DNA from: a virus | Virus record (IMG/VR): IMGVR_UViG_3300042892_004373 | Span: 9,061-73,060 of that record | Direction: 5' to 3' (one strand) | DNA length: 64,000 nucleotides | In this document: piece after piece, positions 1 through 64,000 of the stretch | Position numbering within the stretch: position 1 is the first letter of the stretch | Layout: each line of letters opens with the position of its first letter | Notes under the pieces: model-generated | Told to the model about the DNA's origin: nothing | The model's input: the letters and a program-made list of their open reading frames with translations, nothing else | Databases searched by the model: none | Program-made: the position numbers and the translations under genes

Positions 1-151
1 TTCTGCATTTACTTGTGCCAGTGTAAGAGTTTCCCATCTTACTTTTGGTGTTTTATTTGCGGATATACAGATTTCATTTTTTTCTTCCATATGTATTCTT
101 GATTTCCTTGGGAAAACTAATTCATTTTTATTCATGTAGCAAAGATAATAA

Positions 152-185
152 AAAAATCCCAAAAGAACTAACTTTTGGGATTTTT
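152..185. terminator. Rho-independent terminator downstream of the tRNA-Cys unit
   Basis: Inverted repeat AAAATCCCAAAAG-aactaa-CTTTTGGGATTTT flanked by A/T runs. Confidence 0.7.
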
Positions 186-194
186 CTTTCTAAA

Positions 195-277
195 TGGTGG
201 AGCTCAACCTTCCATTCGCGGGAAGGTCTATCCACCTCGGTTACGTTTCCACGAAGGAAAGAGGCTTGACCGGCACC
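195..277 (-). ncRNA. Unclassified structured small RNA ending in CUCCACCA
   Basis: GC-rich island just 3' of tRNA-Cys; stems GGTGGA/TCCACC, GACCTTCC/GGAAGGTT (7-nt loop CGCGAAT), TTTCC/GGAAA; followed by terminator. Confidence 0.45.
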
Positions 278-286
278 TGAGATATG

Positions 287-356
287 AGGCAGAAAAAGGA
301 ATCGAACCTCTGTGTAGGAACTTGCGGTTCCTCGCCTAACACTCAGCCATTCTGCC
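287..356 (-). tRNA. tRNA-Cys(GCA), C at position 33
   Basis: GGCAGAA/TTCTGCC acceptor, U discriminator, anticodon arm AGGAA-CCGCAAG-TTCCT, T-loop TTCGATT. Confidence 0.85.
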
Positions 357-399
357 ATATTGTTCTACAAAGATAGAACTTTTTTTATATAATAAAAAA

Positions 400-1035
400 T
401 TATTTTGTTGTTAAAATTAATCTGTCGATTCCAAGTGCAAAACCAACCCCACCTTCATAAGAACCACCACCACAAATTTGTTTTTGTGCTCCTAATTCTG
501 GACATGAGATTTCAAATCCTTTACCACCTTTGTAGTAGTCAAGTCCTCTTGTTGCATCTAAGTTTACTTCATAGTTATCAGTTGCTAATTCAATTAGTTT
601 AGTTGCGATTTCTAACATTTCATCAGTCATATCTTGAGTTGGGTTGATTACTTCAACTCCGAATTGCGTGAATTGTCTGTATCTACCAGCTTGTGGTTTT
701 TCACCTCTAAAACATTCTCCAATATAGAATAATTTAACATTCTTAGTCATTTTAAATGTTTCGTTTGCAAGTTGTTGAACAACTGCTGTGTATTCTGGTG
801 CTAAGCAAATGTCTCTGTTACCTCTATCAGTAAAAGTATACATCATGTTGTTATTTTCTTCACCTACTTTACTAGCGAATGTTTCAGTTAGTTGAATAAC
901 TGGGATCATCATTTCTTGATAACCATAAGATTCCATAATCTCGATCATTTGATTTAGTAATCTTCTTTTGTTTCTGGCAGTTTCACCAAAAACTATCCTC
1001 GTACCTTTGTACGTTTTACTTGTCTTTATCTCCAT
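400..1035 (-). CDS. hisS: Minimal histidyl-tRNA synthetase (catalytic core only, ~211 aa)
   Basis: Class II motif 2 FRGEKPQAGRYRQFTQFG, RGLDYY His-binding loop, GGGSY, motif 3 GFALGIDRL; ends right after motif 3. Start moved to ATG 1035 because the longer ORF start lies in the attenuator hairpin. Confidence 0.8.
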   Translation of the reverse strand: MEIKTSKTYKGTRIVFGETARNKRRLLNQMIEIMESYGYQEMMIPVIQLTETFASKVGEENNNMMYTFTDRGNRDICLAPEYTAVVQQLANETFKMTKNVKLFYIGECFRGEKPQAGRYRQFTQFGVEVINPTQDMTDEMLEIATKLIELATDNYEVNLDATRGLDYYKGGKGFEISCPELGAQKQICGGGSYEGGVGFALGIDRLILTTK

Positions 1036-1060
1036 TTTAATAATATATTTTTTGTTTAAT

Positions 1061-1091
1061 AAAAAAGCCCAGATCATTATAATCTGGGCTT
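1061..1091 (-). terminator. Attenuator terminator of the His leader
   Basis: AAGCCCAGAT-tataatg-ATCTGGGCTT followed by U-run; 5' arm also complementary to AATCTGGGT in the leader ORF. Confidence 0.8.
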
Positions 1092-1123
1092 ATGTTTAAA
1101 TTAGCAATTTTTAAGACATATAC

Positions 1124-1180
1124 TTACGACCCAGATTTCTCTGTGTGATGATGTAGTTTATATGTTGTTTTCATTTTCAT
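1124..1180 (-). promoter_or_regulatory. His attenuator leader peptide MKMKTTYKLHHHTEKSGS
   Basis: ATG AAA ATG AAA ACA ACA TAT AAA CTA CAT CAT CAC ACA GAG AAA TCT GGG TCG TAA; three tandem His codons upstream of terminator and hisS; TATATTTG promoter element just upstream. Confidence 0.85.
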
Positions 1181-1227
1181 ACTGCAAATATATTACTTTT
1201 TATTTTATTATACAAATAAATTTTATT

Positions 1228-1611
1228 TTATTGGACATTTATATTTTGTGGTAGTGCTAAGAAACCACCATATAAGTTATACCCTATATAAAAATTAAAG
1301 GATATACCACTGGTATTTGGTGTTAAAGTAAATGTGCCACCTAATGTGCCACTCCCATCAATATATAGCTGAATAAAACTATTATCTATATTTTCAACAA
1401 ATTGATTTGCTCTACTAAATGAAGGTGATGTACCATCTATCCACCAGTAAAGAAATGTACCTTCTGAAACTCCAGATATACCACTTATAGTAAATGTTAT
1501 TGTACTACCTTGTGTTGGATTATAGTTACTTGCCACAAATGTTGGTTGTGAAGGTGGAGGAGGTGTATTTCCATCTCCTGTAAAACTTGTTCCTATTATT
1601 GATTGTATCAT
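1228..1611 (-). CDS. Hypothetical beta-rich protein (possible virion/fibre accessory)
   Basis: ORF downstream of large fibre gene; G/S/T-rich. Confidence 0.5.
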   Translation of the reverse strand: MIQSIIGTSFTGDGNTPPPPSQPTFVASNYNPTQGSTITFTISGISGVSEGTFLYWWIDGTSPSFSRANQFVENIDNSFIQLYIDGSGTLGGTFTLTPNTSGISFNFYIGYNLYGGFLALPQNINVQ

Positions 1612-1711
1612 ATTTTATTTTTTATTTTTTATTTGCTATTATATATTATTTTTAATAAAGAAGCAATTGTTATTAGACAATTGCTTCTTAATTTTATTAG
1701 TTTTTCTATTT

Positions 1712-4700
1712 TTAGTCATTATTTCCTAAACCTGCACCACTTACCATCCATTTATCTGGTCCAATTTTCAATATTGTTGCCATTGAGTTATTTGGAATAT
1801 AAAAGTCGTTACTTGTAGTATCAAATCCTGCACCCCATAACTCAGTAGTATCACTATCATCAGTTCTAATATATGTCCAGCTATCACCGCTAACTACAGT
1901 AATCGCGGATCCTATAGGAAAAGGAACATTTCTATTTATAGGAATAATAACACTATAATTACTTTCAGTATCTTTATAGATATGTTTTCCAATATCACTT
2001 AGTTGTAAGTAATAATCATCATAAAATGGATGATAAACTTGAGGTATTACACCTGCACTAGAAGTTTGTTTTGTCCCATCTGAAAATACTATACCACTAT
2101 CTACATCATTTATTCTATCTATATTATTATCTTTATTATAATCACTATTACCGAAATAGAAATCTCTTGAATGTGTTATTGAATGTGTTCCAACTAATGG
2201 TGTGAATGTATCAAAATAACTTTGTGTTATTGATATTGATCTTATTGAGTAATTACCTTCTAAATAGTTTGATACTCCTCCATAATTTACCAGTGAACCA
2301 TCTGTAGGTAAATTTGCCACAAATGCGTTGTGATACTCATTTGACATTACATCTGTATATCCTACTAGTGCTAACTTACTACCATCAAAGCTTATAGCTA
2401 ATCCATTACTTTCCTCGATTAGGCTATAATCTTCTTTACCACCTATAATATTACTCCAAATTAAGACACCGTCTGTGTTAAGTTTGAATAATCTTAATGC
2501 ATCATCCTCAAAACCAAAACTACTTTCATAATCTGAAGTTAATACATATATATTATCATTAGAATCAGTTACTACACTACTTGTGTTCTCATCATCAGTT
2601 CTTTTTTGCCATAATAATTCACCATCAGTTGTTATCTTAGAGATTACTGTCTCATTATCATCATCACTATGGTGGGTTGTTACAATGCTATTAGTACCTA
2701 ATATAGCAACAGACTTTCCTGAACAGTTGTCATCTACTTCATTAAGTGCTTTAGTCCATAAGTGATCACCATCAGAATTAAATTTACTAAGAATTGCAAT
2801 TTGTTCTCCACTTAATGATGATGTTAAACCACCACCATATGCGTGACCAATTGCATATATATTGTTATCTGCATCAGTAGTAACAGAACTAAACTTATCA
2901 CTATCATCATCTGTATTACCACCTAATGTTCTTTCCCAATTTTCGGTATATATATAAGCTTCTGCTCCAATTGATTTATAGATTGACCAAGTTCCTGACG
3001 CACTAAAGTCAACTGATGTACTTATAGTTAAGTATAAACTTGAGGTACTACCTGTTCCTGATATACTTGGAATTTGGAAAAGTCCTGCATCATTTGAATT
3101 ATTGACTAATATACAATCATTTGAACTTGTTCCTCCTAGTTTATTACCAGGTATGGTAATAATATCATTCAGTACATAACCAGATTGTGATCCAATAATA
3201 TTTAAAACAGAATAAACTCCTGTAGTTGGATCATTAAATACATCAAATGATGCACCTGATCCCTCTGTTGTTGAACCAGTTACTCCTATAAAACTTTGAG
3301 TTCCTGATGGTGATAGTCCAGTTGGTCCATTACCTGTAATACTTGCTGCTAATATTCCACCATTTGATGCTGTTGCTGTTTGTATAATAGTTGCATCATT
3401 ATCTGGGGTAATACCACCTAAGTTTGTACCTGGTACAATTATTGGTTTAAGTATATCTAGACTATATCCAGTACCTGGTGTATCTACACCAAGAATTGTA
3501 TAAATACCGGTAGTATTATCTAATTGTATTGTAAATGATGCACCCACTCCACCTGGTGTTAGTGAACCTGTTACTCCAAAAAAGGTATTTACGTAAGTTA
3601 AATCTTCATCTCCTGTGATACCTGTACCACCAATAGACCAAGCACCATTATTATTTGGGTTCTCATTATTAATACTACTTGAAGATATAACTAAAGTACT
3701 AAATGTGCTACCAGAAAGAACTGATGAAGTTCCAATTACCCATTCAAAATATTCTGTCTCTTTTTGACCAACAATGATCAATTCATTATTACTATTAAAA
3801 GTCATATCATGTAGATAAATATCTCCTTGATTTTCAGATATATTTATATCTTTTAATCTAATTACTTTTTTAATTTGAGCACTTTCTGTATCAATTCTTA
3901 CGATAAGTCCTTCTGCAAAGTTATCCGGATATGTTTCACATAAAACTACTAAATCACCATTTATAGGATCAATTTTTATTGATTTTGCTCTCCCATCTTC
4001 ATTGTTATCATCATTAAAAATTGAAATCGACCATATTACATCTCCAGTTTTGTTAAACTTTACTACAATTGGTCTGTTATCATCATGATCTTCACCAACA
4101 CAATAAGTATTGTTATGAATATCCATTACAACAGATCTAAATTCAATGTCATCATTGTAGTTATATAATGGTCCAAATACTGACATCCATCCTAAGGTAT
4201 CTGTTTCTGGTAGAATTAAATCTTTATTAGATAATTCTAATTTTGTATCTCCAAGTGATAATGTATTACCATCTGCAATTAAAACATTTACTTGTTTTGT
4301 ACCATCACCATCAGCTCCGGTATCACCACTATACCAAATTTTATCAATATCTGTATTTATTGCAACCATTGCAAAAATACTTTCATTATATAAAGTAATA
4401 TAACTACTAGATGTTCCAAATGAATTATCTTCAATTATTTCACCTGCACCATAGTTTATACCGTATGCAGTAAAGAATCTAGTACTTATATCTGTATTAT
4501 TGTTTCCACCAACACTATATGTTCCTACACCACCTTCTAATGGGCCGGTAAGTACATATAGGTCATATTGGGTATCCTGGTTATATTTTATAACTTGTCC
4601 TACTGATAGTGTTCCTGATATGATCTCTGTTACAGTAAGAATATTACTATTATAATTATTATCAATGTATTCAATTGATCCTATAAATTCGGTGATACTT

Positions 4701-5953
4701 TTATCTGTTGTTATGTAATTTGAACCATCATATTGATCAGATCCGCCATCTCCTATTGATCGTATTGGCCAAGGATTTGAATTATTTATATATGGACTTG
4801 TATAATCTGGTATACCATTTACATTAGTATTCTCTATAACTCCATCTCTTATAGATGTTACTAAAATTGAGGCATCATTATTACCACCACTAATAGTATA
4901 ACCTTCACCTAAATCAACAGTATAGCTATCACCACCATCAATTAGTGTTGCACCAGTAACTGAACCAGTTGGGCTTGTTGTTATATAAAAAAATGCCCAA
5001 TCTCCTGGACCTTGTACATTATAATATCCATCAGTATATCCAGTACCTGAATGGAAAATTTCAAATGTATCAATATGGCCATTATCAACACTTAATACCT
5101 CTATCTCAGCATCATTAGCAGGACTAAACCCACCTAAAGCAGTACCTGAAATGTTAATTAGATCACCACTTTGAAAACCATATGTGAAGTTAGTATTTGT
5201 AAAATCGGGAGAAGGTCCACCTGGTCCTCCTTCTCCTGGTCCAAAATCATATTCTTTATAATCACCTTCACGTTTACGCATACTGAATGTTCCACTTCCG
5301 GTTCCGGTAGTAGTATATGAATCTACAGCATATGTTATTTGAGTATCTAAAAATGAGAAATTATTATATAATGATCCTGTTGGTAAAGAAGATGTTAGCG
5401 TTTCTATGTTATCATAAAATAAATCTCTTATTATTGTAAGATCTGAGTTAAGAGTACCTTCAGAATATAATATAATATCAACAAACTTTTCTACAAAGGT
5501 TCTAATATCTTTAAGTTTTAAAGGCCTTTTAGAATCGGCACCATAAACATTAAGTACAACTACAGTATCACTACCACTAAGTCCAGTTACATAGAAATCA
5601 TCATTCTCTGTATCATTAGTTCTATTTTGATAGGATGTGTTTGAATTTTTACTTATAATGATTTGTGTTATTGTAGGATCTGCACCGAATAATCTATTTA
5701 TTCCAGCATAAAATCCTCTATATCCAGATGCTGCCACACCTGAAGTTCCAGATGTTCCGTTTATACCGGATGTACCAGAAGAACCGGATGTACCAGAAGA
5801 ACCGGACGTACCAGATGTACCAGAAGTTTCAGATCCGGTTCCACCATTGTTAGTAAGTGCTAATTCTTCTAAGTATAAGAAGTTATTATCCATTTCTGAA
5901 ATGGTTAATCTACTATTTTTTTCACTTCTTAAAGTTAATGAGTAAGTTGACAT
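1712..5953 (-). CDS. Large tail-fibre/receptor-binding-like protein with GTS repeats and beta-propeller-like segments
   Basis: 1413 aa; N-terminus MSTYSLTLRS..EMDNNFLYL shared with 41310-42836; GTSG repeats; repeated xxKxxxxGxxxW units; fibre-like C-terminal PFPIGSAITVV..KWMVSG. Confidence 0.65.
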   Translation of the reverse strand: MSTYSLTLRSEKNSRLTISEMDNNFLYLEELALTNNGGTGSETSGTSGTSGSSGTSGSSGTSGINGTSGTSGVAASGYRGFYAGINRLFGADPTITQIIISKNSNTSYQNRTNDTENDDFYVTGLSGSDTVVVLNVYGADSKRPLKLKDIRTFVEKFVDIILYSEGTLNSDLTIIRDLFYDNIETLTSSLPTGSLYNNFSFLDTQITYAVDSYTTTGTGSGTFSMRKREGDYKEYDFGPGEGGPGGPSPDFTNTNFTYGFQSGDLINISGTALGGFSPANDAEIEVLSVDNGHIDTFEIFHSGTGYTDGYYNVQGPGDWAFFYITTSPTGSVTGATLIDGGDSYTVDLGEGYTISGGNNDASILVTSIRDGVIENTNVNGIPDYTSPYINNSNPWPIRSIGDGGSDQYDGSNYITTDKSITEFIGSIEYIDNNYNSNILTVTEIISGTLSVGQVIKYNQDTQYDLYVLTGPLEGGVGTYSVGGNNNTDISTRFFTAYGINYGAGEIIEDNSFGTSSSYITLYNESIFAMVAINTDIDKIWYSGDTGADGDGTKQVNVLIADGNTLSLGDTKLELSNKDLILPETDTLGWMSVFGPLYNYNDDIEFRSVVMDIHNNTYCVGEDHDDNRPIVVKFNKTGDVIWSISIFNDDNNEDGRAKSIKIDPINGDLVVLCETYPDNFAEGLIVRIDTESAQIKKVIRLKDINISENQGDIYLHDMTFNSNNELIIVGQKETEYFEWVIGTSSVLSGSTFSTLVISSSSINNENPNNNGAWSIGGTGITGDEDLTYVNTFFGVTGSLTPGGVGASFTIQLDNTTGIYTILGVDTPGTGYSLDILKPIIVPGTNLGGITPDNDATIIQTATASNGGILAASITGNGPTGLSPSGTQSFIGVTGSTTEGSGASFDVFNDPTTGVYSVLNIIGSQSGYVLNDIITIPGNKLGGTSSNDCILVNNSNDAGLFQIPSISGTGSTSSLYLTISTSVDFSASGTWSIYKSIGAEAYIYTENWERTLGGNTDDDSDKFSSVTTDADNNIYAIGHAYGGGLTSSLSGEQIAILSKFNSDGDHLWTKALNEVDDNCSGKSVAILGTNSIVTTHHSDDDNETVISKITTDGELLWQKRTDDENTSSVVTDSNDNIYVLTSDYESSFGFEDDALRLFKLNTDGVLIWSNIIGGKEDYSLIEESNGLAISFDGSKLALVGYTDVMSNEYHNAFVANLPTDGSLVNYGGVSNYLEGNYSIRSISITQSYFDTFTPLVGTHSITHSRDFYFGNSDYNKDNNIDRINDVDSGIVFSDGTKQTSSAGVIPQVYHPFYDDYYLQLSDIGKHIYKDTESNYSVIIPINRNVPFPIGSAITVVSGDSWTYIRTDDSDTTELWGAGFDTTSNDFYIPNNSMATILKIGPDKWMVSGAGLGNND

Positions 5954-6059
5954 ATTTTTTTAAATGATTTTTTATATGGTATATATTATTTAAAAAATAT
6001 CAAATTTTACCGAATCTTGATTTAAAATATAAAAAAAGAGAGAGCAAATGCTCTCTCTT

Positions 6060-7331
6060 TTATCTTAATATTGTTTGTGTTCGGTCAGGACCAACTGATA
6101 CTATTTTAATTGGTGTTTCTAACTCTTTTTCGATGAACTCTATATATTCTTTTAATTCACCTGGTAAACTATCAAAATCTTTTACCTTAGTTATATCTTC
6201 CGACCAACCATCAAACCCTATGTAAATAGGTTCTAGGTTCTCTGGTTCAATATTATAAGGAAAGTGAGTGATTATCTCACCTTTATATTTATAACCTGTA
6301 CAAACCATTATTTTATCAAATCCAGATAACACATCACCTTTCATCATCATAAGTTCAGTAACTCCATTGATTTGACAAGTATATTTAAGTGCAACTAAAT
6401 CTAACCAACCACATCTTCTAGCTCTACCAGTAACAGAACCAAATTCGTTACCAATCTTGGCCATTTTTTCACCTACTTCATCAAATAATTCTGTTGGGAA
6501 TGGTCCACTTCCAACTCTTGTTGTATAAGCTTTGAAAATACCATAAACATCTTTGATTCGATTAGGTGCAATTCCTAATCCAGTACAAGCTCCTGCTGCC
6601 GTTGTATTAGAAGAGGTAACAAATGGATAAGTACCAAAGTCAACATCTAATAAAGAACCTTGTGCACCTTCGCATAGAATAGATTTTCCATCTCTTTGAG
6701 CTTGATGTAAATACTCTTCACTATCGATAAAAGTAAATTGTTTTAGATAAGCAAGTGCATCTAAAAATTCTTCTTCCATATCTTCATAGTTAGTATTAAA
6801 TTGTTTAGTAACACCCCACTCAATTAGTTCTTCGTGTTTCTCAAAAAGTTTGCAAAATCTTTTGTGAAAGTCTGGTAATTCTAAATCACCAACTCTGATT
6901 CCATTTCTACCTGTTTTATCCATATAAGTCGGTCCAATTCCTTTAAGAGTTGATCCAATTTTATCTTTACCTTTGGCTACTTCAGAAGTTGCATCTAAAA
7001 GTTTGTGAGTAGGTAGAATTAAGTGAGCTTTTCTTGATATAAGCAATCTTTTTTTGACATCCATATCAAACTTAGCTAAAGCTTCTACTTCTTGTCTAAA
7101 TACAACCGGATCAAGTACAACACCATTACCAATTATATTTACTGTGTCTTTATGAAAGATACCAGAAGGTATAGTTCGTAGTACGTGTTTGATACCGTCA
7201 AACTCCAATGTATGTCCTGCATTTGGACCTCCTTGAAACCTTGCAACAATATCATATTTTGCGGTTAAAACGTCAACGATTTTACCTTTTCCTTCGTCTC
7301 CCCATTGAAGACCTAATAATAAATCTGCCAT
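6060..7331 (-). CDS. purA: Adenylosuccinate synthetase
   Basis: QWGDEGKGK P-loop, GGPNAGHT, EGAQG, GTYPFVTSS, TGRARRCGWLD. Confidence 0.97.
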   Translation of the reverse strand: MADLLLGLQWGDEGKGKIVDVLTAKYDIVARFQGGPNAGHTLEFDGIKHVLRTIPSGIFHKDTVNIIGNGVVLDPVVFRQEVEALAKFDMDVKKRLLISRKAHLILPTHKLLDATSEVAKGKDKIGSTLKGIGPTYMDKTGRNGIRVGDLELPDFHKRFCKLFEKHEELIEWGVTKQFNTNYEDMEEEFLDALAYLKQFTFIDSEEYLHQAQRDGKSILCEGAQGSLLDVDFGTYPFVTSSNTTAAGACTGLGIAPNRIKDVYGIFKAYTTRVGSGPFPTELFDEVGEKMAKIGNEFGSVTGRARRCGWLDLVALKYTCQINGVTELMMMKGDVLSGFDKIMVCTGYKYKGEIITHFPYNIEPENLEPIYIGFDGWSEDITKVKDFDSLPGELKEYIEFIEKELETPIKIVSVGPDRTQTILR

Positions 7332-7565
7332 TTATTCTTCTATTTTTATAAATCTTGGTTCAATCCCACCTCTTTTATTCTCAACTGTTTCACACCAAAT
7401 TGAAAGTGGTCTTGCATAAGTTGATCCAAATGATAATGATTGATAAATTACTAAAGGTTCTTTAGTTTCTGTATGATTTGCTAGAGTGATGATTTTATAT
7501 CTACCACCTTTGTAGTGTTGCCAAGTTTCCCCTGGCATAATTCCATAGTTTAATTCTTGTTCCAT
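7332..7565 (-). CDS. DUF1653-like protein
   Basis: WQHYKGGRY..ANHTET.EPLVIYQSL..YARPL signature. Confidence 0.8.
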   Translation of the reverse strand: MEQELNYGIMPGETWQHYKGGRYKIITLANHTETKEPLVIYQSLSFGSTYARPLSIWCETVENKRGGIEPRFIKIEE

Positions 7566-7566
7566 T

Positions 7567-7950
7567 TTAGTTTGTAAATTGTATCATGTCACCATTTTCA
7601 AATATTATTCTGGTTCCATATGAGTTATCGTAAAAAATTTGTAAGTAAACTGTTAAAGATGATCCTTGTTCTCTGAATGTTGCAGATTGGTATTTCATAC
7701 CTCCTTGAGTTTCTCCTTCTACTAGATCTGTTTGTTGATCGAAAAATCTTATAGTTCCATCATTCATAACTATTTTAAAGGTTGATGAATTTTGATAGTT
7801 GAAAATAATTTTATTTTCTGCTGATTCCCATTGAGGTGCTTTATCTTTTCTAATAACACAAATTTTAGAATAGTTTCTAGTAAATTGTGATTGTGCAGAT
7901 GTTAGTGTTACAGTGAATAGTAACAACATTGTAAGTAATAGTTTTTTCAT
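7567..7950 (-). CDS. Exported hypothetical protein
   Basis: MKKLLL signal peptide. Confidence 0.6.
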   Translation of the reverse strand: MKKLLLTMLLLFTVTLTSAQSQFTRNYSKICVIRKDKAPQWESAENKIIFNYQNSSTFKIVMNDGTIRFFDQQTDLVEGETQGGMKYQSATFREQGSSLTVYLQIFYDNSYGTRIIFENGDMIQFTN

Positions 7951-7968
7951 TGAATATATATTTTTAAA

Positions 7969-8226
7969 TTATACTAATTGTTGTAACATATGTTGTCTTC
8001 TATATTGAATAAATATTTTTTTACATTGTTCTATTACTAAGTCACCTTCACTATCGGTATAATGTAAACTACTTAGTTCTAATTCATAAGATGAATGTCC
8101 CGAATCTATAATTAGAATAGGACCGGTTGTTAAATCTGATTTGTAATGATAGTCTAAGTAAACTATATTACTTGGATAAAGTAGTTTAACTTCATCTAAG
8201 AATTTATTTATTAGTTTATGTTCCAT
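7969..8226 (-). CDS. Hypothetical protein (C-terminal RxxxLxxL tag)
   Basis: ORF ends RRQHMLQQLV. Confidence 0.5.
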   Translation of the reverse strand: MEHKLINKFLDEVKLLYPSNIVYLDYHYKSDLTTGPILIIDSGHSSYELELSSLHYTDSEGDLVIEQCKKIFIQYRRQHMLQQLV

Positions 8227-8291
8227 ATGTATATAATATAAAAAAGTCGAAACTAAGTTTCGACTTTTTTAATTTATTCTAAAATTATTTA

Positions 8292-8822
8292 TTAGAATTT
8301 GTAAAGTACACCAAATTTAGATGCATTTAAAGGGTTATCAACTCCATCAAATCCTACATTAAATGATCCTGTCTCAAAGTTATAACCAGCTAAGTTAGCT
8401 AAATTAGCAGAAATTGCCAAGTTTTTAGTAACAAAGTAGTTAACACCTAAACCTAAATTAGCATTGAAGTTTTGTCTTGCAATAAACTCATCTGTTGATG
8501 CATCTAAAACTAAAGCATTAGTATTCAAGTTTAATCCAGAGAAAACTTTGAAGTCTTTTCCAACATTTAGGAAATAACATCTAGCAAATACACCAGCTCC
8601 TAATTTATCAGTGGCACTAGTTTTTTCAACTTGTGCTCCAACTGCAAACTTATCAGTTAAAAAATAACCAACTGTTGGTGCAACACCATAAGTTGCATCT
8701 TGTCCTTTTTCTTTCGCATAAGAGAATGTACCTTCTACAAAAACATCAGATTTTTTAAATCCTGTTTGAGCAGTTGCAGTTAGTCCTAACATTGCTACTA
8801 AAATTAATAAAATTTTTTTCAT
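8292..8822 (-). CDS. Outer-membrane beta-barrel protein (Bacteroidota type)
   Basis: Signal peptide, alternating beta-strands, APTVGYFL and GLGVNYFVT motifs, terminal YKF Bam signal. Confidence 0.8.
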   Translation of the reverse strand: MKKILLILVAMLGLTATAQTGFKKSDVFVEGTFSYAKEKGQDATYGVAPTVGYFLTDKFAVGAQVEKTSATDKLGAGVFARCYFLNVGKDFKVFSGLNLNTNALVLDASTDEFIARQNFNANLGLGVNYFVTKNLAISANLANLAGYNFETGSFNVGFDGVDNPLNASKFGVLYKF

Positions 8823-8894
8823 TTTTAATTTATTTTTTTTTAATGTGTGGAAAATTCCAGACACTTCTATTTATATAGAAAAGTTTAAAAAAGT

Positions 8895-9896
8895 TTAGTT
8901 TATTGCCAATCTTTTTGTTGATGTTTTACCATCTTCTGTAATTTTTACAATATACATACCTGTTACTAAACTACTTACGTCTAATTGACTTTGTGTATTT
9001 TCTACTAAAACTTTTTTACCAACCATGTCATAAATCTCTATATTTTTTGTAGAATCTAGATCAGTTGTAATATTTAAAATGTTTTTTGTTGGGTTTGGAT
9101 AAACTTGTAATCCAGAGATTTGATTTTGATTAGTAGATAAAGATCCTGTTGGAGTAACTGATAAAAATGTATTTGATACACGTATTTCATCAATTTCAAC
9201 ATTACCAGATCCCGCTGTTGCAGTACCACCTTGTCTAATTACAAAACCTGTAATCGTTGTGGGTGCCGCAGTAGTTCCTGTAGAATTTGTTACTGTTGCA
9301 GTTGGTTCGGTATTACCAGGTACTGGATTTACAAATAAACTAGCAGTATTGGTTGATAATTCATACTTTACAACTAATAGGTGTGTACTGCCTACTAATA
9401 GATCACTTGTAAATGTTGGTGTTGCTGTACCACCACTATTATTTAGTATTCCAACTTGAAAACCTGATGTGGCACCCTGTCTTGTATAAATTCTTCCTTG
9501 AAATGCGGTTGTTGTTGCACTTGCAACAGACGTTAATGATAAACCGTAGCTTCCAGTTGTTGAAGTATTTGGATCTAATTGTGTTGCATCTAATACTTTA
9601 ATTAGTACTGAGTAGTAGACAACTCCTGATAATGGTGTTGTTAGTGGAAAGTTCACATCTTCTGTATTACCTGCAATCATAGAGGTTCTATTACCTGTTG
9701 ATGTTGCCAAACCAGGATAAGATAAACTGCTACCATTATCGCTAGATGAGGTAATTATTGATAATTGTCCGGGGGTTCCACTGTGTGTAGTCCAACCATT
9801 TGAGGTTAGTGTACCTGTTCCATTAAAAGGAATGTAGGTTTGACCGAAAGAAATAGTTGTCATAAGTAAGACAACTAAAGTTAAAAGTTTTTTCAT
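8895..9896 (-). CDS. T9SS type A sorting-domain (CTD) secreted protein
   Basis: Signal peptide; C-terminal VYPNPT..LNI..IYDMVGK..GMYIVKI..KRLAIN. Confidence 0.85.
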   Translation of the reverse strand: MKKLLTLVVLLMTTISFGQTYIPFNGTGTLTSNGWTTHSGTPGQLSIITSSSDNGSSLSYPGLATSTGNRTSMIAGNTEDVNFPLTTPLSGVVYYSVLIKVLDATQLDPNTSTTGSYGLSLTSVASATTTAFQGRIYTRQGATSGFQVGILNNSGGTATPTFTSDLLVGSTHLLVVKYELSTNTASLFVNPVPGNTEPTATVTNSTGTTAAPTTITGFVIRQGGTATAGSGNVEIDEIRVSNTFLSVTPTGSLSTNQNQISGLQVYPNPTKNILNITTDLDSTKNIEIYDMVGKKVLVENTQSQLDVSSLVTGMYIVKITEDGKTSTKRLAIN

Positions 9897-10027
9897 GTTT
9901 TTATAAGTTTTTATTTTTCTTTCTTTATACAATTTAGATATTAAAAGTTTAAAAAATTTATAAAATAAAAAAGCCCCTAACTACTCAAAGTTAAGGGTTT
10001 TATTTCACGTGTATTGTTTGTTTAAAT

Positions 10028-17822: not shown

Positions 17823-19877
17823 ATGAAGAAATTAAAACTTTATGAGTTATTTACCGGAGAAGAAGGTGAACAACCAAAAACAAAGAAGAAAACTCCGTTC
17901 TTAGACACATATGGTGTTGATATGACTAAACTTGCAGAAGATGATAAACTTGATCCAGTAATAGGTAGACAGAAAGAAATCGAGCAAGTTATATGGATTC
18001 TTTCTAGAAAAAATAAGAATAACCCAGTTATTATTGGTGAGCCAGGTGTTGGTAAAACTGCAATCATTGAAGGTATTGCAAGGCTTATGGTAACAGAGGA
18101 TTGTCCTGAAGCATTAGAGGGTAAAAGAATTATCTCTGTTGATATGGGTACTATTATGGCTGGACAAGGTGGTTTAGAAGCTAAAGTAAAAGCTTTAATG
18201 GATGAACTCCAAGATAATCCAGATATTATTCTTTTTATTGATGAGATTCACTTAATGGTTAATAAAACTGTACCAATTGATATGGCAAATCAAATTAAAC
18301 CGGCTTTGGCAAGAGGTAATATGCGTTTAATTGGAGCAACTACTAATAACGAATTTAGAAATTCGATTGAGAAGGATGGTGCTTTAGAAAGAAGATTTCA
18401 AAAAGTAAATGTTGAAGAGCCATCTATTGAGGATACAATTGAAATTTTAATGAAGATTAAAAATAAATATGAAGACTTTCATAAAGTTTCATATAATGAT
18501 GATGCAATCGAAGCATGTGTTACATTATCAGGTAGATTTATCTCTGATAGATACTTCCCAGATAAAGCAATTGATTTAATGGATGAGGTTGGTGCAAAAA
18601 TGAGAATATCTGCAAAGAAATCTACTCCACCAGAGCTTATAGAAATAGAGAAAGAGTTATCTGAGATAAGAATACAAAAATCAGAATTCTTAAAAGCACA
18701 AAAATATCAAGAAGCAGGTGATTTAAGACCAAGAGAAAATGAATTGGTTGTTAAAGCTATTGAGATTAAGAAGGCTGCGAAAGATATGCCAAGAATTACA
18801 ATTACTAAAGAAGATGTTGAAAGAATTCTTTCTTTAAAAACTGGTATACCTACACAAGTAACTGGTGATGAAGGTAAAAGACTTTTAGGACTAGAAGGTG
18901 AATTAAAGATGCAGATTATTGGACAGGATGAAGCAGTTACAAAAATTGCAAAATCTATTAGAAGAAACAGAGCGGGTTTAAAAGATCCTAATAGACCAGC
19001 AGGTGTATTTCTTTTCTTAGGTTCTACTGGTACTGGTAAAACACATACTGTGAAAACATTAGCAAAGAATGTATTTGGTACTGAGGATGCAATGATTAGA
19101 GTTGATATGTCAGAATATGCGGAGAAACATAATGTTGCTAGAATGATAGGTTCTCCTCCTGGATATGTGGGATATGGTGAAGGTGGTCAATTGACTGAAA
19201 AAGTAAGAAGAAAGCCTTATTGTATTATATTATTTGATGAGTTAGAGAAAGCACACCCTAGTGTAATGGATATCATGTTACAGATTTTTGACGATGGACA
19301 CTTAACAGATGGTGAAGGAAGAAAAGTAGATTTTAGAAATACTATTATTGTTATGACTTCTAACATTGGTGCAAGTGCAGTAAATAATCTTGCAACTCCT
19401 GTTGGATTTGGTGCTGATAAACCAATGGTTAAAGAAGAAAATGCTAAAGCGACAATTAAAGCTGAGTTAAGCAAAAGATTAAAACCTGAGTTTATCAATA
19501 GAATTGATGAAATTATAATATTCTCTTCTTTATCGAAAGAAAATATTTATAAAATTATTGATATTGAGATTAAGAAAGTTGAAAGTAAGTTAAAAGCTAT
19601 GAATTTATCATTAGAGATTACAACTGCTTTTAAAGATTTGTTGATTGACAAAGGATATGATGAAAAGATGGGTGCTCGTCCATTAAAAAGAGCGATTCAA
19701 CATTACTTAGAAGATCCACTTTCAGATGAGATCTTAGGTGGTGAATTAGAAGGAAATGTTTTAGTTGATTATGATCCTTCTACCAATAAAATTTTACTTA
19801 ATGATAAACCATTTGATGTGAATGAGAGTAAAAACTTCAAATATCTTAAACCATTAAATGAATTTTTTAAAAAATAA
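17823..19877 (+). CDS. clpC: Clp ATPase (ClpC/ClpA-type) lacking the N-terminal domain
   Basis: Two AAA+ modules (GEPGVGKT, GSTGTGKT), GYVG pore loop, UVR-like middle domain, VGFG ClpP-docking loop. Confidence 0.88.
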   Translation: MKKLKLYELFTGEEGEQPKTKKKTPFLDTYGVDMTKLAEDDKLDPVIGRQKEIEQVIWILSRKNKNNPVIIGEPGVGKTAIIEGIARLMVTEDCPEALEGKRIISVDMGTIMAGQGGLEAKVKALMDELQDNPDIILFIDEIHLMVNKTVPIDMANQIKPALARGNMRLIGATTNNEFRNSIEKDGALERRFQKVNVEEPSIEDTIEILMKIKNKYEDFHKVSYNDDAIEACVTLSGRFISDRYFPDKAIDLMDEVGAKMRISAKKSTPPELIEIEKELSEIRIQKSEFLKAQKYQEAGDLRPRENELVVKAIEIKKAAKDMPRITITKEDVERILSLKTGIPTQVTGDEGKRLLGLEGELKMQIIGQDEAVTKIAKSIRRNRAGLKDPNRPAGVFLFLGSTGTGKTHTVKTLAKNVFGTEDAMIRVDMSEYAEKHNVARMIGSPPGYVGYGEGGQLTEKVRRKPYCIILFDELEKAHPSVMDIMLQIFDDGHLTDGEGRKVDFRNTIIVMTSNIGASAVNNLATPVGFGADKPMVKEENAKATIKAELSKRLKPEFINRIDEIIIFSSLSKENIYKIIDIEIKKVESKLKAMNLSLEITTAFKDLLIDKGYDEKMGARPLKRAIQHYLEDPLSDEILGGELEGNVLVDYDPSTNKILLNDKPFDVNESKNFKYLKPLNEFFKK

Positions 19878-19910
19878 TAAAAAAACCACTCAAATGAGTG
19901 GTTTTATTTT

Positions 19911-20327
19911 TTATGATTTGTAGAAATCTCCTTTTTCTTCTACATATTTTAATCTTGCTTCTTCGGCTTGAGATCTTAATTTAACATATTCTTTTCTAAG
20001 TAATTGAATTTGTTTTTCTTTTTGACTTGTTTCTAATACAACTTTGAAATCAATAACATTTTTAAGTTTTAAGTACCAGAAGAAGTTATTGATTGACTTT
20101 TGTCCAGTTTTTTTACTAACTAGGAAAAGTCGTCTTGCTAACTTTTTCTTTCCAGTTTGTGTTAAGTGATCAGTCTTAAAGTTTATCCACTCCAAGTGTT
20201 CGTTTACTTCACCATCAACTTTTAATACATATTTTTTATCAATTGCAACTTGTGTTGCCTTTACCATTAGATTTTTTAAGTTTACATCTAATTCATTTAC
20301 TCCTGTGTTTGTTTGTTTTGTGTCCAT
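19911..20327 (-). CDS. Hypothetical basic protein downstream of the amber-containing leader
   Basis: 138-aa ORF with C-terminal coiled coil, followed by terminator. Confidence 0.6.
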   Translation of the reverse strand: MDTKQTNTGVNELDVNLKNLMVKATQVAIDKKYVLKVDGEVNEHLEWINFKTDHLTQTGKKKLARRLFLVSKKTGQKSINNFFWYLKLKNVIDFKVVLETSQKEKQIQLLRKEYVKLRSQAEEARLKYVEEKGDFYKS

Positions 20328-20382
20328 TTTTTTTAATATTTTTTTAGTTATTTTAATAATTTTAATCTTCTAAGTTAAAATA

Positions 20383-20415
20383 TTAAGTTGGACCTCTGAT
20401 TACAATCTATCTCAT
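20383..20415 (-). promoter_or_regulatory. Putative leader peptide with in-frame amber: MR*IVIRGPT
   Basis: ATG AGA TAG ATT GTA ATC AGA GGT CCA ACT TAA in the intergenic region; A-rich upstream; IRGP resembles RAGP/RAPP/RGPP arrest motifs. Confidence 0.5.
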
Positions 20416-20434
20416 GTTGTTTATTATTTTTTGT

Positions 20435-21025
20435 TTATATTTCGTTTACTTTTTTTACCTTAAATAGTCTATTTATATTATCAAGTTTTGCTTTAATATC
20501 ATCAACTAACTGTCTTTGAACTTTTGTGAAGGTTCTACCTTCTTCCATCGCATCAACTATTGCACAAGTTTCATTGTAATAGTTAGTTCTGAATCTTTCG
20601 GATGCAGTAAATGCGTCAGCAATGTTATTAAATCTATCTGAAAGTTTAATAGTGAATGCTTTATCAGACATATTTAACATTTTATTGATTAGATATGTTA
20701 CTTTACTACCATTATATTTATGTTTGATTTCATCTGTATTAGAGGTTAGTTCTAACATAAGGTCTGCAACTTCTTTACCAAAGAGTTCTTTTACATCTAC
20801 ATAAGCATCCCAAATATCATCGTAACAATCTTCTGCCACATCGTGAAGTAATGCTGCAATTAAAGTAGCTTCATCAGTAGTGTACAACTTTAATGTACCA
20901 TTTACTTTTTGTACGTGTGCATCAAAGTAAGACTCTCCTGTAAATTTTCTTACTTGATCTTTATGTGCTCTTTGGGCAAATTCCCAAGCTAGTTTTTCTT
21001 TTGATGTGATAGGTGCGTTCGCCAT
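20435..21025 (-). CDS. HD-domain (p)ppGpp hydrolase-like protein (SpoT/Mesh1 type)
   Basis: AHKDQVRK..Y..H, AALLHDVAED, IKLSDRFNN. Confidence 0.8.
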   Translation of the reverse strand: MANAPITSKEKLAWEFAQRAHKDQVRKFTGESYFDAHVQKVNGTLKLYTTDEATLIAALLHDVAEDCYDDIWDAYVDVKELFGKEVADLMLELTSNTDEIKHKYNGSKVTYLINKMLNMSDKAFTIKLSDRFNNIADAFTASERFRTNYYNETCAIVDAMEEGRTFTKVQRQLVDDIKAKLDNINRLFKVKKVNEI

Positions 21026-21066
21026 AACTCTTTTCTTTTTATATATTATAATGCAAATATATGATT

Positions 21067-21429
21067 TTATTTTATATATTCCTCAAATTCCTTATAGACT
21101 CTTTCCATAAATCTTTTTTCTTTATCTGTTATACCTGCACCAAGATCAAATACAAACCTACTCTTTATCATTTCCCAATTCTCCTCCTTTGTTTTATCTT
21201 CATCATAATAGTCTGAGATAATATCAACATAGTCTCTACAGTAAATATCTACTTTACTTCCTTTCATAGTAGATATATAGTTGTCATTTTCATCAATATA
21301 TGAGTAGTGACCATCATAATATCCTGGTATTCTTGCAGCACCTATTGGCACACCACCGTACATTCTTACATGTGATTCTCCTGTTGGGTCAGCGTCTTCT
21401 AACATTTTTATAAATTCTTTTGTTGTCAT
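21067..21429 (-). CDS. Hypothetical protein
   Basis: ORF closely coupled within the operon. Confidence 0.6.
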   Translation of the reverse strand: MTTKEFIKMLEDADPTGESHVRMYGGVPIGAARIPGYYDGHYSYIDENDNYISTMKGSKVDIYCRDYVDIISDYYDEDKTKEENWEMIKSRFVFDLGAGITDKEKRFMERVYKEFEEYIK

Positions 21430-21431
21430 AA

Positions 21432-22352
21432 TTATTGTTTATTTTTTAATAGATCTAGTACTTGTTTACCTCTTTTATCTAATTGTTTAAATTTTATTTT
21501 AAAGGAAGTGCTTTCAATACCACCAAACATTGTCGCATTAGAGTGTAATTCACAAAGTGCTGTTACTAATAATGTTAAAACGGTTTCGATTGAATTACTT
21601 TTAACAAAGTCTTCTACTTCATCTGATTTAATAGTATGAAATATCATATCTTTTAGGATTAAATCTGCAACTACTTTGTTATCAGAAATCTTTGAGAATG
21701 TATCAAATGAAACTTGTGTGTGGTTTGGAAAGTGTCTTTTACCTTGTTCGTCAATTGTCATACAGTAAGGCTTACCACAATCGTGCATTACTTGATATTC
21801 TTTAATATCTTCTAATGAATGAATATTATTTAAGATAAACTCTTTATTATCGGTGAACCAAGTTGGTAATTTCCAGTTATTGGTATCACCACTGATAAGT
21901 TTGTCAAAGTGTTTAGCAACAGATATACCATGTTCTAATATATTTTGGGTATCGGTTTGAGGTGTGGCTATCATGTCATAGATAACTTGTTGATAAGTAA
22001 GTTTTGGTTTTTTACCTAAAAGTGGAAGATATGAAACTTTCTTTCTGACATCTTTATCTGCGTATAAACAAATAGATGTAAGTTCATCGTTTAAATCAGG
22101 TTCGTAAAATTTTGTGACTGAGGTAAGTTTGAATAACTTTAAGTATAAGTCATTTAATTCTTTTTCGTTGTTTACTTGTAAACAAATGATAGAATTAGAT
22201 GTAGTTTTCCATTCTTTAAATTGTTGTGGAAACTCGTGTGCAAAGTCTGCGACAGAGTGTGTAGATTGTTGTGCTTGGTAGCCTGGAGTTAAATCACTTC
22301 TTGTGATAACTACTAATTTTGCTTGGTCTTTGTTAATCTAAGTGTTTTTCAT
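21432..22352 (-). CDS. Peptidyl-tRNA hydrolase 2 (Pth2)-HD domain fusion with in-frame TAG at codon 5
   Basis: ATG AAA AAC ACT TAG ATT... then 121 open codons (KLVVITRSDLTPGYQAQQSTHSVADF..EPDL..ELTSIC, Pth2-like) in frame with track ORF 21432-21974 (HG..V, HDCGKP HD motif); ATG is 2 nt after the upstream stop. Confidence 0.8.
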
Positions 22353-22354
22353 AA

Positions 22355-22543
22355 TTACTTGTTTTTATTTTTTAAAAATTCTTGTTCTTTTTTTGTAAGA
22401 CTTTTCATACCTTTTTCTGAAATTTTATCCAAAATTCGATTTAGTTCGTCTTCGTTTTCTTTTTTTATTGAGTTGTATTCATAATCATCTATAAACCTTT
22501 TCTCAACTTTTCTTTTAAATAGTTTTTTAAACCAACTTAACAT
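22355..22543 (-). CDS. Small protein with DUF6576-like ILDKIxxxGxxSLT motif
   Basis: ELNRILDKISEKGMKSLTKKEQEFL. Confidence 0.6.
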   Translation of the reverse strand: MLSWFKKLFKRKVEKRFIDDYEYNSIKKENEDELNRILDKISEKGMKSLTKKEQEFLKNKNK

Positions 22544-22567
22544 TGTTTATATATTAAATTTTTGTTG

Positions 22568-22633
22568 TGGCGATGGAGGGAATCGAACCCTCGGTCTTGA
22601 GTTTTAGAGGCTCTGACCAGGCCTTACAAAGCC
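22568..22633 (-). tRNA. Reduced amber-suppressor-type tRNA (anticodon CUA), 66 nt
   Basis: T-arm GAGGG-TTCGATT-CCCTC, loop CTCTAAA (anticodon 22605-22607), acceptor GGCTTTG/CATCGCC-A with two mismatches, D-arm tiny or absent; own TATCTTTG promoter. Confidence 0.75.
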
Positions 22634-22684
22634 ATTATTATTTTATCTTCTACAAAGATACAACTAATTTTTAATCTACCAAAT

Positions 22685-22894
22685 TTATTCTTGTTTTTTT
22701 AAATCATCAATTGCATATTGTTCTAATATCTCTGGATTGTGTTTCCATTCTTTCCAAAATTCAAAGTCCTTCAGTCTTTCTAATGTTTCTTTTGGTATTA
22801 AAACAAATCCATCTGGTGCAACTGCACCAAATTTATAATAATGTGCGTTCTTAATTTTTTCTTTGATTTCTTCTGTAATATTTCTTGGGTTCAT
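22685..22894 (-). CDS. Hypothetical protein
   Basis: ORF. Confidence 0.5.
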   Translation of the reverse strand: MNPRNITEEIKEKIKNAHYYKFGAVAPDGFVLIPKETLERLKDFEFWKEWKHNPEILEQYAIDDLKKQE

Positions 22895-23189
22895 CTTGTT
22901 CTTTTATATTTATTGTCTCAACTTTTTTAAAATTTAATAACCATTTGTATATTTTTGGTGAGATTATAAATACTAATTTCTCTATATTGGTTCTCCAAAC
23001 ATTTTCCCAAGTACCAACATTACAAGTGTTACACTCTTTATTATATTGTTGATGTGCACTACATAGTGAGAACCATCTTTCTCTAAAAAAAAATCTACCT
23101 TTATCTCTCATATGATATTTATCTAAAAAGTCATTTATTTTTTTGTTTACTACTTTATCTTTAGTAAAGTATTTCTTATGTCTATCCAT
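22851..23189 (-). CDS. Hypothetical protein (CSAH..CxxC putative Zn site)
   Basis: ORF. Confidence 0.5.
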   Translation of the reverse strand: MDRHKKYFTKDKVVNKKINDFLDKYHMRDKGRFFFRERWFSLCSAHQQYNKECNTCNVGTWENVWRTNIEKLVFIISPKIYKWLLNFKKVETINIKEQDEPKKYYRRNQRKN

Positions 23190-23233
23190 TCCATTCTCTC
23201 TCGCATTTGTAGATTATATACAAAAGTTGATAC

Positions 23234-24490
23234 TTAGTTTAATTTAGCTCGGATTCCAGGTGTATATATCTCCAACAATTGTATCAATTGTTCTTTACAC
23301 TCTGTAGTCAATGCTTTATTTTTGTTTTGATTCAACAAAATCATAAATGAACTTACAACTTTGTTGAACTTAAAAGCATCAGTAAAATCAAATATAGTTT
23401 TTTTGAATGATTCTATATCAATAGTTTCTTCTCCAGTTTTATACAACCAAGTTTTCATTCTACCAATAAATCTTCTAATTCCAATTATATTTTCATCTGA
23501 CCAAGAACCCCCATCAAAGTAGTGACCAATAAACATCAAATAAAATCTGATTTCATCTGAATCATATCCATCCAAACTAACTACATTTCCTTTAGATTTA
23601 GACATTTTTTCTCCCTCATTCAAAATCATTCCTTGATGTACCAACTTAGTTATTGGTTCTTCAAAGTCGATAAATCCAATATCATACAAAAACATTGTAA
23701 TAAATCTGATATAAATCAAGTGCATACAAGCATGCTCTGATCCACCAACATACAAATCAACTGGCTTAGGTTTAATACCTTTCATAATACAATAGATGAT
23801 GGTGTAGATAGAACTATCTACAAATGTATCCATTGTATCAGTTTCTCCATCAATAGGAATAGGACAACCCCAACTTCTTTGTCTTGAAACACACCAGTCA
23901 TGTTGATTTTCCAACCAATTTCTTTGCGACTTTATTGTAGATTCTGGAAAGTCAATCTTATCCAAACCTGCAATCAATCTTTCTTTATAATCTGTGATTT
24001 TGAAGTACCATTGGTTCAATGTTTTCTTTTCTACTTCTGTAGAACATCTTTCACATTTACCATCTTTTACTTGTTCTCTTGCCAATACGGTTTCACAACT
24101 ATTACAGAAGTCAACTTCACCATCTTTCTTATAAGCCAAACCTTTGTCATACAATTGTTTAAACAACCATTGTGTGTACTCAATATAGTCGGGATTTGAA
24201 GTAACCAAAATTTCTTCGTATTGGGTATTCATATTTTCCATTTGTTTCTGGAAATTTTGTATATTTTCGTAGGTAACTTCTCTTGGATCTCTACCTACTT
24301 TTTTTGCATAATTCTCTGCTGGCAAGCCGAATGCGTCATATCCAAAAGGTTGAAATACGGTATCACCTTTATATCTCAAGTATCTGCAGTAACTATCCAT
24401 AATGGCATAGTTATACCAGTGACCACAATGCAATCCTGATCCACTTGGATAAGGAAACATTACAGTTACATATTTATAATTATCAGTCAT
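23234..24490 (-). CDS. leuS: Minimal leucyl-tRNA synthetase (no CP1 editing domain, 418 aa)
   Basis: MFPYPSG, HCGH (HIGH), GYDAFGLPAEN, DWCVSRQRSWG, DTMDTF, GGSEHA, KMSKS. Confidence 0.9.
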   Translation of the reverse strand: MTDNYKYVTVMFPYPSGSGLHCGHWYNYAIMDSYCRYLRYKGDTVFQPFGYDAFGLPAENYAKKVGRDPREVTYENIQNFQKQMENMNTQYEEILVTSNPDYIEYTQWLFKQLYDKGLAYKKDGEVDFCNSCETVLAREQVKDGKCERCSTEVEKKTLNQWYFKITDYKERLIAGLDKIDFPESTIKSQRNWLENQHDWCVSRQRSWGCPIPIDGETDTMDTFVDSSIYTIIYCIMKGIKPKPVDLYVGGSEHACMHLIYIRFITMFLYDIGFIDFEEPITKLVHQGMILNEGEKMSKSKGNVVSLDGYDSDEIRFYLMFIGHYFDGGSWSDENIIGIRRFIGRMKTWLYKTGEETIDIESFKKTIFDFTDAFKFNKVVSSFMILLNQNKNKALTTECKEQLIQLLEIYTPGIRAKLN

Positions 24491-24553
24491 TTTATTTATA
24501 TTTTTAATTTATGCTTAGTTGCAAATATAATATTAAAATTTAATATATACACT

Positions 24554-25606
24554 ATGAAATACATTAAATCGAAGGAAGATTATCTAATAAACGAGAAGAT
24601 AGAGATAAGTTGGAAAGAGCTTATTATAGGATTAGGTATTATTTATGGAATAAATCATTATTTTGGTGAGGAAAGATTACCTCATATGAGTGGTAAAGAG
24701 ATAGATAAGACTATTAATGATATAAATAATGCACCTTCTAAAGAGGAAGATGCATTTATTAAAAAAATTAGAGAAGATTTAATTTCTGATATTGAGGAAA
24801 CAAATAATTTAGATTCGATAAGGAAGAAAAGAGTTATATCTGTTATTAAGAGTATAAAATTTGTTTGTGTCGATACTCGAACTATGCAAATAATTGGTGA
24901 AGATAAAGATGTTATGGCTTGTTACTTTAGACACTTTAACGAAAAGATGCAACAGGTTAGTGCTATTATAGTTGATAGAAAACGACTTAGTTCATTAGGT
25001 GCAAGTTCGATAATTATCCATGAGCTTAGACATTTAGTTGATGATGTTTTAGAAGGTGATGCGTTTGATAGTGAGAATTATAGTGAATTTACCAATATAG
25101 TAGATATTTTAGATAAGGATATAGTATTAGGAACTCCGGTTGGTAAAAAAAGATTAAAACAAAAAATAGATTTTTACTCTAGAAATTTAGTTGAATTGGC
25201 AATTGGTGGAAAAATAGAGGATATTAAAAGTGAAAAAGGTAGGAAAGAAGTAGAAGAAGTACAAGATCAATTTAAAAATAACTTTATTGGAATGTTTGAT
25301 AATAAAGAAGATACTAAGTATTTAACTTCTCCTGCCGAAGTTTATGTTAGATTTCACGGTTTAAAAAGATGGATGATCAAGAATGGTTATTTAAAAGATA
25401 TGAATGATATTATAACACAGGAAAAGATTATTCAAGTTTTAGGTGATGATAGGATTATAAAAGAACACGGTAAATATGATTTAGATTTCATTGAGTTTTT
25501 ATTCTACTTAGATGTTGATTTTACTGGTAAAGAGCCACATGATATGAAAAAGGTTAACTCAATAGTTGCAAACTATACAGATTATTTAAACAAACCTAGT
25601 GTTTAA
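24554..25606 (+). CDS. Putative zincin metallopeptidase with N-terminal tag and TM segment
   Basis: IIHELRHLVD HExxH, downstream YLTSPAE. Confidence 0.6.
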   Translation: MKYIKSKEDYLINEKIEISWKELIIGLGIIYGINHYFGEERLPHMSGKEIDKTINDINNAPSKEEDAFIKKIREDLISDIEETNNLDSIRKKRVISVIKSIKFVCVDTRTMQIIGEDKDVMACYFRHFNEKMQQVSAIIVDRKRLSSLGASSIIIHELRHLVDDVLEGDAFDSENYSEFTNIVDILDKDIVLGTPVGKKRLKQKIDFYSRNLVELAIGGKIEDIKSEKGRKEVEEVQDQFKNNFIGMFDNKEDTKYLTSPAEVYVRFHGLKRWMIKNGYLKDMNDIITQEKIIQVLGDDRIIKEHGKYDLDFIEFLFYLDVDFTGKEPHDMKKVNSIVANYTDYLNKPSV

Positions 25607-25787
25607 ATAAGATATCAAACCAGTTACGTTTAAGTAACTGGTTTAATTTTTTATCTCTTTTTTCGATTATATAATAATCCTTACAAGTATCACAAATATA
25701 ATTTGATAATGGCTTATGATTTCTAGGATCGATAATTGATTCATCTATTACTCCGCATTTCTCACAACAAACTATCATTGATACCAT
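25596..25787 (-). CDS. Small Zn-ribbon protein with RDxKL tag
   Basis: CEKC..CDTC; KRDKKLNQLL. Confidence 0.5.
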   Translation of the reverse strand: MVSMIVCCEKCGVIDESIIDPRNHKPLSNYICDTCKDYYIIEKRDKKLNQLLKRNWFDILFKH

Positions 25788-26260
25788 TATAAAGTATATT
25801 TTTTTATCATATCTGGACCACCAAATTGTTCAATCTTTCTAATTGCAGAAGAAGAAATATGTTCAAACTCTTGATCACACGTAATATAAACTACATTTAT
25901 ATCCTTTTTAAAGTCATTTATAAATCTCATTTGATTTACTTCATAATCTAAGTCAACACCATTTCTTAAACCTCTAATTATAACTACGTTATAATTTTCT
26001 TTCTCATAGTCTTCTACAAGTTCGTGTAAGAATTTACTATAAGTAATCACATTTCGATTTATTTTTTGAGAAATAGTCTTGGCTTTATTATCTTGTTCAA
26101 ATAAGTACGACTTATCGTTTGTATTTACTTTATCTGGATTGATACCGATTGCAGTAATTACATTTCCTTTTCCAAAAATACGTTCTGCTTTCTCTAAAAT
26201 GTTTATGTGTCCAATATGAATTGGATTAAACGAGCCTGGATAAATTGCAATTGTTTTCAT
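25787..26260 (-). CDS. coaD: Phosphopantetheine adenylyltransferase
   Basis: YPGSFNPIHIGH, IRGLRN, ISSSAIR. Confidence 0.88.
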   Translation of the reverse strand: MKTIAIYPGSFNPIHIGHINILEKAERIFGKGNVITAIGINPDKVNTNDKSYLFEQDNKAKTISQKINRNVITYSKFLHELVEDYEKENYNVVIIRGLRNGVDLDYEVNQMRFINDFKKDINVVYITCDQEFEHISSSAIRKIEQFGGPDMIKKYTL

Positions 26261-26288
26261 ACAACAAAGATAGTAAAATTTTTGATAA

Positions 26289-27218
26289 CTATTCTAAACT
26301 TGCTAAATATCTTTCAGAATCTAAAGCAGCCATACATCCAGTACCTGCCGCAGTAATTGCTTGTCTATAAACATGGTCTGCTACATCACCTGCCGCAAAT
26401 ACTCCAGGTATATTTGTTTGTGTAGAACCTGGTTTAGTTATAATATAACCAGTCTCATCCAATTCAAGTTCTGTGAATATATCTGTATTTGGTTTATGAC
26501 CAATTGCTAGAAAGAATCCAGTTGTTGGTATCTCACTAACTTCTTCAGTTTTAGTATTTTTAACTCTGATTTTAGTAACTACTTGGTCATCACCAATAAC
26601 TTCTTCTGTTATGGTATTCATAAGTATTTCAATATTCTCTGTATTCTTGACTCTATCAACCATAATCTTAGAAGCTCTAAAGTCACTTCTTACTAACATA
26701 GTTACTTTACTACAGATTTTTGATAAATAGTGAGCTTCTTCACATGCACTATCCCCCGCTCCGACTACTATAACCTCTTGATTTTTATAAAAGAAACCAT
26801 CACAGATTGCACATGCACTAACCCCGCCACCTAACTCAAGATATTGTTGTTCACCTTTTACACCAGAATATTTTGCTGTTGCTCCTGTAGATATGATAAC
26901 TGTATCACAGTGTATCTCTTTATCGTTTATAAAGACTTTCTTTATTGTATTACTAAAATCTACCTTAGTGACCCAACCATCTCTTATATCAGCACCAAAT
27001 CGTTTAGCTTGTTCCTCAAATTGTTGCATCATTTCTGGACCGGTAACTCCATCAGGGTATCCAGGAAAGTTTTCTACTTCGTTTGTTGTTGTTAGTTGAC
27101 CACCTGGTTGAAGACCTTGATATAAAACGGGGTTCATATTTGCTCGAGCAGCGTAGATTGCTGCAGTAAAACCGCTAGGTCCTGAACCTATGATTAAACA
27201 TTTTACTTTTTCTATCAT
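26289..27218 (-). CDS. trxB: Thioredoxin reductase
   Basis: GSGPSG, CAICDG, GAGDSA, AAGDV, QAITAAG. Confidence 0.96.
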   Translation of the reverse strand: MIEKVKCLIIGSGPSGFTAAIYAARANMNPVLYQGLQPGGQLTTTNEVENFPGYPDGVTGPEMMQQFEEQAKRFGADIRDGWVTKVDFSNTIKKVFINDKEIHCDTVIISTGATAKYSGVKGEQQYLELGGGVSACAICDGFFYKNQEVIVVGAGDSACEEAHYLSKICSKVTMLVRSDFRASKIMVDRVKNTENIEILMNTITEEVIGDDQVVTKIRVKNTKTEEVSEIPTTGFFLAIGHKPNTDIFTELELDETGYIITKPGSTQTNIPGVFAAGDVADHVYRQAITAAGTGCMAALDSERYLASLE

Positions 27219-27281
27219 AAAATTTATATTATTTAGTATTTGTTATACTAAAAATTATAAAAAATGTTTATATTTGTAGTT

Positions 27282-27716
27282 ATGAATACACACATCAAAT
27301 TGAGAGAGATAGGATTTACTAAGACTGCTTTTCACAAACCTTATGAATACATGGATGGTGGTACTAATAATATGGTACTAGATAACGTTGTAAAAAAATG
27401 GGGTCAACGAAAAGACGGTACTTATGGTTGGACAGAAATACCAAAATTACATCCTAAGTCTAACTCTTTTTGGAAATTGGTTTTTAATGAAAGACATACA
27501 ATTTGGGTATCTGTTGTGAATAATAATATAGATAAGGTTTGGATAGAAGATAAGGAAATAAAAAGACCTCTTGGTTACGGTACTAGAAATGAGAGTCCAT
27601 TAAAAACTATCTATACATATGAAACTATAAATAAAATAATAAGTAAAAGACAAATAATCAATTTACTACCAGCTGCCATAAAAAGAGATTTTATAATTAG
27701 AGATTTATTAAAATAA
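27282..27716 (+). CDS. Hypothetical protein with RDxxI tag
   Basis: Ends KRDFIIRDLLK; TATATTTG promoter just upstream. Confidence 0.55.
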   Translation: MNTHIKLREIGFTKTAFHKPYEYMDGGTNNMVLDNVVKKWGQRKDGTYGWTEIPKLHPKSNSFWKLVFNERHTIWVSVVNNNIDKVWIEDKEIKRPLGYGTRNESPLKTIYTYETINKIISKRQIINLLPAAIKRDFIIRDLLK

Positions 27717-27825
27717 TGAAAGATATATTCGTAATGAAATCATATAGTGAAGCCGCTAAACGACTTAAAAAATTAGCAAAACGAAATATGAGAGTACTTT
27801 TAAGAAAAGAAAAAATAAAAAAGAT

Positions 27826-28632
27826 ATGCCAGAATTAGCAGAAGTGAGAATTATGAGTGATTATATAAATCATCACTCAAATAAAAGAAAATTTACAAAA
27901 TTATATCACGTTGAAAAGGGTAATAACCCAATCGACTCTGAACTAATTGAAGATTTCGAAGTAATTGCAAATTCTTTTGGTAAAGAATTACAATTAAAAA
28001 CAACAAATGGAATAAAAACATTAGACTTCTCTGTATTTATGGGGATGTCTGGTAATTGGAAATTTGTTCCTACTGAAAATTGGAATGATACCAAGTTTGT
28101 TAGAATGAGAATTGATACTGATGATGGTAATTCCTTATTACTTTATGGTTCATATATGGGACCAAGATATAGATTAGGTGCATTTACTGGTGTAAAAAGA
28201 GGACCAGATCCAACCAAAGAATTTGATAAATTTAAAAGTAATGTTTTAGATAATTTAAAGTTGAAGGCTTTTGATAAACCAATTTGTGAAGTTCTTTTAA
28301 ATCAAAAATACTTTAATGGAATTGGTAATTACTTACGTTCTACAATTCTTTATTACATAAACGTAAATCCTTTTGAGTCTGCAAGAAATATTATTATGGA
28401 AAACCCAGATATATTAGATTTCTGTAGAGACGTTCCAATTAAAGCTTATACCTTAAATGGTGGTCAACTTTCAGACTGGACAAATCCATTTGATTCTGAT
28501 TATGAAGAATTTAAGAAGTGGGTATTTTATCAAAAAGGTTTATCTTGTAGAGATAATACTGGTAGAACTTTCTGGTATGATGATAAATGGGAGCCTTATT
28601 CCATATATAAAAGTAAAAGTAAAGGTAAATAG
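27826..28632 (+). CDS. Fpg/Nei DNA glycosylase (NEIL1-like)
   Basis: N-terminal PELAEV, GKEL, H2TH LLNQKYFNGIGNY, GRTFW. Confidence 0.88.
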   Translation: MPELAEVRIMSDYINHHSNKRKFTKLYHVEKGNNPIDSELIEDFEVIANSFGKELQLKTTNGIKTLDFSVFMGMSGNWKFVPTENWNDTKFVRMRIDTDDGNSLLLYGSYMGPRYRLGAFTGVKRGPDPTKEFDKFKSNVLDNLKLKAFDKPICEVLLNQKYFNGIGNYLRSTILYYINVNPFESARNIIMENPDILDFCRDVPIKAYTLNGGQLSDWTNPFDSDYEEFKKWVFYQKGLSCRDNTGRTFWYDDKWEPYSIYKSKSKGK

Positions 28633-28817
28633 TGAAGATTGAATTTGATAAGAATAATTATGTAGTTTGTGAAGGAATTACCTTATCTTTAACGAGAGAA
28701 CAGGTTATGGATTTACAAATGTATGGTTATGATCCTCAAAATACTATTGAGGAATTCTATAGAAATAGTAAAGCTTATATTAGAGATCAAAAGATTGATT
28801 TGCTACTAAAAAAATAA
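28632..28817 (+). CDS. Small protein with RDxKI tag
   Basis: Ends IRDQKIDLLLKK. Confidence 0.55.
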   Translation: MKIEFDKNNYVVCEGITLSLTREQVMDLQMYGYDPQNTIEEFYRNSKAYIRDQKIDLLLKK

Positions 28818-28843
28818 AGAGAGACTTTCGTCTCTCTTTATTG

Positions 28844-29686
28844 TTAGTCTTGTAATTCAAGTTGTTCTTGATTTTGTTTTTGAAGTAACTCCATAGCTCT
28901 TGCTAATCTTGTTAAACCAATTCCTGCACCAAATCTTGGAAAGAAGTCAAATTTTAAGAACTCTTCTAGTTCTGCTTCTACTCTTTCTTTTCCAAATAAT
29001 TCAAATAGTTTTTTAGAATATCCACCATTTTCTATTGTATAGAACATTTTTCTCATAGATTCAACATCACAACTTCTTTCTGCAGCGCCTATTGTTTCTT
29101 GTCCATATAATATTATATCAACTTTATTGAATATATCATCTTTTTGATTTTGCATGTTCCAAAATGGATTAGTTCTTAGTGGAAAGTTTTGAAGAGAAAC
29201 ACAATGACTTACTTCATTCCACATTTTAGTTTCATGTTCATTTTCTAAAATTGATACGTCTCCATATTCTTTACAAGTTTTGTTGTAGTCCATTTCAACA
29301 GGTAAACCAAATCCTAAATACTCAAGAAGTTCTTTTTCTAATAGAATTAAGTCTTTATATTTACCTTTTGATTCAAATTCAAACATTGGAAAGATTAGTT
29401 CATGTCTTCCAGGAATTGGATTTTTTTCTGCTCTGTAACTTGTAGATATACAAAAAACTCCATCCCAAGTAGGGTTTTTTAATAATTCATACTCGAGCCA
29501 CATTTGTCCTGTTTGTGGTAACGGCCATATCTCACCATTGTATTCAAAAGTTGATACTGAGTGTGGGTTTTCACAAGCTGCTAAAATTGATAGTCTTGAT
29601 TGTGTTGGTACTTCTACGAAGTTTTTTTCCAAAAAAAATTCTCTTAGTTTCTGAACTAGAGAATTGTACATTAAAGTGTTTGTCAT
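28844..29686 (-). CDS. Asn/Asp-tRNA synthetase-like catalytic domain without OB-fold (possibly asparagine synthetase)
   Basis: LPQTGQ, motif 2 YRAE..RH...FPMFEFE, ETIGAAER, motif 3 GAGIGLTRL; 280 aa. Confidence 0.8.
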   Translation of the reverse strand: MTNTLMYNSLVQKLREFFLEKNFVEVPTQSRLSILAACENPHSVSTFEYNGEIWPLPQTGQMWLEYELLKNPTWDGVFCISTSYRAEKNPIPGRHELIFPMFEFESKGKYKDLILLEKELLEYLGFGLPVEMDYNKTCKEYGDVSILENEHETKMWNEVSHCVSLQNFPLRTNPFWNMQNQKDDIFNKVDIILYGQETIGAAERSCDVESMRKMFYTIENGGYSKKLFELFGKERVEAELEEFLKFDFFPRFGAGIGLTRLARAMELLQKQNQEQLELQD

Positions 29687-29791
29687 ATAAGATTTTTTTT
29701 TTAACCAAAAAGTAAAAACCTTTGATTAAAAAATTATTCTTGATATATATAAAAAAATCCACTCTTGTTTAGTGGATTTTTTTAATTTTTT

Positions 29792-30130
29792 TTATGTCAA
29801 TAGATCTATTTTTAAATCTCTTCTATTTTCTATGGTATCATATGTAGCTTTTTGTGTAAACCAATCATGTACAGTATCAATATCTGTTCTATGATAATCT
29901 AACCAACAACCTTCGATAGAACTATACCTCATAAACTTTGTAAGTTCTTCACTACTATATTTCTTTAGTTTCATTTCTCTGATACGATTACCTTCTAATG
30001 TAATTATTATACCATCGTCAGTTATGTCTAAAATTCCTAACCAAAATGTTAGCATTTCTTGAAATATCATACCTTTCTCAAATAGTCCATTAAAAACTAT
30101 TTCGTTTGTTTTATCGTTTGTTTTACTCAT
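29792..30130 (-). CDS. Hypothetical protein with RDxKI tag
   Basis: Ends RRDLKIDLLT. Confidence 0.55.
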   Translation of the reverse strand: MSKTNDKTNEIVFNGLFEKGMIFQEMLTFWLGILDITDDGIIITLEGNRIREMKLKKYSSEELTKFMRYSSIEGCWLDYHRTDIDTVHDWFTQKATYDTIENRRDLKIDLLT

Positions 30131-30165
30131 ATTTATTTATATAAAACAAATATACAAAATAAAAG

Positions 30166-30552
30166 TTAAACTCCAATAGAATTTAACTTTTCGTTTCTAA
30201 AATAAGAAATAAGTTTTTCTGATAATAATTCAAATGCTTTTATTTCAAAATCTTCAAGCTTAGATACTTTATATCTTAATGAGTTACCTGAGTTTTTCTT
30301 TGTAAGTAGTTCTTTATAGATTTGTACCATTTCTTCTTCTGTTGGTTCTATATCTTCTTTGAATTTAGAAAAATCTAATTGAGAAATATGTGTACTTTTG
30401 TGATATAAATCCTGTGTTAGTTCTGCTGAAATTATACCTGATAATCTAATAAATTGATTACTCGAATGTTCATAAAAAATTGCACATAAAGTGTTTTTAA
30501 TTGATTCTTCTTGATAAGTAATCTTGCAATTGATTAGAGTGGAGTTTGTCAT
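30166..30552 (-). CDS. Hypothetical protein with RxxKL tag
   Basis: Ends FRNEKLNSIGV. Confidence 0.55.
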   Translation of the reverse strand: MTNSTLINCKITYQEESIKNTLCAIFYEHSSNQFIRLSGIISAELTQDLYHKSTHISQLDFSKFKEDIEPTEEEMVQIYKELLTKKNSGNSLRYKVSKLEDFEIKAFELLSEKLISYFRNEKLNSIGV

Positions 30553-30597
30553 TTTTAAAGTTTATTTTTATATATTTCAAATGATTATTTGTTTTCG

Positions 30598-31068
30598 TTA
30601 AATTTTGATAAAGATAAAGGTATAATACCTACGACCATTAGAATCTTGTTTTATTGAAATGCCAAAGTTTGTGAAATTTCCTTCAATTATTACTTTGTGT
30701 TTCGGAGAACTAATCCAAGCACTTAAAACAGATTGACTACTAATGTAATTATATGCTATAACTTCAGATACACGTTCTGCGTGTAATGTTTTAACTAGGT
30801 TATCTGCTCTTTGTTGAAAATAATCATGTGTCATTGTATCATGTTCTATCATGTAATCATTATGTTGTGAACAAATATAAGCAGTATGTTGATTTGATTT
30901 TAATGTATCTAACCCAATACTATTTCTATAAACATTTGTAACGTGCATTACTGCAGTTTCTTGTTGACTAAAATTATAGGGATATTGAGTATAGATTTCT
31001 TCATCTTGTGTTTTAGAACAAGATATGAGTAATAATGAAATAAAAAGTAGAAGTATTTTTAGTTTCAT
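30598..31068 (-). CDS. CAP/SCP domain lipoprotein
   Basis: Lipobox LISC; TNVYRNSIGL, H..YM, W..SP.H. Confidence 0.85.
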   Translation of the reverse strand: MKLKILLLFISLLLISCSKTQDEEIYTQYPYNFSQQETAVMHVTNVYRNSIGLDTLKSNQHTAYICSQHNDYMIEHDTMTHDYFQQRADNLVKTLHAERVSEVIAYNYISSQSVLSAWISSPKHKVIIEGNFTNFGISIKQDSNGRRYYTFIFIKI

Positions 31069-31089
31069 TATTTATATATTAAAAGAGGA

Positions 31090-31350
31090 TTATTCCTCTT
31101 TTAATATATTTTTTAATGTTTCTTCTCTTTTAGTTGCTAATTCCCAAGCTAAGTAGTCTTCTTCTGACATTAGTTCAGATTCTTTGAAGAGTGAACTTCT
31201 TTTTCTATCCAAATAATCATATTTGTATTCACAATCATATTGATTTTCTGTATCTGGTTCATCCAAATTAGCTTCAATATATCGTTCAATAATCATTCTA
31301 CCATAAGATTTATGATAAACGGATTTATTAAGGTCAAATTTATTTCTCAT
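31090..31350 (-). CDS. Hypothetical protein with RExxL tag
   Basis: Ends KREETLKNIL. Confidence 0.5.
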   Translation of the reverse strand: MRNKFDLNKSVYHKSYGRMIIERYIEANLDEPDTENQYDCEYKYDYLDRKRSSLFKESELMSEEDYLAWELATKREETLKNILKEE

Positions 31351-31401
31351 TTTACAAAGTTACATTTAATTTTTAATATATACAAAAAAGTAATTTTTAT
31401 A

Positions 31402-32097
31402 ATGAGATTTCTACAAAAGTTTAAGATATTTGAATCAACACAAGAGTTACCAGAATTTGGTACAAAGTGGATCAATGATAAAGGTGAAAAAATATTTATA
31501 TTAAGACCAGATCAGTATGGTAATATTGGTTATTATAACTTATCAAATCCAGAACATAAGTGGCATATAAAACCTACAAATTTTTATACTGAGTATAAAC
31601 CATTAGATAAACACATTTATAGAGATGATATTGAATATGATTTTGATAAAGCGGTTTATTTATCAGATGAGAGAGCAATCATTGCGGCTTATTTTATAAC
31701 TAAAGAGAATGAAAAGTCTATTGAAATTCTAAATATAAAAGAATTTGCTGCTGATACTGCTACTTTTATGGATAATGCAAGACCTTATTCAGTTACTTTT
31801 CACAAAGGTACTTTACCGACTTCACAAATTGCTATTTTAGGAGAAGTTCCTGAAAAAGAAGGATTTTTCTATGTTAAAGTTCCTTATTGGTTATATAAGG
31901 AAAATCCAGAGTTAAATATTAAAAGAATCATTGGTGATTTTCATCATATGAAAAGATTAGATCTTAGAGATTATAGTTTACGTAATAGTGAATTGATGTC
32001 TAATTTCAAAGATCCTAATGTAATTAAATACTTTGCTAGTTCTGATAAAGATAAAAGAACTCAACAACAAGTGATAAATTACGGACGTCGTTCATAA
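31402..32097 (+). CDS. Hypothetical protein with N-terminal tag (MRFLQKFKIFES)
   Basis: Start moved to the ATG after TAATATATA, which removes overlap with the opposite-strand gene. Confidence 0.6.
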   Translation: MRFLQKFKIFESTQELPEFGTKWINDKGEKIFILRPDQYGNIGYYNLSNPEHKWHIKPTNFYTEYKPLDKHIYRDDIEYDFDKAVYLSDERAIIAAYFITKENEKSIEILNIKEFAADTATFMDNARPYSVTFHKGTLPTSQIAILGEVPEKEGFFYVKVPYWLYKENPELNIKRIIGDFHHMKRLDLRDYSLRNSELMSNFKDPNVIKYFASSDKDKRTQQQVINYGRRS

Positions 32098-32570
32098 GTT
32101 AAATATGTAAAGTCATATTTGTGTCTTTCATCTACTGGATGGTATTCTTCTTTAACTAATTCCCATTCTTCACCAATTTCTGGAAAGAAAGTATCTGCTT
32201 CAAAATCTGAATGTACTCTTGTTAGTTCAATTCTATCTGCTATTTCGATAGATTGTTTGTAGATTTCTCCACCACCAATTATCCAAATATTATTATCTGA
32301 AAATTCTAATACTTCGTCTAATGCAGATTGAATACTATCAAATGTGAAACATTTTTCTGGTACTTGATAATCTTCCTGTCTTGTTATAATTAGGTGTGTT
32401 CTATTAGGTAGAGGTTTAGGGAACGTTTCAAACGTCTTTCTACCCATAAGTATATGATTACCTGATGTAAGTTCTTTAAATCTCTTAAAATCGTCTGGTA
32501 AGTGCCACACTAAATCGTTATCTTTTCCAAGTGAGTTATTTTCTCCGGCTGCTGCTATAATTGTTATCAT
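32079..32570 (-). CDS. folA: Dihydrofolate reductase
   Basis: LVWHLPDD, MGRKT, PLPNR, IIGGGEIY, DTFFP. Confidence 0.95.
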   Translation of the reverse strand: MITIIAAAGENNSLGKDNDLVWHLPDDFKRFKELTSGNHILMGRKTFETFPKPLPNRTHLIITRQEDYQVPEKCFTFDSIQSALDEVLEFSDNNIWIIGGGEIYKQSIEIADRIELTRVHSDFEADTFFPEIGEEWELVKEEYHPVDERHKYDFTYLTYERRP

Positions 32571-32599
32571 AGATATTTTATGATAAAAAAGTAAAAAGT

Positions 32600-33121
32600 T
32601 TAATCTTCTGGTATTGGGGAAATGTCACAGTTATTACTAAATGTAAACTTGATACACTCGGTGGTTGTAAAGAAAATACTATCATAACTAGAACTAGAAG
32701 GAATTGAATGTATTGATAAAGTTACATATTTATAATCTGTTAGTCTTAGTAATTTAATTGCAGATTCAAATCCTATGTAACGAAGATACTCTTGTTCTTT
32801 AGGAATTTCATAGTTTTTCTTTCTCCAAACATTACCATATTGAAATCCTGTATAATCTCCATTTCTTTCGATACTGGTTACTTGTAAAATCCATCTTCCT
32901 CTGTCACGTGGGTCTGCACGTCTATTCTGGTCTGCACTTAGTTCGTTTTTATTAGTATCACATCTTCTAACAAATGAAATCATACTCATTTGAGAATTAA
33001 AGTTAAATGTAGATGCATCTCCATTAAAAGTAAAACCTTCATCCAATATTTCTAATACTGAATAAGTTATATCTTCTTCTGTGAGTTGTTTAGACTCATT
33101 AAATTTCTTTAGGTATATCAT
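32600..33121 (-). CDS. Hypothetical protein with N-terminal tag (MIYLKKFNES)
   Basis: ORF. Confidence 0.55.
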   Translation of the reverse strand: MIYLKKFNESKQLTEEDITYSVLEILDEGFTFNGDASTFNFNSQMSMISFVRRCDTNKNELSADQNRRADPRDRGRWILQVTSIERNGDYTGFQYGNVWRKKNYEIPKEQEYLRYIGFESAIKLLRLTDYKYVTLSIHSIPSSSSYDSIFFTTTECIKFTFSNNCDISPIPED

Positions 33122-33124
33122 AAT

Positions 33125-34525
33125 TTAATTACATTCGTAACAGTCAACTCGACCACTACCTCCACATTCATCACATTCTGATGTTCCATCTCCATCACAT
33201 CTAGTACATTCTTCAAGTCCTTTACCATCACATTCAGTACATTCTACTGTGCATTCTCCGTCACATTTATCACAAGTTGATCTACCATCACCATGACAAT
33301 CATCACAAGATACTTTTCCTTTTCCTTCGCAATCAGAACATTCTTCACCTTCTTCATCAGTTCCATCCCCATTACAAGTTTCACAATCTACTTCACCATA
33401 TCCATCACAAGAATTACACTCTACTTCACCATCTCCATCACATTTTGGACAGTTCTCTGTTCCAGATCCTTCACATTCTCTACATTCTTGTTCTCCAGAA
33501 CCATCACATCTGTAACATTCTCTTTCACCGCCACCGCCACATTCTTCACATTCAAAACTACCTCTTCCACCACAGTTATCACAAGAACCATCACCACCTT
33601 CAGTACTGGTTAGTTCTGCATCATAACTAGAGTTATAATTAGTAGTAAGTTTTCCATCATCTTTAATAAGATATTTTAGAGTGTCCATATAAGGATAATC
33701 ATCAAAGTTTGAATTTTCTAGTGTAACAATAACCCAGCTATCTTCCCTTTCAAGTTGTTCTCCATTGAACATAATAGGATCACCTGTATGGAATGTTTGA
33801 TTCATTTTATAATAGAACCCATTTTCTTTTGCAAAGTCTATAAATAGTTGAGTATCTGCACTATTTATAATATAAACTCTATCCATGAATTTTCTTCCTT
33901 TATCATCCAACCAAAGAAGAGCTCTACCGGTAATTTTATCTGGATTCTCTGCAGATTTTAGTATAATAAGTGATACTCTATCTGGATTATCTGAATAAAT
34001 TGATAAGTAATTTTGACATTTAGCATATCTCATACAAGAGGAACCTAATGTTCCTAGTTCTTTATCGTAATTTTCAACATGATACCATTTTTTAATATCA
34101 TTACCTTTAACTATTTCAAATCTTATAAACGCTTCTTTCTCTATTAAGATAGTTGCTTTATATTTACTTACGAAATCTTCAAGATCTTTTGGTTTAACTT
34201 CGATACCTGCTTTAGTTAGAATTGCTCTTACGAATCTACCAACATTCATGTCAGATTTTTTAATTGTTTTAGGATCTTCTACTTTTTTTGCTTTATCATC
34301 TGGTGTAAAGAATACTTTATCTTCTTTATCTACATCATATGAAATATAGTTATAGTTAGTATCTACCTCTTCTCCGTTTAATTTTAATAATTCAGATGCA
34401 ACTGGAGATTTTATTTTTTTCAATAAGTCATAAAACTTATCATCAAGTACAATTGTTGCTTCCAATAAAAGCATCATGTCTTTTTCTAGTAAAAATTCGT
34501 CGTATTTTGATATTTTATTATTCAT
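33125..34525 (-). CDS. Phage SCM/GRALLW/MDRVY-domain protein with 14 DnaJ-type CxxCxGxG repeats
   Basis: GSSCMRY, GRALLW, FMDRVY, YPYMDT; C-terminal Zn repeats; paralogue of 45247 and 46750. Confidence 0.75.
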   Translation of the reverse strand: MNNKISKYDEFLLEKDMMLLLEATIVLDDKFYDLLKKIKSPVASELLKLNGEEVDTNYNYISYDVDKEDKVFFTPDDKAKKVEDPKTIKKSDMNVGRFVRAILTKAGIEVKPKDLEDFVSKYKATILIEKEAFIRFEIVKGNDIKKWYHVENYDKELGTLGSSCMRYAKCQNYLSIYSDNPDRVSLIILKSAENPDKITGRALLWLDDKGRKFMDRVYIINSADTQLFIDFAKENGFYYKMNQTFHTGDPIMFNGEQLEREDSWVIVTLENSNFDDYPYMDTLKYLIKDDGKLTTNYNSSYDAELTSTEGGDGSCDNCGGRGSFECEECGGGGERECYRCDGSGEQECRECEGSGTENCPKCDGDGEVECNSCDGYGEVDCETCNGDGTDEEGEECSDCEGKGKVSCDDCHGDGRSTCDKCDGECTVECTECDGKGLEECTRCDGDGTSECDECGGSGRVDCYECN

Positions 34526-34542
34526 AGTATATATATTATGTT

Positions 34543-34836
34543 TTAGAAATATCTTTTGATATTTCCCACCTTGTCTATTAGAACATTTTTACCATCTTTT
34601 TTACGTACTAATATATCTGTTCCTGAAAATCTTGCTTCTAATACTCCTTGTGATAAAACTCTTATTGGATTGCCTCCAATGTCTTTAGTTTCTAGTTTAC
34701 CATCTATACTAGTTATTAAAAAAATTTTTTGTGATTCGTCATATGTACCAAATGCAACATTCTCAGATATTCTTCTACCAAGGTTTCCCATAGTATCACA
34801 TATGTATAGTGATTGATTTAGTATTTTAAACATCAT
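34543..34836 (-). CDS. Hypothetical protein
   Basis: ORF; true start probably MGNLG. Confidence 0.5.
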   Translation of the reverse strand: MMFKILNQSLYICDTMGNLGRRISENVAFGTYDESQKIFLITSIDGKLETKDIGGNPIRVLSQGVLEARFSGTDILVRKKDGKNVLIDKVGNIKRYF

Positions 34837-34870
34837 AACTTTTATATAATTTTATTATATATATAATAAT

Positions 34871-35017
34871 ATGGAAAAGAAAAATATATTTCTTTTATTA
34901 GATGATGAGATTGTAACACGTTATAAAGAACATCTAGATAAAGTAGGATATGATAAAAATAAGCTATTTGAAAGAATTATTATTGATTTTTTAAAGAAAA
35001 ATACAATAAAGTCTTAA
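34871..35017 (+). CDS. Small ribbon-helix-helix-like protein (48 aa)
   Basis: MEKKNIFLLLDDEIVTRYKEHLDKVGYDKNKLFERII; below the track cutoff. Confidence 0.45.
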   Translation: MEKKNIFLLLDDEIVTRYKEHLDKVGYDKNKLFERIIIDFLKKNTIKS

Positions 35018-35069
35018 AAAGGTACTTTTAGGTATTTTTTATTTATATATAGCATTAAGGAAAATAATT

Positions 35070-35279
35070 ATGAGATACTTGAAAGAATTTAACGAAAATA
35101 AGGATGTATTCATGGAATACCTACTTGAGTTTACTGAGGACGGTAAGCCAGAAGAGCTTTTTAATAGTAGATTAAGTAAATTACTTAGATTTGTGAGAGT
35201 GGAAGGTATTAAAAACTATACTATAAAAGGAACAACAAAATCAGGAGAAACTAAATTAGTTTTAAAAATAGGAAAATGA
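35070..35279 (+). CDS. Small protein with N-terminal tag (MRYLKEFNE)
   Basis: ORF followed by terminator. Confidence 0.55.
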   Translation: MRYLKEFNENKDVFMEYLLEFTEDGKPEELFNSRLSKLLRFVRVEGIKNYTIKGTTKSGETKLVLKIGK

Positions 35280-35304
35280 AGAACCCACTCGAAAGTGGGT
35301 TTTT

Positions 35305-36273
35305 TTAATTCATATAATCTGTGAAAAATTGTTCAAAAATAGCTTGCATTACCGGGATACATATTGAGTTTCCTGCTAAAGCTACGTGTTGTTTAGTTGA
35401 TAAACTTGTAGTTAGTAAGTTATCAATGTCTGTATCTTTAACTCCCATAAAACGATATCCTTCTCTTGCGGTTAAAGTTCTAATTTTCTTATTATCTAAT
35501 ATAATTTGTGGAGATCCTGATGTAGTTAGACAAGGCGAACATCCATCAATAGAATAAATTCGTCTGGCTTGATCATATTTTACGTCACTTCTACGGGCAG
35601 CTAATTTACAAACAGAACTTAACTTAGGTGTATTTATTTCATAAGGTGGTGTAATGAATAAACTATTATCTACAATTGTTTCAACAAATTCTCTCATCGG
35701 AACTCTAGTTTTTTTATGATTATGAACACCCATCATTTTATTAGAAACTTCTAAAGATGATTCTCCTAACACTGAAAACATGAAAACTCTCTCACGATTT
35801 TGAGGACATCCGAAGTCAGCACCATTAAGTACCATCCAAGCAGAACCATAACCTAAAGAGTTAAGTTTTTCAATATAATCGTTAAATTTTTTGATGTGAT
35901 TTTTGGAAACTAGATTTTTAACATTTTCCATTAAAAGATACTTTGGTTTATTATGTTCTACGATTCTTTCAACTTCGTATAATAAACCGCTTCGTGTTCC
36001 TCTTTCAATACCACGTTGTACTCCAGATATAGATATATCTTGACAAGGAAATGAATATGTTAAGAAATCACAATGTGGAAATGTTTTTTCGTCAACTTTT
36101 GAAACATCTCCTAAATTACCTTCTTCGGTAGTGTGTAAAGAGTCGTAAGCTTCATTTGCTGATTTAAGAATGTCACAATTTGCGACGTTACGGTATTTAA
36201 TACCACTATACTTTAGTGCTAGTTCTTGAGTACCATACCCTGAGAATAGACTTATAATTTTTAATTCTTCCAT
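35305..36273 (-). CDS. DNA cytosine-5 methyltransferase
   Basis: FSGYG, FPCQ, ENV, PQNRERVF, AGNS. Confidence 0.92.
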   Translation of the reverse strand: MEELKIISLFSGYGTQELALKYSGIKYRNVANCDILKSANEAYDSLHTTEEGNLGDVSKVDEKTFPHCDFLTYSFPCQDISISGVQRGIERGTRSGLLYEVERIVEHNKPKYLLMENVKNLVSKNHIKKFNDYIEKLNSLGYGSAWMVLNGADFGCPQNRERVFMFSVLGESSLEVSNKMMGVHNHKKTRVPMREFVETIVDNSLFITPPYEINTPKLSSVCKLAARRSDVKYDQARRIYSIDGCSPCLTTSGSPQIILDNKKIRTLTAREGYRFMGVKDTDIDNLLTTSLSTKQHVALAGNSICIPVMQAIFEQFFTDYMN

Positions 36274-36303
36274 ATTAAATTATATGGAAGAATTAAAAAA
36301 TGT

Positions 36304-36777
36304 TTAGTCTAAATGTCTAATATCTTTGTGTGATGACTTTTGTTTACCGTTGTGTGACCACAATCTTGCAAATGGTGTGGTGAAATAATCATTATAACAT
36401 AAAGTATCATCAATATGTAGATCTATATTGTTTTCTTTACAGTATTCTGCTTTTGTTGAATCCCATAGAACATCGTCAAATTTTTTCTGAATAGTTCCAT
36501 CTGGAAATTCAATTTCTCCTAATGTTTCTGCGGTTTTTAATAAGTGGTCATAAACTGAAAATTTATGTGTATAGTTTATACCACTTAATTGTTTTTCTAA
36601 TTTGTCTGTCCATTCACCGCCAGTGATTACGTGAACTTCTCCCCCATTTTTTACAATAGAGTCTGCTAAAAATACAAAGAACTCTGGAAGTGCATCGATT
36701 ACTCCGTGTATATCAATACCAATTTTGAATTTTGAGGTTGAACTTTCGTTCACTATACTACTAAATTTTGTTATCAT
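36304..36777 (-). CDS. HAD-like protein
   Basis: IGIDIHGV, ITGG, K..C, HIDD. Confidence 0.65.
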   Translation of the reverse strand: MITKFSSIVNESSTSKFKIGIDIHGVIDALPEFFVFLADSIVKNGGEVHVITGGEWTDKLEKQLSGINYTHKFSVYDHLLKTAETLGEIEFPDGTIQKKFDDVLWDSTKAEYCKENNIDLHIDDTLCYNDYFTTPFARLWSHNGKQKSSHKDIRHLD

Positions 36778-36787
36778 AATTTATATA

Positions 36788-37180
36788 TTAAATTATTTCT
36801 TCGATTTTCTTATCTCTCATTTCTGCAGTAGATAGAATTTCTTGTACAAAGATATGAAAATGTTTTGTATTATGTATTAAATCTAATGAAATATTTGTAT
36901 GTGCTCCCATACCATTTGTATGTGAGTTTAGTATTGGTTCAGAAGTGGTTACAGTACCCCAATAATTGAAACCATGTTGTTTAAAATATTCATTTGTACC
37001 ATTTGTATCTACCCAATGTTCTATTATAAATGTTTTATTTTCTGTTTCATTTGGATCAAATTCGTATAAAATAGTATATTGTGAATTATTATACATTACA
37101 TTTAGAAGTTTACTCCAAGCGGGAACTACAAATGTGGCTTGATTATAACTGATATGTTGTGATTGTGTTCTTATTATCAT
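36788..37180 (-). CDS. Hypothetical protein with RDxKI tag
   Basis: Ends MRDKKIEEII. Confidence 0.55.
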   Translation of the reverse strand: MIIRTQSQHISYNQATFVVPAWSKLLNVMYNNSQYTILYEFDPNETENKTFIIEHWVDTNGTNEYFKQHGFNYWGTVTTSEPILNSHTNGMGAHTNISLDLIHNTKHFHIFVQEILSTAEMRDKKIEEII

Positions 37181-37539
37181 ATTCCTAATTTAGTTAAAAT
37201 TTTATCTCTATAGAAACTTATATCATCGACAATAAAAAGGTTTGAATCTGTAATAATTAGATTATCAATAATCTCAATAATCTTTGAGGTTGTCTGCATT
37301 GGTATAAATCCAGATTGATAACTTGTAACTATTTGATTTATTTCTAACAAATCTACCTTAGCAGTTTCTAGATGTACAATACCTTTACATTTTTGTAAAG
37401 AATATTTGTCTATAAATTCTTTATTATTTAAAATTTTTTTATAGTATTTATTTTCAATATCTACCATAACATAGGAAACCTCAGTGGATTTACCACTGAG
37501 GTGATTATGAATTAAATCTCCTACTTTAGCCAATTTCAT
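37177..37539 (-). CDS. Hypothetical protein with RDxxL tag
   Basis: Ends YRDKILTKLGI. Confidence 0.55.
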   Translation of the reverse strand: MKLAKVGDLIHNHLSGKSTEVSYVMVDIENKYYKKILNNKEFIDKYSLQKCKGIVHLETAKVDLLEINQIVTSYQSGFIPMQTTSKIIEIIDNLIITDSNLFIVDDISFYRDKILTKLGI

Positions 37540-38372
37540 TATAGTATTTTATTACCAGTTTTTGAGCCTAAAACAACTGCGGGTGTACCATTTTCTAGTT
37601 CACCTGGCATAATCATTGCTTGTGACTCAATACCCATCATTTTAACAGGTTTTAAATTTGTTACGAACAAGAAAGAGTATCCTTCTAATTTATCAACATA
37701 GTTCTCACCTAATGAAGATTTAATATTTGTTACAACAACTCTTGGTGTGTCTTCACCAAAGTCAACTTCTAACTTAATAAGTTTTTCTGATTTAGGTACA
37801 TCTGTTACTGATATAATCTTTCCTGTTTTAATTTCTAATTTAGATGATACATCTAAAAATTCACTGAATTCTATTTTATCTTTCATGTTTAATATATTTA
37901 TTGCTTTAATTTTACATTCTTCTTTTAATCCTGGAATTCCTAATTTCCAAGGTTTTACTGGTTCTCCTGTTGAACAATTTACAAAATAATCTTGTTGTTC
38001 ATCTAAGAAATCTTGTATATCATCAAATATAACATACTGAGTTACTTCTGGGTGTCTATCTAACCAAAGTTTAATTTCGTGGCCTCTTTTTACTTGATCA
38101 TAATAAACTATGTTGGTTGCTTCACATACATCTACGCAATCTGGTGTTACATCAATAATTTCACCTGGTAGATTACGTTCTTTCCAAAGTGATAACATTC
38201 GTTCTATTCCTTTATCTTTCCAAGTTGAGGAGATAACGATTTTTGCTCCTGTTTTCTCGATAACTTCCTTTAAGTTCTGGACGTACTCATCCCTGAAGAT
38301 ATGACCAAATTGGTCTTTATCTGCATAATCTACGTTTAAAACTCCGTCAATGTCTAGAAATATCGTTTTCAT
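37539..38372 (-). CDS. HAD (RNA-repair-associated type) fused to a Trbp111/MetRS-C tRNA-binding OB domain
   Basis: FLDIDGVLN, ISSTW, RGHEI..WL, YVIFDD; then LEIKTGKI..KLIKLEVDFGE..NLKPVKMMGIESQAM. Confidence 0.8.
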   Translation of the reverse strand: MKTIFLDIDGVLNVDYADKDQFGHIFRDEYVQNLKEVIEKTGAKIVISSTWKDKGIERMLSLWKERNLPGEIIDVTPDCVDVCEATNIVYYDQVKRGHEIKLWLDRHPEVTQYVIFDDIQDFLDEQQDYFVNCSTGEPVKPWKLGIPGLKEECKIKAINILNMKDKIEFSEFLDVSSKLEIKTGKIISVTDVPKSEKLIKLEVDFGEDTPRVVVTNIKSSLGENYVDKLEGYSFLFVTNLKPVKMMGIESQAMIMPGELENGTPAVVLGSKTGNKIL

Positions 38373-38389
38373 AATGGCAAATATACAAC

Positions 38390-38632
38390 TTAGTTTTGAT
38401 TTATTAAAAGAATTTTTTGATTTCTTGTTAGTTGTTTAATTCTCCATTCTTCTTTTGCTGCCAAAGATTTTGTTTCAAAAGATTGTTGATAAACTAATTT
38501 TACTGGTGTTCTAGTCTTGGTGTACTTCGCACCTTTCTTCTTATTGTGTGTATCAATTCTCTTTTCTACGTCATTACTAATACCAGTATAATAAGTTAGG
38601 TCTGAACATTCTATTATGTAAACTTTCCACAT
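38390..38632 (-). CDS. GIY-YIG nuclease (YhbQ-like)
   Basis: VYIIEC..YYTGIS..R...HN..GAKYT. Confidence 0.88.
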   Translation of the reverse strand: MWKVYIIECSDLTYYTGISNDVEKRIDTHNKKKGAKYTKTRTPVKLVYQQSFETKSLAAKEEWRIKQLTRNQKILLINQN

Positions 38633-38718
38633 ACCTTATATATTCACTTTCATGCAACATCATGATATATAACTAAATAAATATATAATTTTGGGTTTAA
38701 AATTTAATATATACTCTT

Positions 38719-39234
38719 ATGAAATACATAAAATTATTTGAAGATATAGTTCCTGCACATCAAAGTGGTTCAGATTATAGAAATAGAAACATTGATGAAA
38801 CTGTTGATGTTACTACATTAGATACAATGTTATTAAGATCACCGGTATATAATAAAGGTGAGATAATTATTTGGTCCGATAATGTAAAGAATAGAGATGT
38901 TGACTATGACTTTGCGGAGAAATTACTAAGAAGAGTAGGTCTTAAATTGATAGGAGAACCTTATGATGGTGGATTTTTAGTAAAATGTGAACCAGGAAAA
39001 GAAGAAGAGTCTGCAGAAAAAGTATTAGCTAGATTTCCTGAATTTTTTGATAGTTATGAAAGAGAAGATATAAGAATGCCTTTTATATCAAATAAAGTAG
39101 AAGAAATAAAGGATAAAGTTGAAGATATAGAAAGATTCTTTGAAAGTACTTTGAAGAAAAATGTAAATGTAACTAAATATAATAAGTATATTGATGATAT
39201 TATTAAAGACCTTGATAATCTAAAAATAAAATAA
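38719..39234 (+). CDS. Hypothetical protein with MKYIKLFE tag
   Basis: ORF after TAATATATA. Confidence 0.6.
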   Translation: MKYIKLFEDIVPAHQSGSDYRNRNIDETVDVTTLDTMLLRSPVYNKGEIIIWSDNVKNRDVDYDFAEKLLRRVGLKLIGEPYDGGFLVKCEPGKEEESAEKVLARFPEFFDSYEREDIRMPFISNKVEEIKDKVEDIERFFESTLKKNVNVTKYNKYIDDIIKDLDNLKIK

Positions 39235-39258
39235 AAAGTCCTTTTTCAAGGACTTTTT

Positions 39259-40437
39259 TTATACTTTATCTACTGGAAATAGTCCAATTTTTTTCATACC
39301 TATTTGTAAATCTGTCAATAAGTCAGAAAAAATCTTTTTGTTTACTTCATTATCTTTTATGTATAATTTCTCATACAATTTATTTATATTCTTACAATGA
39401 TTTACTAAAGCATCGAATAATATATTCGGTGATAAATTAGATTTGGTTTTTAATTCAGCAAATTCTAATTGTTTAGAATAGAAGTTTTCTTTATCTTGTA
39501 CTTCAACACCACAGCTTTTAATATGTGCCATAGTATAACTTAGATATAAACCTAAAGATAACTTTGGATTACCAATCAATTTTGTATCTATTGACTTACT
39601 AGAAGTCGGTCCAGATTTAAGTATTTGTCCTGCAATTATATTATAAACTAATTTTAAATCATTATTAAATAATGGTAATAAACTATTTATAAAATCAGTC
39701 ATGTAAATAACATTACCTTCACTACTAGACATTTTCTTACCATCTAATTGAACTAAGCCAAGACCAACGTGATTTGTAGTAGGAAATAACTTCTTTAAAG
39801 ATTTAAAGTGATTATCTTGTTCTACTCCTGTTAGATATAACGTAGAAGCATTTAATTTACTAGCTAGAGCTACATCTTGGTAGAAGTAAGAAGTAGAACC
39901 AGTACTTTTCACACCTACTAATTTCTCGTCTCCCAAATCGAAGATTTTAGAACCTTCATAAGTACCTTCACCTTCTTTTAATAAACTTTCATCTTGTAAT
40001 TTCATTTCAGATGCAAAGAACATTTCATCTACATTATAGTTAAAATTTTTACAATACTCAAAATAAGATTTTAAAGCATCATCTTTTTGAACTGCTCCTT
40101 CTAAAGTATCACCAAAAATGACAATAAATTTATTACCGACACCTAATTTTTGAAAAGCATTTGCTAATACAAGGTTGGAAAAGTGACCAACGTGTAAATG
40201 TTTATTTAAGTTTGGACTAAACCCGTCAATATAATCATACTTTTCAGGTTGATTAAACATATCAGAGATTTTTGTATCATCATTTAAGATGATGTTTGTG
40301 TATTTACCAGAATCTTCCGTTTTTAAATTCCAGTACTTACACCAATTTATAATTTCATCAGAGGGTTTTCCGAATACACAGAAGTTAAAACCTAAATCTG
40401 ATGGAGTTGTCTTTATTTTATTTATATCTATTTTCAT
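39259..40437 (-). CDS. argS: Reduced arginyl-tRNA synthetase (392 aa)
   Basis: SPNLNKHLHVGH, KS.G...Y...D.A, EQDNHF, KMSSSEG, C-terminal DALR-like helices. Confidence 0.85.
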   Translation of the reverse strand: MKIDINKIKTTPSDLGFNFCVFGKPSDEIINWCKYWNLKTEDSGKYTNIILNDDTKISDMFNQPEKYDYIDGFSPNLNKHLHVGHFSNLVLANAFQKLGVGNKFIVIFGDTLEGAVQKDDALKSYFEYCKNFNYNVDEMFFASEMKLQDESLLKEGEGTYEGSKIFDLGDEKLVGVKSTGSTSYFYQDVALASKLNASTLYLTGVEQDNHFKSLKKLFPTTNHVGLGLVQLDGKKMSSSEGNVIYMTDFINSLLPLFNNDLKLVYNIIAGQILKSGPTSSKSIDTKLIGNPKLSLGLYLSYTMAHIKSCGVEVQDKENFYSKQLEFAELKTKSNLSPNILFDALVNHCKNINKLYEKLYIKDNEVNKKIFSDLLTDLQIGMKKIGLFPVDKV

Positions 40438-40529
40438 TTTTTCTAATTTTTTTTTCTAATTTTTTAATTTTGTTCATAAAAAAACCCTTACTTGAAAAAG
40501 TAAGGGTTTAAACAATAAGTAAAGCTGTG

Positions 40530-40868
40530 TTACTCACTAACCACAACTTCACAAATTTTTGTAAATTCACCATTACTTACTGCTTTGGTGATCCACCTGT
40601 TTAAATCTGAACCTTTCATTTCTGACTCGAATGTAGTTGTACCTAAGTCAGAAGATAATTGTAATGTTTCGATTGTTGGTTCATCATCATATACACCTTC
40701 ATTTTCAGGATTGAGATAAACAACTGATGTTTCGACTGTTGCAATAGGAAATTGATAAACACCGTCAGCTAACTCTACTGTATAGTAAAGGTTACCACTA
40801 ACATAGTGACTTAATTTTGCCATTGCTTTAGATTTATACAAATCTTTTTTAATTTCGTTTAATTCCAT
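40530..40868 (-). CDS. Hypothetical phage protein
   Basis: ORF downstream of tRNA, followed by hairpin. Confidence 0.6.
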   Translation of the reverse strand: MELNEIKKDLYKSKAMAKLSHYVSGNLYYTVELADGVYQFPIATVETSVVYLNPENEGVYDDEPTIETLQLSSDLGTTTFESEMKGSDLNRWITKAVSNGEFTKICEVVVSE

Positions 40869-40889
40869 TGTTATTTTGTATTTTTAATG

Positions 40890-40963
40890 TGGTCCCACTT
40901 GGGCTCGAACCAAGGACCTACTGATTATGAGTCAGCCGCTCTAACCAACTGAGCTATGGGACC
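40890..40963 (-). tRNA. tRNA(CAT), Ile2-like (or elongator Met)
   Basis: Canonical cloverleaf GGTCCCA/TGGGACC-A, loop CTCATAA. Confidence 0.92.
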
Positions 40964-41099
40964 GTTACTACTATATATTTTGTATTTCTTATTTGTTTTA
41001 CAAAAGTACAAAAAATAATTGAAACTAAAAATTAAATAAATAATATAATGAAACTTATAAGAATAAAAAAAGAGAGTCATTCGCTCCCTTTTTATTTTG

Positions 41100-41294
41100 T
41101 TATTTTACTATGAGATAATCAATTCCATATTCTTTACTATAAGAATAGACTTTATCACCAATTTCTAAAATATAGTTTGTATCTAATATTAGAATACTTC
41201 CATCATATTTTACAAGAATATCAATCTTTGGTACATTAGGTCCTTCCGTTATTAAATTACTTGTAATATAAGTTATAATATTTTCATTTTCCAT
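41100..41294 (-). CDS. Small hypothetical protein
   Basis: ORF downstream of fibre gene. Confidence 0.45.
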   Translation of the reverse strand: MENENIITYITSNLITEGPNVPKIDILVKYDGSILILDTNYILEIGDKVYSYSKEYGIDYLIVK

Positions 41295-41309
41295 AATTAT
41301 TTTATTTTT

Positions 41310-42836
41310 TTATATGAGTTCAAACCAAAGTGTTACATCTCTTAAAATTCCACTATTTCCACCATTATATGCTGCAAAGTATGATATAAATCTACTTTGA
41401 GCAGGAGCACCAGGAGTACTAATAGCATTTGATTCACCAACATAACAACCTTGTGAATAATTTTGAAAGTCTAATAGTCCAGGTATACTAGATTCGATAG
41501 AAGTGTTTAGATCAACACGTCTTAATAAACAGTGTAAACCATCAAATACTAAAGTATCTGCTCTTACATACATTTTTATTTTGTATGATGATCCACTTGG
41601 AAAAATATAAAAAGGATCAAATACAAAACTAGCACCTGTAACAGCAAAAAATCCAAAGGCGGATGGGAGAGAACTAGTACCTATGCCCGGTGAGTAACCA
41701 CTATTACTAAAAGATGTGGAAGCATTTGATAATATAACTCCTGGTCCTAATTTATATTTATTTGGTCCTTGAACACCTTGTGGACCTTGTGGACCTTGAG
41801 ATCCTTGTACTGCCAATAATGCCCAATTTATATTTGTTATATCTAAATCCGGGGAAACTACTGATGCTGTTGAACTAACCGTTGCAACACACCACCAAGA
41901 TGCTGACGCATAACCAACCGCATCATTCATATTATATAATGAGTTATTACTCCAAGAACCTTGCCAAGTTAAACCCGAAACACCAACCGGTCCTTCAACA
42001 CCTTGTGGACCTTGTGGACCTTGAGATCCTTGAATTCCTTGTTCTCCCGAAGTTCCCGAAGAACCAGAAGTTCCAGATGAACCCGAAGTTCCAGATGAAC
42101 CAGAAGTTCCAGATGAACCAGAAGTTCCAGATGAACCCGAAGTTCCAGATGAACCAGAAGTTCCAGATGAACCGTCTATACCAGAAGTTCCAGATGAACC
42201 TGAAGTTCCAGATGAACCTGAAGTTCCAGGATCTCCTTGAATTCCTTGTTCTCCAGAAGTTCCAGATGAACCTGAAGTTCCAGGATCTCCTTGAATTCCT
42301 TGTTCTCCAGAAGTTCCAGATGAACCTGAAGTTCCAGGATCTCCTTGAATTCCTTGTTCTCCAGAAGTTCCGGATGATCCGTCTATACCAGAAGTTCCAG
42401 ATGATCCGTCTGCGCCATTTATACCAGAAGTTCCAGATGTACCACTTGAACCACTTCCAGATGTTCCAGATGATCCAGAAGTTCCATTTGTACCTGAAGT
42501 TCCATTTGTACCTGAAGTTCCATTTGTACCTGAAGTTCCATCGGTTCCAGATGTTCCGTCTATACCTGATGTTCCTGATGATCCGTTTATACCTGATGTT
42601 CCTGATGATCCGTTTATACCAGATGTTCCTGATGATCCGTTTATACCTGATGATCCGTTTATACCAGATGTTCCAGAAGTACCGTTTACACCAGATGTTC
42701 CAGAAGTACCGTTTACACCAGTACCAGATCCACCATTAAGTGCTAATTCTTGTAGATATAAGAAGTTATTATCCATCTCAAAAACCGATAATCTGTTTCC
42801 TGATTGACTTCTTAGAGTAAGTGAATAAGTTGACAT
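41310..42836 (-). CDS. Collagen-like/GTS-repeat fibre protein
   Basis: G-x-x triplets (GTS, GSS, GIN, GPQ); same N-terminal anchor as 1712-5953. Confidence 0.75.
   Translation of the reverse strand: MSTYSLTLRSQSGNRLSVFEMDNNFLYLQELALNGGSGTGVNGTSGTSGVNGTSGTSGINGSSGINGSSGTSGINGSSGTSGINGSSGTSGIDGTSGTDGTSGTNGTSGTNGTSGTNGTSGSSGTSGSGSSGTSGTSGINGADGSSGTSGIDGSSGTSGEQGIQGDPGTSGSSGTSGEQGIQGDPGTSGSSGTSGEQGIQGDPGTSGSSGTSGSSGTSGIDGSSGTSGSSGTSGSSGTSGSSGTSGSSGTSGSSGTSGSSGTSGEQGIQGSQGPQGPQGVEGPVGVSGLTWQGSWSNNSLYNMNDAVGYASASWWCVATVSSTASVVSPDLDITNINWALLAVQGSQGPQGPQGVQGPNKYKLGPGVILSNASTSFSNSGYSPGIGTSSLPSAFGFFAVTGASFVFDPFYIFPSGSSYKIKMYVRADTLVFDGLHCLLRRVDLNTSIESSIPGLLDFQNYSQGCYVGESNAISTPGAPAQSRFISYFAAYNGGNSGILRDVTLWFELI
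41990..42720. repeat. Coding tandem repeats (9/18/54-nt units)
   Basis: GAACCAGAAGTTCCAGAT arrays and three 54-nt GEQGIQGDPGTSGSSGTS units. Confidence 0.85.
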
Positions 42837-42954
42837 ATTTTTTATATAGTTTTTAGTATTTAATACTATTTATATATTATTTTAAAAAATACATTTTCTA
42901 TAAATATTAAATTTTTTTTCAAAAAAATATAAAAAAATATACTATCTTTGTGAA

Positions 42955-43320
42955 ATGGAGATTATACAGCGACATGGCATTGCCTTTAAAGTAATAGAAA
43001 GAAAGATGAATTTCCCTTTCATAACTGATTGTGATGATATGTTATGTGAAGATGTGAGTTCATTTTATTCAGATCCAAACACACAATCTATTGTTCTAAT
43101 TAGAGATAATTATTCTAAACCTATTATGACTTATCAAGATGTTCTTGACGAGATAGATTATTTATATGATGATAGTATTCGTTGGAGAAGCGAAGAAAGA
43201 CGAGATAGTTTAAGGATCTATTATAATAAAGTTTCTAATATAATGAAAACTTACAAAAGACAAGAACAAATAAATAAGGTATTAAATAGTAACGAATGTA
43301 CATTTCACTTAGCATGTTAA
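42955..43320 (+). CDS. Hypothetical protein
   Basis: ORF after TATCTTTG; KRQEQINKVL near the C-terminus. Confidence 0.55.
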   Translation: MEIIQRHGIAFKVIERKMNFPFITDCDDMLCEDVSSFYSDPNTQSIVLIRDNYSKPIMTYQDVLDEIDYLYDDSIRWRSEERRDSLRIYYNKVSNIMKTYKRQEQINKVLNSNECTFHLAC

Positions 43321-43832
43321 AAAATAAATTATACTTATTCGATAAGTGGTTATCCAAAGATAGAAATACATTACTTGTTTTACTATTAGTTGTTGGTTCT
43401 ACATTTATGATTAGTTATGAACCTACTCTTTTTTATGGTATTGGTCTATTATCTATTATATGTTTTTATGTTGTATTCGTAAAAGCTAAGATTTTAGGAC
43501 AAGATTGGAAAATCGATAGATCAGTATATGATGTACCACAAGTTGAAGAAATTATAGTTACTACTAAAAATTTCTACTGGGATGGATCATTAAAAAGTTA
43601 TCATGTTCAGAGTCATACAAGTAAGCCTAATACAGTTTTTATTGAGAAAGGAACAGAATTAAAGATTATACATTTAAAAGAAATAGAAGATGATTGGTCT
43701 TTGATGTTAAAGAAAGGTAACGGTGAGATAATCATTACAGTAAATTATTTGGAATCAAAAGATTATTATAAAACAAAGTCTCAAATTAGAGAAGAAAAAT
43801 TAAAGAAATTATTAAGTAAAAAAATATGGTAA
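43296..43832 (+). CDS. Membrane protein with RExKL tag
   Basis: Two TM segments; ends IREEKLKKLL. Confidence 0.55.
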   Translation: MYISLSMLKNKLYLFDKWLSKDRNTLLVLLLVVGSTFMISYEPTLFYGIGLLSIICFYVVFVKAKILGQDWKIDRSVYDVPQVEEIIVTTKNFYWDGSLKSYHVQSHTSKPNTVFIEKGTELKIIHLKEIEDDWSLMLKKGNGEIIITVNYLESKDYYKTKSQIREEKLKKLLSKKIW

Positions 43833-44563
43833 AATTACTACCCGCAACATTCAAATGGATTCCTAAATTAGAAGATGTTATTGAGATAGCAGGAATACAC
43901 CCAAGTCGTGTGTTTAATGTTTATATCTTTGGTTCTCGTGTATATGGAAATTACGATGCAGCATCTGACTGGGATATTATAATGGTTGCTAATAACTCAG
44001 TTGAAGCAGTTGAGTTAAATAAAACAGTTCAAGACGAGTATTCTTATAATATGAATCATCGATTTATTAGATATAATATTCATGTTTATACACCAGATAG
44101 ATTTCAAAAAGATTTAGACTGGCATCGTATGAATAATCTTGAGTGTATATTTGCACCAGACTGGGCTAAGTTAAAAGAGGATAAAAAATATGAGTTTAAA
44201 CTAGATTTAAAGAAGTTGAGACATGCTTCATCACATATTAGTTCTAACTCATGGGTGAAATGTAAGAAAAAATTATTGGTTGAGGGTGAGTATCGTACTG
44301 CTATAAAATCATTCTTTCATTCGATTAGAATACCTATGTTTGCTACACAAATTGCTAGATATGGTAAAATTACTGACTTTACAATAGCAAATTTTATTTG
44401 GAGAAGACTTATGTTTGAAGAAGAAGCGGTTTATGATCCAAAAACCTATTTACCAATTTATCGTACTATAGAACGTAAATGGAATTGGGAATCTTTGAAT
44501 TTAGAGTTTAAAATAACATATAATCTTATGTTAAGTTTATTTAGAAAAGTAACTGATAAATAA
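43826..44563 (+). CDS. Pol-beta-superfamily nucleotidyltransferase
   Basis: YIFGSRVYG....SDWD. Confidence 0.8.
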   Translation: MVKLLPATFKWIPKLEDVIEIAGIHPSRVFNVYIFGSRVYGNYDAASDWDIIMVANNSVEAVELNKTVQDEYSYNMNHRFIRYNIHVYTPDRFQKDLDWHRMNNLECIFAPDWAKLKEDKKYEFKLDLKKLRHASSHISSNSWVKCKKKLLVEGEYRTAIKSFFHSIRIPMFATQIARYGKITDFTIANFIWRRLMFEEEAVYDPKTYLPIYRTIERKWNWESLNLEFKITYNLMLSLFRKVTDK

Positions 44564-44799
44564 TGGAAGAAGAATTAGAAAAATTATATCAAGATTTACT
44601 TACAAATAGACAAATCTATAGGGGTCAAGGACTTGTAACCGCTAGTCCACCACAACCATATCAGGATTTGATCAATAGTCCAACTAATATAAATTATGAT
44701 TTTGCTTCTTTATATCCTAGTGTTCAGAAAAAGTATTACTATAAAATAAGTATGAAAGTTTCTATTAGAAAAAGAAAGATTACAAATATATTTCAATAA
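44563..44799 (+). CDS. Small protein containing a PolB motif-A-like peptide
   Basis: YDFASLYPS; ends IRKRKITNIF. Confidence 0.5.
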   Translation: MEEELEKLYQDLLTNRQIYRGQGLVTASPPQPYQDLINSPTNINYDFASLYPSVQKKYYYKISMKVSIRKRKITNIFQ

Positions 44800-44810
44800 A
44801 AAACCCATCT

Positions 44811-45167
44811 TTAAGATGGGTTTTTTAGTATTCGTTCTAATTTATATTCTCTTCTTAGTATCTTTTTATCTATCATATCTAACCTCAAAGGATTATATCC
44901 ACTCTTTAGCGTCATTGGTGTATATCCTTCTGTGATCTTTGGTTCAATAAGTACGGTATAGAATCCACCTACATGTAATATATAATCTTTTATTTGATAC
45001 TCTATATTAGAAAGATAGGTTGGTGCGAAAAATTTACACATATATCCGATTGGATACCATTTCTCAAGTATCTGTAATTGTATATCTACTGGTGTTTTAC
45101 TAAAACGTTCACACTCATTGGAATCATAGTTCCAAAAAACTAACGCTTTCTTACCAAATGTACTCAT
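44811..45167 (-). CDS. Hypothetical protein with RExKL tag
   Basis: Ends RREYKLERIL. Confidence 0.55.
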   Translation of the reverse strand: MSTFGKKALVFWNYDSNECERFSKTPVDIQLQILEKWYPIGYMCKFFAPTYLSNIEYQIKDYILHVGGFYTVLIEPKITEGYTPMTLKSGYNPLRLDMIDKKILRREYKLERILKNPS

Positions 45168-45246
45168 TTTACATAATTTTTACAAATATAAGTATAATTT
45201 ATGATAATGAGAAAATAATATATAATAAAAAAATTATATTATAATA

Positions 45247-46686
45247 ATGTTAAAAAAATATATTGATTTTATAACAGAATCTCAAGATTTAATAACAGAA
45301 TCCCAATTGATTGAACTTTTATTAGAATCTGATGTAATGTTTTCAGATAACTTTAAGAAGGTATTAGGTAAAATTGATAGCCCTGTTGCTAAGAAAATAC
45401 TAGGATTAGAAAAAAAAGACTTACCAGTAGTTGCTAACTACTTTGATATAGATCCAAAAAGAAATGACTATTTATGGTTTACTGCAGATAGAAAGGCACA
45501 AGAGATTTTAAATGATCCAAAAGAATTATATCGTTTTGTAGGAAATAATGGTGGATGGCTAACTCATGGTGAGGCTAATAATGCAATTTTTGGTAGATTG
45601 GGATATGTTCCACAAGGTGATGTTTATAGACCTACGTCTGTAGAAGTTGGTGAAGTTGTTGAAAAGATAGTTTCCGAAAAATCTGGTAAAACTTGGGTTT
45701 GGTTAAAATTCCAAAATGGACAAGGTGTTTTCAATTTAGAAAAATTAAGACCTGTTGATGATAGAAATAAATTAGTTTGGTCTAAGAACCGTCAAGATGT
45801 TAGAGTTGGTAGATCGATGAATGCTCTTTTGACTTTGGCTGCAAGAGAAGATGATACTGCTAAATTTACCGCAAGAGAGGTTGAGATATTTGTAAACTTA
45901 TATAAAGCACAGATGGATAAATTCAATGATAAATTCTCATTCTTTGATGTTGTTCAAGGTGATGATATTTATTATAAGTATCAATATAATAATTACTATG
46001 ATGCAAGTGGTACACTGGCAAACTCTTGTATGGCAGAAGCCGAATCTAGTTGGTTAGAACCATATACTGAAAATAACACAGTATCATTAGTTATTTATAA
46101 ATCACAGGATGATGATAGTAAAATTATTGGTCGTGCTATTCTTTGGGAATGTTTGGATGGTAAAAAAGTAATGGATAGAGTTTATACTAACTCTGATTCT
46201 GATGTTGATTTATTTAGACAATTTGCACAAGATAGTGGGTGGTGGTATAAATCAAATAATAATAGTTCTTCAACTATAAATGCTATAGGTCCGGAAGGTC
46301 AAAATATTGACTATTTAACTGTTCAAGTTCAGTTACATAAAAGACATGATAATTTCCCTTATATGGATACCTTAAAATACTATAGTCCTGAAACTGGAAT
46401 TATGTCAAATGATAAACCAGAAAGTGGAGTAGTTTATTATTGTGAGTCAACTGAAGGTTATTATGATAAACTTTGTTCAACTTGCAGTGAGGATGGTACT
46501 ATTACTTGTCCAACTTGTGATGGTGATGGTGAAGAAGTTTGTGTTGAGTGTAATGGTGATGGTGAAGTAGAAATTGATGGAGAATCAAAAGAGTGTCCAA
46601 CTTGTGATGGTGAAGGTAAGAAAACCTGTTCACAATGTGATGGTGATGAACAGATTACTTGTCCAGATTGTGAAGGTGATTACTAA
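45247..46686 (+). CDS. SCM/GRAILW/MDRVY-domain protein with 6 CxxC repeats
   Basis: ANSCM, GRAILW, MDRVY, FPYMDT. Confidence 0.75.
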   Translation: MLKKYIDFITESQDLITESQLIELLLESDVMFSDNFKKVLGKIDSPVAKKILGLEKKDLPVVANYFDIDPKRNDYLWFTADRKAQEILNDPKELYRFVGNNGGWLTHGEANNAIFGRLGYVPQGDVYRPTSVEVGEVVEKIVSEKSGKTWVWLKFQNGQGVFNLEKLRPVDDRNKLVWSKNRQDVRVGRSMNALLTLAAREDDTAKFTAREVEIFVNLYKAQMDKFNDKFSFFDVVQGDDIYYKYQYNNYYDASGTLANSCMAEAESSWLEPYTENNTVSLVIYKSQDDDSKIIGRAILWECLDGKKVMDRVYTNSDSDVDLFRQFAQDSGWWYKSNNNSSSTINAIGPEGQNIDYLTVQVQLHKRHDNFPYMDTLKYYSPETGIMSNDKPESGVVYYCESTEGYYDKLCSTCSEDGTITCPTCDGDGEEVCVECNGDGEVEIDGESKECPTCDGEGKKTCSQCDGDEQITCPDCEGDY

Positions 46687-46749
46687 CAAATAAAAATAAA
46701 AATCCCTTTTAAAGGGATTTTTTCATGATACTAATTTAATATATAACCT

Positions 46750-48096
46750 ATGATTTCAAACTATTTAGACTTTATTACAGAGAATAAGCTAGAACTTCTT
46801 TTAGAAGCAAAAATAGTTTATACTCAACAATTTTTAGATGTATTAGATAAGATAGATTCTAACATTGCTTCACAAATTTTATCATATAAAGGTAAAGATA
46901 TGGATGTTGCTAGAAACTATATTGATATAAATAGAGAAAAGACTGATAGTATCTTTTTTAAACCACAAGATAAGATTGACAAATCATTATATACATTACG
47001 TAGTAATGGTGGTGTTTATGATAATCTATCTAAAGTTGCAGAGAAAATGGGTATTATTCATAGTTGGAAAGAACCATCTGATGGTCAAACTGGAGTAGTT
47101 ATAAAAAAACTTACTTTAGAAGAAGTTTTAAAGATTTCTCCAAATAGTCCGGGTGTTTGGTCTTATATGTATGATAATAATCAACAATTATTTATTTTTC
47201 AATTTGAGGAAAGAGGTAAAACTTATGAGGCAATTATTTTAGATAATTATCTTGTAAAAGATGTTTCTAAAGTTACATCTACTGAAGTAAATGTTGGTAG
47301 ATTTGTTAGAGCATTTTTGAAAAATTTAGGATTGGAATATAAAGATAAAGAAATTGAAGACTTTGTTGATAAATACAAAAAGGTATTAGAAATGGAAAAG
47401 AATGCTTTTCAAAGATTTAGAGAAGTGAAAGGTGATGAAATAAAAAAATGGTATTTAGAGGATAGTTATGAAAAAGTTGCTGGTCCATTAGGTGGTTCTT
47501 GTATGCGTCATTCAGATTGTCAAAAGTATTTTGATATTTATACCAAAAATACTGATAAGGTATCAATGATTATTCTAATGAGTGAAGAAGAACCTACTAA
47601 AATTTGTGGTAGAGCTATTCTCTGGTTAGATGATAGAGGAAGAAGATTTATGGATAGAATATACACTATCAGAAATTCTGATATACTTCTATTCAAAGAA
47701 TATTGTTATAAAAATGGATATTATCATAAGTCTGAGCAAAGTTATGATGAAGATTGTAATCTAGTTTATAATGGTGATGAAGTATATGGTCAAGAAAGCT
47801 TGGTGAGAGTAAGTCTTAAAAAAGAATACTATGATTATTATCCTTATATGGATACTATGAAGTATTATAGTCCAGATCTTGGTATAATTTCTAATAGACA
47901 GTTTCCTTGGTCGGATCACACAACATATTATACTTTAACACAAACTAATGGTTCTAATGGAGAAGGTTGTGATATATGTGATGGTAGTGGAATAGTCGAT
48001 TGTCCTGAATGTGATGGTGCACGTACTGGATCCGATGGAGAACCTTGTGATATATGTAATGGACGAGGCGAAGTTGGATGTCCAGGATGTAATTAA
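46750..48096 (+). CDS. SCM/GRAILW/MDRIY-domain protein with 4 CxxC repeats
   Basis: GGSCMR, GRAILW, FMDRIY, YPYMDT. Confidence 0.75.
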   Translation: MISNYLDFITENKLELLLEAKIVYTQQFLDVLDKIDSNIASQILSYKGKDMDVARNYIDINREKTDSIFFKPQDKIDKSLYTLRSNGGVYDNLSKVAEKMGIIHSWKEPSDGQTGVVIKKLTLEEVLKISPNSPGVWSYMYDNNQQLFIFQFEERGKTYEAIILDNYLVKDVSKVTSTEVNVGRFVRAFLKNLGLEYKDKEIEDFVDKYKKVLEMEKNAFQRFREVKGDEIKKWYLEDSYEKVAGPLGGSCMRHSDCQKYFDIYTKNTDKVSMIILMSEEEPTKICGRAILWLDDRGRRFMDRIYTIRNSDILLFKEYCYKNGYYHKSEQSYDEDCNLVYNGDEVYGQESLVRVSLKKEYYDYYPYMDTMKYYSPDLGIISNRQFPWSDHTTYYTLTQTNGSNGEGCDICDGSGIVDCPECDGARTGSDGEPCDICNGRGEVGCPGCN

Positions 48097-48136
48097 ATAA
48101 AAAAAACCTATCTAAATTTAGATAGGTTTTGATTTT

Positions 48137-48877
48137 TTATCCTTTTCTTAATACTTCTTTAGTATAGTAATCTTCAAAACCATCTAAGTAAGTAGTAATC
48201 GGGGTTGATTTATCAGTGATGATGATTTCGTCAATAAATCCAAAATCTAACGCTTCCTGAGAGTTTAACCAATTATCTCTTCTAGCACTTTCGAGTACGT
48301 AATCAAAATCTCTACCACTATTCTCTGCAAGCATCTTGAATAATATATAGTTATACTTTTCTGATTCCATTTGTGAGATACGATTATCTTCAACATGTCC
48401 TGAAGCTCCAGAAGAAACTTGGTGTATCATTACTTTAGAGAAATTTAATGATGCTCTTTTACCTTTAGTTCCTGATGATAATAAGATAGAACCCATAGAT
48501 GCTGCCATACCAGTATTGATAGTTTCAACATCAGAGTTGATATATCTCATAACATCAACCATACCTAATCCCGCTAAAACTGAACCACCTGGTGAGTCAA
48601 TGTGCATTTTAATGTCTTTTTTCTCTACAGAGTCTAAATACATCAATTGAGCTTGAACAACGGTTGACATTTGTGTATTTACAACACCAGCAACCCATAA
48701 TATACGATCTCGCATAAGTCTACTAAAAATATCCATCTGCGTTACTCTCATTTCTCTTTCTTCAAGAATGTATGGTGTCATACTATTCTCTACTAAACCT
48801 TTTTCAAAGTAATCTAAGTTTAGAGAAGAAATTCCTTCACTTAATGCATACTTTCTAAAATCTTTTCCAAAATCCAT
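48137..48877 (-). CDS. clpP: ATP-dependent Clp protease proteolytic subunit
   Basis: DIFSRL..DRI, SPGG, AASMG, MIHQ, RDNWL. Confidence 0.95.
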   Translation of the reverse strand: MDFGKDFRKYALSEGISSLNLDYFEKGLVENSMTPYILEEREMRVTQMDIFSRLMRDRILWVAGVVNTQMSTVVQAQLMYLDSVEKKDIKMHIDSPGGSVLAGLGMVDVMRYINSDVETINTGMAASMGSILLSSGTKGKRASLNFSKVMIHQVSSGASGHVEDNRISQMESEKYNYILFKMLAENSGRDFDYVLESARRDNWLNSQEALDFGFIDEIIITDKSTPITTYLDGFEDYYTKEVLRKG

Positions 48878-48996
48878 TTTTTTATAATTTAAAGTTATTA
48901 AATTGATATACTTAAAATGTATAAAAGTTTATTCAAAATAATTTTTTAATATCATTTACTTTTATGTATCTTTGTTTTTTAAACTAAAAATTATAT

Positions 48997-49614
48997 ATGA
49001 AAAACGCTTTTAAGTTATTTGACTTTATGGGAACTCCAGTTTATTTAAAATACTGGTTCTTTATTTTACTTCCTTTATTTATGTTACAATCTGGTGGATT
49101 TACTGAACAAGGACTTTTAACTGGCTTAGACTGGTTCTTATCAATTTTTGTTGCAGTTTTAGTACATGAATTAGCACATACCGCAGTTGCTAAACAATTA
49201 AATCATTACGTAGAACATGTTTATTTAGATGTATTTAATGGTGCTGCTGCAATTGATACTACTTATTCTCCTTATAGTCAAACAATCTTAATTGTTGCCG
49301 CGGGACCACTATCAAATTTAGTATTATGGTTTATTGGTTCTTATTTAGGATTAGATATATTTGCACAGGTGAATATGTTTTTATTTATCTTTAATATTTT
49401 ACCTATTTATCCAATGGATGGTGGTCGAATTTGTAAAGCAATTTGTCAATGGGTAACTAAACCTTCGATTGGAAGAAAAATCAATGGATATATCTCAATC
49501 GTTTGTAGTATATTATTATTTATTTTATCTATTATGACTAGTAATTTACTTATGGCCTTATTTTCTGCCTTATTTGTATTTTATTCATATAAAGAAATAG
49601 AACAAAAATATTAA
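48997..49614 (+). CDS. Site-2 protease (M50)
   Basis: HELAH, AGPLSN, NILPIYPMDGG. Confidence 0.92.
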   Translation: MKNAFKLFDFMGTPVYLKYWFFILLPLFMLQSGGFTEQGLLTGLDWFLSIFVAVLVHELAHTAVAKQLNHYVEHVYLDVFNGAAAIDTTYSPYSQTILIVAAGPLSNLVLWFIGSYLGLDIFAQVNMFLFIFNILPIYPMDGGRICKAICQWVTKPSIGRKINGYISIVCSILLFILSIMTSNLLMALFSALFVFYSYKEIEQKY

Positions 49615-49616
49615 AA

Positions 49617-50129
49617 ATGTTAGACATTGGTAAAACAAATATTTTCTTAAATGATAAAGCTAAATATGTTATTAGTAAACTAATAGATGATTATGATCTT
49701 ATGGGTCATAATTGTTTGTTTTTAACTCATAAGAATGACACTTTACAACTTAAATGTGCTTCTTGTACTTATACCACTTACGATTCAATACAAGATGTTT
49801 TATCAGAGAATTTATTTAGAGTAAACATTATTATTGTTGAGTCAAATAGAAAATTTAATTTTTTACTTGATTCTATAAGAGAAGTAACAGACTTACCAGT
49901 TATTTTAGTTACTGATGATTTATCATATGATTATCCAGATTATAAATTTGATTATATTTATAAACTTTATATACAAGAAAGAAATCTTCCATTGAATATA
50001 GATACTTTTGAAGAAGACTTTTTAAATAGTTCATATATTAGTGATATTAAAAATGGTTGGAATATGTCATTAGGTGGTTTAAGAACACAATATATTAGAG
50101 ATAAAAAAATTAACGATTTATTAAAATAA
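49617..50129 (+). CDS. Hypothetical protein with RDxKI tag
   Basis: Ends IRDKKINDLLK. Confidence 0.55.
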   Translation: MLDIGKTNIFLNDKAKYVISKLIDDYDLMGHNCLFLTHKNDTLQLKCASCTYTTYDSIQDVLSENLFRVNIIIVESNRKFNFLLDSIREVTDLPVILVTDDLSYDYPDYKFDYIYKLYIQERNLPLNIDTFEEDFLNSSYISDIKNGWNMSLGGLRTQYIRDKKINDLLK

Positions 50130-50132
50130 AAT

Positions 50133-50558
50133 ATGAAAGCACACGTAATTGTAAAAAAAGGATATGAGTATGATGATAACATCTATTCAGAATCAGAAGG
50201 TGGGAATCCCGAATTGATTTGTTTCTCAAAAGAAGATGCGGAATTAAAAGTAAATGACTTGAATAAACAGGAATTTAAAACAAGTTCACTTAACTATTAT
50301 TCATATGATTTAGAAGACATATTGAATGTTTCTACTGATGAATATGAAAAATTTAACCAATCACTTACTGAAAAGTATGGTAAGATAAGTAAAAAGAACT
50401 CTTGGGATGATTCTGTAAATATTTTACATCCAATGGCAAATGATGAAGAAGCTGAGAAGTATATGAAAATGACATCTTTGAGCTTCTATGAAGTTAAAGA
50501 AACTGATATTGATGTTCAAAGTTTTAGAGATTATAAAATCAATGAAGTTTTAAAATAA
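50133..50558 (+). CDS. Hypothetical protein with RDxKI tag
   Basis: Ends FRDYKINEVLK. Confidence 0.55.
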   Translation: MKAHVIVKKGYEYDDNIYSESEGGNPELICFSKEDAELKVNDLNKQEFKTSSLNYYSYDLEDILNVSTDEYEKFNQSLTEKYGKISKKNSWDDSVNILHPMANDEEAEKYMKMTSLSFYEVKETDIDVQSFRDYKINEVLK

Positions 50559-50586
50559 GAAACTGTTAAGAAAGAATATATATGTT

Positions 50587-51477
50587 ATGAGATATATATT
50601 CTTTCTTTTTTTATTTTTACTTTTCTCTTGTAAAACTGTAAATAATACAGTTATACCACCTTCACCTTTAGAGAAGTCTTTTGATACTGATGAAGATGGT
50701 GTTGATGATATGTATGATAAATGTCCTGATATAAAAGGTAGAGTAGAAAATATGGGTTGTCCTGATGTCGAACGAGACAGTATGTTGATTGTTAAATCAG
50801 TACGAGATATAGAAGAACAAAATAAAAATACCTTATCACCTGAAAAACAAAGTGAGATTAGAAAAAACAAAAATATTGAAAAGAAATCGATAGAAGAAGA
50901 AAAAGTTATTACTAAAACAAAAAAAGAAGTTAGACCTAAAGGTTTAATAGCTTATTCTGTACCAAATGAAATGCAAGTTGGTGAAGAATATTCAGTAAAG
51001 GTTAGAATAAGTAAACAAAATGATAAAACTGTTTTACTGGTTGGAGATAGAGAAATACCTATATCAGATAATTTGGATAGTGTTAAGGTTGAATCAATAA
51101 CAGTTTCTCCAATAATGTCTGCTAGTTTGTTATCCAGTAAAAAAGATTTTGAAATAACTCCATTATCAACAGATATTCAAAATATAGATGATGAAGGATA
51201 TACGGAATGGGCCTGGAGTGTAAGTCCTTTACAAGGTGGTGAAAATAATTTAAAACTTAATGTAAAAATTAGAATAAAAGAAGATGGTAATGATTATTAT
51301 AAAGATATTACCGTCTTTGAAAGGAAGATAAAAGTCAAGTCTAATATTGGTTCTAGTATAAAAGACTTCATACTCAATAACTGGGAGTGGTTTATGGGTG
51401 TAATTTTTATCCCACTTTTTCAATGGCTTTGGTTATTGTGGAAGAGGAAAAAAGAAAAAAAAGAAGAAGATGTTTAA
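50587..51477 (+). CDS. Lipoprotein with a TSP3 Ca-binding repeat and C-terminal TM
   Basis: Lipobox LFSC; DTDEDGVDDMYDKCP..GCP; C-terminal hydrophobic helix. Confidence 0.65.
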   Translation: MRYIFFLFLFLLFSCKTVNNTVIPPSPLEKSFDTDEDGVDDMYDKCPDIKGRVENMGCPDVERDSMLIVKSVRDIEEQNKNTLSPEKQSEIRKNKNIEKKSIEEEKVITKTKKEVRPKGLIAYSVPNEMQVGEEYSVKVRISKQNDKTVLLVGDREIPISDNLDSVKVESITVSPIMSASLLSSKKDFEITPLSTDIQNIDDEGYTEWAWSVSPLQGGENNLKLNVKIRIKEDGNDYYKDITVFERKIKVKSNIGSSIKDFILNNWEWFMGVIFIPLFQWLWLLWKRKKEKKEEDV

Positions 51478-51544
51478 TTACATCTTTTTTATTTTAAACA
51501 TAATTGTATAATTTTTATACAAATAAAAATATAATATAGATACT

Positions 51545-52777
51545 ATGGATAATATAAATCTAGTAGAGTCTTTTACTGAGTTAAAAGATGTTAAAAACAT
51601 TGATAAATCATCAATGATTAAAATAATGCAAGAAGTTTTTCAAACTATAATCTTAAAAAAATATGGTTCTGCGGATAACTTTGACATTATTGTAAATCCA
51701 AATAAAGGAGATTTAGAAATATGGAGAAATAGAATGGTTGTTGAGGACAACTATGATGAATTTGATGAAAACATTCACATTAAATTTACTGATGTAAATA
51801 AAATTGAATCTGGCTTTGAGGTAGGTGAAGATTATTCGGATGAAGTTAAAATTGCAGATTTTGGAAGACGTTCGATTTCATCTATTCGTCAAATACTTAA
51901 ATCTAAAATTATTGATTTAGGTAAAGAATCTTTATATAAAAAATATAAAGATAGAGAAGGTGAGATTTTTACTTGTGAAGTATATCAGATTCTAAGAAAA
52001 GAAGCAATTGTTATTGATGATGAAGGTAATGAGTTTGTGCTTCCTAAAAGTGAACAAGTACCTGGTGATTTTTATAGAAAAGGTGATTCAATTAGAGCAA
52101 TTCTACAAAGTGTTTCTATTGAAAATGGTAAACTTTTTATGACATTATCAAGAAGTTCTAATAAATTCTTAGAAAAACTATTTGAGCTTGAAATACCTGA
52201 AGTATTTGATGGTTTAATTACTGTTAAAGCTGTTGTTAGAGAACCTGGATCTAAAGCAAAGGTTGCGGTTGAGTCATATGATGATAGAATTGATCCAGTT
52301 GGAACTTGTGTTGGAGTTAAGGGTAGTAGAATACATAGCATTGTAAGAGAACTTAACAATGAAAATATTGATGTCATTAGTTACACAACAAATAAATCAT
52401 TATTTGTTATGAGAGCACTTGGTCAGATTAAGGCAACTGTAGAGTTAAATGAAGAAAAGAAAACTGCTAATGTAGTTATTCCTTCAGAAAACATTTCGTT
52501 AGCAATTGGAAAAGGTGGAATGAACATTAAGTTAGCAAGTAAAATAAGTGGATATAAAATAAATGTTTTCTCTGATGTTGAACACAATGAAGATGTTTTA
52601 TTAGAAGATTTTTCTGATGAGATTGATGGTTGGATTATTGATGAATTTAAGAAAGTTGGGTTTGACACTGCTAAGAGTGTTTTAAACGCAGATTTTAACT
52701 ATATTGTAAAACAGACAGATCTTGAAGAAGAAACTATAAGAGAAGTTATTACTATTTTAGAGACAGAATTTAATTAA
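51545..52777 (+). CDS. nusA: Transcription elongation factor NusA
   Basis: S1 + KH domains, ELEIPEV.DG, REPG..AKVAV, DPVGTCVG..GSRI, AIGKGG.N. Confidence 0.95.
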   Translation: MDNINLVESFTELKDVKNIDKSSMIKIMQEVFQTIILKKYGSADNFDIIVNPNKGDLEIWRNRMVVEDNYDEFDENIHIKFTDVNKIESGFEVGEDYSDEVKIADFGRRSISSIRQILKSKIIDLGKESLYKKYKDREGEIFTCEVYQILRKEAIVIDDEGNEFVLPKSEQVPGDFYRKGDSIRAILQSVSIENGKLFMTLSRSSNKFLEKLFELEIPEVFDGLITVKAVVREPGSKAKVAVESYDDRIDPVGTCVGVKGSRIHSIVRELNNENIDVISYTTNKSLFVMRALGQIKATVELNEEKKTANVVIPSENISLAIGKGGMNIKLASKISGYKINVFSDVEHNEDVLLEDFSDEIDGWIIDEFKKVGFDTAKSVLNADFNYIVKQTDLEEETIREVITILETEFN

Positions 52778-52805
52778 AAAAAGAGACTCAATTTGAGTCT
52801 CTTTT

Positions 52806-53390
52806 TTATTTTATTAGGTAAAGTTTGAAATTACTAGATTTTGGCTTTTCATTTAGAAAGTAATACTTTTCGGTTATACCATTATATTTTATGATTTTAA
52901 GAAAAGCATCTGGTACTGTTGCACCAGTTGGTAGTTTAATTGATTTATCTGAAAAGATAAGTTTTATCTCAACATCAACTATATATTTTTGAGCTAATTC
53001 TCTTTCATATACTTCTAAGAATCGCCAAGTGCCTCTATTTAGGAATTGATCTTGTAAAGCACAGTTTAGATACGTAAATGTTTTAAATAACATCACTTTA
53101 TCACAATTAAAATCTGCAGCGGGTGCACAATGTCCTTTGTCATATATGTTGGCTTCGTAATCTTTTGCATCTGAAGTTTTGTAATTTTTTTCTGTATAGA
53201 AGTCCATTCCTTGTCTTGATGCTTTACCATCTTGACAAAGTACACGGTACTTAACTCTTAATGGTTGTTCAAATTTTTCTGAATAAGACACTTCAAAAAT
53301 ATCTGTTTTAACTAACACACTATCTCTAACAACTTGAGAATAACTCATGAACGTTGTTATAAATAATAAAATCGATAATAATTTCTTCAT
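52806..53390 (-). CDS. Exported DNA/RNA non-specific endonuclease
   Basis: Signal peptide; YDKGHCAPAAD, N..LQ...LN.G.W..LE. Confidence 0.9.
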   Translation of the reverse strand: MKKLLSILLFITTFMSYSQVVRDSVLVKTDIFEVSYSEKFEQPLRVKYRVLCQDGKASRQGMDFYTEKNYKTSDAKDYEANIYDKGHCAPAADFNCDKVMLFKTFTYLNCALQDQFLNRGTWRFLEVYERELAQKYIVDVEIKLIFSDKSIKLPTGATVPDAFLKIIKYNGITEKYYFLNEKPKSSNFKLYLIK

Positions 53391-53812
53391 TGTTTTTTAA
53401 TTTTTTTAACTTAGTATATATTAAGTTTAATATATAAAAAATATGAAGGCATTTGCTTATATTTTAATGGTGATTTCTCTACTAATAGGTATATTAGTAG
53501 ATATGAATTATTTTGAAGAAGTACAGCTTCCAGTATTTAGTTCATTTGTGATATTCTTAACTGGTATTTATATCTTATCTGTTAAGAAGTCTAATTAACA
53601 ACTACATAAACCATTATTTTACTATGTTCTTTGATAAATTTAATCTCACCATAGAATCCTAATTCTTTGGCTTTTTTATCATATTTATCATAAATCTCAT
53701 CAAAGTTATTATCAACAACTTTGACCTTCTCAATTCCTAGTTTTTTTAATAATAATTCCATATTGTATATATTTTATATTTCAACTCCTGAAAATAATTT
53801 AATATAATTATT

Positions 53813-54322
53813 ATGAAATTAAAAGTTTACATTTCCGGATACGGTGCTGAAGTTACACAAGGAACTTTAACAAATGAAAAAGTTGAGAAGATATACGAGA
53901 CTCATGATTCATTAGAAGAATACTTTAGTCAATATGTTGATGATGATTTTAGTTGGTATGAGATTGATGATAACTTTCATTGCTCTGCTGCATATTTAGA
54001 AGAATCATCTATTCAAATTATTGACGAAGAAGGTACAACTATCTATGAAAAGCCATGTGATGAAATAGTTTATGATGAAACAATAACAGATCCTATTTAT
54101 TCTACTGATGATGAATGTGCTATTACCTGTGTATCTACTGAAAAAGGTACTTTTTTTGAAGGAGACTTTGAGATTGTAGATTTTAATCCGGAATTACTTA
54201 CTTTGAAGATTAAAAGATTAGAAAGTTTTAAAATGGTTTCTGAGGTATTTTATAATGGTGAAGAAATACCAGGTGATTTTGTTTTTTCTAATGGTAAAGA
54301 TTTCAATGTTTATATTGACTAA
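53813..54322 (+). CDS. Acidic hypothetical phage protein
   Basis: GYGAE, EKGTFF motifs. Confidence 0.6.
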   Translation: MKLKVYISGYGAEVTQGTLTNEKVEKIYETHDSLEEYFSQYVDDDFSWYEIDDNFHCSAAYLEESSIQIIDEEGTTIYEKPCDEIVYDETITDPIYSTDDECAITCVSTEKGTFFEGDFEIVDFNPELLTLKIKRLESFKMVSEVFYNGEEIPGDFVFSNGKDFNVYID

Positions 54323-54324
54323 TC

Positions 54325-54993
54325 TTATTTTAAGGGTATTTCAGGATTAATATCGAATTTAGTATTAAGATATGTCTTTAGTTCATTTTCGATATAATGA
54401 TCTGGTACAACTTTATCATTATCTTCTTTATTCATCCTTTCACTTATGAAAGAAGTGAATGCATCAACTACTTCTGGTTTAAGTGCTTCAATCAACCTAT
54501 CAGATACAACAAATGCTCTTGAGAATCTATCTTTTAATGGAACCTCTCCTTCTGGTAACATCATATAAGTATCAATAGTTTTCTTTAAAAAGTCAGTATA
54601 TTTAGATTGTGGATTTAGGTATTCAAATATTGTATCAAATATTCTATGTGCTAATCTTGATGATCCAAATATTGTTCCTACAATGGCAAGTATTGGAAAG
54701 AATGGTGCAAGTGATAATGGAATTATTGTTGGTAGTGTACTAAGTATTCCTTTTTTAAGTTTTGTTTTCTTTTTTGCATCAATTGCATCTAAAAATATTG
54801 CTTTAAGAATACCAAATGTAAAATTTTCACCTTTCGAGTGTAAGTAAGTACCTAAGTGTCCTTCTTTAGAAAGTTTAACCTGTCTTTCTAATTCAAATTT
54901 ATCAGTAACACCCATACTAATAAGTTGTGACTTTATGTTCTTATCATATCTTTCTAGTATTAAAAAATCACTATATTTCTTTATCTTAATCAT
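54325..54993 (-). CDS. Hypothetical protein with N-terminal tag and central hydrophobic hairpin
   Basis: MIKIKKYSDFLILE. Confidence 0.55.
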   Translation of the reverse strand: MIKIKKYSDFLILERYDKNIKSQLISMGVTDKFELERQVKLSKEGHLGTYLHSKGENFTFGILKAIFLDAIDAKKKTKLKKGILSTLPTIIPLSLAPFFPILAIVGTIFGSSRLAHRIFDTIFEYLNPQSKYTDFLKKTIDTYMMLPEGEVPLKDRFSRAFVVSDRLIEALKPEVVDAFTSFISERMNKEDNDKVVPDHYIENELKTYLNTKFDINPEIPLK

Positions 54994-55058
54994 ATTAAAT
55001 TATTATTTGTTTTCAATCTATATAAAAACAAAGATTATTTTTTACTATATATAAAATT

Positions 55059-56402
55059 ATGATAACAGAAAAAACGATTTCAGATTTTCTTTCATGTGAG
55101 TATAAAGAGTTTGCAATGTATTCAATTGAAGGTAGAGCAATACCATCAGTTGTTGATGGTTTTAAACCAACACAGAGAAAGATCATTCACATCTCCAATC
55201 AAATATGGAGAACCGGTAATGAGAAGAATCTAAAAGTATTCCAATTAGCAGGTAAAGTAGCATCTGATGCTTTTTACCATCATGGTAATACTTCATTAGA
55301 AAATGCCATTGTTACAATGGCACAAAAATTTAAAAATAATGCGGCATTATTAGAAGAAGATGGACAATTTGGTTCATTACGTTCTCCACAACCGGGTGCA
55401 GCAAGATATATTGGAACTAAACTAAGTGATAATTTTAGATTGATTTATAAAGACTTTGATCTACTTGAATACAAACAAGAAGAAGGTGAGGTAATTGAAC
55501 CTAAATACTTTTTACCAATCATTCCAACGGTATTATTAAACGGTTCTTCTGGTATTGCAGTTGGATTTGCGTCTAATGTGTTAAATAGAGATATTAAAAG
55601 CATTATTGATGCTTGTGTAAGGGTTATTGAGGGTAAGAAAATAACGAGCATTAAACCGTCTTTAAATGAGTTTACTGGGGAATTTATACAAGATAAAGAA
55701 AATCCTAAGAGATGGATAATAAGAGGTTTGTTCCAAAGAGTGAATACTTCAACTGTAAGAATAACAGAGTTACCACCTTCTATGACTTATGAAAAGTATG
55801 AAGAGATACTCGATAAACTAGTTGATAATAAAGACATTGTATCATATGATGATAATTGTAAAGACAATGTAGATTATACAATTAAGTTTCAAAGGGCTAC
55901 TTTAGAAGGTATTGACGATACCGCAATGATAAAGTTATTAAAATTAGAAGAGTCGTCAACTGAGATATTTACTACACTTGATGAGTTTGGTAAATTAAAA
56001 ATATTTGAAACATCTGAAGAGATTATAGAATACTTTACTAAATTTAGACTAACTTATTATGATATAAGAAAACAACATACTTTAGATAAACTTAATAGAG
56101 AATTAAAGATACTAAGTAATAGAGGTAGATTTATTAAAGCTATTTTAGATGAGAAATTAAAAATAAATAATGTTTCTAAGTCAGAAATTATATCAAGTAT
56201 AGAAACACTAGGTTTAGAACAAATAGATGAGTCATATGATTATTTGTTGAGAATGCCAATTTACTCTCTAACAAAAGAGTTATTTGAAAAAATGAAGCAG
56301 GATTTCACTGCTAAAAAAGAAGAAATTAAAATATTAGAAGGTACTGAACCAAAGGATATGTATCTACTAGATTTAAGTGAATTAAAAAAGAAGTTTAAAT
56401 AG
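55059..56402 (+). CDS. Type II DNA topoisomerase medium subunit (T4 gp52-like)
   Basis: RAIPSVVDGFKPTQRK, YHHG, AARYI catalytic Tyr, NGSSGIAVG; no GyrA CTD. Confidence 0.93.
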   Translation: MITEKTISDFLSCEYKEFAMYSIEGRAIPSVVDGFKPTQRKIIHISNQIWRTGNEKNLKVFQLAGKVASDAFYHHGNTSLENAIVTMAQKFKNNAALLEEDGQFGSLRSPQPGAARYIGTKLSDNFRLIYKDFDLLEYKQEEGEVIEPKYFLPIIPTVLLNGSSGIAVGFASNVLNRDIKSIIDACVRVIEGKKITSIKPSLNEFTGEFIQDKENPKRWIIRGLFQRVNTSTVRITELPPSMTYEKYEEILDKLVDNKDIVSYDDNCKDNVDYTIKFQRATLEGIDDTAMIKLLKLEESSTEIFTTLDEFGKLKIFETSEEIIEYFTKFRLTYYDIRKQHTLDKLNRELKILSNRGRFIKAILDEKLKINNVSKSEIISSIETLGLEQIDESYDYLLRMPIYSLTKELFEKMKQDFTAKKEEIKILEGTEPKDMYLLDLSELKKKFK

Positions 56403-56449
56403 TTGAACATTTAATTTTTTTCACTATATTTGTAAAAATTATAATAAAG

Positions 56450-57718
56450 ATGAAAGAACAATTAAGCCAACTTATAAATGAAAGATCTCCTGGATCTAAA
56501 CCAATCTTCTTGGTTATTAGAGGATCACATGCATACGGAACTAATATAGAGACATCTGATACCGATTATGCTGGAGTATTCATACAGTCATTGGATGATA
56601 TTCTAGGTAGTAAATACAAACAACAAGTAAATGATGATACTAATGATACAGTAATCTATGAGTTACGTAGATTTTTAGAACTATTGGCTAGTAATAATCC
56701 AACTGTTTTAGAATTACTTAATACTCCAGAAGAATGTATTATCTATAAAGATCCTATTTTTGATCTAATATTAGAGAATAGAGAACAATTTATTACTAAA
56801 ATCTGTGCTAATTCTTTCGGTGGTTATGCAAGAGCTCAAATTGGTAAAGCAAAAGGTCAAAATAAAAAACAAAACTGGGAAAAGGATAAAGTAACTCGTA
56901 AAGACTTGCTTGACTTTTGTTATGTTATTCAAGGAACAAAAGCAATTCCATGGAAAAAATGGAATGATGGTAGATTTGATGAAAGATTTATTGGTGCAGT
57001 AAATGTTCCATATGCAAAAGATGTTTATACTTTATTTTACGATAGTGAAGGTGATATGATGTTCTCTGGTAAAGAGAAAAAAGAGTTGAGTGATATGATG
57101 ATTCAACAACGTAAAGATGCTGGTCTTGCATTGGGTCTTGGATATAAAGGATTAGTTAAAGTTGGTTCGACTACTATTGATAGAAGTAAACTTACTAATA
57201 TGACTGATGAGCAAATTGATAGACTTGAGTTAGTTTTTCAAAAGGAAGCGGAAAAGAACTTAGGTGTATCAAATCAATTGAGGTTATCATCAATTCCAAA
57301 AGGTCAAGAACCATTCTGTACTATTACTTATAATAAAGATGGTTATTCTGAACACTGTAAAGATTTCAGAGAGTATGAAGAATGGTTATCAAAGAGAAAT
57401 CTTCAAAGATGGGTAGATGTTAAGTCTCACGGTCAACAAATTGATGGTAAAAATATGATGCATTGCCGTAGATTGATGGATATGGCACGTGAAATTGCAG
57501 AGGGTAAAGGTATTCTTGTCAGAAGAGATAATGCACAAGAACTTCTTTCAATTAGAAGAGGTGAGATAGATTTACAGACTCTTATTGATCATGTTGAAAG
57601 TGAAATTAAAGAAGTGGATACTTTGTTTAAAGAGTCAAATTTACCAGAAAAGGTAGATGAAAATTTTATAAATAGTTTATTAGTAAAAATTAGAAAATCA
57701 GTTTATGGTATACAGTAG
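56450..57718 (+). CDS. Phage nucleotidyltransferase (nrdC.11/YcgL-like)
   Basis: GSHAYGT...SDTD, NNPTVLELL, K..MH..RL, LLSIRRG. Confidence 0.8.
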   Translation: MKEQLSQLINERSPGSKPIFLVIRGSHAYGTNIETSDTDYAGVFIQSLDDILGSKYKQQVNDDTNDTVIYELRRFLELLASNNPTVLELLNTPEECIIYKDPIFDLILENREQFITKICANSFGGYARAQIGKAKGQNKKQNWEKDKVTRKDLLDFCYVIQGTKAIPWKKWNDGRFDERFIGAVNVPYAKDVYTLFYDSEGDMMFSGKEKKELSDMMIQQRKDAGLALGLGYKGLVKVGSTTIDRSKLTNMTDEQIDRLELVFQKEAEKNLGVSNQLRLSSIPKGQEPFCTITYNKDGYSEHCKDFREYEEWLSKRNLQRWVDVKSHGQQIDGKNMMHCRRLMDMAREIAEGKGILVRRDNAQELLSIRRGEIDLQTLIDHVESEIKEVDTLFKESNLPEKVDENFINSLLVKIRKSVYGIQ

Positions 57719-58343
57719 TAGTTCAAGTGTCGCAATTATCGTTGGTTTCTTTTGCTTAGGTTATTTATTCAACAATCTATTAAGAAAGGTTGTTGAAGGA
57801 TATAAAGATGGTAAATATCGAAAAGAAATTACTGATATTTTTCAAAGTATATTAGATAATATTTATACAAATAAAACAAGTTTTATTAGTCGTATAAATG
57901 GAACTGTTACTATTATGACCGAACTAAGTGAAATAGGTATGGTAAATATTGTTTATCTTATGGATAGACGTGATATTGCTATATTTAAGGGAGATAAATG
58001 TATCTATACATCAGACACAATTGATAGAACATTAGTTGAAGAAATTATTGTTGGTGTCGAAACTTTTTACAAACATGAAATAAATGATGTTGTAAATGTA
58101 CTTGGTATGATTTTTTCTCGTACTGAATTTGAAAATAAATTCAAAATAAAAGTAGAGGATATAAAGAAGGGTATGGGTATGTTTGGTGGACCAAAAGAAG
58201 AAATGTCCGATATTGAGAAGATAAAAAAACAGAATGATGTAAAATTTAATATAGATGATATATTAGATAGGATTACATCTGTTGGTATTGAAAATCTTAC
58301 ACCAGAGGAAAAAAGATTTTTAGATAGTTATAATAATGAATAA
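57705..58343 (+). CDS. Membrane-anchored protein with C-terminal DUF6576-like motif
   Basis: N-terminal TM; IDDILDRITSVGIENLTPEEKRFL. Confidence 0.6.
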   Translation: MVYSSSSSVAIIVGFFCLGYLFNNLLRKVVEGYKDGKYRKEITDIFQSILDNIYTNKTSFISRINGTVTIMTELSEIGMVNIVYLMDRRDIAIFKGDKCIYTSDTIDRTLVEEIIVGVETFYKHEINDVVNVLGMIFSRTEFENKFKIKVEDIKKGMGMFGGPKEEMSDIEKIKKQNDVKFNIDDILDRITSVGIENLTPEEKRFLDSYNNE

Positions 58344-58677
58344 TTTGGAATTAAATGGATTTAACTCTAATTTTGGTGATTTTAAGATAGTATCAATTTT
58401 GAGTGATTATGAAAATCATTGGATATTAGGTTTAACTTCTATTATTCTTGAAAAAGATAATTTATACTTCTATATTCAAGATGATAAAGAAAAAATCTCA
58501 GATATTTCTAAGATGCCTATCTATATAAAAGAAGATTGGATAAATTATAATAAAAGTGATCTAAGTTTAGATATTATAAATAAACATATTAAGTATTATA
58601 AGAATGATGATGAGGATATGTTTAATCTACTAATGACAATAAGAAGAGACTTTATACTTACAAGGTATATTAAATAA
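58336..58677 (+). CDS. Hypothetical protein with RDxxL tag
   Basis: Ends RRDFILTRYIK. Confidence 0.55.
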   Translation: MNNLELNGFNSNFGDFKIVSILSDYENHWILGLTSIILEKDNLYFYIQDDKEKISDISKMPIYIKEDWINYNKSDLSLDIINKHIKYYKNDDEDMFNLLMTIRRDFILTRYIK

Positions 58678-58717
58678 AAAAACCACTCATTGAGTGGTTT
58701 TTCTTTTATTGTTGAGA

Positions 58718-64000: not shown

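What the first reader, a model, noticed from the sequence alone, without database searches (positions are those of the whole stretch)
400..40437. Suite of miniaturised aminoacyl-tRNA synthetases, several anticodon-blind: a possible acceptor-stem-only tRNA system
Seen: HisRS ~211 aa ending at motif 3; GluRS 280 aa without anticodon domain; Asn/AspRS 280 aa without OB-fold; LeuRS 418 aa without CP1 editing domain; ArgRS 392 aa. Catalytic motifs (HIGH/KMSKS, motifs 2/3) are recognisable in all. Known: cellular orthologues are much longer, and the missing parts are anticodon-binding or editing domains; however GluQ-RS, HisZ and AsnRS-derived asparagine synthetase are truncated paralogues with other functions. 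Inference: with the anticodon-variable RNAs and the S-domain-less RNase P, these could form a system that reads only the acceptor/T half of tRNA, for example to charge anticodon-damaged, repaired or mimic tRNAs. They would be natural urzyme-like enzymes.
Basis: partly seen in the sequence, partly recalled or inferred. Interest (0 to 1): 0.82.

Follow-up and report, generated by a model that had tools for sequence, protein, structure and literature searches.

The report
Stripped-down tRNA synthetases of a huge phage
A fragment of a huge bacterial virus carries five intact, strongly conserved, half-size versions of the enzymes that load amino acids onto tRNA, and three of them are built almost without the very amino acid they handle, which suggests that they restart tRNA charging in an infected cell.

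Summary
The window is 64 kb of a 73-kb IMG/VR phage record, about 26% complete, read in the standard genetic code. It encodes five short aaRS-type proteins.

- HisRS core: 211-225 aa, with no insertion domain and no anticodon domain.
- GluRS core: 280 aa, with no acceptor-binding insert and no anticodon domain.
- LeuRS: 418 aa, with no CP1, no Leu-specific domain and no C-terminal domain.
- AsnRS-type core: 280 aa, with no OB fold.
- ArgRS: 392 aa and compact, but it keeps all three ArgRS modules in the model, so it is probably not anticodon-blind.

All five are length-conserved in many huge-phage contigs, and dN/dS against close relatives is 0.05-0.2. In 97-100% complete relatives, the missing His and Leu domains were not found elsewhere in the genome.

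Relatives place the Leu, His and Asn-type genes inside or beside arrays holding cognate tRNAs. The ArgRS has no arginine (101 of 120 homologues likewise), the HisRS has no histidine (17 of 18 orthologues), and the LeuRS uses TTG for 26 of 27 leucines.

I read Arg, His and Leu as working, streamlined synthetases that can be made when their own charged tRNA is scarce. The Glu and Asn-type cores are less certain. "Acceptor-stem-only" recognition is untested.

This scan had already noted the mini-LeuRS and the mini-AsnRS-plus-tRNA pair on other DNA. I found no paper describing these enzymes.

The parts
400..1077 (-). Mini-HisRS: class II catalytic core only (probable start at 1035, giving 211 aa). 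It has motifs 1-3, RGLDYY and GGGxY. It lacks the insertion domain and the anticodon-binding domain, and it contains no histidine.
   Evidence: profile: HisRS 121 bits, HisZ 36 bits; homodimer model.
16819..17661 (-). Mini-GluRS core, 280 aa: Rossmann fold with HLGT and KLSKR plus the following helical part. It lacks the acceptor-binding insert and the anticodon-binding domain.
23234..24490 (-). Mini-LeuRS, 418 aa: HCGH, a four-Cys zinc module and KMSKS. It lacks the CP1 editing domain, the Leu-specific domain and the C-terminal domain. 26 of its 27 Leu codons are TTG.
28844..29686 (-). AsnRS-type class IIb catalytic core, 280 aa, without the N-terminal OB fold. It belongs to PHROG 29758. A terminator-like hairpin follows the gene here, not a tRNA.
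39259..40437 (-). Compact ArgRS, 392 aa: a small N-terminal domain, a Rossmann fold (HVGH, KMSSS) and a C-terminal helical domain. It contains no arginine.
37539..38372 (-). Context: a protein with an RNA-repair-type HAD domain fused to a Trbp111/MetRS-C-type tRNA-binding domain. It is a possible trans-acting tRNA binder; this was not tested.
11076..11953 (-). Context: four tRNA-Glu-bodied RNAs (11076-11172, 11204-11292, 11467-11582, 11849-11953). They share an acceptor stem, a D arm with a hairpin insert, and a T arm, but have different anticodon arms. They are candidate substrates of the GluRS core; this is an inference only.
14406..16273 (-). Context: polynucleotide kinase-phosphatase (14406-15359) and RNA ligase (15629-16273), which form an RNA-repair module.

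Best explanation
The five genes encode streamlined, phage-specific aminoacyl-tRNA synthetases of a clade of huge phages (about 0.35-0.7 Mb), probably infecting Bacteroidota.

I think ArgRS, HisRS and LeuRS are working charging enzymes. They keep the amino-acid and ATP sites and have shed the editing, insertion, elbow-binding and (for His) anticodon modules. Their composition lets them be translated without their own product: no Arg, no His, and Leu almost only as TTG. They could therefore restart charging of tRNA-Arg, tRNA-His and tRNA-Leu in an infected cell where these charged tRNAs are scarce, for instance after host shut-off or a host attack on tRNAs.

The AsnRS-type core belongs to a family that, in marine phages, is followed directly by a private long-arm tRNA-Asn. 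It most likely charges a tRNA-Asn as well.

The GluRS core is a paralogue that can coexist with a full-length phage GluRS. It probably glutamylates an RNA recognised without its anticodon.

Shown here: gene integrity, conservation, selection, retained motifs, domain losses, gene order, and amino-acid composition. Inferred: catalysis, the substrates, and how the RNA is recognised.
For: Conservation:
- Length-conserved orthologues: Leu 25 distinct, 410-442 aa except one 263-aa and one 487-aa call; His 18 distinct, 205-233 aa; Glu 252-283 aa; Asx at least 150 stretches, 265-317 aa.
- Arg: 634 proteins at E<=1e-3, and the best 120 are 358-413 aa.
- dN/dS against close relatives is 0.05-0.21 for all five.
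- Catalytic motifs are invariant or nearly so.

Identity:
- The nearest solved relatives are canonical enzymes: M. mobile-type LeuRS 264 bits, bacterial GluRS 150 bits against YadB 64, and HisRS 100-121 bits against HisZ 36.
- ArgRS: VIA Z 27 over the whole chain.
- AsnRS/AspRS cores: TM 0.75.

No full-size version in relatives:
- In the 8 of 13 related records that have a HisRS-type gene, only the mini form is present, and 6 of those records are at least 97% complete.
- ArgRS-type matches have only 392-437-aa frames.

Gene order in relatives:
- In 5 of the 8 mini-LeuRS loci that have any tRNA within 3 kb, the nearest tRNA is tRNA-Leu. 22 of 51 tRNAs there are tRNA-Leu.
- tRNA-His lies within 3 kb in 4 of 10 such His loci, and directly upstream in L079.
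- A long-arm tRNA-Asn(GUU) lies 8-12 nt after the stop codon in 29 of 66 distinct Asn-type cores.

Cognate avoidance:
- ArgRS has 0 Arg in 391 aa, and is the only one of 50 ORFs with none. 101 of 120 homologues also have 0.
- HisRS has 0 His, as do 17 of 18 orthologues.
- LeuRS has 26 of 27 Leu codons as TTG, against a 7% background and 23% in the next-highest ORF.

Other:
- The mini-HisRS homodimer model scored ipSAE 0.86 against a best control of 0.00. That mark was reached by 20 of 30 solved pairs and 1 of 23 single chains. Runs agreed in at least 92% of contacts and pLDDT was 86. The pass may reflect likeness to solved HisRS dimers.
- Contigs from two metatranscriptome studies cover most of the GluRS-core ORF with 2 mismatches each.
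Against: - No biochemical data exist.
- None of the five reaches its NCBIfam equivalog cut-off.
- ARAGORN finds only tRNA-Cys and two tRNA-Met (plus one odd call) in this 73-kb record, and in 180 kb and 132 kb of the two closest relatives. Any cognate tRNAs here would have to be host tRNAs or lie in the unseen roughly 74% of the genome.
- The GluRS core lacks the insert that canonical GluRS uses on the acceptor end (recalled). It coexists with a full GluRS in G005. It shows no Glu avoidance in this clade (19 Glu, equal to background).
- The Asn-type core shows no Asn avoidance. In this clade it is followed by a terminator hairpin, not a tRNA. Its architecture equals that of archaeal asparagine synthetase A (TM 0.67/0.65).
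- The LeuRS C-terminal domain that is missing here is described as crucial in M. tuberculosis LeuRS (PMC3561953, abstract).
- Zero His is also found in 3 other ORFs of the 50 in this window, so that count is weak on its own.
- The TTG rule fails in some LeuRS orthologues (L025 0 of 20, L029 3 of 29).
- The RNA-library contigs could come from contaminating DNA.
- Gene-order counts come from related phages and are not independent events.
Confidence: 0.62

Rival explanations
1. Some or all of the anticodon-domain-less cores (above all Glu and Asn-type) are paralogues with non-charging chemistry. On this reading they activate the amino acid but pass it to something other than a tRNA 3' end. Known models are GluQRS (modification of a tRNA base), AsnA or archaeal asparagine synthetase A (Asp plus ammonia gives Asn), EpmA (lysylation of EF-P), and HisZ (a histidine-sensing regulator).
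For: - These proteins have the same overall architecture as those paralogues: a core without an anticodon domain.
- The Asn-type core matches archaeal asparagine synthetase A over its full length (TM 0.67/0.65). It also occurs widely outside huge phages, including giant-virus bins.
- The mini-GluRS coexists with a full GluRS in G005.
- The Glu and Asn-type genes show no cognate avoidance in this clade.
- The Atlas's automatic names call two mini-HisRS clusters 'HisZ family'.
- Earlier scan notes on other phages read shortened GluRS-like genes as non-tRNA ligases (not tested here).
Against: - GluQRS models score 110-150 bits against 200-260 bits for gltX_bact in the window's protein and in 10 of 10 short relatives.
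- HisZ scores 36 bits against 121 for HisRS with the family profile.
- No HisG is found in 13 of 13 related phage records.
- No AsnA model appears among the hits at E<=0.01, and EpmA scores only 17.8 bits.
- A tRNA-Asn directly follows the Asn-type core in 29 of 66 members.
- Some mini-GluRS orthologues avoid Glu (L053 has 0 in 283 aa, L045 has 2 in 275).
- His-, Arg- and Leu-type avoidance is hard to explain for a non-charging role.
Confidence: 0.2
2. The cores do charge RNA, but the product is not meant for the ribosome. The aminoacyl-RNAs, for example on the tRNA-Glu-bodied RNAs that lack a normal anticodon arm, would serve as activated amino-acid donors for another phage reaction. Possible reactions include modification of DNA, of the cell envelope or of proteins.
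For: - At least one of the four tRNA-Glu-bodied RNAs (11076-11172) has a UUCG-capped hairpin in place of an anticodon loop, so it cannot decode.
- The family is kept in the two closest relatives, with 5 copies each.
- Phage Mu Mom uses Gly-tRNA-Gly as the donor for a DNA modification (PMC13219725, passages read). Non-ribosomal use of aminoacyl-tRNA by a phage therefore has a precedent.
Against: - No candidate transferase was identified beside these genes.
- Cognate avoidance in Arg, His and Leu points to translation.
- The link between the GluRS core and these RNAs rests only on their lying about 5 kb apart and on co-presence in three close genomes. With a strict pattern, 3 records that have the mini-GluRS (G007, G010, G013) gave no match.
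Confidence: 0.1
3. The proteins are decoys or poisons, not enzymes. On this reading the class II cores would form mixed dimers with host HisRS or AsnRS, or all of them would sequester host tRNAs, in order to reshape host translation.
For: - The predicted dimer interface of the mini-HisRS lies in the N-terminal (motif 1) region, residues 3-52.
- The proteins lack the domains that give specificity.
Against: Active-site residues that a decoy would not need are invariant across 17-37 sequences. These are the motif 2 and 3 arginines, RGLDYY, the HIGH-type and KMSKS-type motifs, and the ArgRS N76, Y184 and D188. No host sequence was available to test mixed dimers.
Confidence: 0.04
4. The short genes are decaying remnants of full-length synthetases, or artefacts of gene calling or of a different genetic code.
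For: - Each is roughly half the canonical length.
- The record is a fragment.
Against: - The ORFs are the same under three codes.
- Lengths are kept across 57-97% identity.
- dN/dS is 0.05-0.21.
- The AF2 models are confident, with pLDDT 92.6 and 92.8.
Confidence: 0.02

Closest known systems
Phage-encoded tRNA synthetases of huge phages (Al-Shayeb et al. 2020, PMC7162821; passages read)
   Same: That paper reports up to 15 tRNA synthetases per huge-phage genome and places phage GluRS near Bacteroidetes sequences. Uncultured-phage records LR745206 (634,780 bp) and LR756501/LR756503 (735,411 bp) carry relatives of the mini-LeuRS (67% identity) and of the Asn-type core. That these records belong to that study is my recollection.
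   Different: The passages I read do not mention truncated architectures, missing anticodon or editing domains, or cognate-residue avoidance. The supplementary tables could not be opened and may list lengths.
Tupanvirus mini-AlaRS (PMC10036535; abstract read)
   Same: It is a viral synthetase that has lost the editing and elbow-binding domains. It is still active and targets only the acceptor stem.
   Different: It is a single enzyme of a eukaryotic giant virus, and AlaRS never reads the anticodon. Here there are five enzymes in a phage, with deeper deletions (GluRS and HisRS also lose internal inserts) and unusual composition.
Mycoplasma mobile LeuRS (PDB 3ZIU, 637 aa; PMC3643597 abstract)
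   Same: It is the best solved match to the mini-LeuRS (264 bits). It naturally lacks CP1 and has a tetrapeptide (GKDG) in place of the Leu-specific domain; the phage enzyme has NEGE at that position.
   Different: The phage enzyme is 219 residues shorter. It also lacks about 80 residues between the Rossmann halves and the C-terminal end of the chain.
GluQRS (YadB), HisZ, archaeal asparagine synthetase A
   Same: These are anticodon-domain-less relatives of GluRS, HisRS and AsnRS, of similar size.
   Different: Family models and solved sequences score well below the canonical synthetases. GluQRS keeps the insert that the phage core has lost (profile coverage). No HisG partner is present in 13 related phage records. 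Many Asn-type cores are followed by a tRNA-Asn.
N-terminal-domain-less PylRS cores (for example PDB 8IFJ and 7R6O, 273-276 aa)
   Same: They are natural compact class II synthetases of about 275 aa. The mini-HisRS profile aligns to them over its whole length (positions 9-210; 37 bits). That they do not read the anticodon is my recollection.
   Different: They belong to a different family with different amino-acid specificity, and the similarity is weak.

Membership tests
Histidyl-tRNA synthetase (class IIa) | Class II motifs 1-3 plus the HisRS-specific RGLDYY and GGxxY motifs | tested here: met
   These motifs are invariant in 17 sequences and align to solved HisRS. The names of the motifs are recalled.
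Histidyl-tRNA synthetase (class IIa) | C-terminal HGTP-type anticodon-binding domain and the insertion domain | tested here: not met
   The protein ends 5-10 residues after motif 3. Chain residues about 163-258 have no counterpart. PF03129 is absent from the record and from complete relatives G003 and G005.
Histidyl-tRNA synthetase (class IIa) | NCBIfam equivalog score (TIGR00442, cut-off 286.75 bits) | tested here: not met
   165.7 bits.
HisZ (regulatory subunit of ATP phosphoribosyltransferase) | Scores best with HisZ models, and a short-form HisG partner is present | tested here: not met
   TIGR00443 scores 104 bits against a cut-off of 271.65, and hisS scores higher. The profile gives HisZ 36 bits against HisRS 121. 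HisG is absent from 13 of 13 related phage records. A host HisG could not be examined.
Glutamyl-tRNA synthetase (bacterial) | HIGH-type and KMSKS-type motifs and the glutamate-binding Rossmann fold | tested here: met
   HLGT and KLSKR are conserved. The protein aligns to solved GluRS at 150 bits.
Glutamyl-tRNA synthetase (bacterial) | Acceptor-binding insert and C-terminal anticodon-binding domain; equivalog score (TIGR00464, cut-off 289.95 bits) | tested here: not met
   Profile positions 88-176 are missing and the protein ends at about chain residue 345. PF19269 is absent from the record. The score is 204 bits.
GluQRS (YadB) | Equivalog score (TIGR03838, cut-off 276.7 bits), and nearer to GluQRS than to GluRS | tested here: not met
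   121 bits against 204 for gltX_bact. YadB scores 64 bits against 150 for GluRS. 10 of 10 short relatives behave likewise.
Leucyl-tRNA synthetase (bacterial) | HIGH and KMSKS motifs, the zinc module, and LeuRS-type core sequence | tested here: met
   leuS_bact is the best model at 372 bits. The alignment to 3ZIU is, and the motifs are.
Leucyl-tRNA synthetase (bacterial) | CP1 editing domain, C-terminal tRNA-binding domain, and equivalog score (cut-off 548.4 bits) | tested here: not met
   PF13603 is absent from the record and scores above cut-off in 0 of 5 complete relatives. The protein ends near residue 540 of the 637-aa 3ZIU chain. The score is 372 bits.
Arginyl-tRNA synthetase | ArgRS fold with N-terminal, catalytic and C-terminal helical (anticodon-binding) modules | tested here: met
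   AF2 pLDDT 92.8. VIA Z 27.0, rmsd 3.7, 370 residues aligned to yeast ArgRS 23-607, with ArgRS chains ranking above CysRS and MetRS.
Arginyl-tRNA synthetase | Sequence-family thresholds (PF00750 cut-off 23.3 bits; TIGR00456 cut-off 261.65 bits) | tested here: not met
   18.3 and 32.6 bits. Many homologues do carry a precomputed PF00750 hit.
Asparaginyl/aspartyl-tRNA synthetase (class IIb) | Class IIb catalytic core with the motif 2 and motif 3 arginines | tested here: met
   PF00152 scores 59.4 bits. R85 and R260 are invariant. The top Foldseek matches are AsnRS and AspRS at TM 0.75-0.77. The protein shares QxxQxxLE with Brugia AsnRS.
Asparaginyl/aspartyl-tRNA synthetase (class IIb) | N-terminal OB-fold anticodon-binding domain | tested here: not met
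   The protein starts at the catalytic core (profile position 26). PF01336 is absent from the record.
Archaeal asparagine synthetase A / AsnA | Core-only architecture and closest similarity to the asparagine synthetases | tested here: inconclusive
   The architecture is the same, and 3REX/3REU/1NNH match at TM 0.67/0.65. However, they rank 32nd and lower, behind AsnRS and AspRS, and they are not among the profile hits at E<=0.001.

The most novel reading that the evidence does not exclude
The anticodon-domain-less cores form private, anticodon-independent charging pairs with phage-specific, oddly built tRNAs.

- The AsnRS-type core would pair with a long-variable-arm tRNA-Asn, which lies directly behind the gene in 29 of 66 family members.
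- The GluRS core would pair with the tRNA-Glu-bodied RNAs, whose anticodon arms have been swapped or replaced.
- The CTD-less LeuRS would pair with the short-arm tRNA-Leu seen in relatives' arrays.

Together with the Arg-free ArgRS, the His-free HisRS and the TTG-only LeuRS, this would be a self-starting, host-independent charging system. It could keep working, or even reassign which RNAs carry which amino acid, after the host's tRNA pool has been attacked.
Probability: 0.2. Interest if true: 0.92.

Novelty: new variant of a known kind. Interest (0 to 1): 0.76.

Why it matters
- **Natural minimal synthetases.** If they are active, these are the smallest natural HisRS, GluRS, LeuRS and ArgRS forms that I could find described. 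They would test how much of a synthetase is needed for specific charging, a question so far approached mainly with engineered fragments and "urzymes".
- **Composition as a clue to infection biology.** An ArgRS without arginine, a HisRS without histidine and a LeuRS written with one rare codon suggest that huge phages expect specific charged tRNAs to run out during infection. That ties these genes to the RNA-repair genes and tRNAs around them, and to host defences that cut tRNAs.
- **Practical use.** Compact enzymes that ignore the anticodon, some with private tRNAs, are candidate orthogonal pairs for genetic-code engineering.
- **Annotation.** Such genes fall below the curated cut-offs and are named inconsistently (HisZ, "tRNA ligase", hypothetical).

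Tried and rejected
**Recoding artefact.** Rejected: the ORFs are identical under table 4 and TAG=Q.

**Split genes.** None of the 10 neighbouring small ORFs carries an anticodon or editing domain. The only hit was Arg_tRNA_synt_N in a 69-aa ORF at E=0.011, below cut-off. The other 20 large ORFs of 43-64 kb hold no synthetase parts.

**tRNA behind the Asn-type gene in this window.** None was found. There is only a terminator-like hairpin and chance-level Rfam matches.

**tRNA-Cys 44 nt behind the mini-HisRS as a hidden tRNA-His.** Rejected: it has U73, no G-1 and anticodon GCA.

**Co-occurrence of the mini-GluRS with the tRNA-Glu-bodied RNAs.** A strict pattern matched G011 (5), G012 (5), G005 (1), G009 (1) and G001 (1). 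It did not match G007, G010 or G013, which have the mini-GluRS. The pattern is too strict for distant relatives, so this is inconclusive.

**Cellular organisms that rely on a mini-HisRS.** The genome-contig scan gave three close matches on MAG contigs, one of them a 375-kb contig binned as Bacteroidota, which are probably phage. Otherwise it gave full-length archaeal HisRS, so there is no such case.

**Where the roughly 300-aa GluRS-like representatives come from.**
- The listing of cluster members gave only metagenomic sources.
- A single-protein scan of IMG/VR found nothing.
- A profile scan found 181 viral stretches. Of the 59 complete distinct ORFs among the best 80 loci, 45 are 328 aa or shorter. 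The query favours short forms.

**RNA evidence.** Only contigs were available, not raw reads. Parts of the 10-kb stretch without cover say nothing.

**Literature.** Searches found no paper on truncated phage synthetases or on cognate-free synthetases. Subscription journals and supplements were not searchable.

Full report
**What the window is.** The window is bases 9061-73060 of a 73,060-bp IMG/VR virus record that CheckV rates 26% complete. It has about 30% G+C.

It carries the following genes:
- a T4-type large terminase;
- NusA, ClpP and a ClpB-like ATPase;
- a topoisomerase subunit, adenylosuccinate synthetase and a phosphate transporter;
- a set of RNA-repair genes: polynucleotide kinase-phosphatase, RNA ligase, RlaP, two "Swiss Army Knife" HAD proteins, and one HAD protein fused to a tRNA-binding domain.

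It also holds a GOLLD RNA and three ordinary tRNAs.

A protein with a type IX secretion sorting domain and a TAnnTTTG-type sequence before tRNA-Cys point to a Bacteroidota host. That this motif is typical of Bacteroidota promoters is my recollection.

Relatives reach 350-676 kb and are 97-100% complete, so this is a fragment of a huge phage.

**The observation.** None reaches a curated equivalog cut-off.

Alignments to solved structures show what is missing.
- **HisRS-like.** It matches bacterial HisRS at residues 25-163 and 258-306, then ends just after motif 3. It therefore lacks both the insertion domain and the anticodon domain.
- **GluRS-like.** It matches bacterial GluRS at 13-100 and 177-318 and ends near residue 345. 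It therefore lacks the insert between the Rossmann halves and the anticodon domain.
- **LeuRS-like.** It matches best the 637-aa chain 3ZIU, whose GKDG tetrapeptide identifies it as the M. mobile enzyme (PMC3643597 abstract). Compared with that chain it lacks CP1, about 80 further residues, the Leu-specific domain and the C-terminal end.
- **Asx-like.** It folds with pLDDT 92.6 as a class IIb core nearest to AsnRS and AspRS. It shares the QxxQxxLE stretch with Brugia AsnRS.
- **ArgRS-like.** It folds with pLDDT 92.8. 370 of its 392 residues align to yeast ArgRS residues 23-607 at Z 27. It is therefore a shrunken but architecturally complete ArgRS, not an anticodon-blind one.

**Real, conserved and selected.**
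- IMG/VR holds 30 loci with the mini-LeuRS (59-94% identity), 25 with the mini-GluRS, 23 with the mini-HisRS and at least 150 stretches with the Asn-type core.
- The ArgRS-like protein has 634 homologues at E<=1e-3 in the large protein collection. The best 120 are 358-413 aa long, most of them 389-393.
- ORF lengths are tight.
- Nei-Gojobori dN/dS against close relatives is 0.05-0.21 for all five.
- The catalytic motifs are invariant or nearly so.
- Decay and mis-annotation are therefore excluded.

**Are the missing parts elsewhere?**
- In the 73-kb record, none of six anticodon or editing Pfam families matches at E<=1, and the neighbouring small ORFs hold none.
- Five relatives that are 97-100% complete were searched.
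  - G003 and G005 carry the mini-HisRS but no HGTP_anticodon domain at all.
  - G003 and G004 carry the mini-LeuRS but no Anticodon_1 domain.
  - No LeuRS editing domain scores above cut-off in any of the five.
- Across 13 related records, every HisRS-type match lies in a 215-262-aa frame (8 records). ArgRS-type matches lie in 392-437-aa frames (4 records, weak).
- GluRS is different. Full-length GluRS or GlnRS-type genes of 475-573 aa occur in G001-G006, the mini form occurs in G005, G007 and G009-G013, and both occur in G005.
- The same genomes also hold near-full-size class II and class I enzymes of 375-749 aa, some with anticodon domains. The clade therefore mixes trimmed and ordinary synthetases.

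**Canonical enzyme or known paralogue?**
- GluQRS models score 121 bits against 204 for bacterial GluRS. YadB scores 64 bits against 150 for solved GluRS.
- A search of 1.84 billion representatives found many GluRS-like proteins of 250-328 aa. All 10 that I tested score 200-260 bits with gltX_bact and 110-150 with GluQRS.
- A profile of the roughly 300-aa forms finds 181 stretches in viral contigs. Of the 59 complete distinct ORFs among the best 80 loci, 45 are 328 aa or shorter.
- The HisRS family profile gives 121 bits to HisRS and 36 to HisZ. HisG is absent from all 13 related records.
- The Asn-type core resembles archaeal asparagine synthetase A in architecture, but less closely than it resembles AsnRS and AspRS.

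**Link to tRNA.** In this record and in 180 kb and 132 kb of its two closest relatives, ARAGORN finds only tRNA-Cys and two tRNA-Met. More distant relatives differ.
- **Leu.** 8 of 25 distinct mini-LeuRS loci have tRNAs within 3 kb. In 5 of these the nearest tRNA is tRNA-Leu (16 and 22 nt upstream in L028 and L026), and 22 of the 51 tRNAs are tRNA-Leu.
- **His.** 4 of the 10 mini-HisRS loci with tRNAs nearby include tRNA-His, and in L079 two of them lie directly upstream.
- **Glu.** Only 2 of 5 such loci include tRNA-Glu.
- **Arg.** 0 of 2 loci include a cognate tRNA.
- **Asn-type core.** Its relatives in Prochlorococcus phages P-SSM2, P-SSM5 and P-SSM7 are annotated "tRNA ligase", and the family is PHROG 29758 of unknown function. 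In 29 of 66 distinct members it is followed, 8-12 nt after the stop codon, by an 83-89-nt tRNA-Asn(GUU) with a long variable arm, G73 and an encoded CCA. In P-SSM7 the gene sits inside a tRNA cluster.
- These loci are related to each other, so the counts describe inherited gene order, not independent events.

**Cognate-residue avoidance.**
- **ArgRS-like.** It has no arginine in 391 residues, against a background of 3.5%. It is the only one of 50 ORFs of at least 150 aa in the window without arginine. 101 of its 120 listed homologues also have none, and 10 have one.
- **HisRS-like.** It has no histidine. This is weak alone, because 3 other ORFs also have none, but 17 of 18 distinct orthologues share it. 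Where solved HisRS chains read RQFHQ or RQFNQ, the phage family reads RQFTQ.
- **LeuRS-like.** It writes 26 of 27 leucines as TTG, against 7% in the other ORFs and 23% in the next-highest ORF. Many orthologues do the same (19 of 19, 20 of 20, 28 of 33), but some do not (0 of 20, 3 of 29).
- **GluRS-like.** Its glutamate content is ordinary here, but two distant orthologues have 0 and 2 Glu.
- **Asn-type core.** It shows no avoidance.

A protein that can be made without its own product makes sense for an enzyme that must restart charging of that tRNA. I take this as the strongest indirect evidence that the Arg, His and Leu enzymes work in translation.

**Further support.**
- The mini-HisRS is predicted to form the class II homodimer through its N-terminal region. 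ipSAE was 0.86 against a best control of 0.00. That mark was reached by 20 of 30 solved pairs and 1 of 23 single chains. Contacts agreed in at least 92% of cases and pLDDT was 86. The pass may reflect likeness to solved HisRS dimers.
- Contigs of two freshwater metatranscriptome studies cover 744 and 500 nt of the GluRS-core ORF with two mismatches each. DNA carry-over cannot be excluded.

**How it most likely works.**
- Arg, His and Leu are working synthetases stripped of proofreading and of accessory RNA-binding parts.
- HisRS and LeuRS come from systems which, as I recall, depend little or not at all on the anticodon. Losing those domains need not destroy specificity.
- ArgRS keeps its anticodon-side module.
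- The Asn-type core probably charges a tRNA-Asn recognised by something other than the anticodon.
- The Glu core is a paralogue with an open substrate. About 5 kb away lie four tRNA-Glu-bodied RNAs. They share an acceptor stem, a D arm with a UUCG- or CUCG-capped hairpin insert, and a T arm, but their anticodon arms differ. One has the loop CUUCGAA and one has a UUCG-capped hairpin. They are attractive candidates, but the link is only an inference.

**Known and new.**
- Huge phages are known to encode up to 15 synthetases (PMC7162821, passages read), and a 2026 review repeats this (PMC13359090, passages read).
- Natural mini-synthetases are known: the Tupanvirus mini-AlaRS (PMC10036535, abstract) and the M. 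mobile LeuRS.
- In seven full-text searches I found no description of these truncated phage enzymes or of their cognate-free composition. Supplements were closed and may list gene lengths.
- This scan has noted the mini-LeuRS and the mini-AsnRS with its tRNA before, on other DNA.

**Verdict.** This is a new variant of a known kind.

Noticed in passing
window 11076-11953 (-); also G011:C1:21450-22593 and G012:C1:113701-114607: A family of tRNA-Glu-bodied RNAs: 4 copies here and 5 in each of the two closest relatives. The copies share an identical acceptor stem (GGUCUGU/ACAGACU, then A), a hairpin inserted in the D loop, and a normal T arm, but their anticodon arms differ. By my reading, one copy here has the loop CUUCGAA, one has a UUCG-capped hairpin and no anticodon loop, and one G012 copy has a loop carrying UUC.
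   Followed up: partly
window 10031-10437 (-): A GOLLD RNA (Rfam RF02032, 324 bits, full length) lies directly beside the tRNA-like RNA cluster.
   Followed up: no
loci L017, L025, L026, L061, L068, L069, L071, L079 (relatives): The tRNA arrays of related huge phages hold long-variable-arm versions of tRNAs that normally have short arms: Lys 84-91 nt, Asn 87, His 90, Thr 85, Met 85-86, Ile 86, Trp 79-86, Arg 85, Cys 84. Ordinary copies stand beside them. The arrays also hold 74-75-nt tRNA-Leu without the long arm, next to the C-terminal-domain-less mini-LeuRS.
   Followed up: partly
L163 (Prochlorococcus phage P-SSM7, GU071103.1 117319-118209) and 28 further IMG/VR loci: The Asn-type core gene is followed 8-12 nt later by a long-arm tRNA-Asn(GUU). 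Six more loci have an odd 99-103-nt tRNA-like call at the same spot. The window's own clade lacks this neighbour.
   Followed up: partly
window 14406-16273, 37539-38372, 56450-57718, 60309-60821: A dense set of RNA-repair genes: PNKP, RNA ligase, HAD_SAK_2 fused to a tRNA-binding domain, RlaP and HAD_SAK_1. This suggests that the phage expects damage to RNA or tRNA.
   Followed up: no
locus L053 (2953-3801) and L045 (724-1548): Two distant mini-GluRS orthologues contain 0 and 2 glutamates in 283 and 275 residues, whereas the window's copy has 19.
   Followed up: partly
window 286-356 (-) and upstream to about 400: tRNA-Cys(GCA) lies 44 nt behind the mini-HisRS gene and is preceded by a TAnnTTTG-type sequence. 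The same gene order is seen in relative L058.
   Followed up: partly
Rfam reported no RNase P family in the window at gathering threshold. I did not examine the stretch further.
   Followed up: no
L182 (JAVTWD010000016.1, 375,071-bp contig of a MAG labelled Bacteroidota): A mini-HisRS at 62% identity sits on a 375-kb contig binned with a Bacteroidota genome. This is probably a huge phage co-binned with its host.
   Followed up: no

Follow-up and report, generated by a model that had tools for sequence, protein, structure and literature searches.

Upstream of a phage gene for a minimal histidyl-tRNA synthetase (mini-hisS) we identified an element that is probably a ribosome-mediated leader-peptide transcription attenuator, predicted to report the supply of His-tRNA(His) and to gate expression of the synthetase. 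The DNA analysed, referred to here as the window, is a stretch of 64,000 nt (positions 9,061 to 73,060 of IMG/VR record IMGVR_UViG_3300042892_004373). On its minus strand, a Bacteroidota-type promoter is followed by an 18-codon leader ORF, a 9-bp antiterminator segment, an intrinsic terminator and mini-hisS (Table 1). An initial annotation had read this arrangement as classic His attenuation. All of its elements were recovered on the minus strand where it had placed them, and the leader peptide is exactly as it had quoted it; the reading itself appears well supported by conservation, His-specific in-frame enrichment, covariation, geometry, the absence of His from the enzyme, and cognate sister attenuators. 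Taken by itself, the window locus is weak evidence for an attenuator, and it is the comparative evidence that is strong. Three consecutive His codons occur in 4 of the 505 short ORFs (10-30 codons) of the window, and at least three His in 30 of them, so that the significance of the element lies in the combination of features and their conservation, not in the HHH run alone.

Table 1. Features of the mini-hisS locus (window coordinates).
Feature	Position	Strand	Remarks and basis
-33-like TTTG	1213..1216	-	20 nt upstream of the -7 box; weak element; read from the sequence
Bacteroidota-type -7 promoter box TATATTTG	1185..1192	-	4 nt before the leader ATG
Leader ORF, 18 codons plus stop (1126-1124)	1124..1180	-	ATG at 1180; His-rich homologous ORFs at the same place
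Three consecutive His codons CAT CAT CAC (codons 10-12), proposed sensing codons	1145..1153	-	sequence
Segment 1, predicted anti-antiterminator	1140..1165	-	overlaps the first His codon; MFE folds
Segment 2, antiterminator 5' strand, AAUCUGGGU	1129..1137	-	copy of the terminator 3' arm; pairing energy, covariation
Segment 3, terminator 5' arm and first loop bases	1080..1091	-	partner is segment 2 or segment 4; folds, covariation
Segment 4, terminator 3' arm and T-run	1061..1074	-	folds, covariation
mini-hisS, 211-aa HisRS catalytic core	400..1035	-	ATG at 1035; Pfam, TIGRFAM, PDB profile and fold matches
tRNA-Cys(GCA)	286..356	-	directly downstream of mini-hisS; Rfam tRNA match; same arrangement in L001
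Terminator-like hairpin, would end the leader-hisS-tRNA-Cys unit	150..187	-	hairpin prediction

Architecture of the leader

Segment 2, for which the initial annotation had claimed nine base pairs with the terminator 5' arm, indeed forms 9 pairs (one of them G-U) with this arm and the first loop base at -14.3 kcal/mol, an energy matched by 1 of 1000 dinucleotide shuffles of the leader. Among the 57 terminator-like hairpins of the 73-kb contig this is the strongest antiterminator match, the next one reaching -11.8. The terminator (1091-1065) has 12 pairs, 5 of them G-C, a loop of 3 and a predicted energy of -16.6 kcal/mol, with the T-run extending to 1061. As a whole, the 171-nt leader folds better than 200 of 200 shuffles (z = -4.06).

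Segment 2 starts 15 nt past the first His codon and ends 2 nt ahead of the leader stop. The leading edge of a ribosome lies about 13 nt downstream of its A-site codon. Judged by this textbook footprint, the geometry fits an attenuator: a ribosome at the stop codon would cover segment 2, and one at a His codon would leave it free. Energy prediction pairs segment 1 with segment 2 in the MFE folds of the window locus and of 9 of 13 representative leaders; in the homologues of group E the predicted partner of segment 2 is a downstream CCCAG rather than segment 1. The tRNA-Cys(GCA) gene probably belongs to the same transcription unit as mini-hisS. Parts of the stretch are present in seven public RNA runs; the pieces in the four runs examined, Logan contigs that give no ends, strands or levels, include 1156-1434 and 1110-1216, and none extends across the terminator.

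Promoter and transcription start

The promoter element of the initial annotation, a sigma-70-like TGTATAAT at 1214-1207 (minus strand), is real as a sequence, and the more relevant motif is the -7 box closer to the leader ORF. This box occurs 22 times in the window versus 10.4 +/- 3.7 copies expected (0 of 100 shuffles reach 22), and it is found at a spacing of 4-5 nt ahead of ORFs of at least 80 aa elsewhere on the contig. A block from about -30 to the leader ATG is kept in three homologous loci (L001, L021 and L023), with differing flanking sequence. For Flavobacterium, the available part of one study describes a -33/-7 consensus TTTG/TANNTTTG with a poorly conserved -33 element and a 4-5 nt spacing rule (PMC6847099). 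Since the -7 box lies 4 nt before the ATG, the transcript is predicted to begin at the A of the start codon and is thus probably leaderless, a prediction that depends on the spacing rule from this single study. In the interval between terminator and hisS the sequence contains no TAnnTTTG box. The contig covers part of the genome of a large phage whose promoter grammar is of the Bacteroidota type; a lytic lifestyle is not established.

Conservation of the element

We compared 126 distinct upstream regions of mini-hisS homologues, selecting candidates by RNA criteria alone. Within 520 nt, these regions hold 34 terminators, and for 23 of the 34 an upstream segment pairs with the terminator 5' arm at -10 kcal/mol or better. 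A short ATG-initiated ORF overlaps this antiterminator segment in 21 of the 23; of the remaining two, one is the second of a tandem pair of terminators and the other lies on a truncated contig. All 21 ORFs contain His, with at least two His in 17 and at least three in 13. The search for His leaders upstream of homologues, which the initial annotation had proposed as a check, was thus fruitful, the same design being present at at least 23 of the 126 regions. The 11 terminators that lack an antiterminator segment are preceded by ORFs with none or one His or by no ORF, with the exception of L038, where the stop codon of a 4-His leader lies 5 nt before the segment.

The leader peptides differ in sequence between loci and keep their His-richness. 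In 11 representative leaders, 32 of 200 residues are His compared with 1.49% in the long ORFs of the contig (10.7 times, p = 3.7e-23); Thr follows at 1.6 times, and no residue besides His exceeds 1.8 times. The other two frames of the same leader regions hold 27 His codons in 591. All leaders carry one or more His codons 13 nt or more upstream of segment 2. In groups A, B and E, the distance from a His codon to segment 2 is 15-16 nt, and in most leaders the stop codon overlaps segment 2 or directly adjoins it.

The RNA design is likewise conserved. For 12 of 13 representatives, the observed antiterminator energy is reached by only 0-15 of 1000 shuffles, and in a cross-locus matrix the terminator with which a leader pairs most strongly comes from the same group in every case. 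Base pairs were counted in an alignment of 16 sequences (A3); a whole-leader MAFFT alignment (A2) was excluded from these counts, as segment 2 is misaligned in it. In A3, which was cut at the predicted segment 2 and therefore somewhat favours structure, 81.2% of 165 antiterminator cells are paired versus 68.7% after shuffling (0 of 500 reach the observed value), a statistic that overstates independence because the loci are phylogenetically related. Both sides change in 8 of the 12 antiterminator pairs, and partners slid along the alignment pair in 18.7-47.1%. For the terminator, 92.4% of 172 cells are paired, with compensatory changes in 8 of 12 pairs.

About 100 of the 126 homologues have no attenuator within 520 nt, and the device is therefore dispensable. 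In a quick tree search, 18 of 21 attenuator rows fell into one clade of 39 rows. Group E, which includes the complete genomes LR745206.1 and LR756502.1, has a homologous leader with a single His codon, so that His specificity would be weaker or lost there. In L021 a separate terminator precedes the leader promoter; L002 has kept the promoter and a 14-codon ORF with 2 His next to a degraded hairpin without T-run, and we read it as a decayed copy of the attenuator. L096, a distant locus with 2 His, was left out as unclear, as was the tandem terminator that comes second in L166; L166 itself (GC-rich, 42% identity, 2 His, many Ser) is only a possible distant member.

The mini-HisRS

The product of mini-hisS matches the Pfam family tRNA-synt_His (7.6e-26) and, in a profile alignment, the PDB HisRS structure 1qe0 (2.9e-32). 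It scores 165.9 bits for TIGR00442 hisS, which is below the NCBIfam cut-off of 286.75, versus 104.4 bits for hisZ. Profile alignment to 1qe0 and 1htt shows that motif 2 (FR.E.PQ.GRYRQF), RGLDYY and the motif 3 Arg are conserved, and for an AF2 model with a pLDDT of 73.8 the best Foldseek match is E. coli HisRS (1kmm_B, 1.4e-11). With 211 aa compared to about 420 in full-size enzymes, the protein is without the insertion domain and the anticodon-binding domain: the alignment to 1qe0 skips approximately residues 141-228 and stops short of the C-terminal domain. The HisS-like score and the preserved fold of the catalytic core suggest that the mini-HisRS, despite the two missing domains, may charge tRNA-His.

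The enzyme of the window contains no His residue at all. The same is true for 21 of 21 attenuator-linked mini-HisRS proteins and for 70 of 104 at other loci; the proteins of these other loci have a His content of 0.33% (71 of 21,433 residues) versus 0.98% in 65 full-length bacterial HisRS pieces. At many loci mini-hisS lies within tRNA arrays, and in L004, L020 and L169 it adjoins tRNA-His, a setting that is no more than suggestive of tRNA-His charging. No PHROGs family was found for the mini-HisRS or the upstream 127-aa ORF, and megablast of window positions 1-6000 against phage records gave zero matches. In a scan of genome contigs the mini type was seen on only three MAG contigs (Omnitrophota, Saccharibacteria and Flavobacterium bins), none of the three with an attenuator, the other matches being full-length HisRS; these bins are at most a weak hint to the host.

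Proposed mechanism and alternatives

According to our proposal, the Bacteroidota-type promoter would set the transcription start, probably on the first base of the leader ATG, and the ribosome would therefore load at the very 5' end of the transcript. With His-tRNA(His) in plentiful supply, the ribosome would reach the stop codon and cover segment 2, upon which segments 3 and 4 would form the terminator and the transcript would end at the T-run, at about 1061. When His-tRNA(His) is scarce, the ribosome would stall while its A site is occupied by any of the three His codons, and would mask segment 1. Segment 2 would thereby be left free to pair with segment 3 ahead of the synthesis of segment 4; the terminator would then fail to form, and the polymerase would enter hisS. 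If no ribosome is present, segment 1 is predicted to hold segment 2, and termination would therefore be the default state. The mini-HisRS would thus probably be made only when charged His tRNA is short, and the tRNA-Cys gene behind it is probably gated along with it. As the enzyme contains no histidine, its own synthesis would be independent of the scarce tRNA.

The same RNA could also serve as a translation-coupled attenuator without amino-acid specificity, in which the leader reports the closeness of the ribosome to the polymerase, and with it the general capacity for translation, as in the pyrBI type, and sensing does not depend on the His codons. Such a device would switch on any slowing of leader translation, and the group E leaders have indeed kept the whole RNA design with one His codon. 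We nevertheless regard this explanation as improbable, since His is the sole strongly enriched residue across leaders otherwise unrelated in sequence, the His-to-segment-2 spacing is conserved, and the sister elements described below carry the cognate residue of the aaRS or tRNA genes that follow them. Even less probable is a riboregulator that binds a protein or a tRNA, be it autoregulation by the mini-HisRS or T-box-like sensing of uncharged tRNA-His, with the short ORF being incidental. The well-structured leader RNA would suit such a regulator, as would the frequent autoregulation or T-box control of aaRS genes in other phyla noted in the available part of a comparative study (PMC2965389). 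However, a search of window positions 1-3000 against Rfam (E up to 10) returned nothing above gathering score besides tRNA-Cys, and no T-box. Moreover, in-frame His codons exceed those of the other frames, and what is conserved about the leader ORF is its start, frame and stop beside segment 2, not its peptide sequence.

One might finally suspect an ordinary terminator of the upstream structural-gene unit next to a chance short ORF, hisS being expressed by leakage or from another start. Chance ORFs with HHH do occur and terminator-like hairpins are numerous on the contig, but the upstream gene and the leader ORF are separated by a conserved promoter box, in L021 a terminator of its own stands ahead of this promoter, the order promoter-ORF-terminator-gene recurs with covariation in divergent loci, and the stretch between terminator and hisS offers no TAnnTTTG box for another start. 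We consider this scenario very improbable indeed, and retain His-specific attenuation as the reading that best accounts for the locus.

Sister elements before other synthetase and tRNA genes

The same design with cognate codons was found in the two complete relatives of about 640 kb, LR745206.1 and LR756502.1. In LR745206.1, 9 of 14 candidates obtained with the RNA-plus-ORF rule precede aaRS genes or tRNA arrays. There, the IleRS gene follows a leader with 7 Ile, a LeuRS-like gene one with an LLL run, a ValRS-like gene one with 5 Val and a PheS-related gene one with 4 Phe; mixed leaders precede tRNA arrays for the same amino acids. A leader of LR756502.1 has seven consecutive Gln codons and is followed by four tRNA-Gln genes and GlnRS. 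On the contig of the window and on a 180-kb near-identical relative no further attenuator was found, the His element alone having passed; the mini-LeuRS gene of the window (23234-24490) has a promoter and no leader.

These elements may well constitute a regulon encoded by large Bacteroidota phages that senses tRNA charging, in which leaders with cognate codons stand before synthetases (His, Ile, Leu, Val, Phe, Gln) and tRNA arrays, each unit being transcribed only when the matching charged tRNA runs short in the course of infection; we lean towards this view with some reserve. Within such a regulon the His module would be the most extreme case, combining a leaderless leader ORF with a minimal, His-purged synthetase. 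The element bears on the purpose and the expression timing of the tRNAs and synthetases encoded by jumbo and huge phages. Cognate-codon attenuators would mean that the phage keeps watch on how well each tRNA is charged and replenishes precisely the component that is limiting, and hence that its aaRS and tRNA genes answer to translational stress in infection rather than being expressed constitutively. Should the regulon exist, it would be without a described precedent among viruses as a case of amino-acid-specific, ribosome-mediated attenuation, and it would directly indicate what tRNAs and synthetases are good for in huge phages. With its roughly 130 nt the element is compact and modular, and it points to the His-free HisRS core as a putative working minimal synthetase.

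Comparison with known attenuation systems

No Rfam family was found at the leader (window positions 1-3000, E up to 10): the best match at the locus is Thr_leader with 23.5 bits versus 55 required, and His_leader (RF00514, gathering score 49 bits) gave no match at 1035-1192. The sole His_leader match (26.5 bits) falls on a different terminator, at plus-strand positions 84-190. We rejected the sub-threshold matches to leader families as terminator matches; only tRNA-Cys passes.

The leader peptide of the hisL attenuator of E. coli and Salmonella contains seven His codons. Our element shares with hisL a short ORF with a His run, mutually exclusive antiterminator and terminator structures, and an intrinsic terminator before the regulated gene, and in both cases a ribosome stalled for want of His-tRNA(His) leads, or in our case would lead, to readthrough. 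Unlike hisL, the window locus has three His codons, does not match RF00514, is phage-borne, uses a Bacteroidota-type promoter with the leader ORF probably at the 5' end of the transcript, and is directed at a synthetase instead of biosynthesis. An aaRS gene under control of a leader peptide rich in the cognate amino acid is known from the E. coli pheST attenuator with its pheM leader, which, in contrast to the window element, is chromosomal, proteobacterial, Phe-sensing and linked to a full-size enzyme. The T-box of Firmicutes also yields more synthetase when the cognate tRNA is uncharged, by way of a terminator/antiterminator choice, but it binds the tRNA directly and without translation, whereas the window locus has a conserved ORF and no T-box match.

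A literature search found no phage example of such an attenuator; in the main text of the paper describing these huge-phage genomes, with as many as 15 synthetases reported in a genome, the string 'attenuat' occurs 0 times (PMC7162821). For bacilli, comparative genomics has predicted His leader peptides before a hisS paralogue and hisZ, as described in the accessible part of Naville and Gautheret 2010 (PMC2965389). These resemble our candidate as His-codon leaders before a hisS-family gene that were likewise predicted by comparison of genomes. They differ in being bacterial, from Firmicutes, unrelated in sequence and directed at a full-length paralogue and at the HisG regulator HisZ, whereas the window target is HisS-like. 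A further parallel is offered by the leader-peptide attenuators inferred upstream of amino-acid operons in Flavobacterium psychrophilum, where aaRS genes have structured 5' UTRs (PMC9723704, available in part). They share with the window element the likely host phylum, the promoter grammar and the kind of device; they are host elements, and the likeness is drawn from their description. By analogy, the attenuation inferred in F. psychrophilum makes such a device plausible in the host of this phage.

Organization of the locus and the putatively regulated gene

The putative attenuator–hisS feature lies on the minus strand of the window (Table). Inspection of that strand confirmed all the elements of the initial annotation, namely a promoter element, a leader with His codons, a segment able to pair with the 5' arm of a terminator, the terminator itself and hisS. 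Just upstream of the hisS unit, a 1413-aa protein (1712-5953, minus strand) shows repeats of Gly-Thr-Ser close to its N-terminus and weakly matches a beta-propeller family (PQQ_2); it is probably a structural or fibre protein. Elsewhere, at 11203-11292 (minus strand) beside a tRNA-Met, ARAGORN called a 90-nt tRNA whose anticodon has four bases (cggt) and to which it gave no amino acid; it could be a frameshift-suppressor-like tRNA, an intron-bearing tRNA or a false call.

Table. Coordinates of the putative attenuator–mini-hisS locus in the window and of sister elements in two complete ~640-kb relatives
Feature	Position	Strand	Remarks
127-aa ORF	stop at 1228	−	upstream neighbour
Weak TTTG	1216-1213	−	
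Bacteroidota-type −7 box, TATATTTG	1192-1185	−	
Leader ORF, 18 codons	ATG 1180; stop 1126-1124	−	ATG four bases past −7 box
His codons	1153-1145	−	leader codons 10-12
Segment 2, AAUCUGGGU	1137-1129	−	within final leader codons
Terminator hairpin, 12 pairs	1091-1065	−	then T-run to 1061
A-rich spacer, 25 bases		−	between T-run and hisS ATG
211-aa HisRS-like gene (mini-hisS)	ATG 1035, end 400	−	
tRNA-Cys	356-286	−	downstream of HisRS-like gene
Second terminator-like hairpin	187-150	−	past tRNA-Cys
LR745206.1 (L264-L295), sister sites	~35770, 614957	−	
LR745206.1 (L264-L295), sister sites	~343726, 365138, 366182, 381983, 387847, 404637	+	
LR745206.1, 20-codon leader, 7 Ile incl. run of four			IleRS (TIGR00392, 674 bits)
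LR745206.1, LLL-run leader			422-aa LeuRS-like gene (390 bits)
LR745206.1, 5-Val leader			443-aa ValRS-like gene (328 bits)
LR745206.1, 4-Phe leader			PheS-related ligase (NF051887, 423 bits)
LR745206.1, single-His leader			67-aa ORF and mini-HisRS
LR745206.1, leader with three ATA and four Gly codons			tRNA-Ile(UAU), tRNA-Gly(UCC), tRNA-Met, second tRNA-Gly(UCC), then GlyRS-like gene
LR756502.1 (L296-L328), sister sites	~377728, 389764, 401292, 422083, 423016	+	
LR756502.1, leader of seven consecutive Gln codons			four tRNA-Gln genes and full GlnRS (TIGR00440, 618 bits)
LR756502.1, Gln/Asp/Pro, Asn/Leu/Thr/Val and Ile/Gly/Ala leaders			arrays of those tRNAs

The 211-aa protein matches Pfam tRNA-synt_His (7.6e-26) and scores 165.9 bits with TIGR00442 hisS versus 104.4 with hisZ, both under the cut-offs because half of the protein is missing. 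HisRS structures rank first in a family profile search (1qe0, 2.9e-32); the alignment to 1qe0 passes over the insertion domain and lacks the anticodon-binding domain. The AF2 model (pLDDT 73.8) best matches E. coli HisRS (1kmm_B, 1.4e-11, TM 0.66). Motif 2, RGLDYY and the motif 3 Arg, which we take to include the catalytic residues, are invariant across the family. Mini-hisS often lies within tRNA arrays, with tRNA-His adjoining in three loci (L004, L020 and L169), and in bacterial genomes the mini form was seen in three MAG contigs only.

The family (the window's protein plus 125 distinct homologues) is nearly His-free: His is absent from all 21 attenuator-linked proteins and from 70 of the 104 others. 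At loci lacking the attenuator it makes up 0.33% (71/21,433 residues), compared with 0.98% for a set of 65 full-length bacterial HisRS pieces and 1.49% among long ORFs of the contig. An enzyme for times of scarce His-tRNA(His) should avoid His codons, as the predicted mini-HisRS does.

Promoter and predicted transcription start

The box TATATTTG occurs 22 times in the window, versus 10.4 ± 3.7 expected. TAnnTTTG is found 4-31 nt ahead of many contig ORFs of at least 80 aa, several of which start, like the leader, 4-5 nt after the box (boxes at 42943, 31362, 26272 and 38385 of the window). Given these spacings, leaderless or near-leaderless mRNAs seem more frequent in this phage than the 5.5% reported for Flavobacterium psychrophilum. 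The −7 element of Flavobacterium johnsoniae occupies −12 to −5, followed by 4-5 nt to the start site (PMC6847099). Applied here, that spacing would put the first transcribed base on the A of the leader's ATG, with the leader ORF probably read from a leaderless RNA. The block common to the window and three related loci (L001, L021, L023) starts ~30 nt before the leader ATG, and in L021 a separate terminator precedes this promoter block; both support an independent transcription unit. Of complete relatives, LR756502.1 and LR745206.1 stand closest (protein identity 74-76%), and the phage is large, as judged from CheckV completeness of 26% for the window's contig and 30% for a 180-kb near-twin.

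Conservation of the device among mini-hisS relatives

Taken by itself, the window locus is only partly beyond chance. HHH is present in 4 of the window's 505 short ORFs and one in 1000 dinucleotide shuffles equals the antiterminator match. The 171-nt leader folds better than 200/200 shuffles, and among 57 terminator-like hairpins of the 73-kb contig none has a stronger upstream copy of its 3' arm than this terminator.

From viral, metagenome and phage collections, 174 loci encoding mini-HisRS relatives were gathered, giving 134 distinct upstream regions, 126 of them with at least 150 nt; candidate attenuators were selected by RNA criteria alone, to exclude choice by eye. Terminators within 520 nt upstream of mini-hisS numbered 34, and 23 of these had an upstream segment whose predicted pairing with the terminator 5' arm had an energy of −10 kcal/mol or better. 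A short ATG-ORF overlapped the pairing segment in 21 of the 23; all 21 ORFs contained His, 17 at least two and 13 three or four. No such ORF was present at the other two, namely a second tandem terminator (L166) and L042, where the contig breaks off within the leader. The 11 terminators lacking a pairing segment had ORFs with 0-1 His or no ORF, except L038, whose four-His leader ends 5 nt short of the segment. The device is thus present in at least 23/126 regions (truncated L034 and L042 included), a lower bound since the 520-nt scan missed that of LR756502.1, where 1.07 kb separate mini-hisS from the single-His leader upstream of it, which stands ahead of an extra 217-aa ORF without family.

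One clade has a 67-aa Lys/Arg-rich ORF without Pfam family between attenuator and mini-hisS (L036:363-566; same position in L019, L028, L031 and L034), so that the switch there would control a two-gene unit. In a close relative (L002:1410-1500, 85% protein identity) promoter and a 14-codon two-His ORF are kept, with a degraded hairpin and no T-run; the attenuator there has apparently decayed.

The leader peptides form about seven mutually unalignable groups. His accounts for 32 of 200 residues in 11 representative leaders, 10.7 times its 1.49% share in long ORFs of the contig (p = 3.7e-23), although the related loci make these leaders non-independent draws; Trp (1.8 times, 4/200) and Thr (1.6 times) follow. 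The other two frames of the leader stretches hold 27 His codons in 591. Close leader pairs differ by in-frame indels, synonymous CAT/CAC swaps and neighbouring-codon changes, with the His codons kept. His specificity differs between members of the family, as group E has a single-His leader.

Covariation and geometry of the proposed switch

Across loci, each leader pairs best with its own group's terminator; L052, for example, reaches −15.2 with its own and at best −8.7 with those of the other groups. The observed antiterminator energy was matched by 0-15 of 1000 shuffles in 12 of the 13 representatives. On a 16-sequence leader alignment, cut at the predicted segment 2 and thereby slightly biased toward the structure, 81.2% of 165 antiterminator cells are paired versus 68.7 ± 1.8 after shuffling (0/500 reach the observed value), and sliding the partner gives 18.7-47.1%. 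Both sides have changed in 8/12 antiterminator pairs. The terminator is paired in 92.4% of 172 cells, with 8/12 compensatory pairs. Segment 3, the terminator 5' arm, hence co-changes with both alternative partners, a requirement of a switch.

A ribosome with a codon waiting in its A site reaches ~13 nt downstream. In the window, counting from the initial base of the first His codon, segment 2 begins 15 nt downstream; its end falls 2 nt short of the stop codon. Given that reach, a ribosome stalled with a His codon in the A site would leave segment 2 just free, while one at the stop codon would cover it. A spacing of 15-16 nt is seen again in groups A, B and E. No leader lacks a His codon 13 nt or more upstream of segment 2, and in most the stop codon overlaps or abuts that segment. 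For the ribosome-free state, energy prediction pairs segment 2 with an upstream stretch overlapping the His codons in 9/13 representatives, and in group E with a small downstream CCCAG.

Sister elements in related phages

Three further records were scanned for terminators accompanied by an overlapping short ORF and an upstream 3'-arm copy with an energy of −11 kcal/mol or better. The His element was the sole candidate among 110 terminators of the 180-kb near-twin. LR756502.1 gave nine candidates (169 terminators) and LR745206.1 gave 14 (180 terminators), nine of the latter ahead of synthetase genes or tRNA arrays (Table). Mixed leaders of LR745206.1 (Ser; Glu/Tyr; Ile/Gly; Asn/Thr/Leu/Val) precede specificity-matched tRNA arrays. 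For each of the nine LR745206.1 elements ahead of synthetase genes or tRNA arrays, 0-13 of 500 shuffles equalled the antiterminator match; in the His, Leu, Phe and Val cases, segment 2 is located at the stop codon. Ahead of synthetase genes, the cognate residue is commonest or tied in five of seven leaders, the exceptions being the clade's two His leaders. Judged from sequence, these sister elements are the strongest argument for a design that would be ribosome-read and amino acid-specific.

The window also encodes a 418-aa LeuRS-like protein of about half size (mini-LeuRS, 23234-24490, minus strand) with a 31-nt 5' UTR and, at 24529-24522, a TATATTTG promoter; at its promoter region there is no leader ORF and no terminator.

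Comparison with known attenuators

We consider it likely that a ribosome-mediated His-tRNA(His) attenuator precedes mini-hisS; His-rich leaders, covariation, geometry and cognate sister elements all favour this reading, as initially proposed. No Rfam family matched the leader element. Our full-text literature search found no description of a phage leader-peptide attenuator or of a truncated phage HisRS, and 'attenuat' is absent from the main text of the huge-phage paper. The classic synthetase case is the pheST attenuator. Two bacterial studies report His leaders predicted ahead of hisS-family genes in bacilli (PMC2965389) and leader-peptide attenuation inferred in F. psychrophilum (PMC9723704). 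What looks new is the use by a virus, the probable leaderless leader, the His-free minimal target and the membership in an apparent wider phage regulon. The proposed mechanism is textbook attenuation. In textbook attenuators the antiterminator wins kinetically, not thermodynamically, and the window's ratio of terminator (−16.6 kcal/mol alone) to antiterminator energy (−14.3 kcal/mol for the segment 2:3 duplex) resembles theirs.

Follow-up and report, generated by a model that had tools for sequence, protein, structure and literature searches.

The minus strand of this phage DNA carries, between a SpoT-like HD gene and the gene of a 138-aa protein, a ten-codon reading frame which has an amber codon at its third position and ends in Arg-Gly-Pro-Thr. 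The question raised by the locus is whether this mini-ORF is a leader through which readthrough of UAG is sensed on behalf of the downstream gene, as the original prediction proposed, or an arrangement of codons due to chance. The DNA belongs to a 73,060-base IMG/VR virus record, estimated by CheckV to be 26% complete, and the window (the whole stretch of 64,000 nucleotides that was analysed) has a G+C content of 29.8%. The features in and around the leader are the following.

20435..21025, minus strand: HD_4 (SpoT-like HD) phosphohydrolase gene, upstream of the leader (Pfam PF13328, E = 6.6e-15)
20383..20415, minus strand: leader mini-ORF M R UAG I V I R G P T stop, read directly from the sequence
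20407..20409, minus strand: in-frame UAG, leader codon 3, next base A (from the sequence and from first-stop counts in relatives)
20386..20397, minus strand: arrest-like core AGA GGT CCA ACT, encoding R-G-P with Thr in the predicted A site (from synonymous variation and published arrest rules)
19911..20327, minus strand: gene of the 138-aa protein, the putative regulated gene (invariant C-terminal EEKGDFYK)
19882..19905, minus strand: terminator-like hairpin after the 138-aa gene, bidirectional and shared with a convergent ClpB-like gene

The leader reads ATG AGA TAG ATT GTA ATC AGA GGT CCA ACT TAA on the minus strand, with ATG at 20415-20413, TAG at 20409-20407 and TAA at 20385-20383. The MR*IVIRGPT mini-ORF announced in the original prediction is thus present between the two genes, in the 107-nt gap that separates the HD_4 gene from the 138-aa ORF. 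The leader pattern, as defined below for the comparison of homologues, was found only once in the window, at this place. No Shine-Dalgarno sequence precedes the leader; SD-like sequences were found before 22 of 62 leaders in related loci and before none in the window's clade. A search of Rfam at the gathering threshold returned nothing at the leader. The leader was also considered as a repeated promoter or operator, and its 25-mer and the halves of this were unique or at chance level in the window. As a dispersed DNA motif, the leader 18-mer was found in seven stretches of IMG/VR, all of them representing this one locus. A repeated promoter can therefore be discarded, and a sigma-70 scan gave 16 sites against 16.7 expected from shuffles.

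The HD_4 gene is preceded on its strand by a 120-aa ORF, a Pth2-HD fusion gene, a DUF6576 ORF and, at the head of the row, a tRNA-like gene. The genes would be read as a single transcript, since they share a strand, a promoter-like motif at one end and a single terminator at the other. Four metatranscriptomic libraries contained contigs matching parts of 19880..22700, with possible DNA carry-over and with neither strand nor transcript ends shown by them; one such contig corresponds to 19961..20612 and spans the end of the HD_4 gene, the leader and most of the 138-aa gene. Near-identical DNA was also present in metagenome contigs from lake, freshwater, wastewater and subsurface samples, and the entries matching half or more of the sampled sequence words came from 12 studies, two of which are possibly the source.

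The 138-aa protein has conserved residues K103, I107, Q108 and R111 in addition to the C-terminal EEKGDFYK. It showed no Pfam family, no PHROG and no usable Atlas match, and its AlphaFold model (pLDDT 86.7) had no match at E <= 0.001 when compared with the PDB and BFVD using Foldseek. At 50% identity the family profile comprised 326 clusters, whose lengths were with few exceptions 120-180 residues, and the longer members were found to carry no Pfam domain. In a tblastn search of 50,697 phage records the protein matched only LR756501.1 and LR756503.1, two identical uncultured phage genomes of 735 kb; among those records, therefore, no cultured phage has the gene.

Conservation of the leader among homologous loci

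The original prediction called for regions upstream of homologues of the 138-aa protein to be compared. Fifteen loci were collected first, followed by 76 metagenome and 32 IMG/VR loci obtained with a 13-sequence alignment. Three of 108 loci had no usable start; the remaining 105 gave 82 distinct upstream sequences, 72 of them with at least 150 nt upstream. These 72 regions were scanned for the pattern ATG-(0-4 codons)-TAG-(2-8 codons)-[PGSDE]P[TVS]0-2-stop, which was found in 62 of them. In the other 961,960 bases of the same loci, both strands included, the pattern occurred four times, which corresponds to a background of 0.0009 per 220 nt. The mini-ORF is thus conserved at homologous loci, and the reservation attached to the original prediction, that so short an ORF may have arisen by chance, does not hold. 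Chance is ruled out here because of the comparison among homologues and not on the strength of the single sequence.

The ten regions missed by the pattern are as follows. Three (L041, L042 and L107) keep the motif and have lost the second stop, and L064 encodes MT*TKPP*, its start position having initially been placed wrongly. Two (L075 and L082) have TAA instead of TAG, L085 has a tRNA(CUA) immediately upstream, L049 is truncated, and L099 and L104 are without a leader. With L041, L042, L064 and L107 added to the 62, the first stop across the 72 regions was TAG in 66, TAA in two and TGA in none. The in-frame TAG was kept although the identity of the downstream proteins ranges from 27 to 100%.

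The base following the leader TAG was A in 52 of 62 leaders and T in one. In classical work on E. coli, A after UAG favours amber suppression. A U in the +4 position is described as lowering read-through (PMC5289835).

The peptides encoded by the leaders vary in length and sequence around a common plan. Examples, besides MR*IVIRGPT* of the window, are MK*IIRGPT*, MKNT*IRIRYPP*, MKHL*IIERPP*, MS*VKPP*, MKET*IYIRGP* and, in L125, MKDT*IINRPP. The tails were GPT (16 leaders), RPP (16), KPP (15), YPP (4) and RGP (3), together with seven others found once each, and the core and tail variants among relatives include RGPT, RGP-stop, RxPP, RPP-stop, RSP(V), RDP-stop and, in the 15 cases just mentioned, KPP-stop. 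The DNA of the leaders is more variable than the peptides, with 57 distinct DNAs for 45 distinct peptides. At the conserved residues, Arg is encoded by AGA, CGC, CGA or AGG, Gly by GGT, GGA, GGC or GGG, and Pro and Thr by all four of their codons; the codons of R-G-P-T, R-P-P and K-P-P leaders all show synonymous change. Leaders with the same peptide differ at third positions only, as in two that encode MK*IIRGPT*, where L054 has ATC AGA GGC CCA ACT and L059 has ATT AGA GGA CCC ACG. Synonymous variation after the TAG therefore points to selection on the peptide, in a frame which runs through the TAG, and on this pattern of substitution the post-TAG codons of the leader are under selection at the peptide level.

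The use of TAG at this position is in contrast to its use as an ordinary stop. The 138-aa gene ends in TAA in 77 cases, TGA in two and TAG in one, and long ORFs end in TAA in 188 cases, TGA in 41 and TAG in 19. As judged from these counts, TAG is chosen as the gate of the leader despite its rarity as a stop in these phages.

Predicted pairing between the leader end and the downstream start

At the leader stop and just behind it, the sequence is complementary, in reverse, to the region in which the 138-aa gene starts, and the letters involved differ from clade to clade. Two segments of the window are concerned.

20377..20393, minus strand: anti-start segment, GUCCA (20393..20389) and UUAAUAUUUU (20386..20377), from the MFE and centroid folds, duplex and permutation tests and the accessibility model
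20322..20342, minus strand: predicted masked initiation region of the 138-aa gene, AAAAUAUUAA (20342..20333) and UGGAC (20326..20322), from the fold and the accessibility model

In the window TTAATATTTT and GTCCA stand opposite AAAATATTAA ... TGGAC, and UGGAC takes in the UG of the AUG of the 138-aa gene. In other clades the leader end and the start region match each other in the same way with other letters, for example GTTTCCATAAT against ATTATGGAAAC and TCCATAACTG against CAGTTATGGA. Duplexes between leader ends and start regions were calculated for 59 sequences, and the mean energy was -10.2 kcal/mol for cognate pairs, -6.9 kcal/mol for non-cognate pairs and -4.0 kcal/mol when the anti-segments were shuffled. 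The cognate mean was not reached in any of 10,000 permutations.

Both the MFE and the centroid fold of the window contain exactly this helix. The fold as such has a z-score of only -1.3, with 18 of 200 shuffles as good, because the helix consists mostly of A-U pairs. The AT-rich hairpin which had been proposed to follow the leader must be revised in this light: the bases in question are more aptly seen as one side of a long-range helix, the other side being formed by the start region of the 138-aa gene. RNAalifold, applied to a MAFFT alignment of 12 clade members, gave a trivial hairpin of three pairs, and the long-range consensus helix was absent, in our interpretation because the A-rich 3' arm was misaligned. 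Duplex and accessibility calculations on each sequence separately were used instead.

Accessibility of the start was modelled by partition function for 60 sequences as the mean unpaired probability of positions -18..+6, the ribosome being represented by a footprint of 27 nt. Free RNA had a mean value of 0.51. Placing the ribosome at UAG left this at 0.51, and placing it at the last Pro codon raised the mean to 0.75. With the ribosome at the last Pro codon, a gain above 0.05 was obtained in 49 of 60 sequences (Wilcoxon p about 1e-10). The effect was larger for L035, which is identical to the window, where the values were 0.32 free, 0.32 with the ribosome at UAG and 0.90 with the ribosome at the Pro codon. 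Six sequences (L062, L067, L068, L076, L121 and L135), with the peptides MS*IKPP*, MS*VKPP*, MS*SRPP* or MY*VKPP*, did not become more accessible in the model; L097 and L106, whose peptides are of these kinds too, open in it, and most of the six carry another conserved structure in the spacer. In these calculations a stalled ribosome would disrupt the structure that masks a downstream start, as in a translational attenuator. In attenuators of the ermC and secM-secA type the start is likewise unmasked by a ribosome stalled on a short upstream ORF, and the window leader matches them computationally.

The candidate suppressor tRNA, the Pth2 gene and the genetic code

The row of genes to which the leader belongs begins with a candidate for a tRNA that would read UAG.

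22567..22633, minus strand: 67-nt tRNA-like gene with anticodon CUA, non-canonical, at the head of the gene row (ARAGORN, at a relaxed threshold only)
22653..22683, minus strand: promoter-like motif TTTG-N19-TATCTTTG, immediately before the tRNA-like gene (conserved block in relatives)
21432..22352, minus strand: Pth2-HD fusion gene (PF01981), the first of the amber targets, whose codon 5 is an in-frame TAG (22340..22338)

The tRNA-like gene of the window was missed by ARAGORN at default settings and by Rfam. It has a reduced D arm and two mismatches in the acceptor stem. The gene is conserved in relatives of the clade, which keep the CUA loop and some of which have a fully paired acceptor stem. 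Given the mismatches and the lack of a call at default thresholds, the activity of the window's tRNA(CUA) is uncertain. Canonical tRNA(CUA) genes were identified by ARAGORN in 34 of 60 related loci, all on the strand of the 138-aa gene, often tens to hundreds of bases past its stop and in some loci in two copies. In the other 26 loci no tRNA(CUA) was found within the 8 kb of sequence examined. The public 735-kb phage LR756501.1 has an MS*SRPP* leader, a gene of the 138-aa family and two tRNA(CUA) genes in the row; its leader is one of the Shine-Dalgarno-type versions.

The promoter-like motif appears to resemble the Bacteroidetes -33/-7 promoter consensus. This motif, the lack of a Shine-Dalgarno sequence at the window leader and a weak DNA similarity to Tenacibaculum phage pT24 suggest a Bacteroidetes host.

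A second place where UAG may be read was found in the same row. The ORF of the Pth2-HD fusion begins MKNT-TAG-INK..., and there is no ATG, GTG or TTG in the 122 codons after the TAG. The original prediction regarded the leader as a second amber target in the operon of the Pth2 gene and pointed to a TAG-ATT context common to both. Both statements agree with the sequence, as TAG at codon 5 of the Pth2 gene is followed by ATT and the leader lies in the same gene row, for which co-transcription is the probable arrangement. Among Pth2 homologues in 60 loci, a count which includes some contigs twice, M-x-TAG just before the Pth2 domain was found in 58. In L075 the two targets have changed alike, with TAA in the leader and TAA in Pth2.

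These two targets appear to be exceptional. The Pth2-HD ORF is the sole long amber-gated ORF of the 73-kb record, which contains no large gene split by TAG, and within 19800..24600 it is the only ORF altered if TAG is read as sense. A few ORFs of ordinary appearance in the window have TAG as their stop and would be extended by suppression; ORFs ending in TAG were also present in 16 of 59 related loci. To judge from the record, which represents about 26% of the genome, the phage is not generally TAG-recoded.

Mechanism, alternatives and related systems

Taken together, the comparative data and the models make it likely that the mini-ORF is a readthrough-gated arrest leader which unmasks the start of the 138-aa gene. 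The original proposal that IRGP is reached only after amber readthrough, so that the leader acts as a sensor for the downstream gene, is supported by the conserved in-frame TAG and the synonymous changes behind it, and gains further from modelled opening at the Pro codon and not at UAG, from the linkage of tRNA(CUA) and from the TAA in both targets of L075. We infer readthrough, stalling, the direction of control and co-transcription from the sequences. According to the proposed scheme, the mini-ORF would be a cis-acting reporter of whether UAG is read as sense. Without an amber suppressor, ribosomes would start at the leader AUG and be released at the UAG of codon 3, so that GUCCA and the adjoining anti-start bases stay paired with the start region and the 138-aa gene is poorly translated. 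With suppression, charged tRNA(CUA), supplied by the gene heading the same row or by a further copy located outside the sequenced part of the genome, would outcompete release factor 1 and let ribosomes go past the UAG. An arrest of the R-A/G-P type would follow once Arg-Gly-Pro had reached the P site and Thr the A site, and the stalled ribosome would cover the anti-start segment and free the AUG of the 138-aa gene. Pth2-HD would be gated directly by its UAG at codon 5, and the tRNA would be linked to its two targets in a feed-forward circuit, the standard code being used elsewhere in the phage.

Several other explanations were weighed against this scheme. The one which survives best, improbable as we hold it to be, is that the leader senses scarce or inhibited host release factor 1, a pause or near-cognate readthrough at UAG making the downstream gene answer to termination capacity. 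The read-out depends on how suppression compares with termination, hence either input fits the sequence data, and the 26 loci lacking a nearby tRNA(CUA) would be easily accommodated. However, a modelled ribosome at UAG leaves the start region as closed as in free RNA, a tRNA(CUA) on the same strand is linked in 34 of 60 loci, and the constraint on the peptide encoded after the TAG means that ribosomes must pass the UAG.

Termination followed by reinitiation has a somewhat smaller chance of being right. An M-x-stop ORF would end at UAG and ribosomes would restart at the adjacent AUU with no suppressor, Pth2 being made likewise. The codon after TAG is ATT, ATA or ATC in 46 of 62 leaders and mostly ATT in the Pth2 homologues, as this explanation would have it, but the other 16 leaders have GTA, ACA, AGT, AAC, CTC or TTA, most of which are not start codons. 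If any stop could serve, TAA should dominate in AT-rich genomes, whereas the 72 regions showed TAG 66 times, TAA twice and TGA never; the linked tRNA(CUA) would be left unexplained as well.

Lambda bar minigenes consist of a two-codon ORF followed by a stop and have a functional link to peptidyl-tRNA hydrolase; they are without a conserved in-frame continuation or an arrest motif. A minigene of this kind, in which M-R-stop would cause peptidyl-tRNA drop-off and titrate a tRNA or peptidyl-tRNA hydrolase, would explain the Pth2 neighbour, and M-x alone precedes the stop in 37 of 62 leaders. The leader departs from the bar type in that the frame after its stop is conserved at the peptide level, and the explanation, which we consider very improbable, accounts neither for these synonymously varying codons nor for the complementarity between leader end and next start or the exclusive use of TAG.

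There is even less reason to believe that TAG is a plain sense codon of this phage (code 15) and the leader an ordinary arrest peptide. Related huge phages and other phage clades are described as recoding TAG (PMC13037316; Borges preprint), and the code 15 phages, in the account of the Borges preprint, resemble the window in a phage tRNA(CUA), a low-GC genome and depletion of TAG as a stop. The window differs from them in having no general recoding: only a leader and the start of one gene are visible as targets, and no large gene other than Pth2-HD is interrupted by TAG in the 73-kb record. Moreover, TAG terminates ORFs in the window and in related loci, and its invariance in the leader would be unexplained if it were freely used as sense. 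Finally, the explanation by chance or by a motif acting as DNA (a promoter or operator, say), for which one might cite 31 nt that are identical between the window and L008/L009 while the flanking proteins are 68-79% identical, has next to no probability, being already contradicted by the conservation in 62 of 72 regions, the background rate and the synonymous change, and opposed by the single occurrence in the window, the restriction to this locus in IMG/VR, the sigma-70 scan at shuffled level and the distant relatives which keep the peptide design with different DNA.

The arrest step of the readthrough-gated leader can be compared with published rules. For ApcA, ApdA and ApdP the Arg of R-A-P is described as irreplaceable, RAPP and RGPP as working in several contexts, and the middle residue as tolerating Ala to Gly fully or even with enhancement and Ser, Asp and Pro in part (PMC12992588). 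Arrest is reported to occur when Pro, the last residue of R-A-P, occupies the P site; in the A site ApcA prefers Pro, then Cys, Asn, Thr and Ser, ApdP prefers Pro, then Cys, Thr, Asn, Ser and Val, and ApdA requires Pro (PMC7897499). Among the cores R-G-P is the strongest. The I-R-G-P of the window, followed by Thr, and the RGP-stop, RSP-V, RDP-stop and RPP-stop of relatives appear to fit the R-A/G-P core. The 15 KPP leaders, with Lys in place of the irreplaceable Arg, and those with R-Y/H/N/E-P-P fit the rules less well.

ApcA, ApdA, ApdP and SecM have an Arg-(Ala/Gly)-Pro core that lies beside the peptidyl-transferase centre and a position upstream of a gene whose start is masked by RNA that a stalled ribosome covers (PMC12992588, PMC7897499), and the same would be true of the window leader. 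As described there, they are the C-termini of secreted or membrane monitoring substrates of about 100 or more residues and are released by pulling force, whereas the present leader has 10 codons and no signal sequence, places its arrest site behind an internal UAG and precedes a phage gene. Because of this length and the lack of a signal peptide, it stands outside the Sec/YidC monitoring-substrate families, in which a secretory or membrane peptide lies upstream of sec or yidC; the gene downstream of it is without Pfam or PHROG assignment. PepNL of E. coli pepN, as reported in PMC11890864, is likewise a short natural leader in which arrest is altered when a tRNA reads through a stop. There, however, a terminal UGA read by ordinary Trp-tRNA relieves the arrest, while here the reading of an internal UAG would create it. 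Among the natural systems compared, PepNL is, on the published description, the nearest case of readthrough that modulates arrest.

The closest parallels in logic are synthetic. Switches have been described with a TAG in a leader peptide, in which downstream expression needs translation past the UAG (PMC6412442), as have feed-forward loops in which a suppressor tRNA and an amber target are driven together and leak is suppressed (PMC7969014). These circuits, as published, are man-made, operate in E. coli and use tna or trp transcription attenuators or ambers within genes; the window element is natural, widely conserved in phage, and would act on translation initiation. Full-text literature searches, which covered main texts, found no natural amber-gated leader, and the supplementary RAPP/RGPP ORF tables of PMC12992588 and PMC10987492 might hold phage examples. 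In the Borges preprint on phage recoding the words 'leader' and 'peptidyl' are absent.

If the proposed scheme is true, the leader would represent natural gene control in which stop-codon readthrough is coupled to nascent-peptide arrest, a logic which synthetic biologists have built independently. To our knowledge, many phages carry suppressor tRNAs without recoding any stop codon, and no explanation has been offered for this. The leader offers such tRNAs a concrete target and, if the scheme holds, would give 'orphan' suppressor tRNAs a regulatory job. A broader reading, which taken as a whole we regard as rather unlikely, would make the amber-suppressor tRNA of standard-code jumbo phages a trans-acting regulatory RNA with a tiny regulon. 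In that reading the operon would be a natural feed-forward gate with two targets, Pth2 through its N-terminal UAG and the 138-aa protein through the arrest leader. The 138-aa protein, in turn, would influence either termination (by opposing release factor 1, for instance) or the suppressor tRNA, which would make the switch self-reinforcing. Such a switch would possibly be the intermediate through which phages evolved TAG recoding out of the standard code. In annotation, gene callers will misread both amber targets. The tRNA(CUA), the amber-gated Pth2 and the 138-aa protein gated by an amber leader constitute a conserved module which is present in public huge-phage genomes, LR756501.1 among them, and which provides a route to asking how phages pass from the standard code to TAG recoding.

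Structured spacers behind KPP and RPP leaders

Seven loci whose 138-aa homologue is preceded by a leader reading MS*IKPP*, MS*VKPP* or MS*SRPP* (asterisks, stop codons) were compared: L062, L067, L068, L076, L106, L121 and L143, the last being the public 735-kb phage LR756501.1. A conserved structured spacer was found to be common to most of them, with a first element consisting of a CAAGTTTAATC...CGACTTG hairpin and a second in which TCATTATC is paired with GATAATGA. In the folding model, no opening of the start of the 138-aa gene by a ribosome stalled at the last Pro codon was predicted for L062, L067, L068, L076, L121 or L135; at L106 the modelled unpaired probability of the start rose from 0.50 to 0.77. 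The output mechanism may be different in this group of KPP and RPP loci.

The tRNA(CUA)-like gene and surroundings of the module

Features of the window discussed here
10031..10437 and 11150..11500, minus strand: GOLLD RNA and adjoining tRNA-like repeats (Rfam, ARAGORN)
17823..19877, plus strand: ClpB-like double AAA+ ATPase gene
22567..22633, minus strand: tRNA(CUA)-like gene with CUA loop and reduced D arm
23234..24490, minus strand: short (418 aa) class I aminoacyl-tRNA synthetase-like gene (tRNA-synt_1g / tRNA-synt_1)

The acceptor stem of the tRNA(CUA)-like gene, a putative amber suppressor, has two mismatches both in the window and in L037, and the D arm is reduced in both. The L036 and L111 genes have an altered 3' strand, which makes the acceptor stem fully paired, and the CUA loop is retained by all four alike. 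In L085, a tRNA(CUA) lies immediately upstream of the 138-aa homologue, the position occupied by the leader in other loci.

The module is flanked by the synthetase-like and ClpB-like genes. In one RNA-library contig (run X20), position 21068 is followed directly by 21444, with the 120-aa ORF missing in between; this suggests a natural variant without this gene. The GOLLD RNA is full-length (Rfam RF02032, 324 bits) and is adjoined by a row of repeated tRNA-like units, one of which was called with the four-base anticodon 'cggt'; several further odd tRNAs were called beside it at a relaxed ARAGORN setting.

Additional and alternative stops

The Pth2 homologues of L062 and L076 contain, in addition to the N-terminal TAG, a second in-frame stop (...EFP*IY...) at an identical internal position, which is occupied in other Pth2 homologues by various residues, among them Q, H, I and E. 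In L075 and L082, the leader gate is TAA instead of TAG (MKET*VHIRGP* and MKER*VQTRGP*, respectively), and the Pth2 start of L075 likewise carries TAA. No tRNA was found within 5 kb of sequence at either locus. These TAA-gated loci may represent an ochre version of the amber leader circuit.
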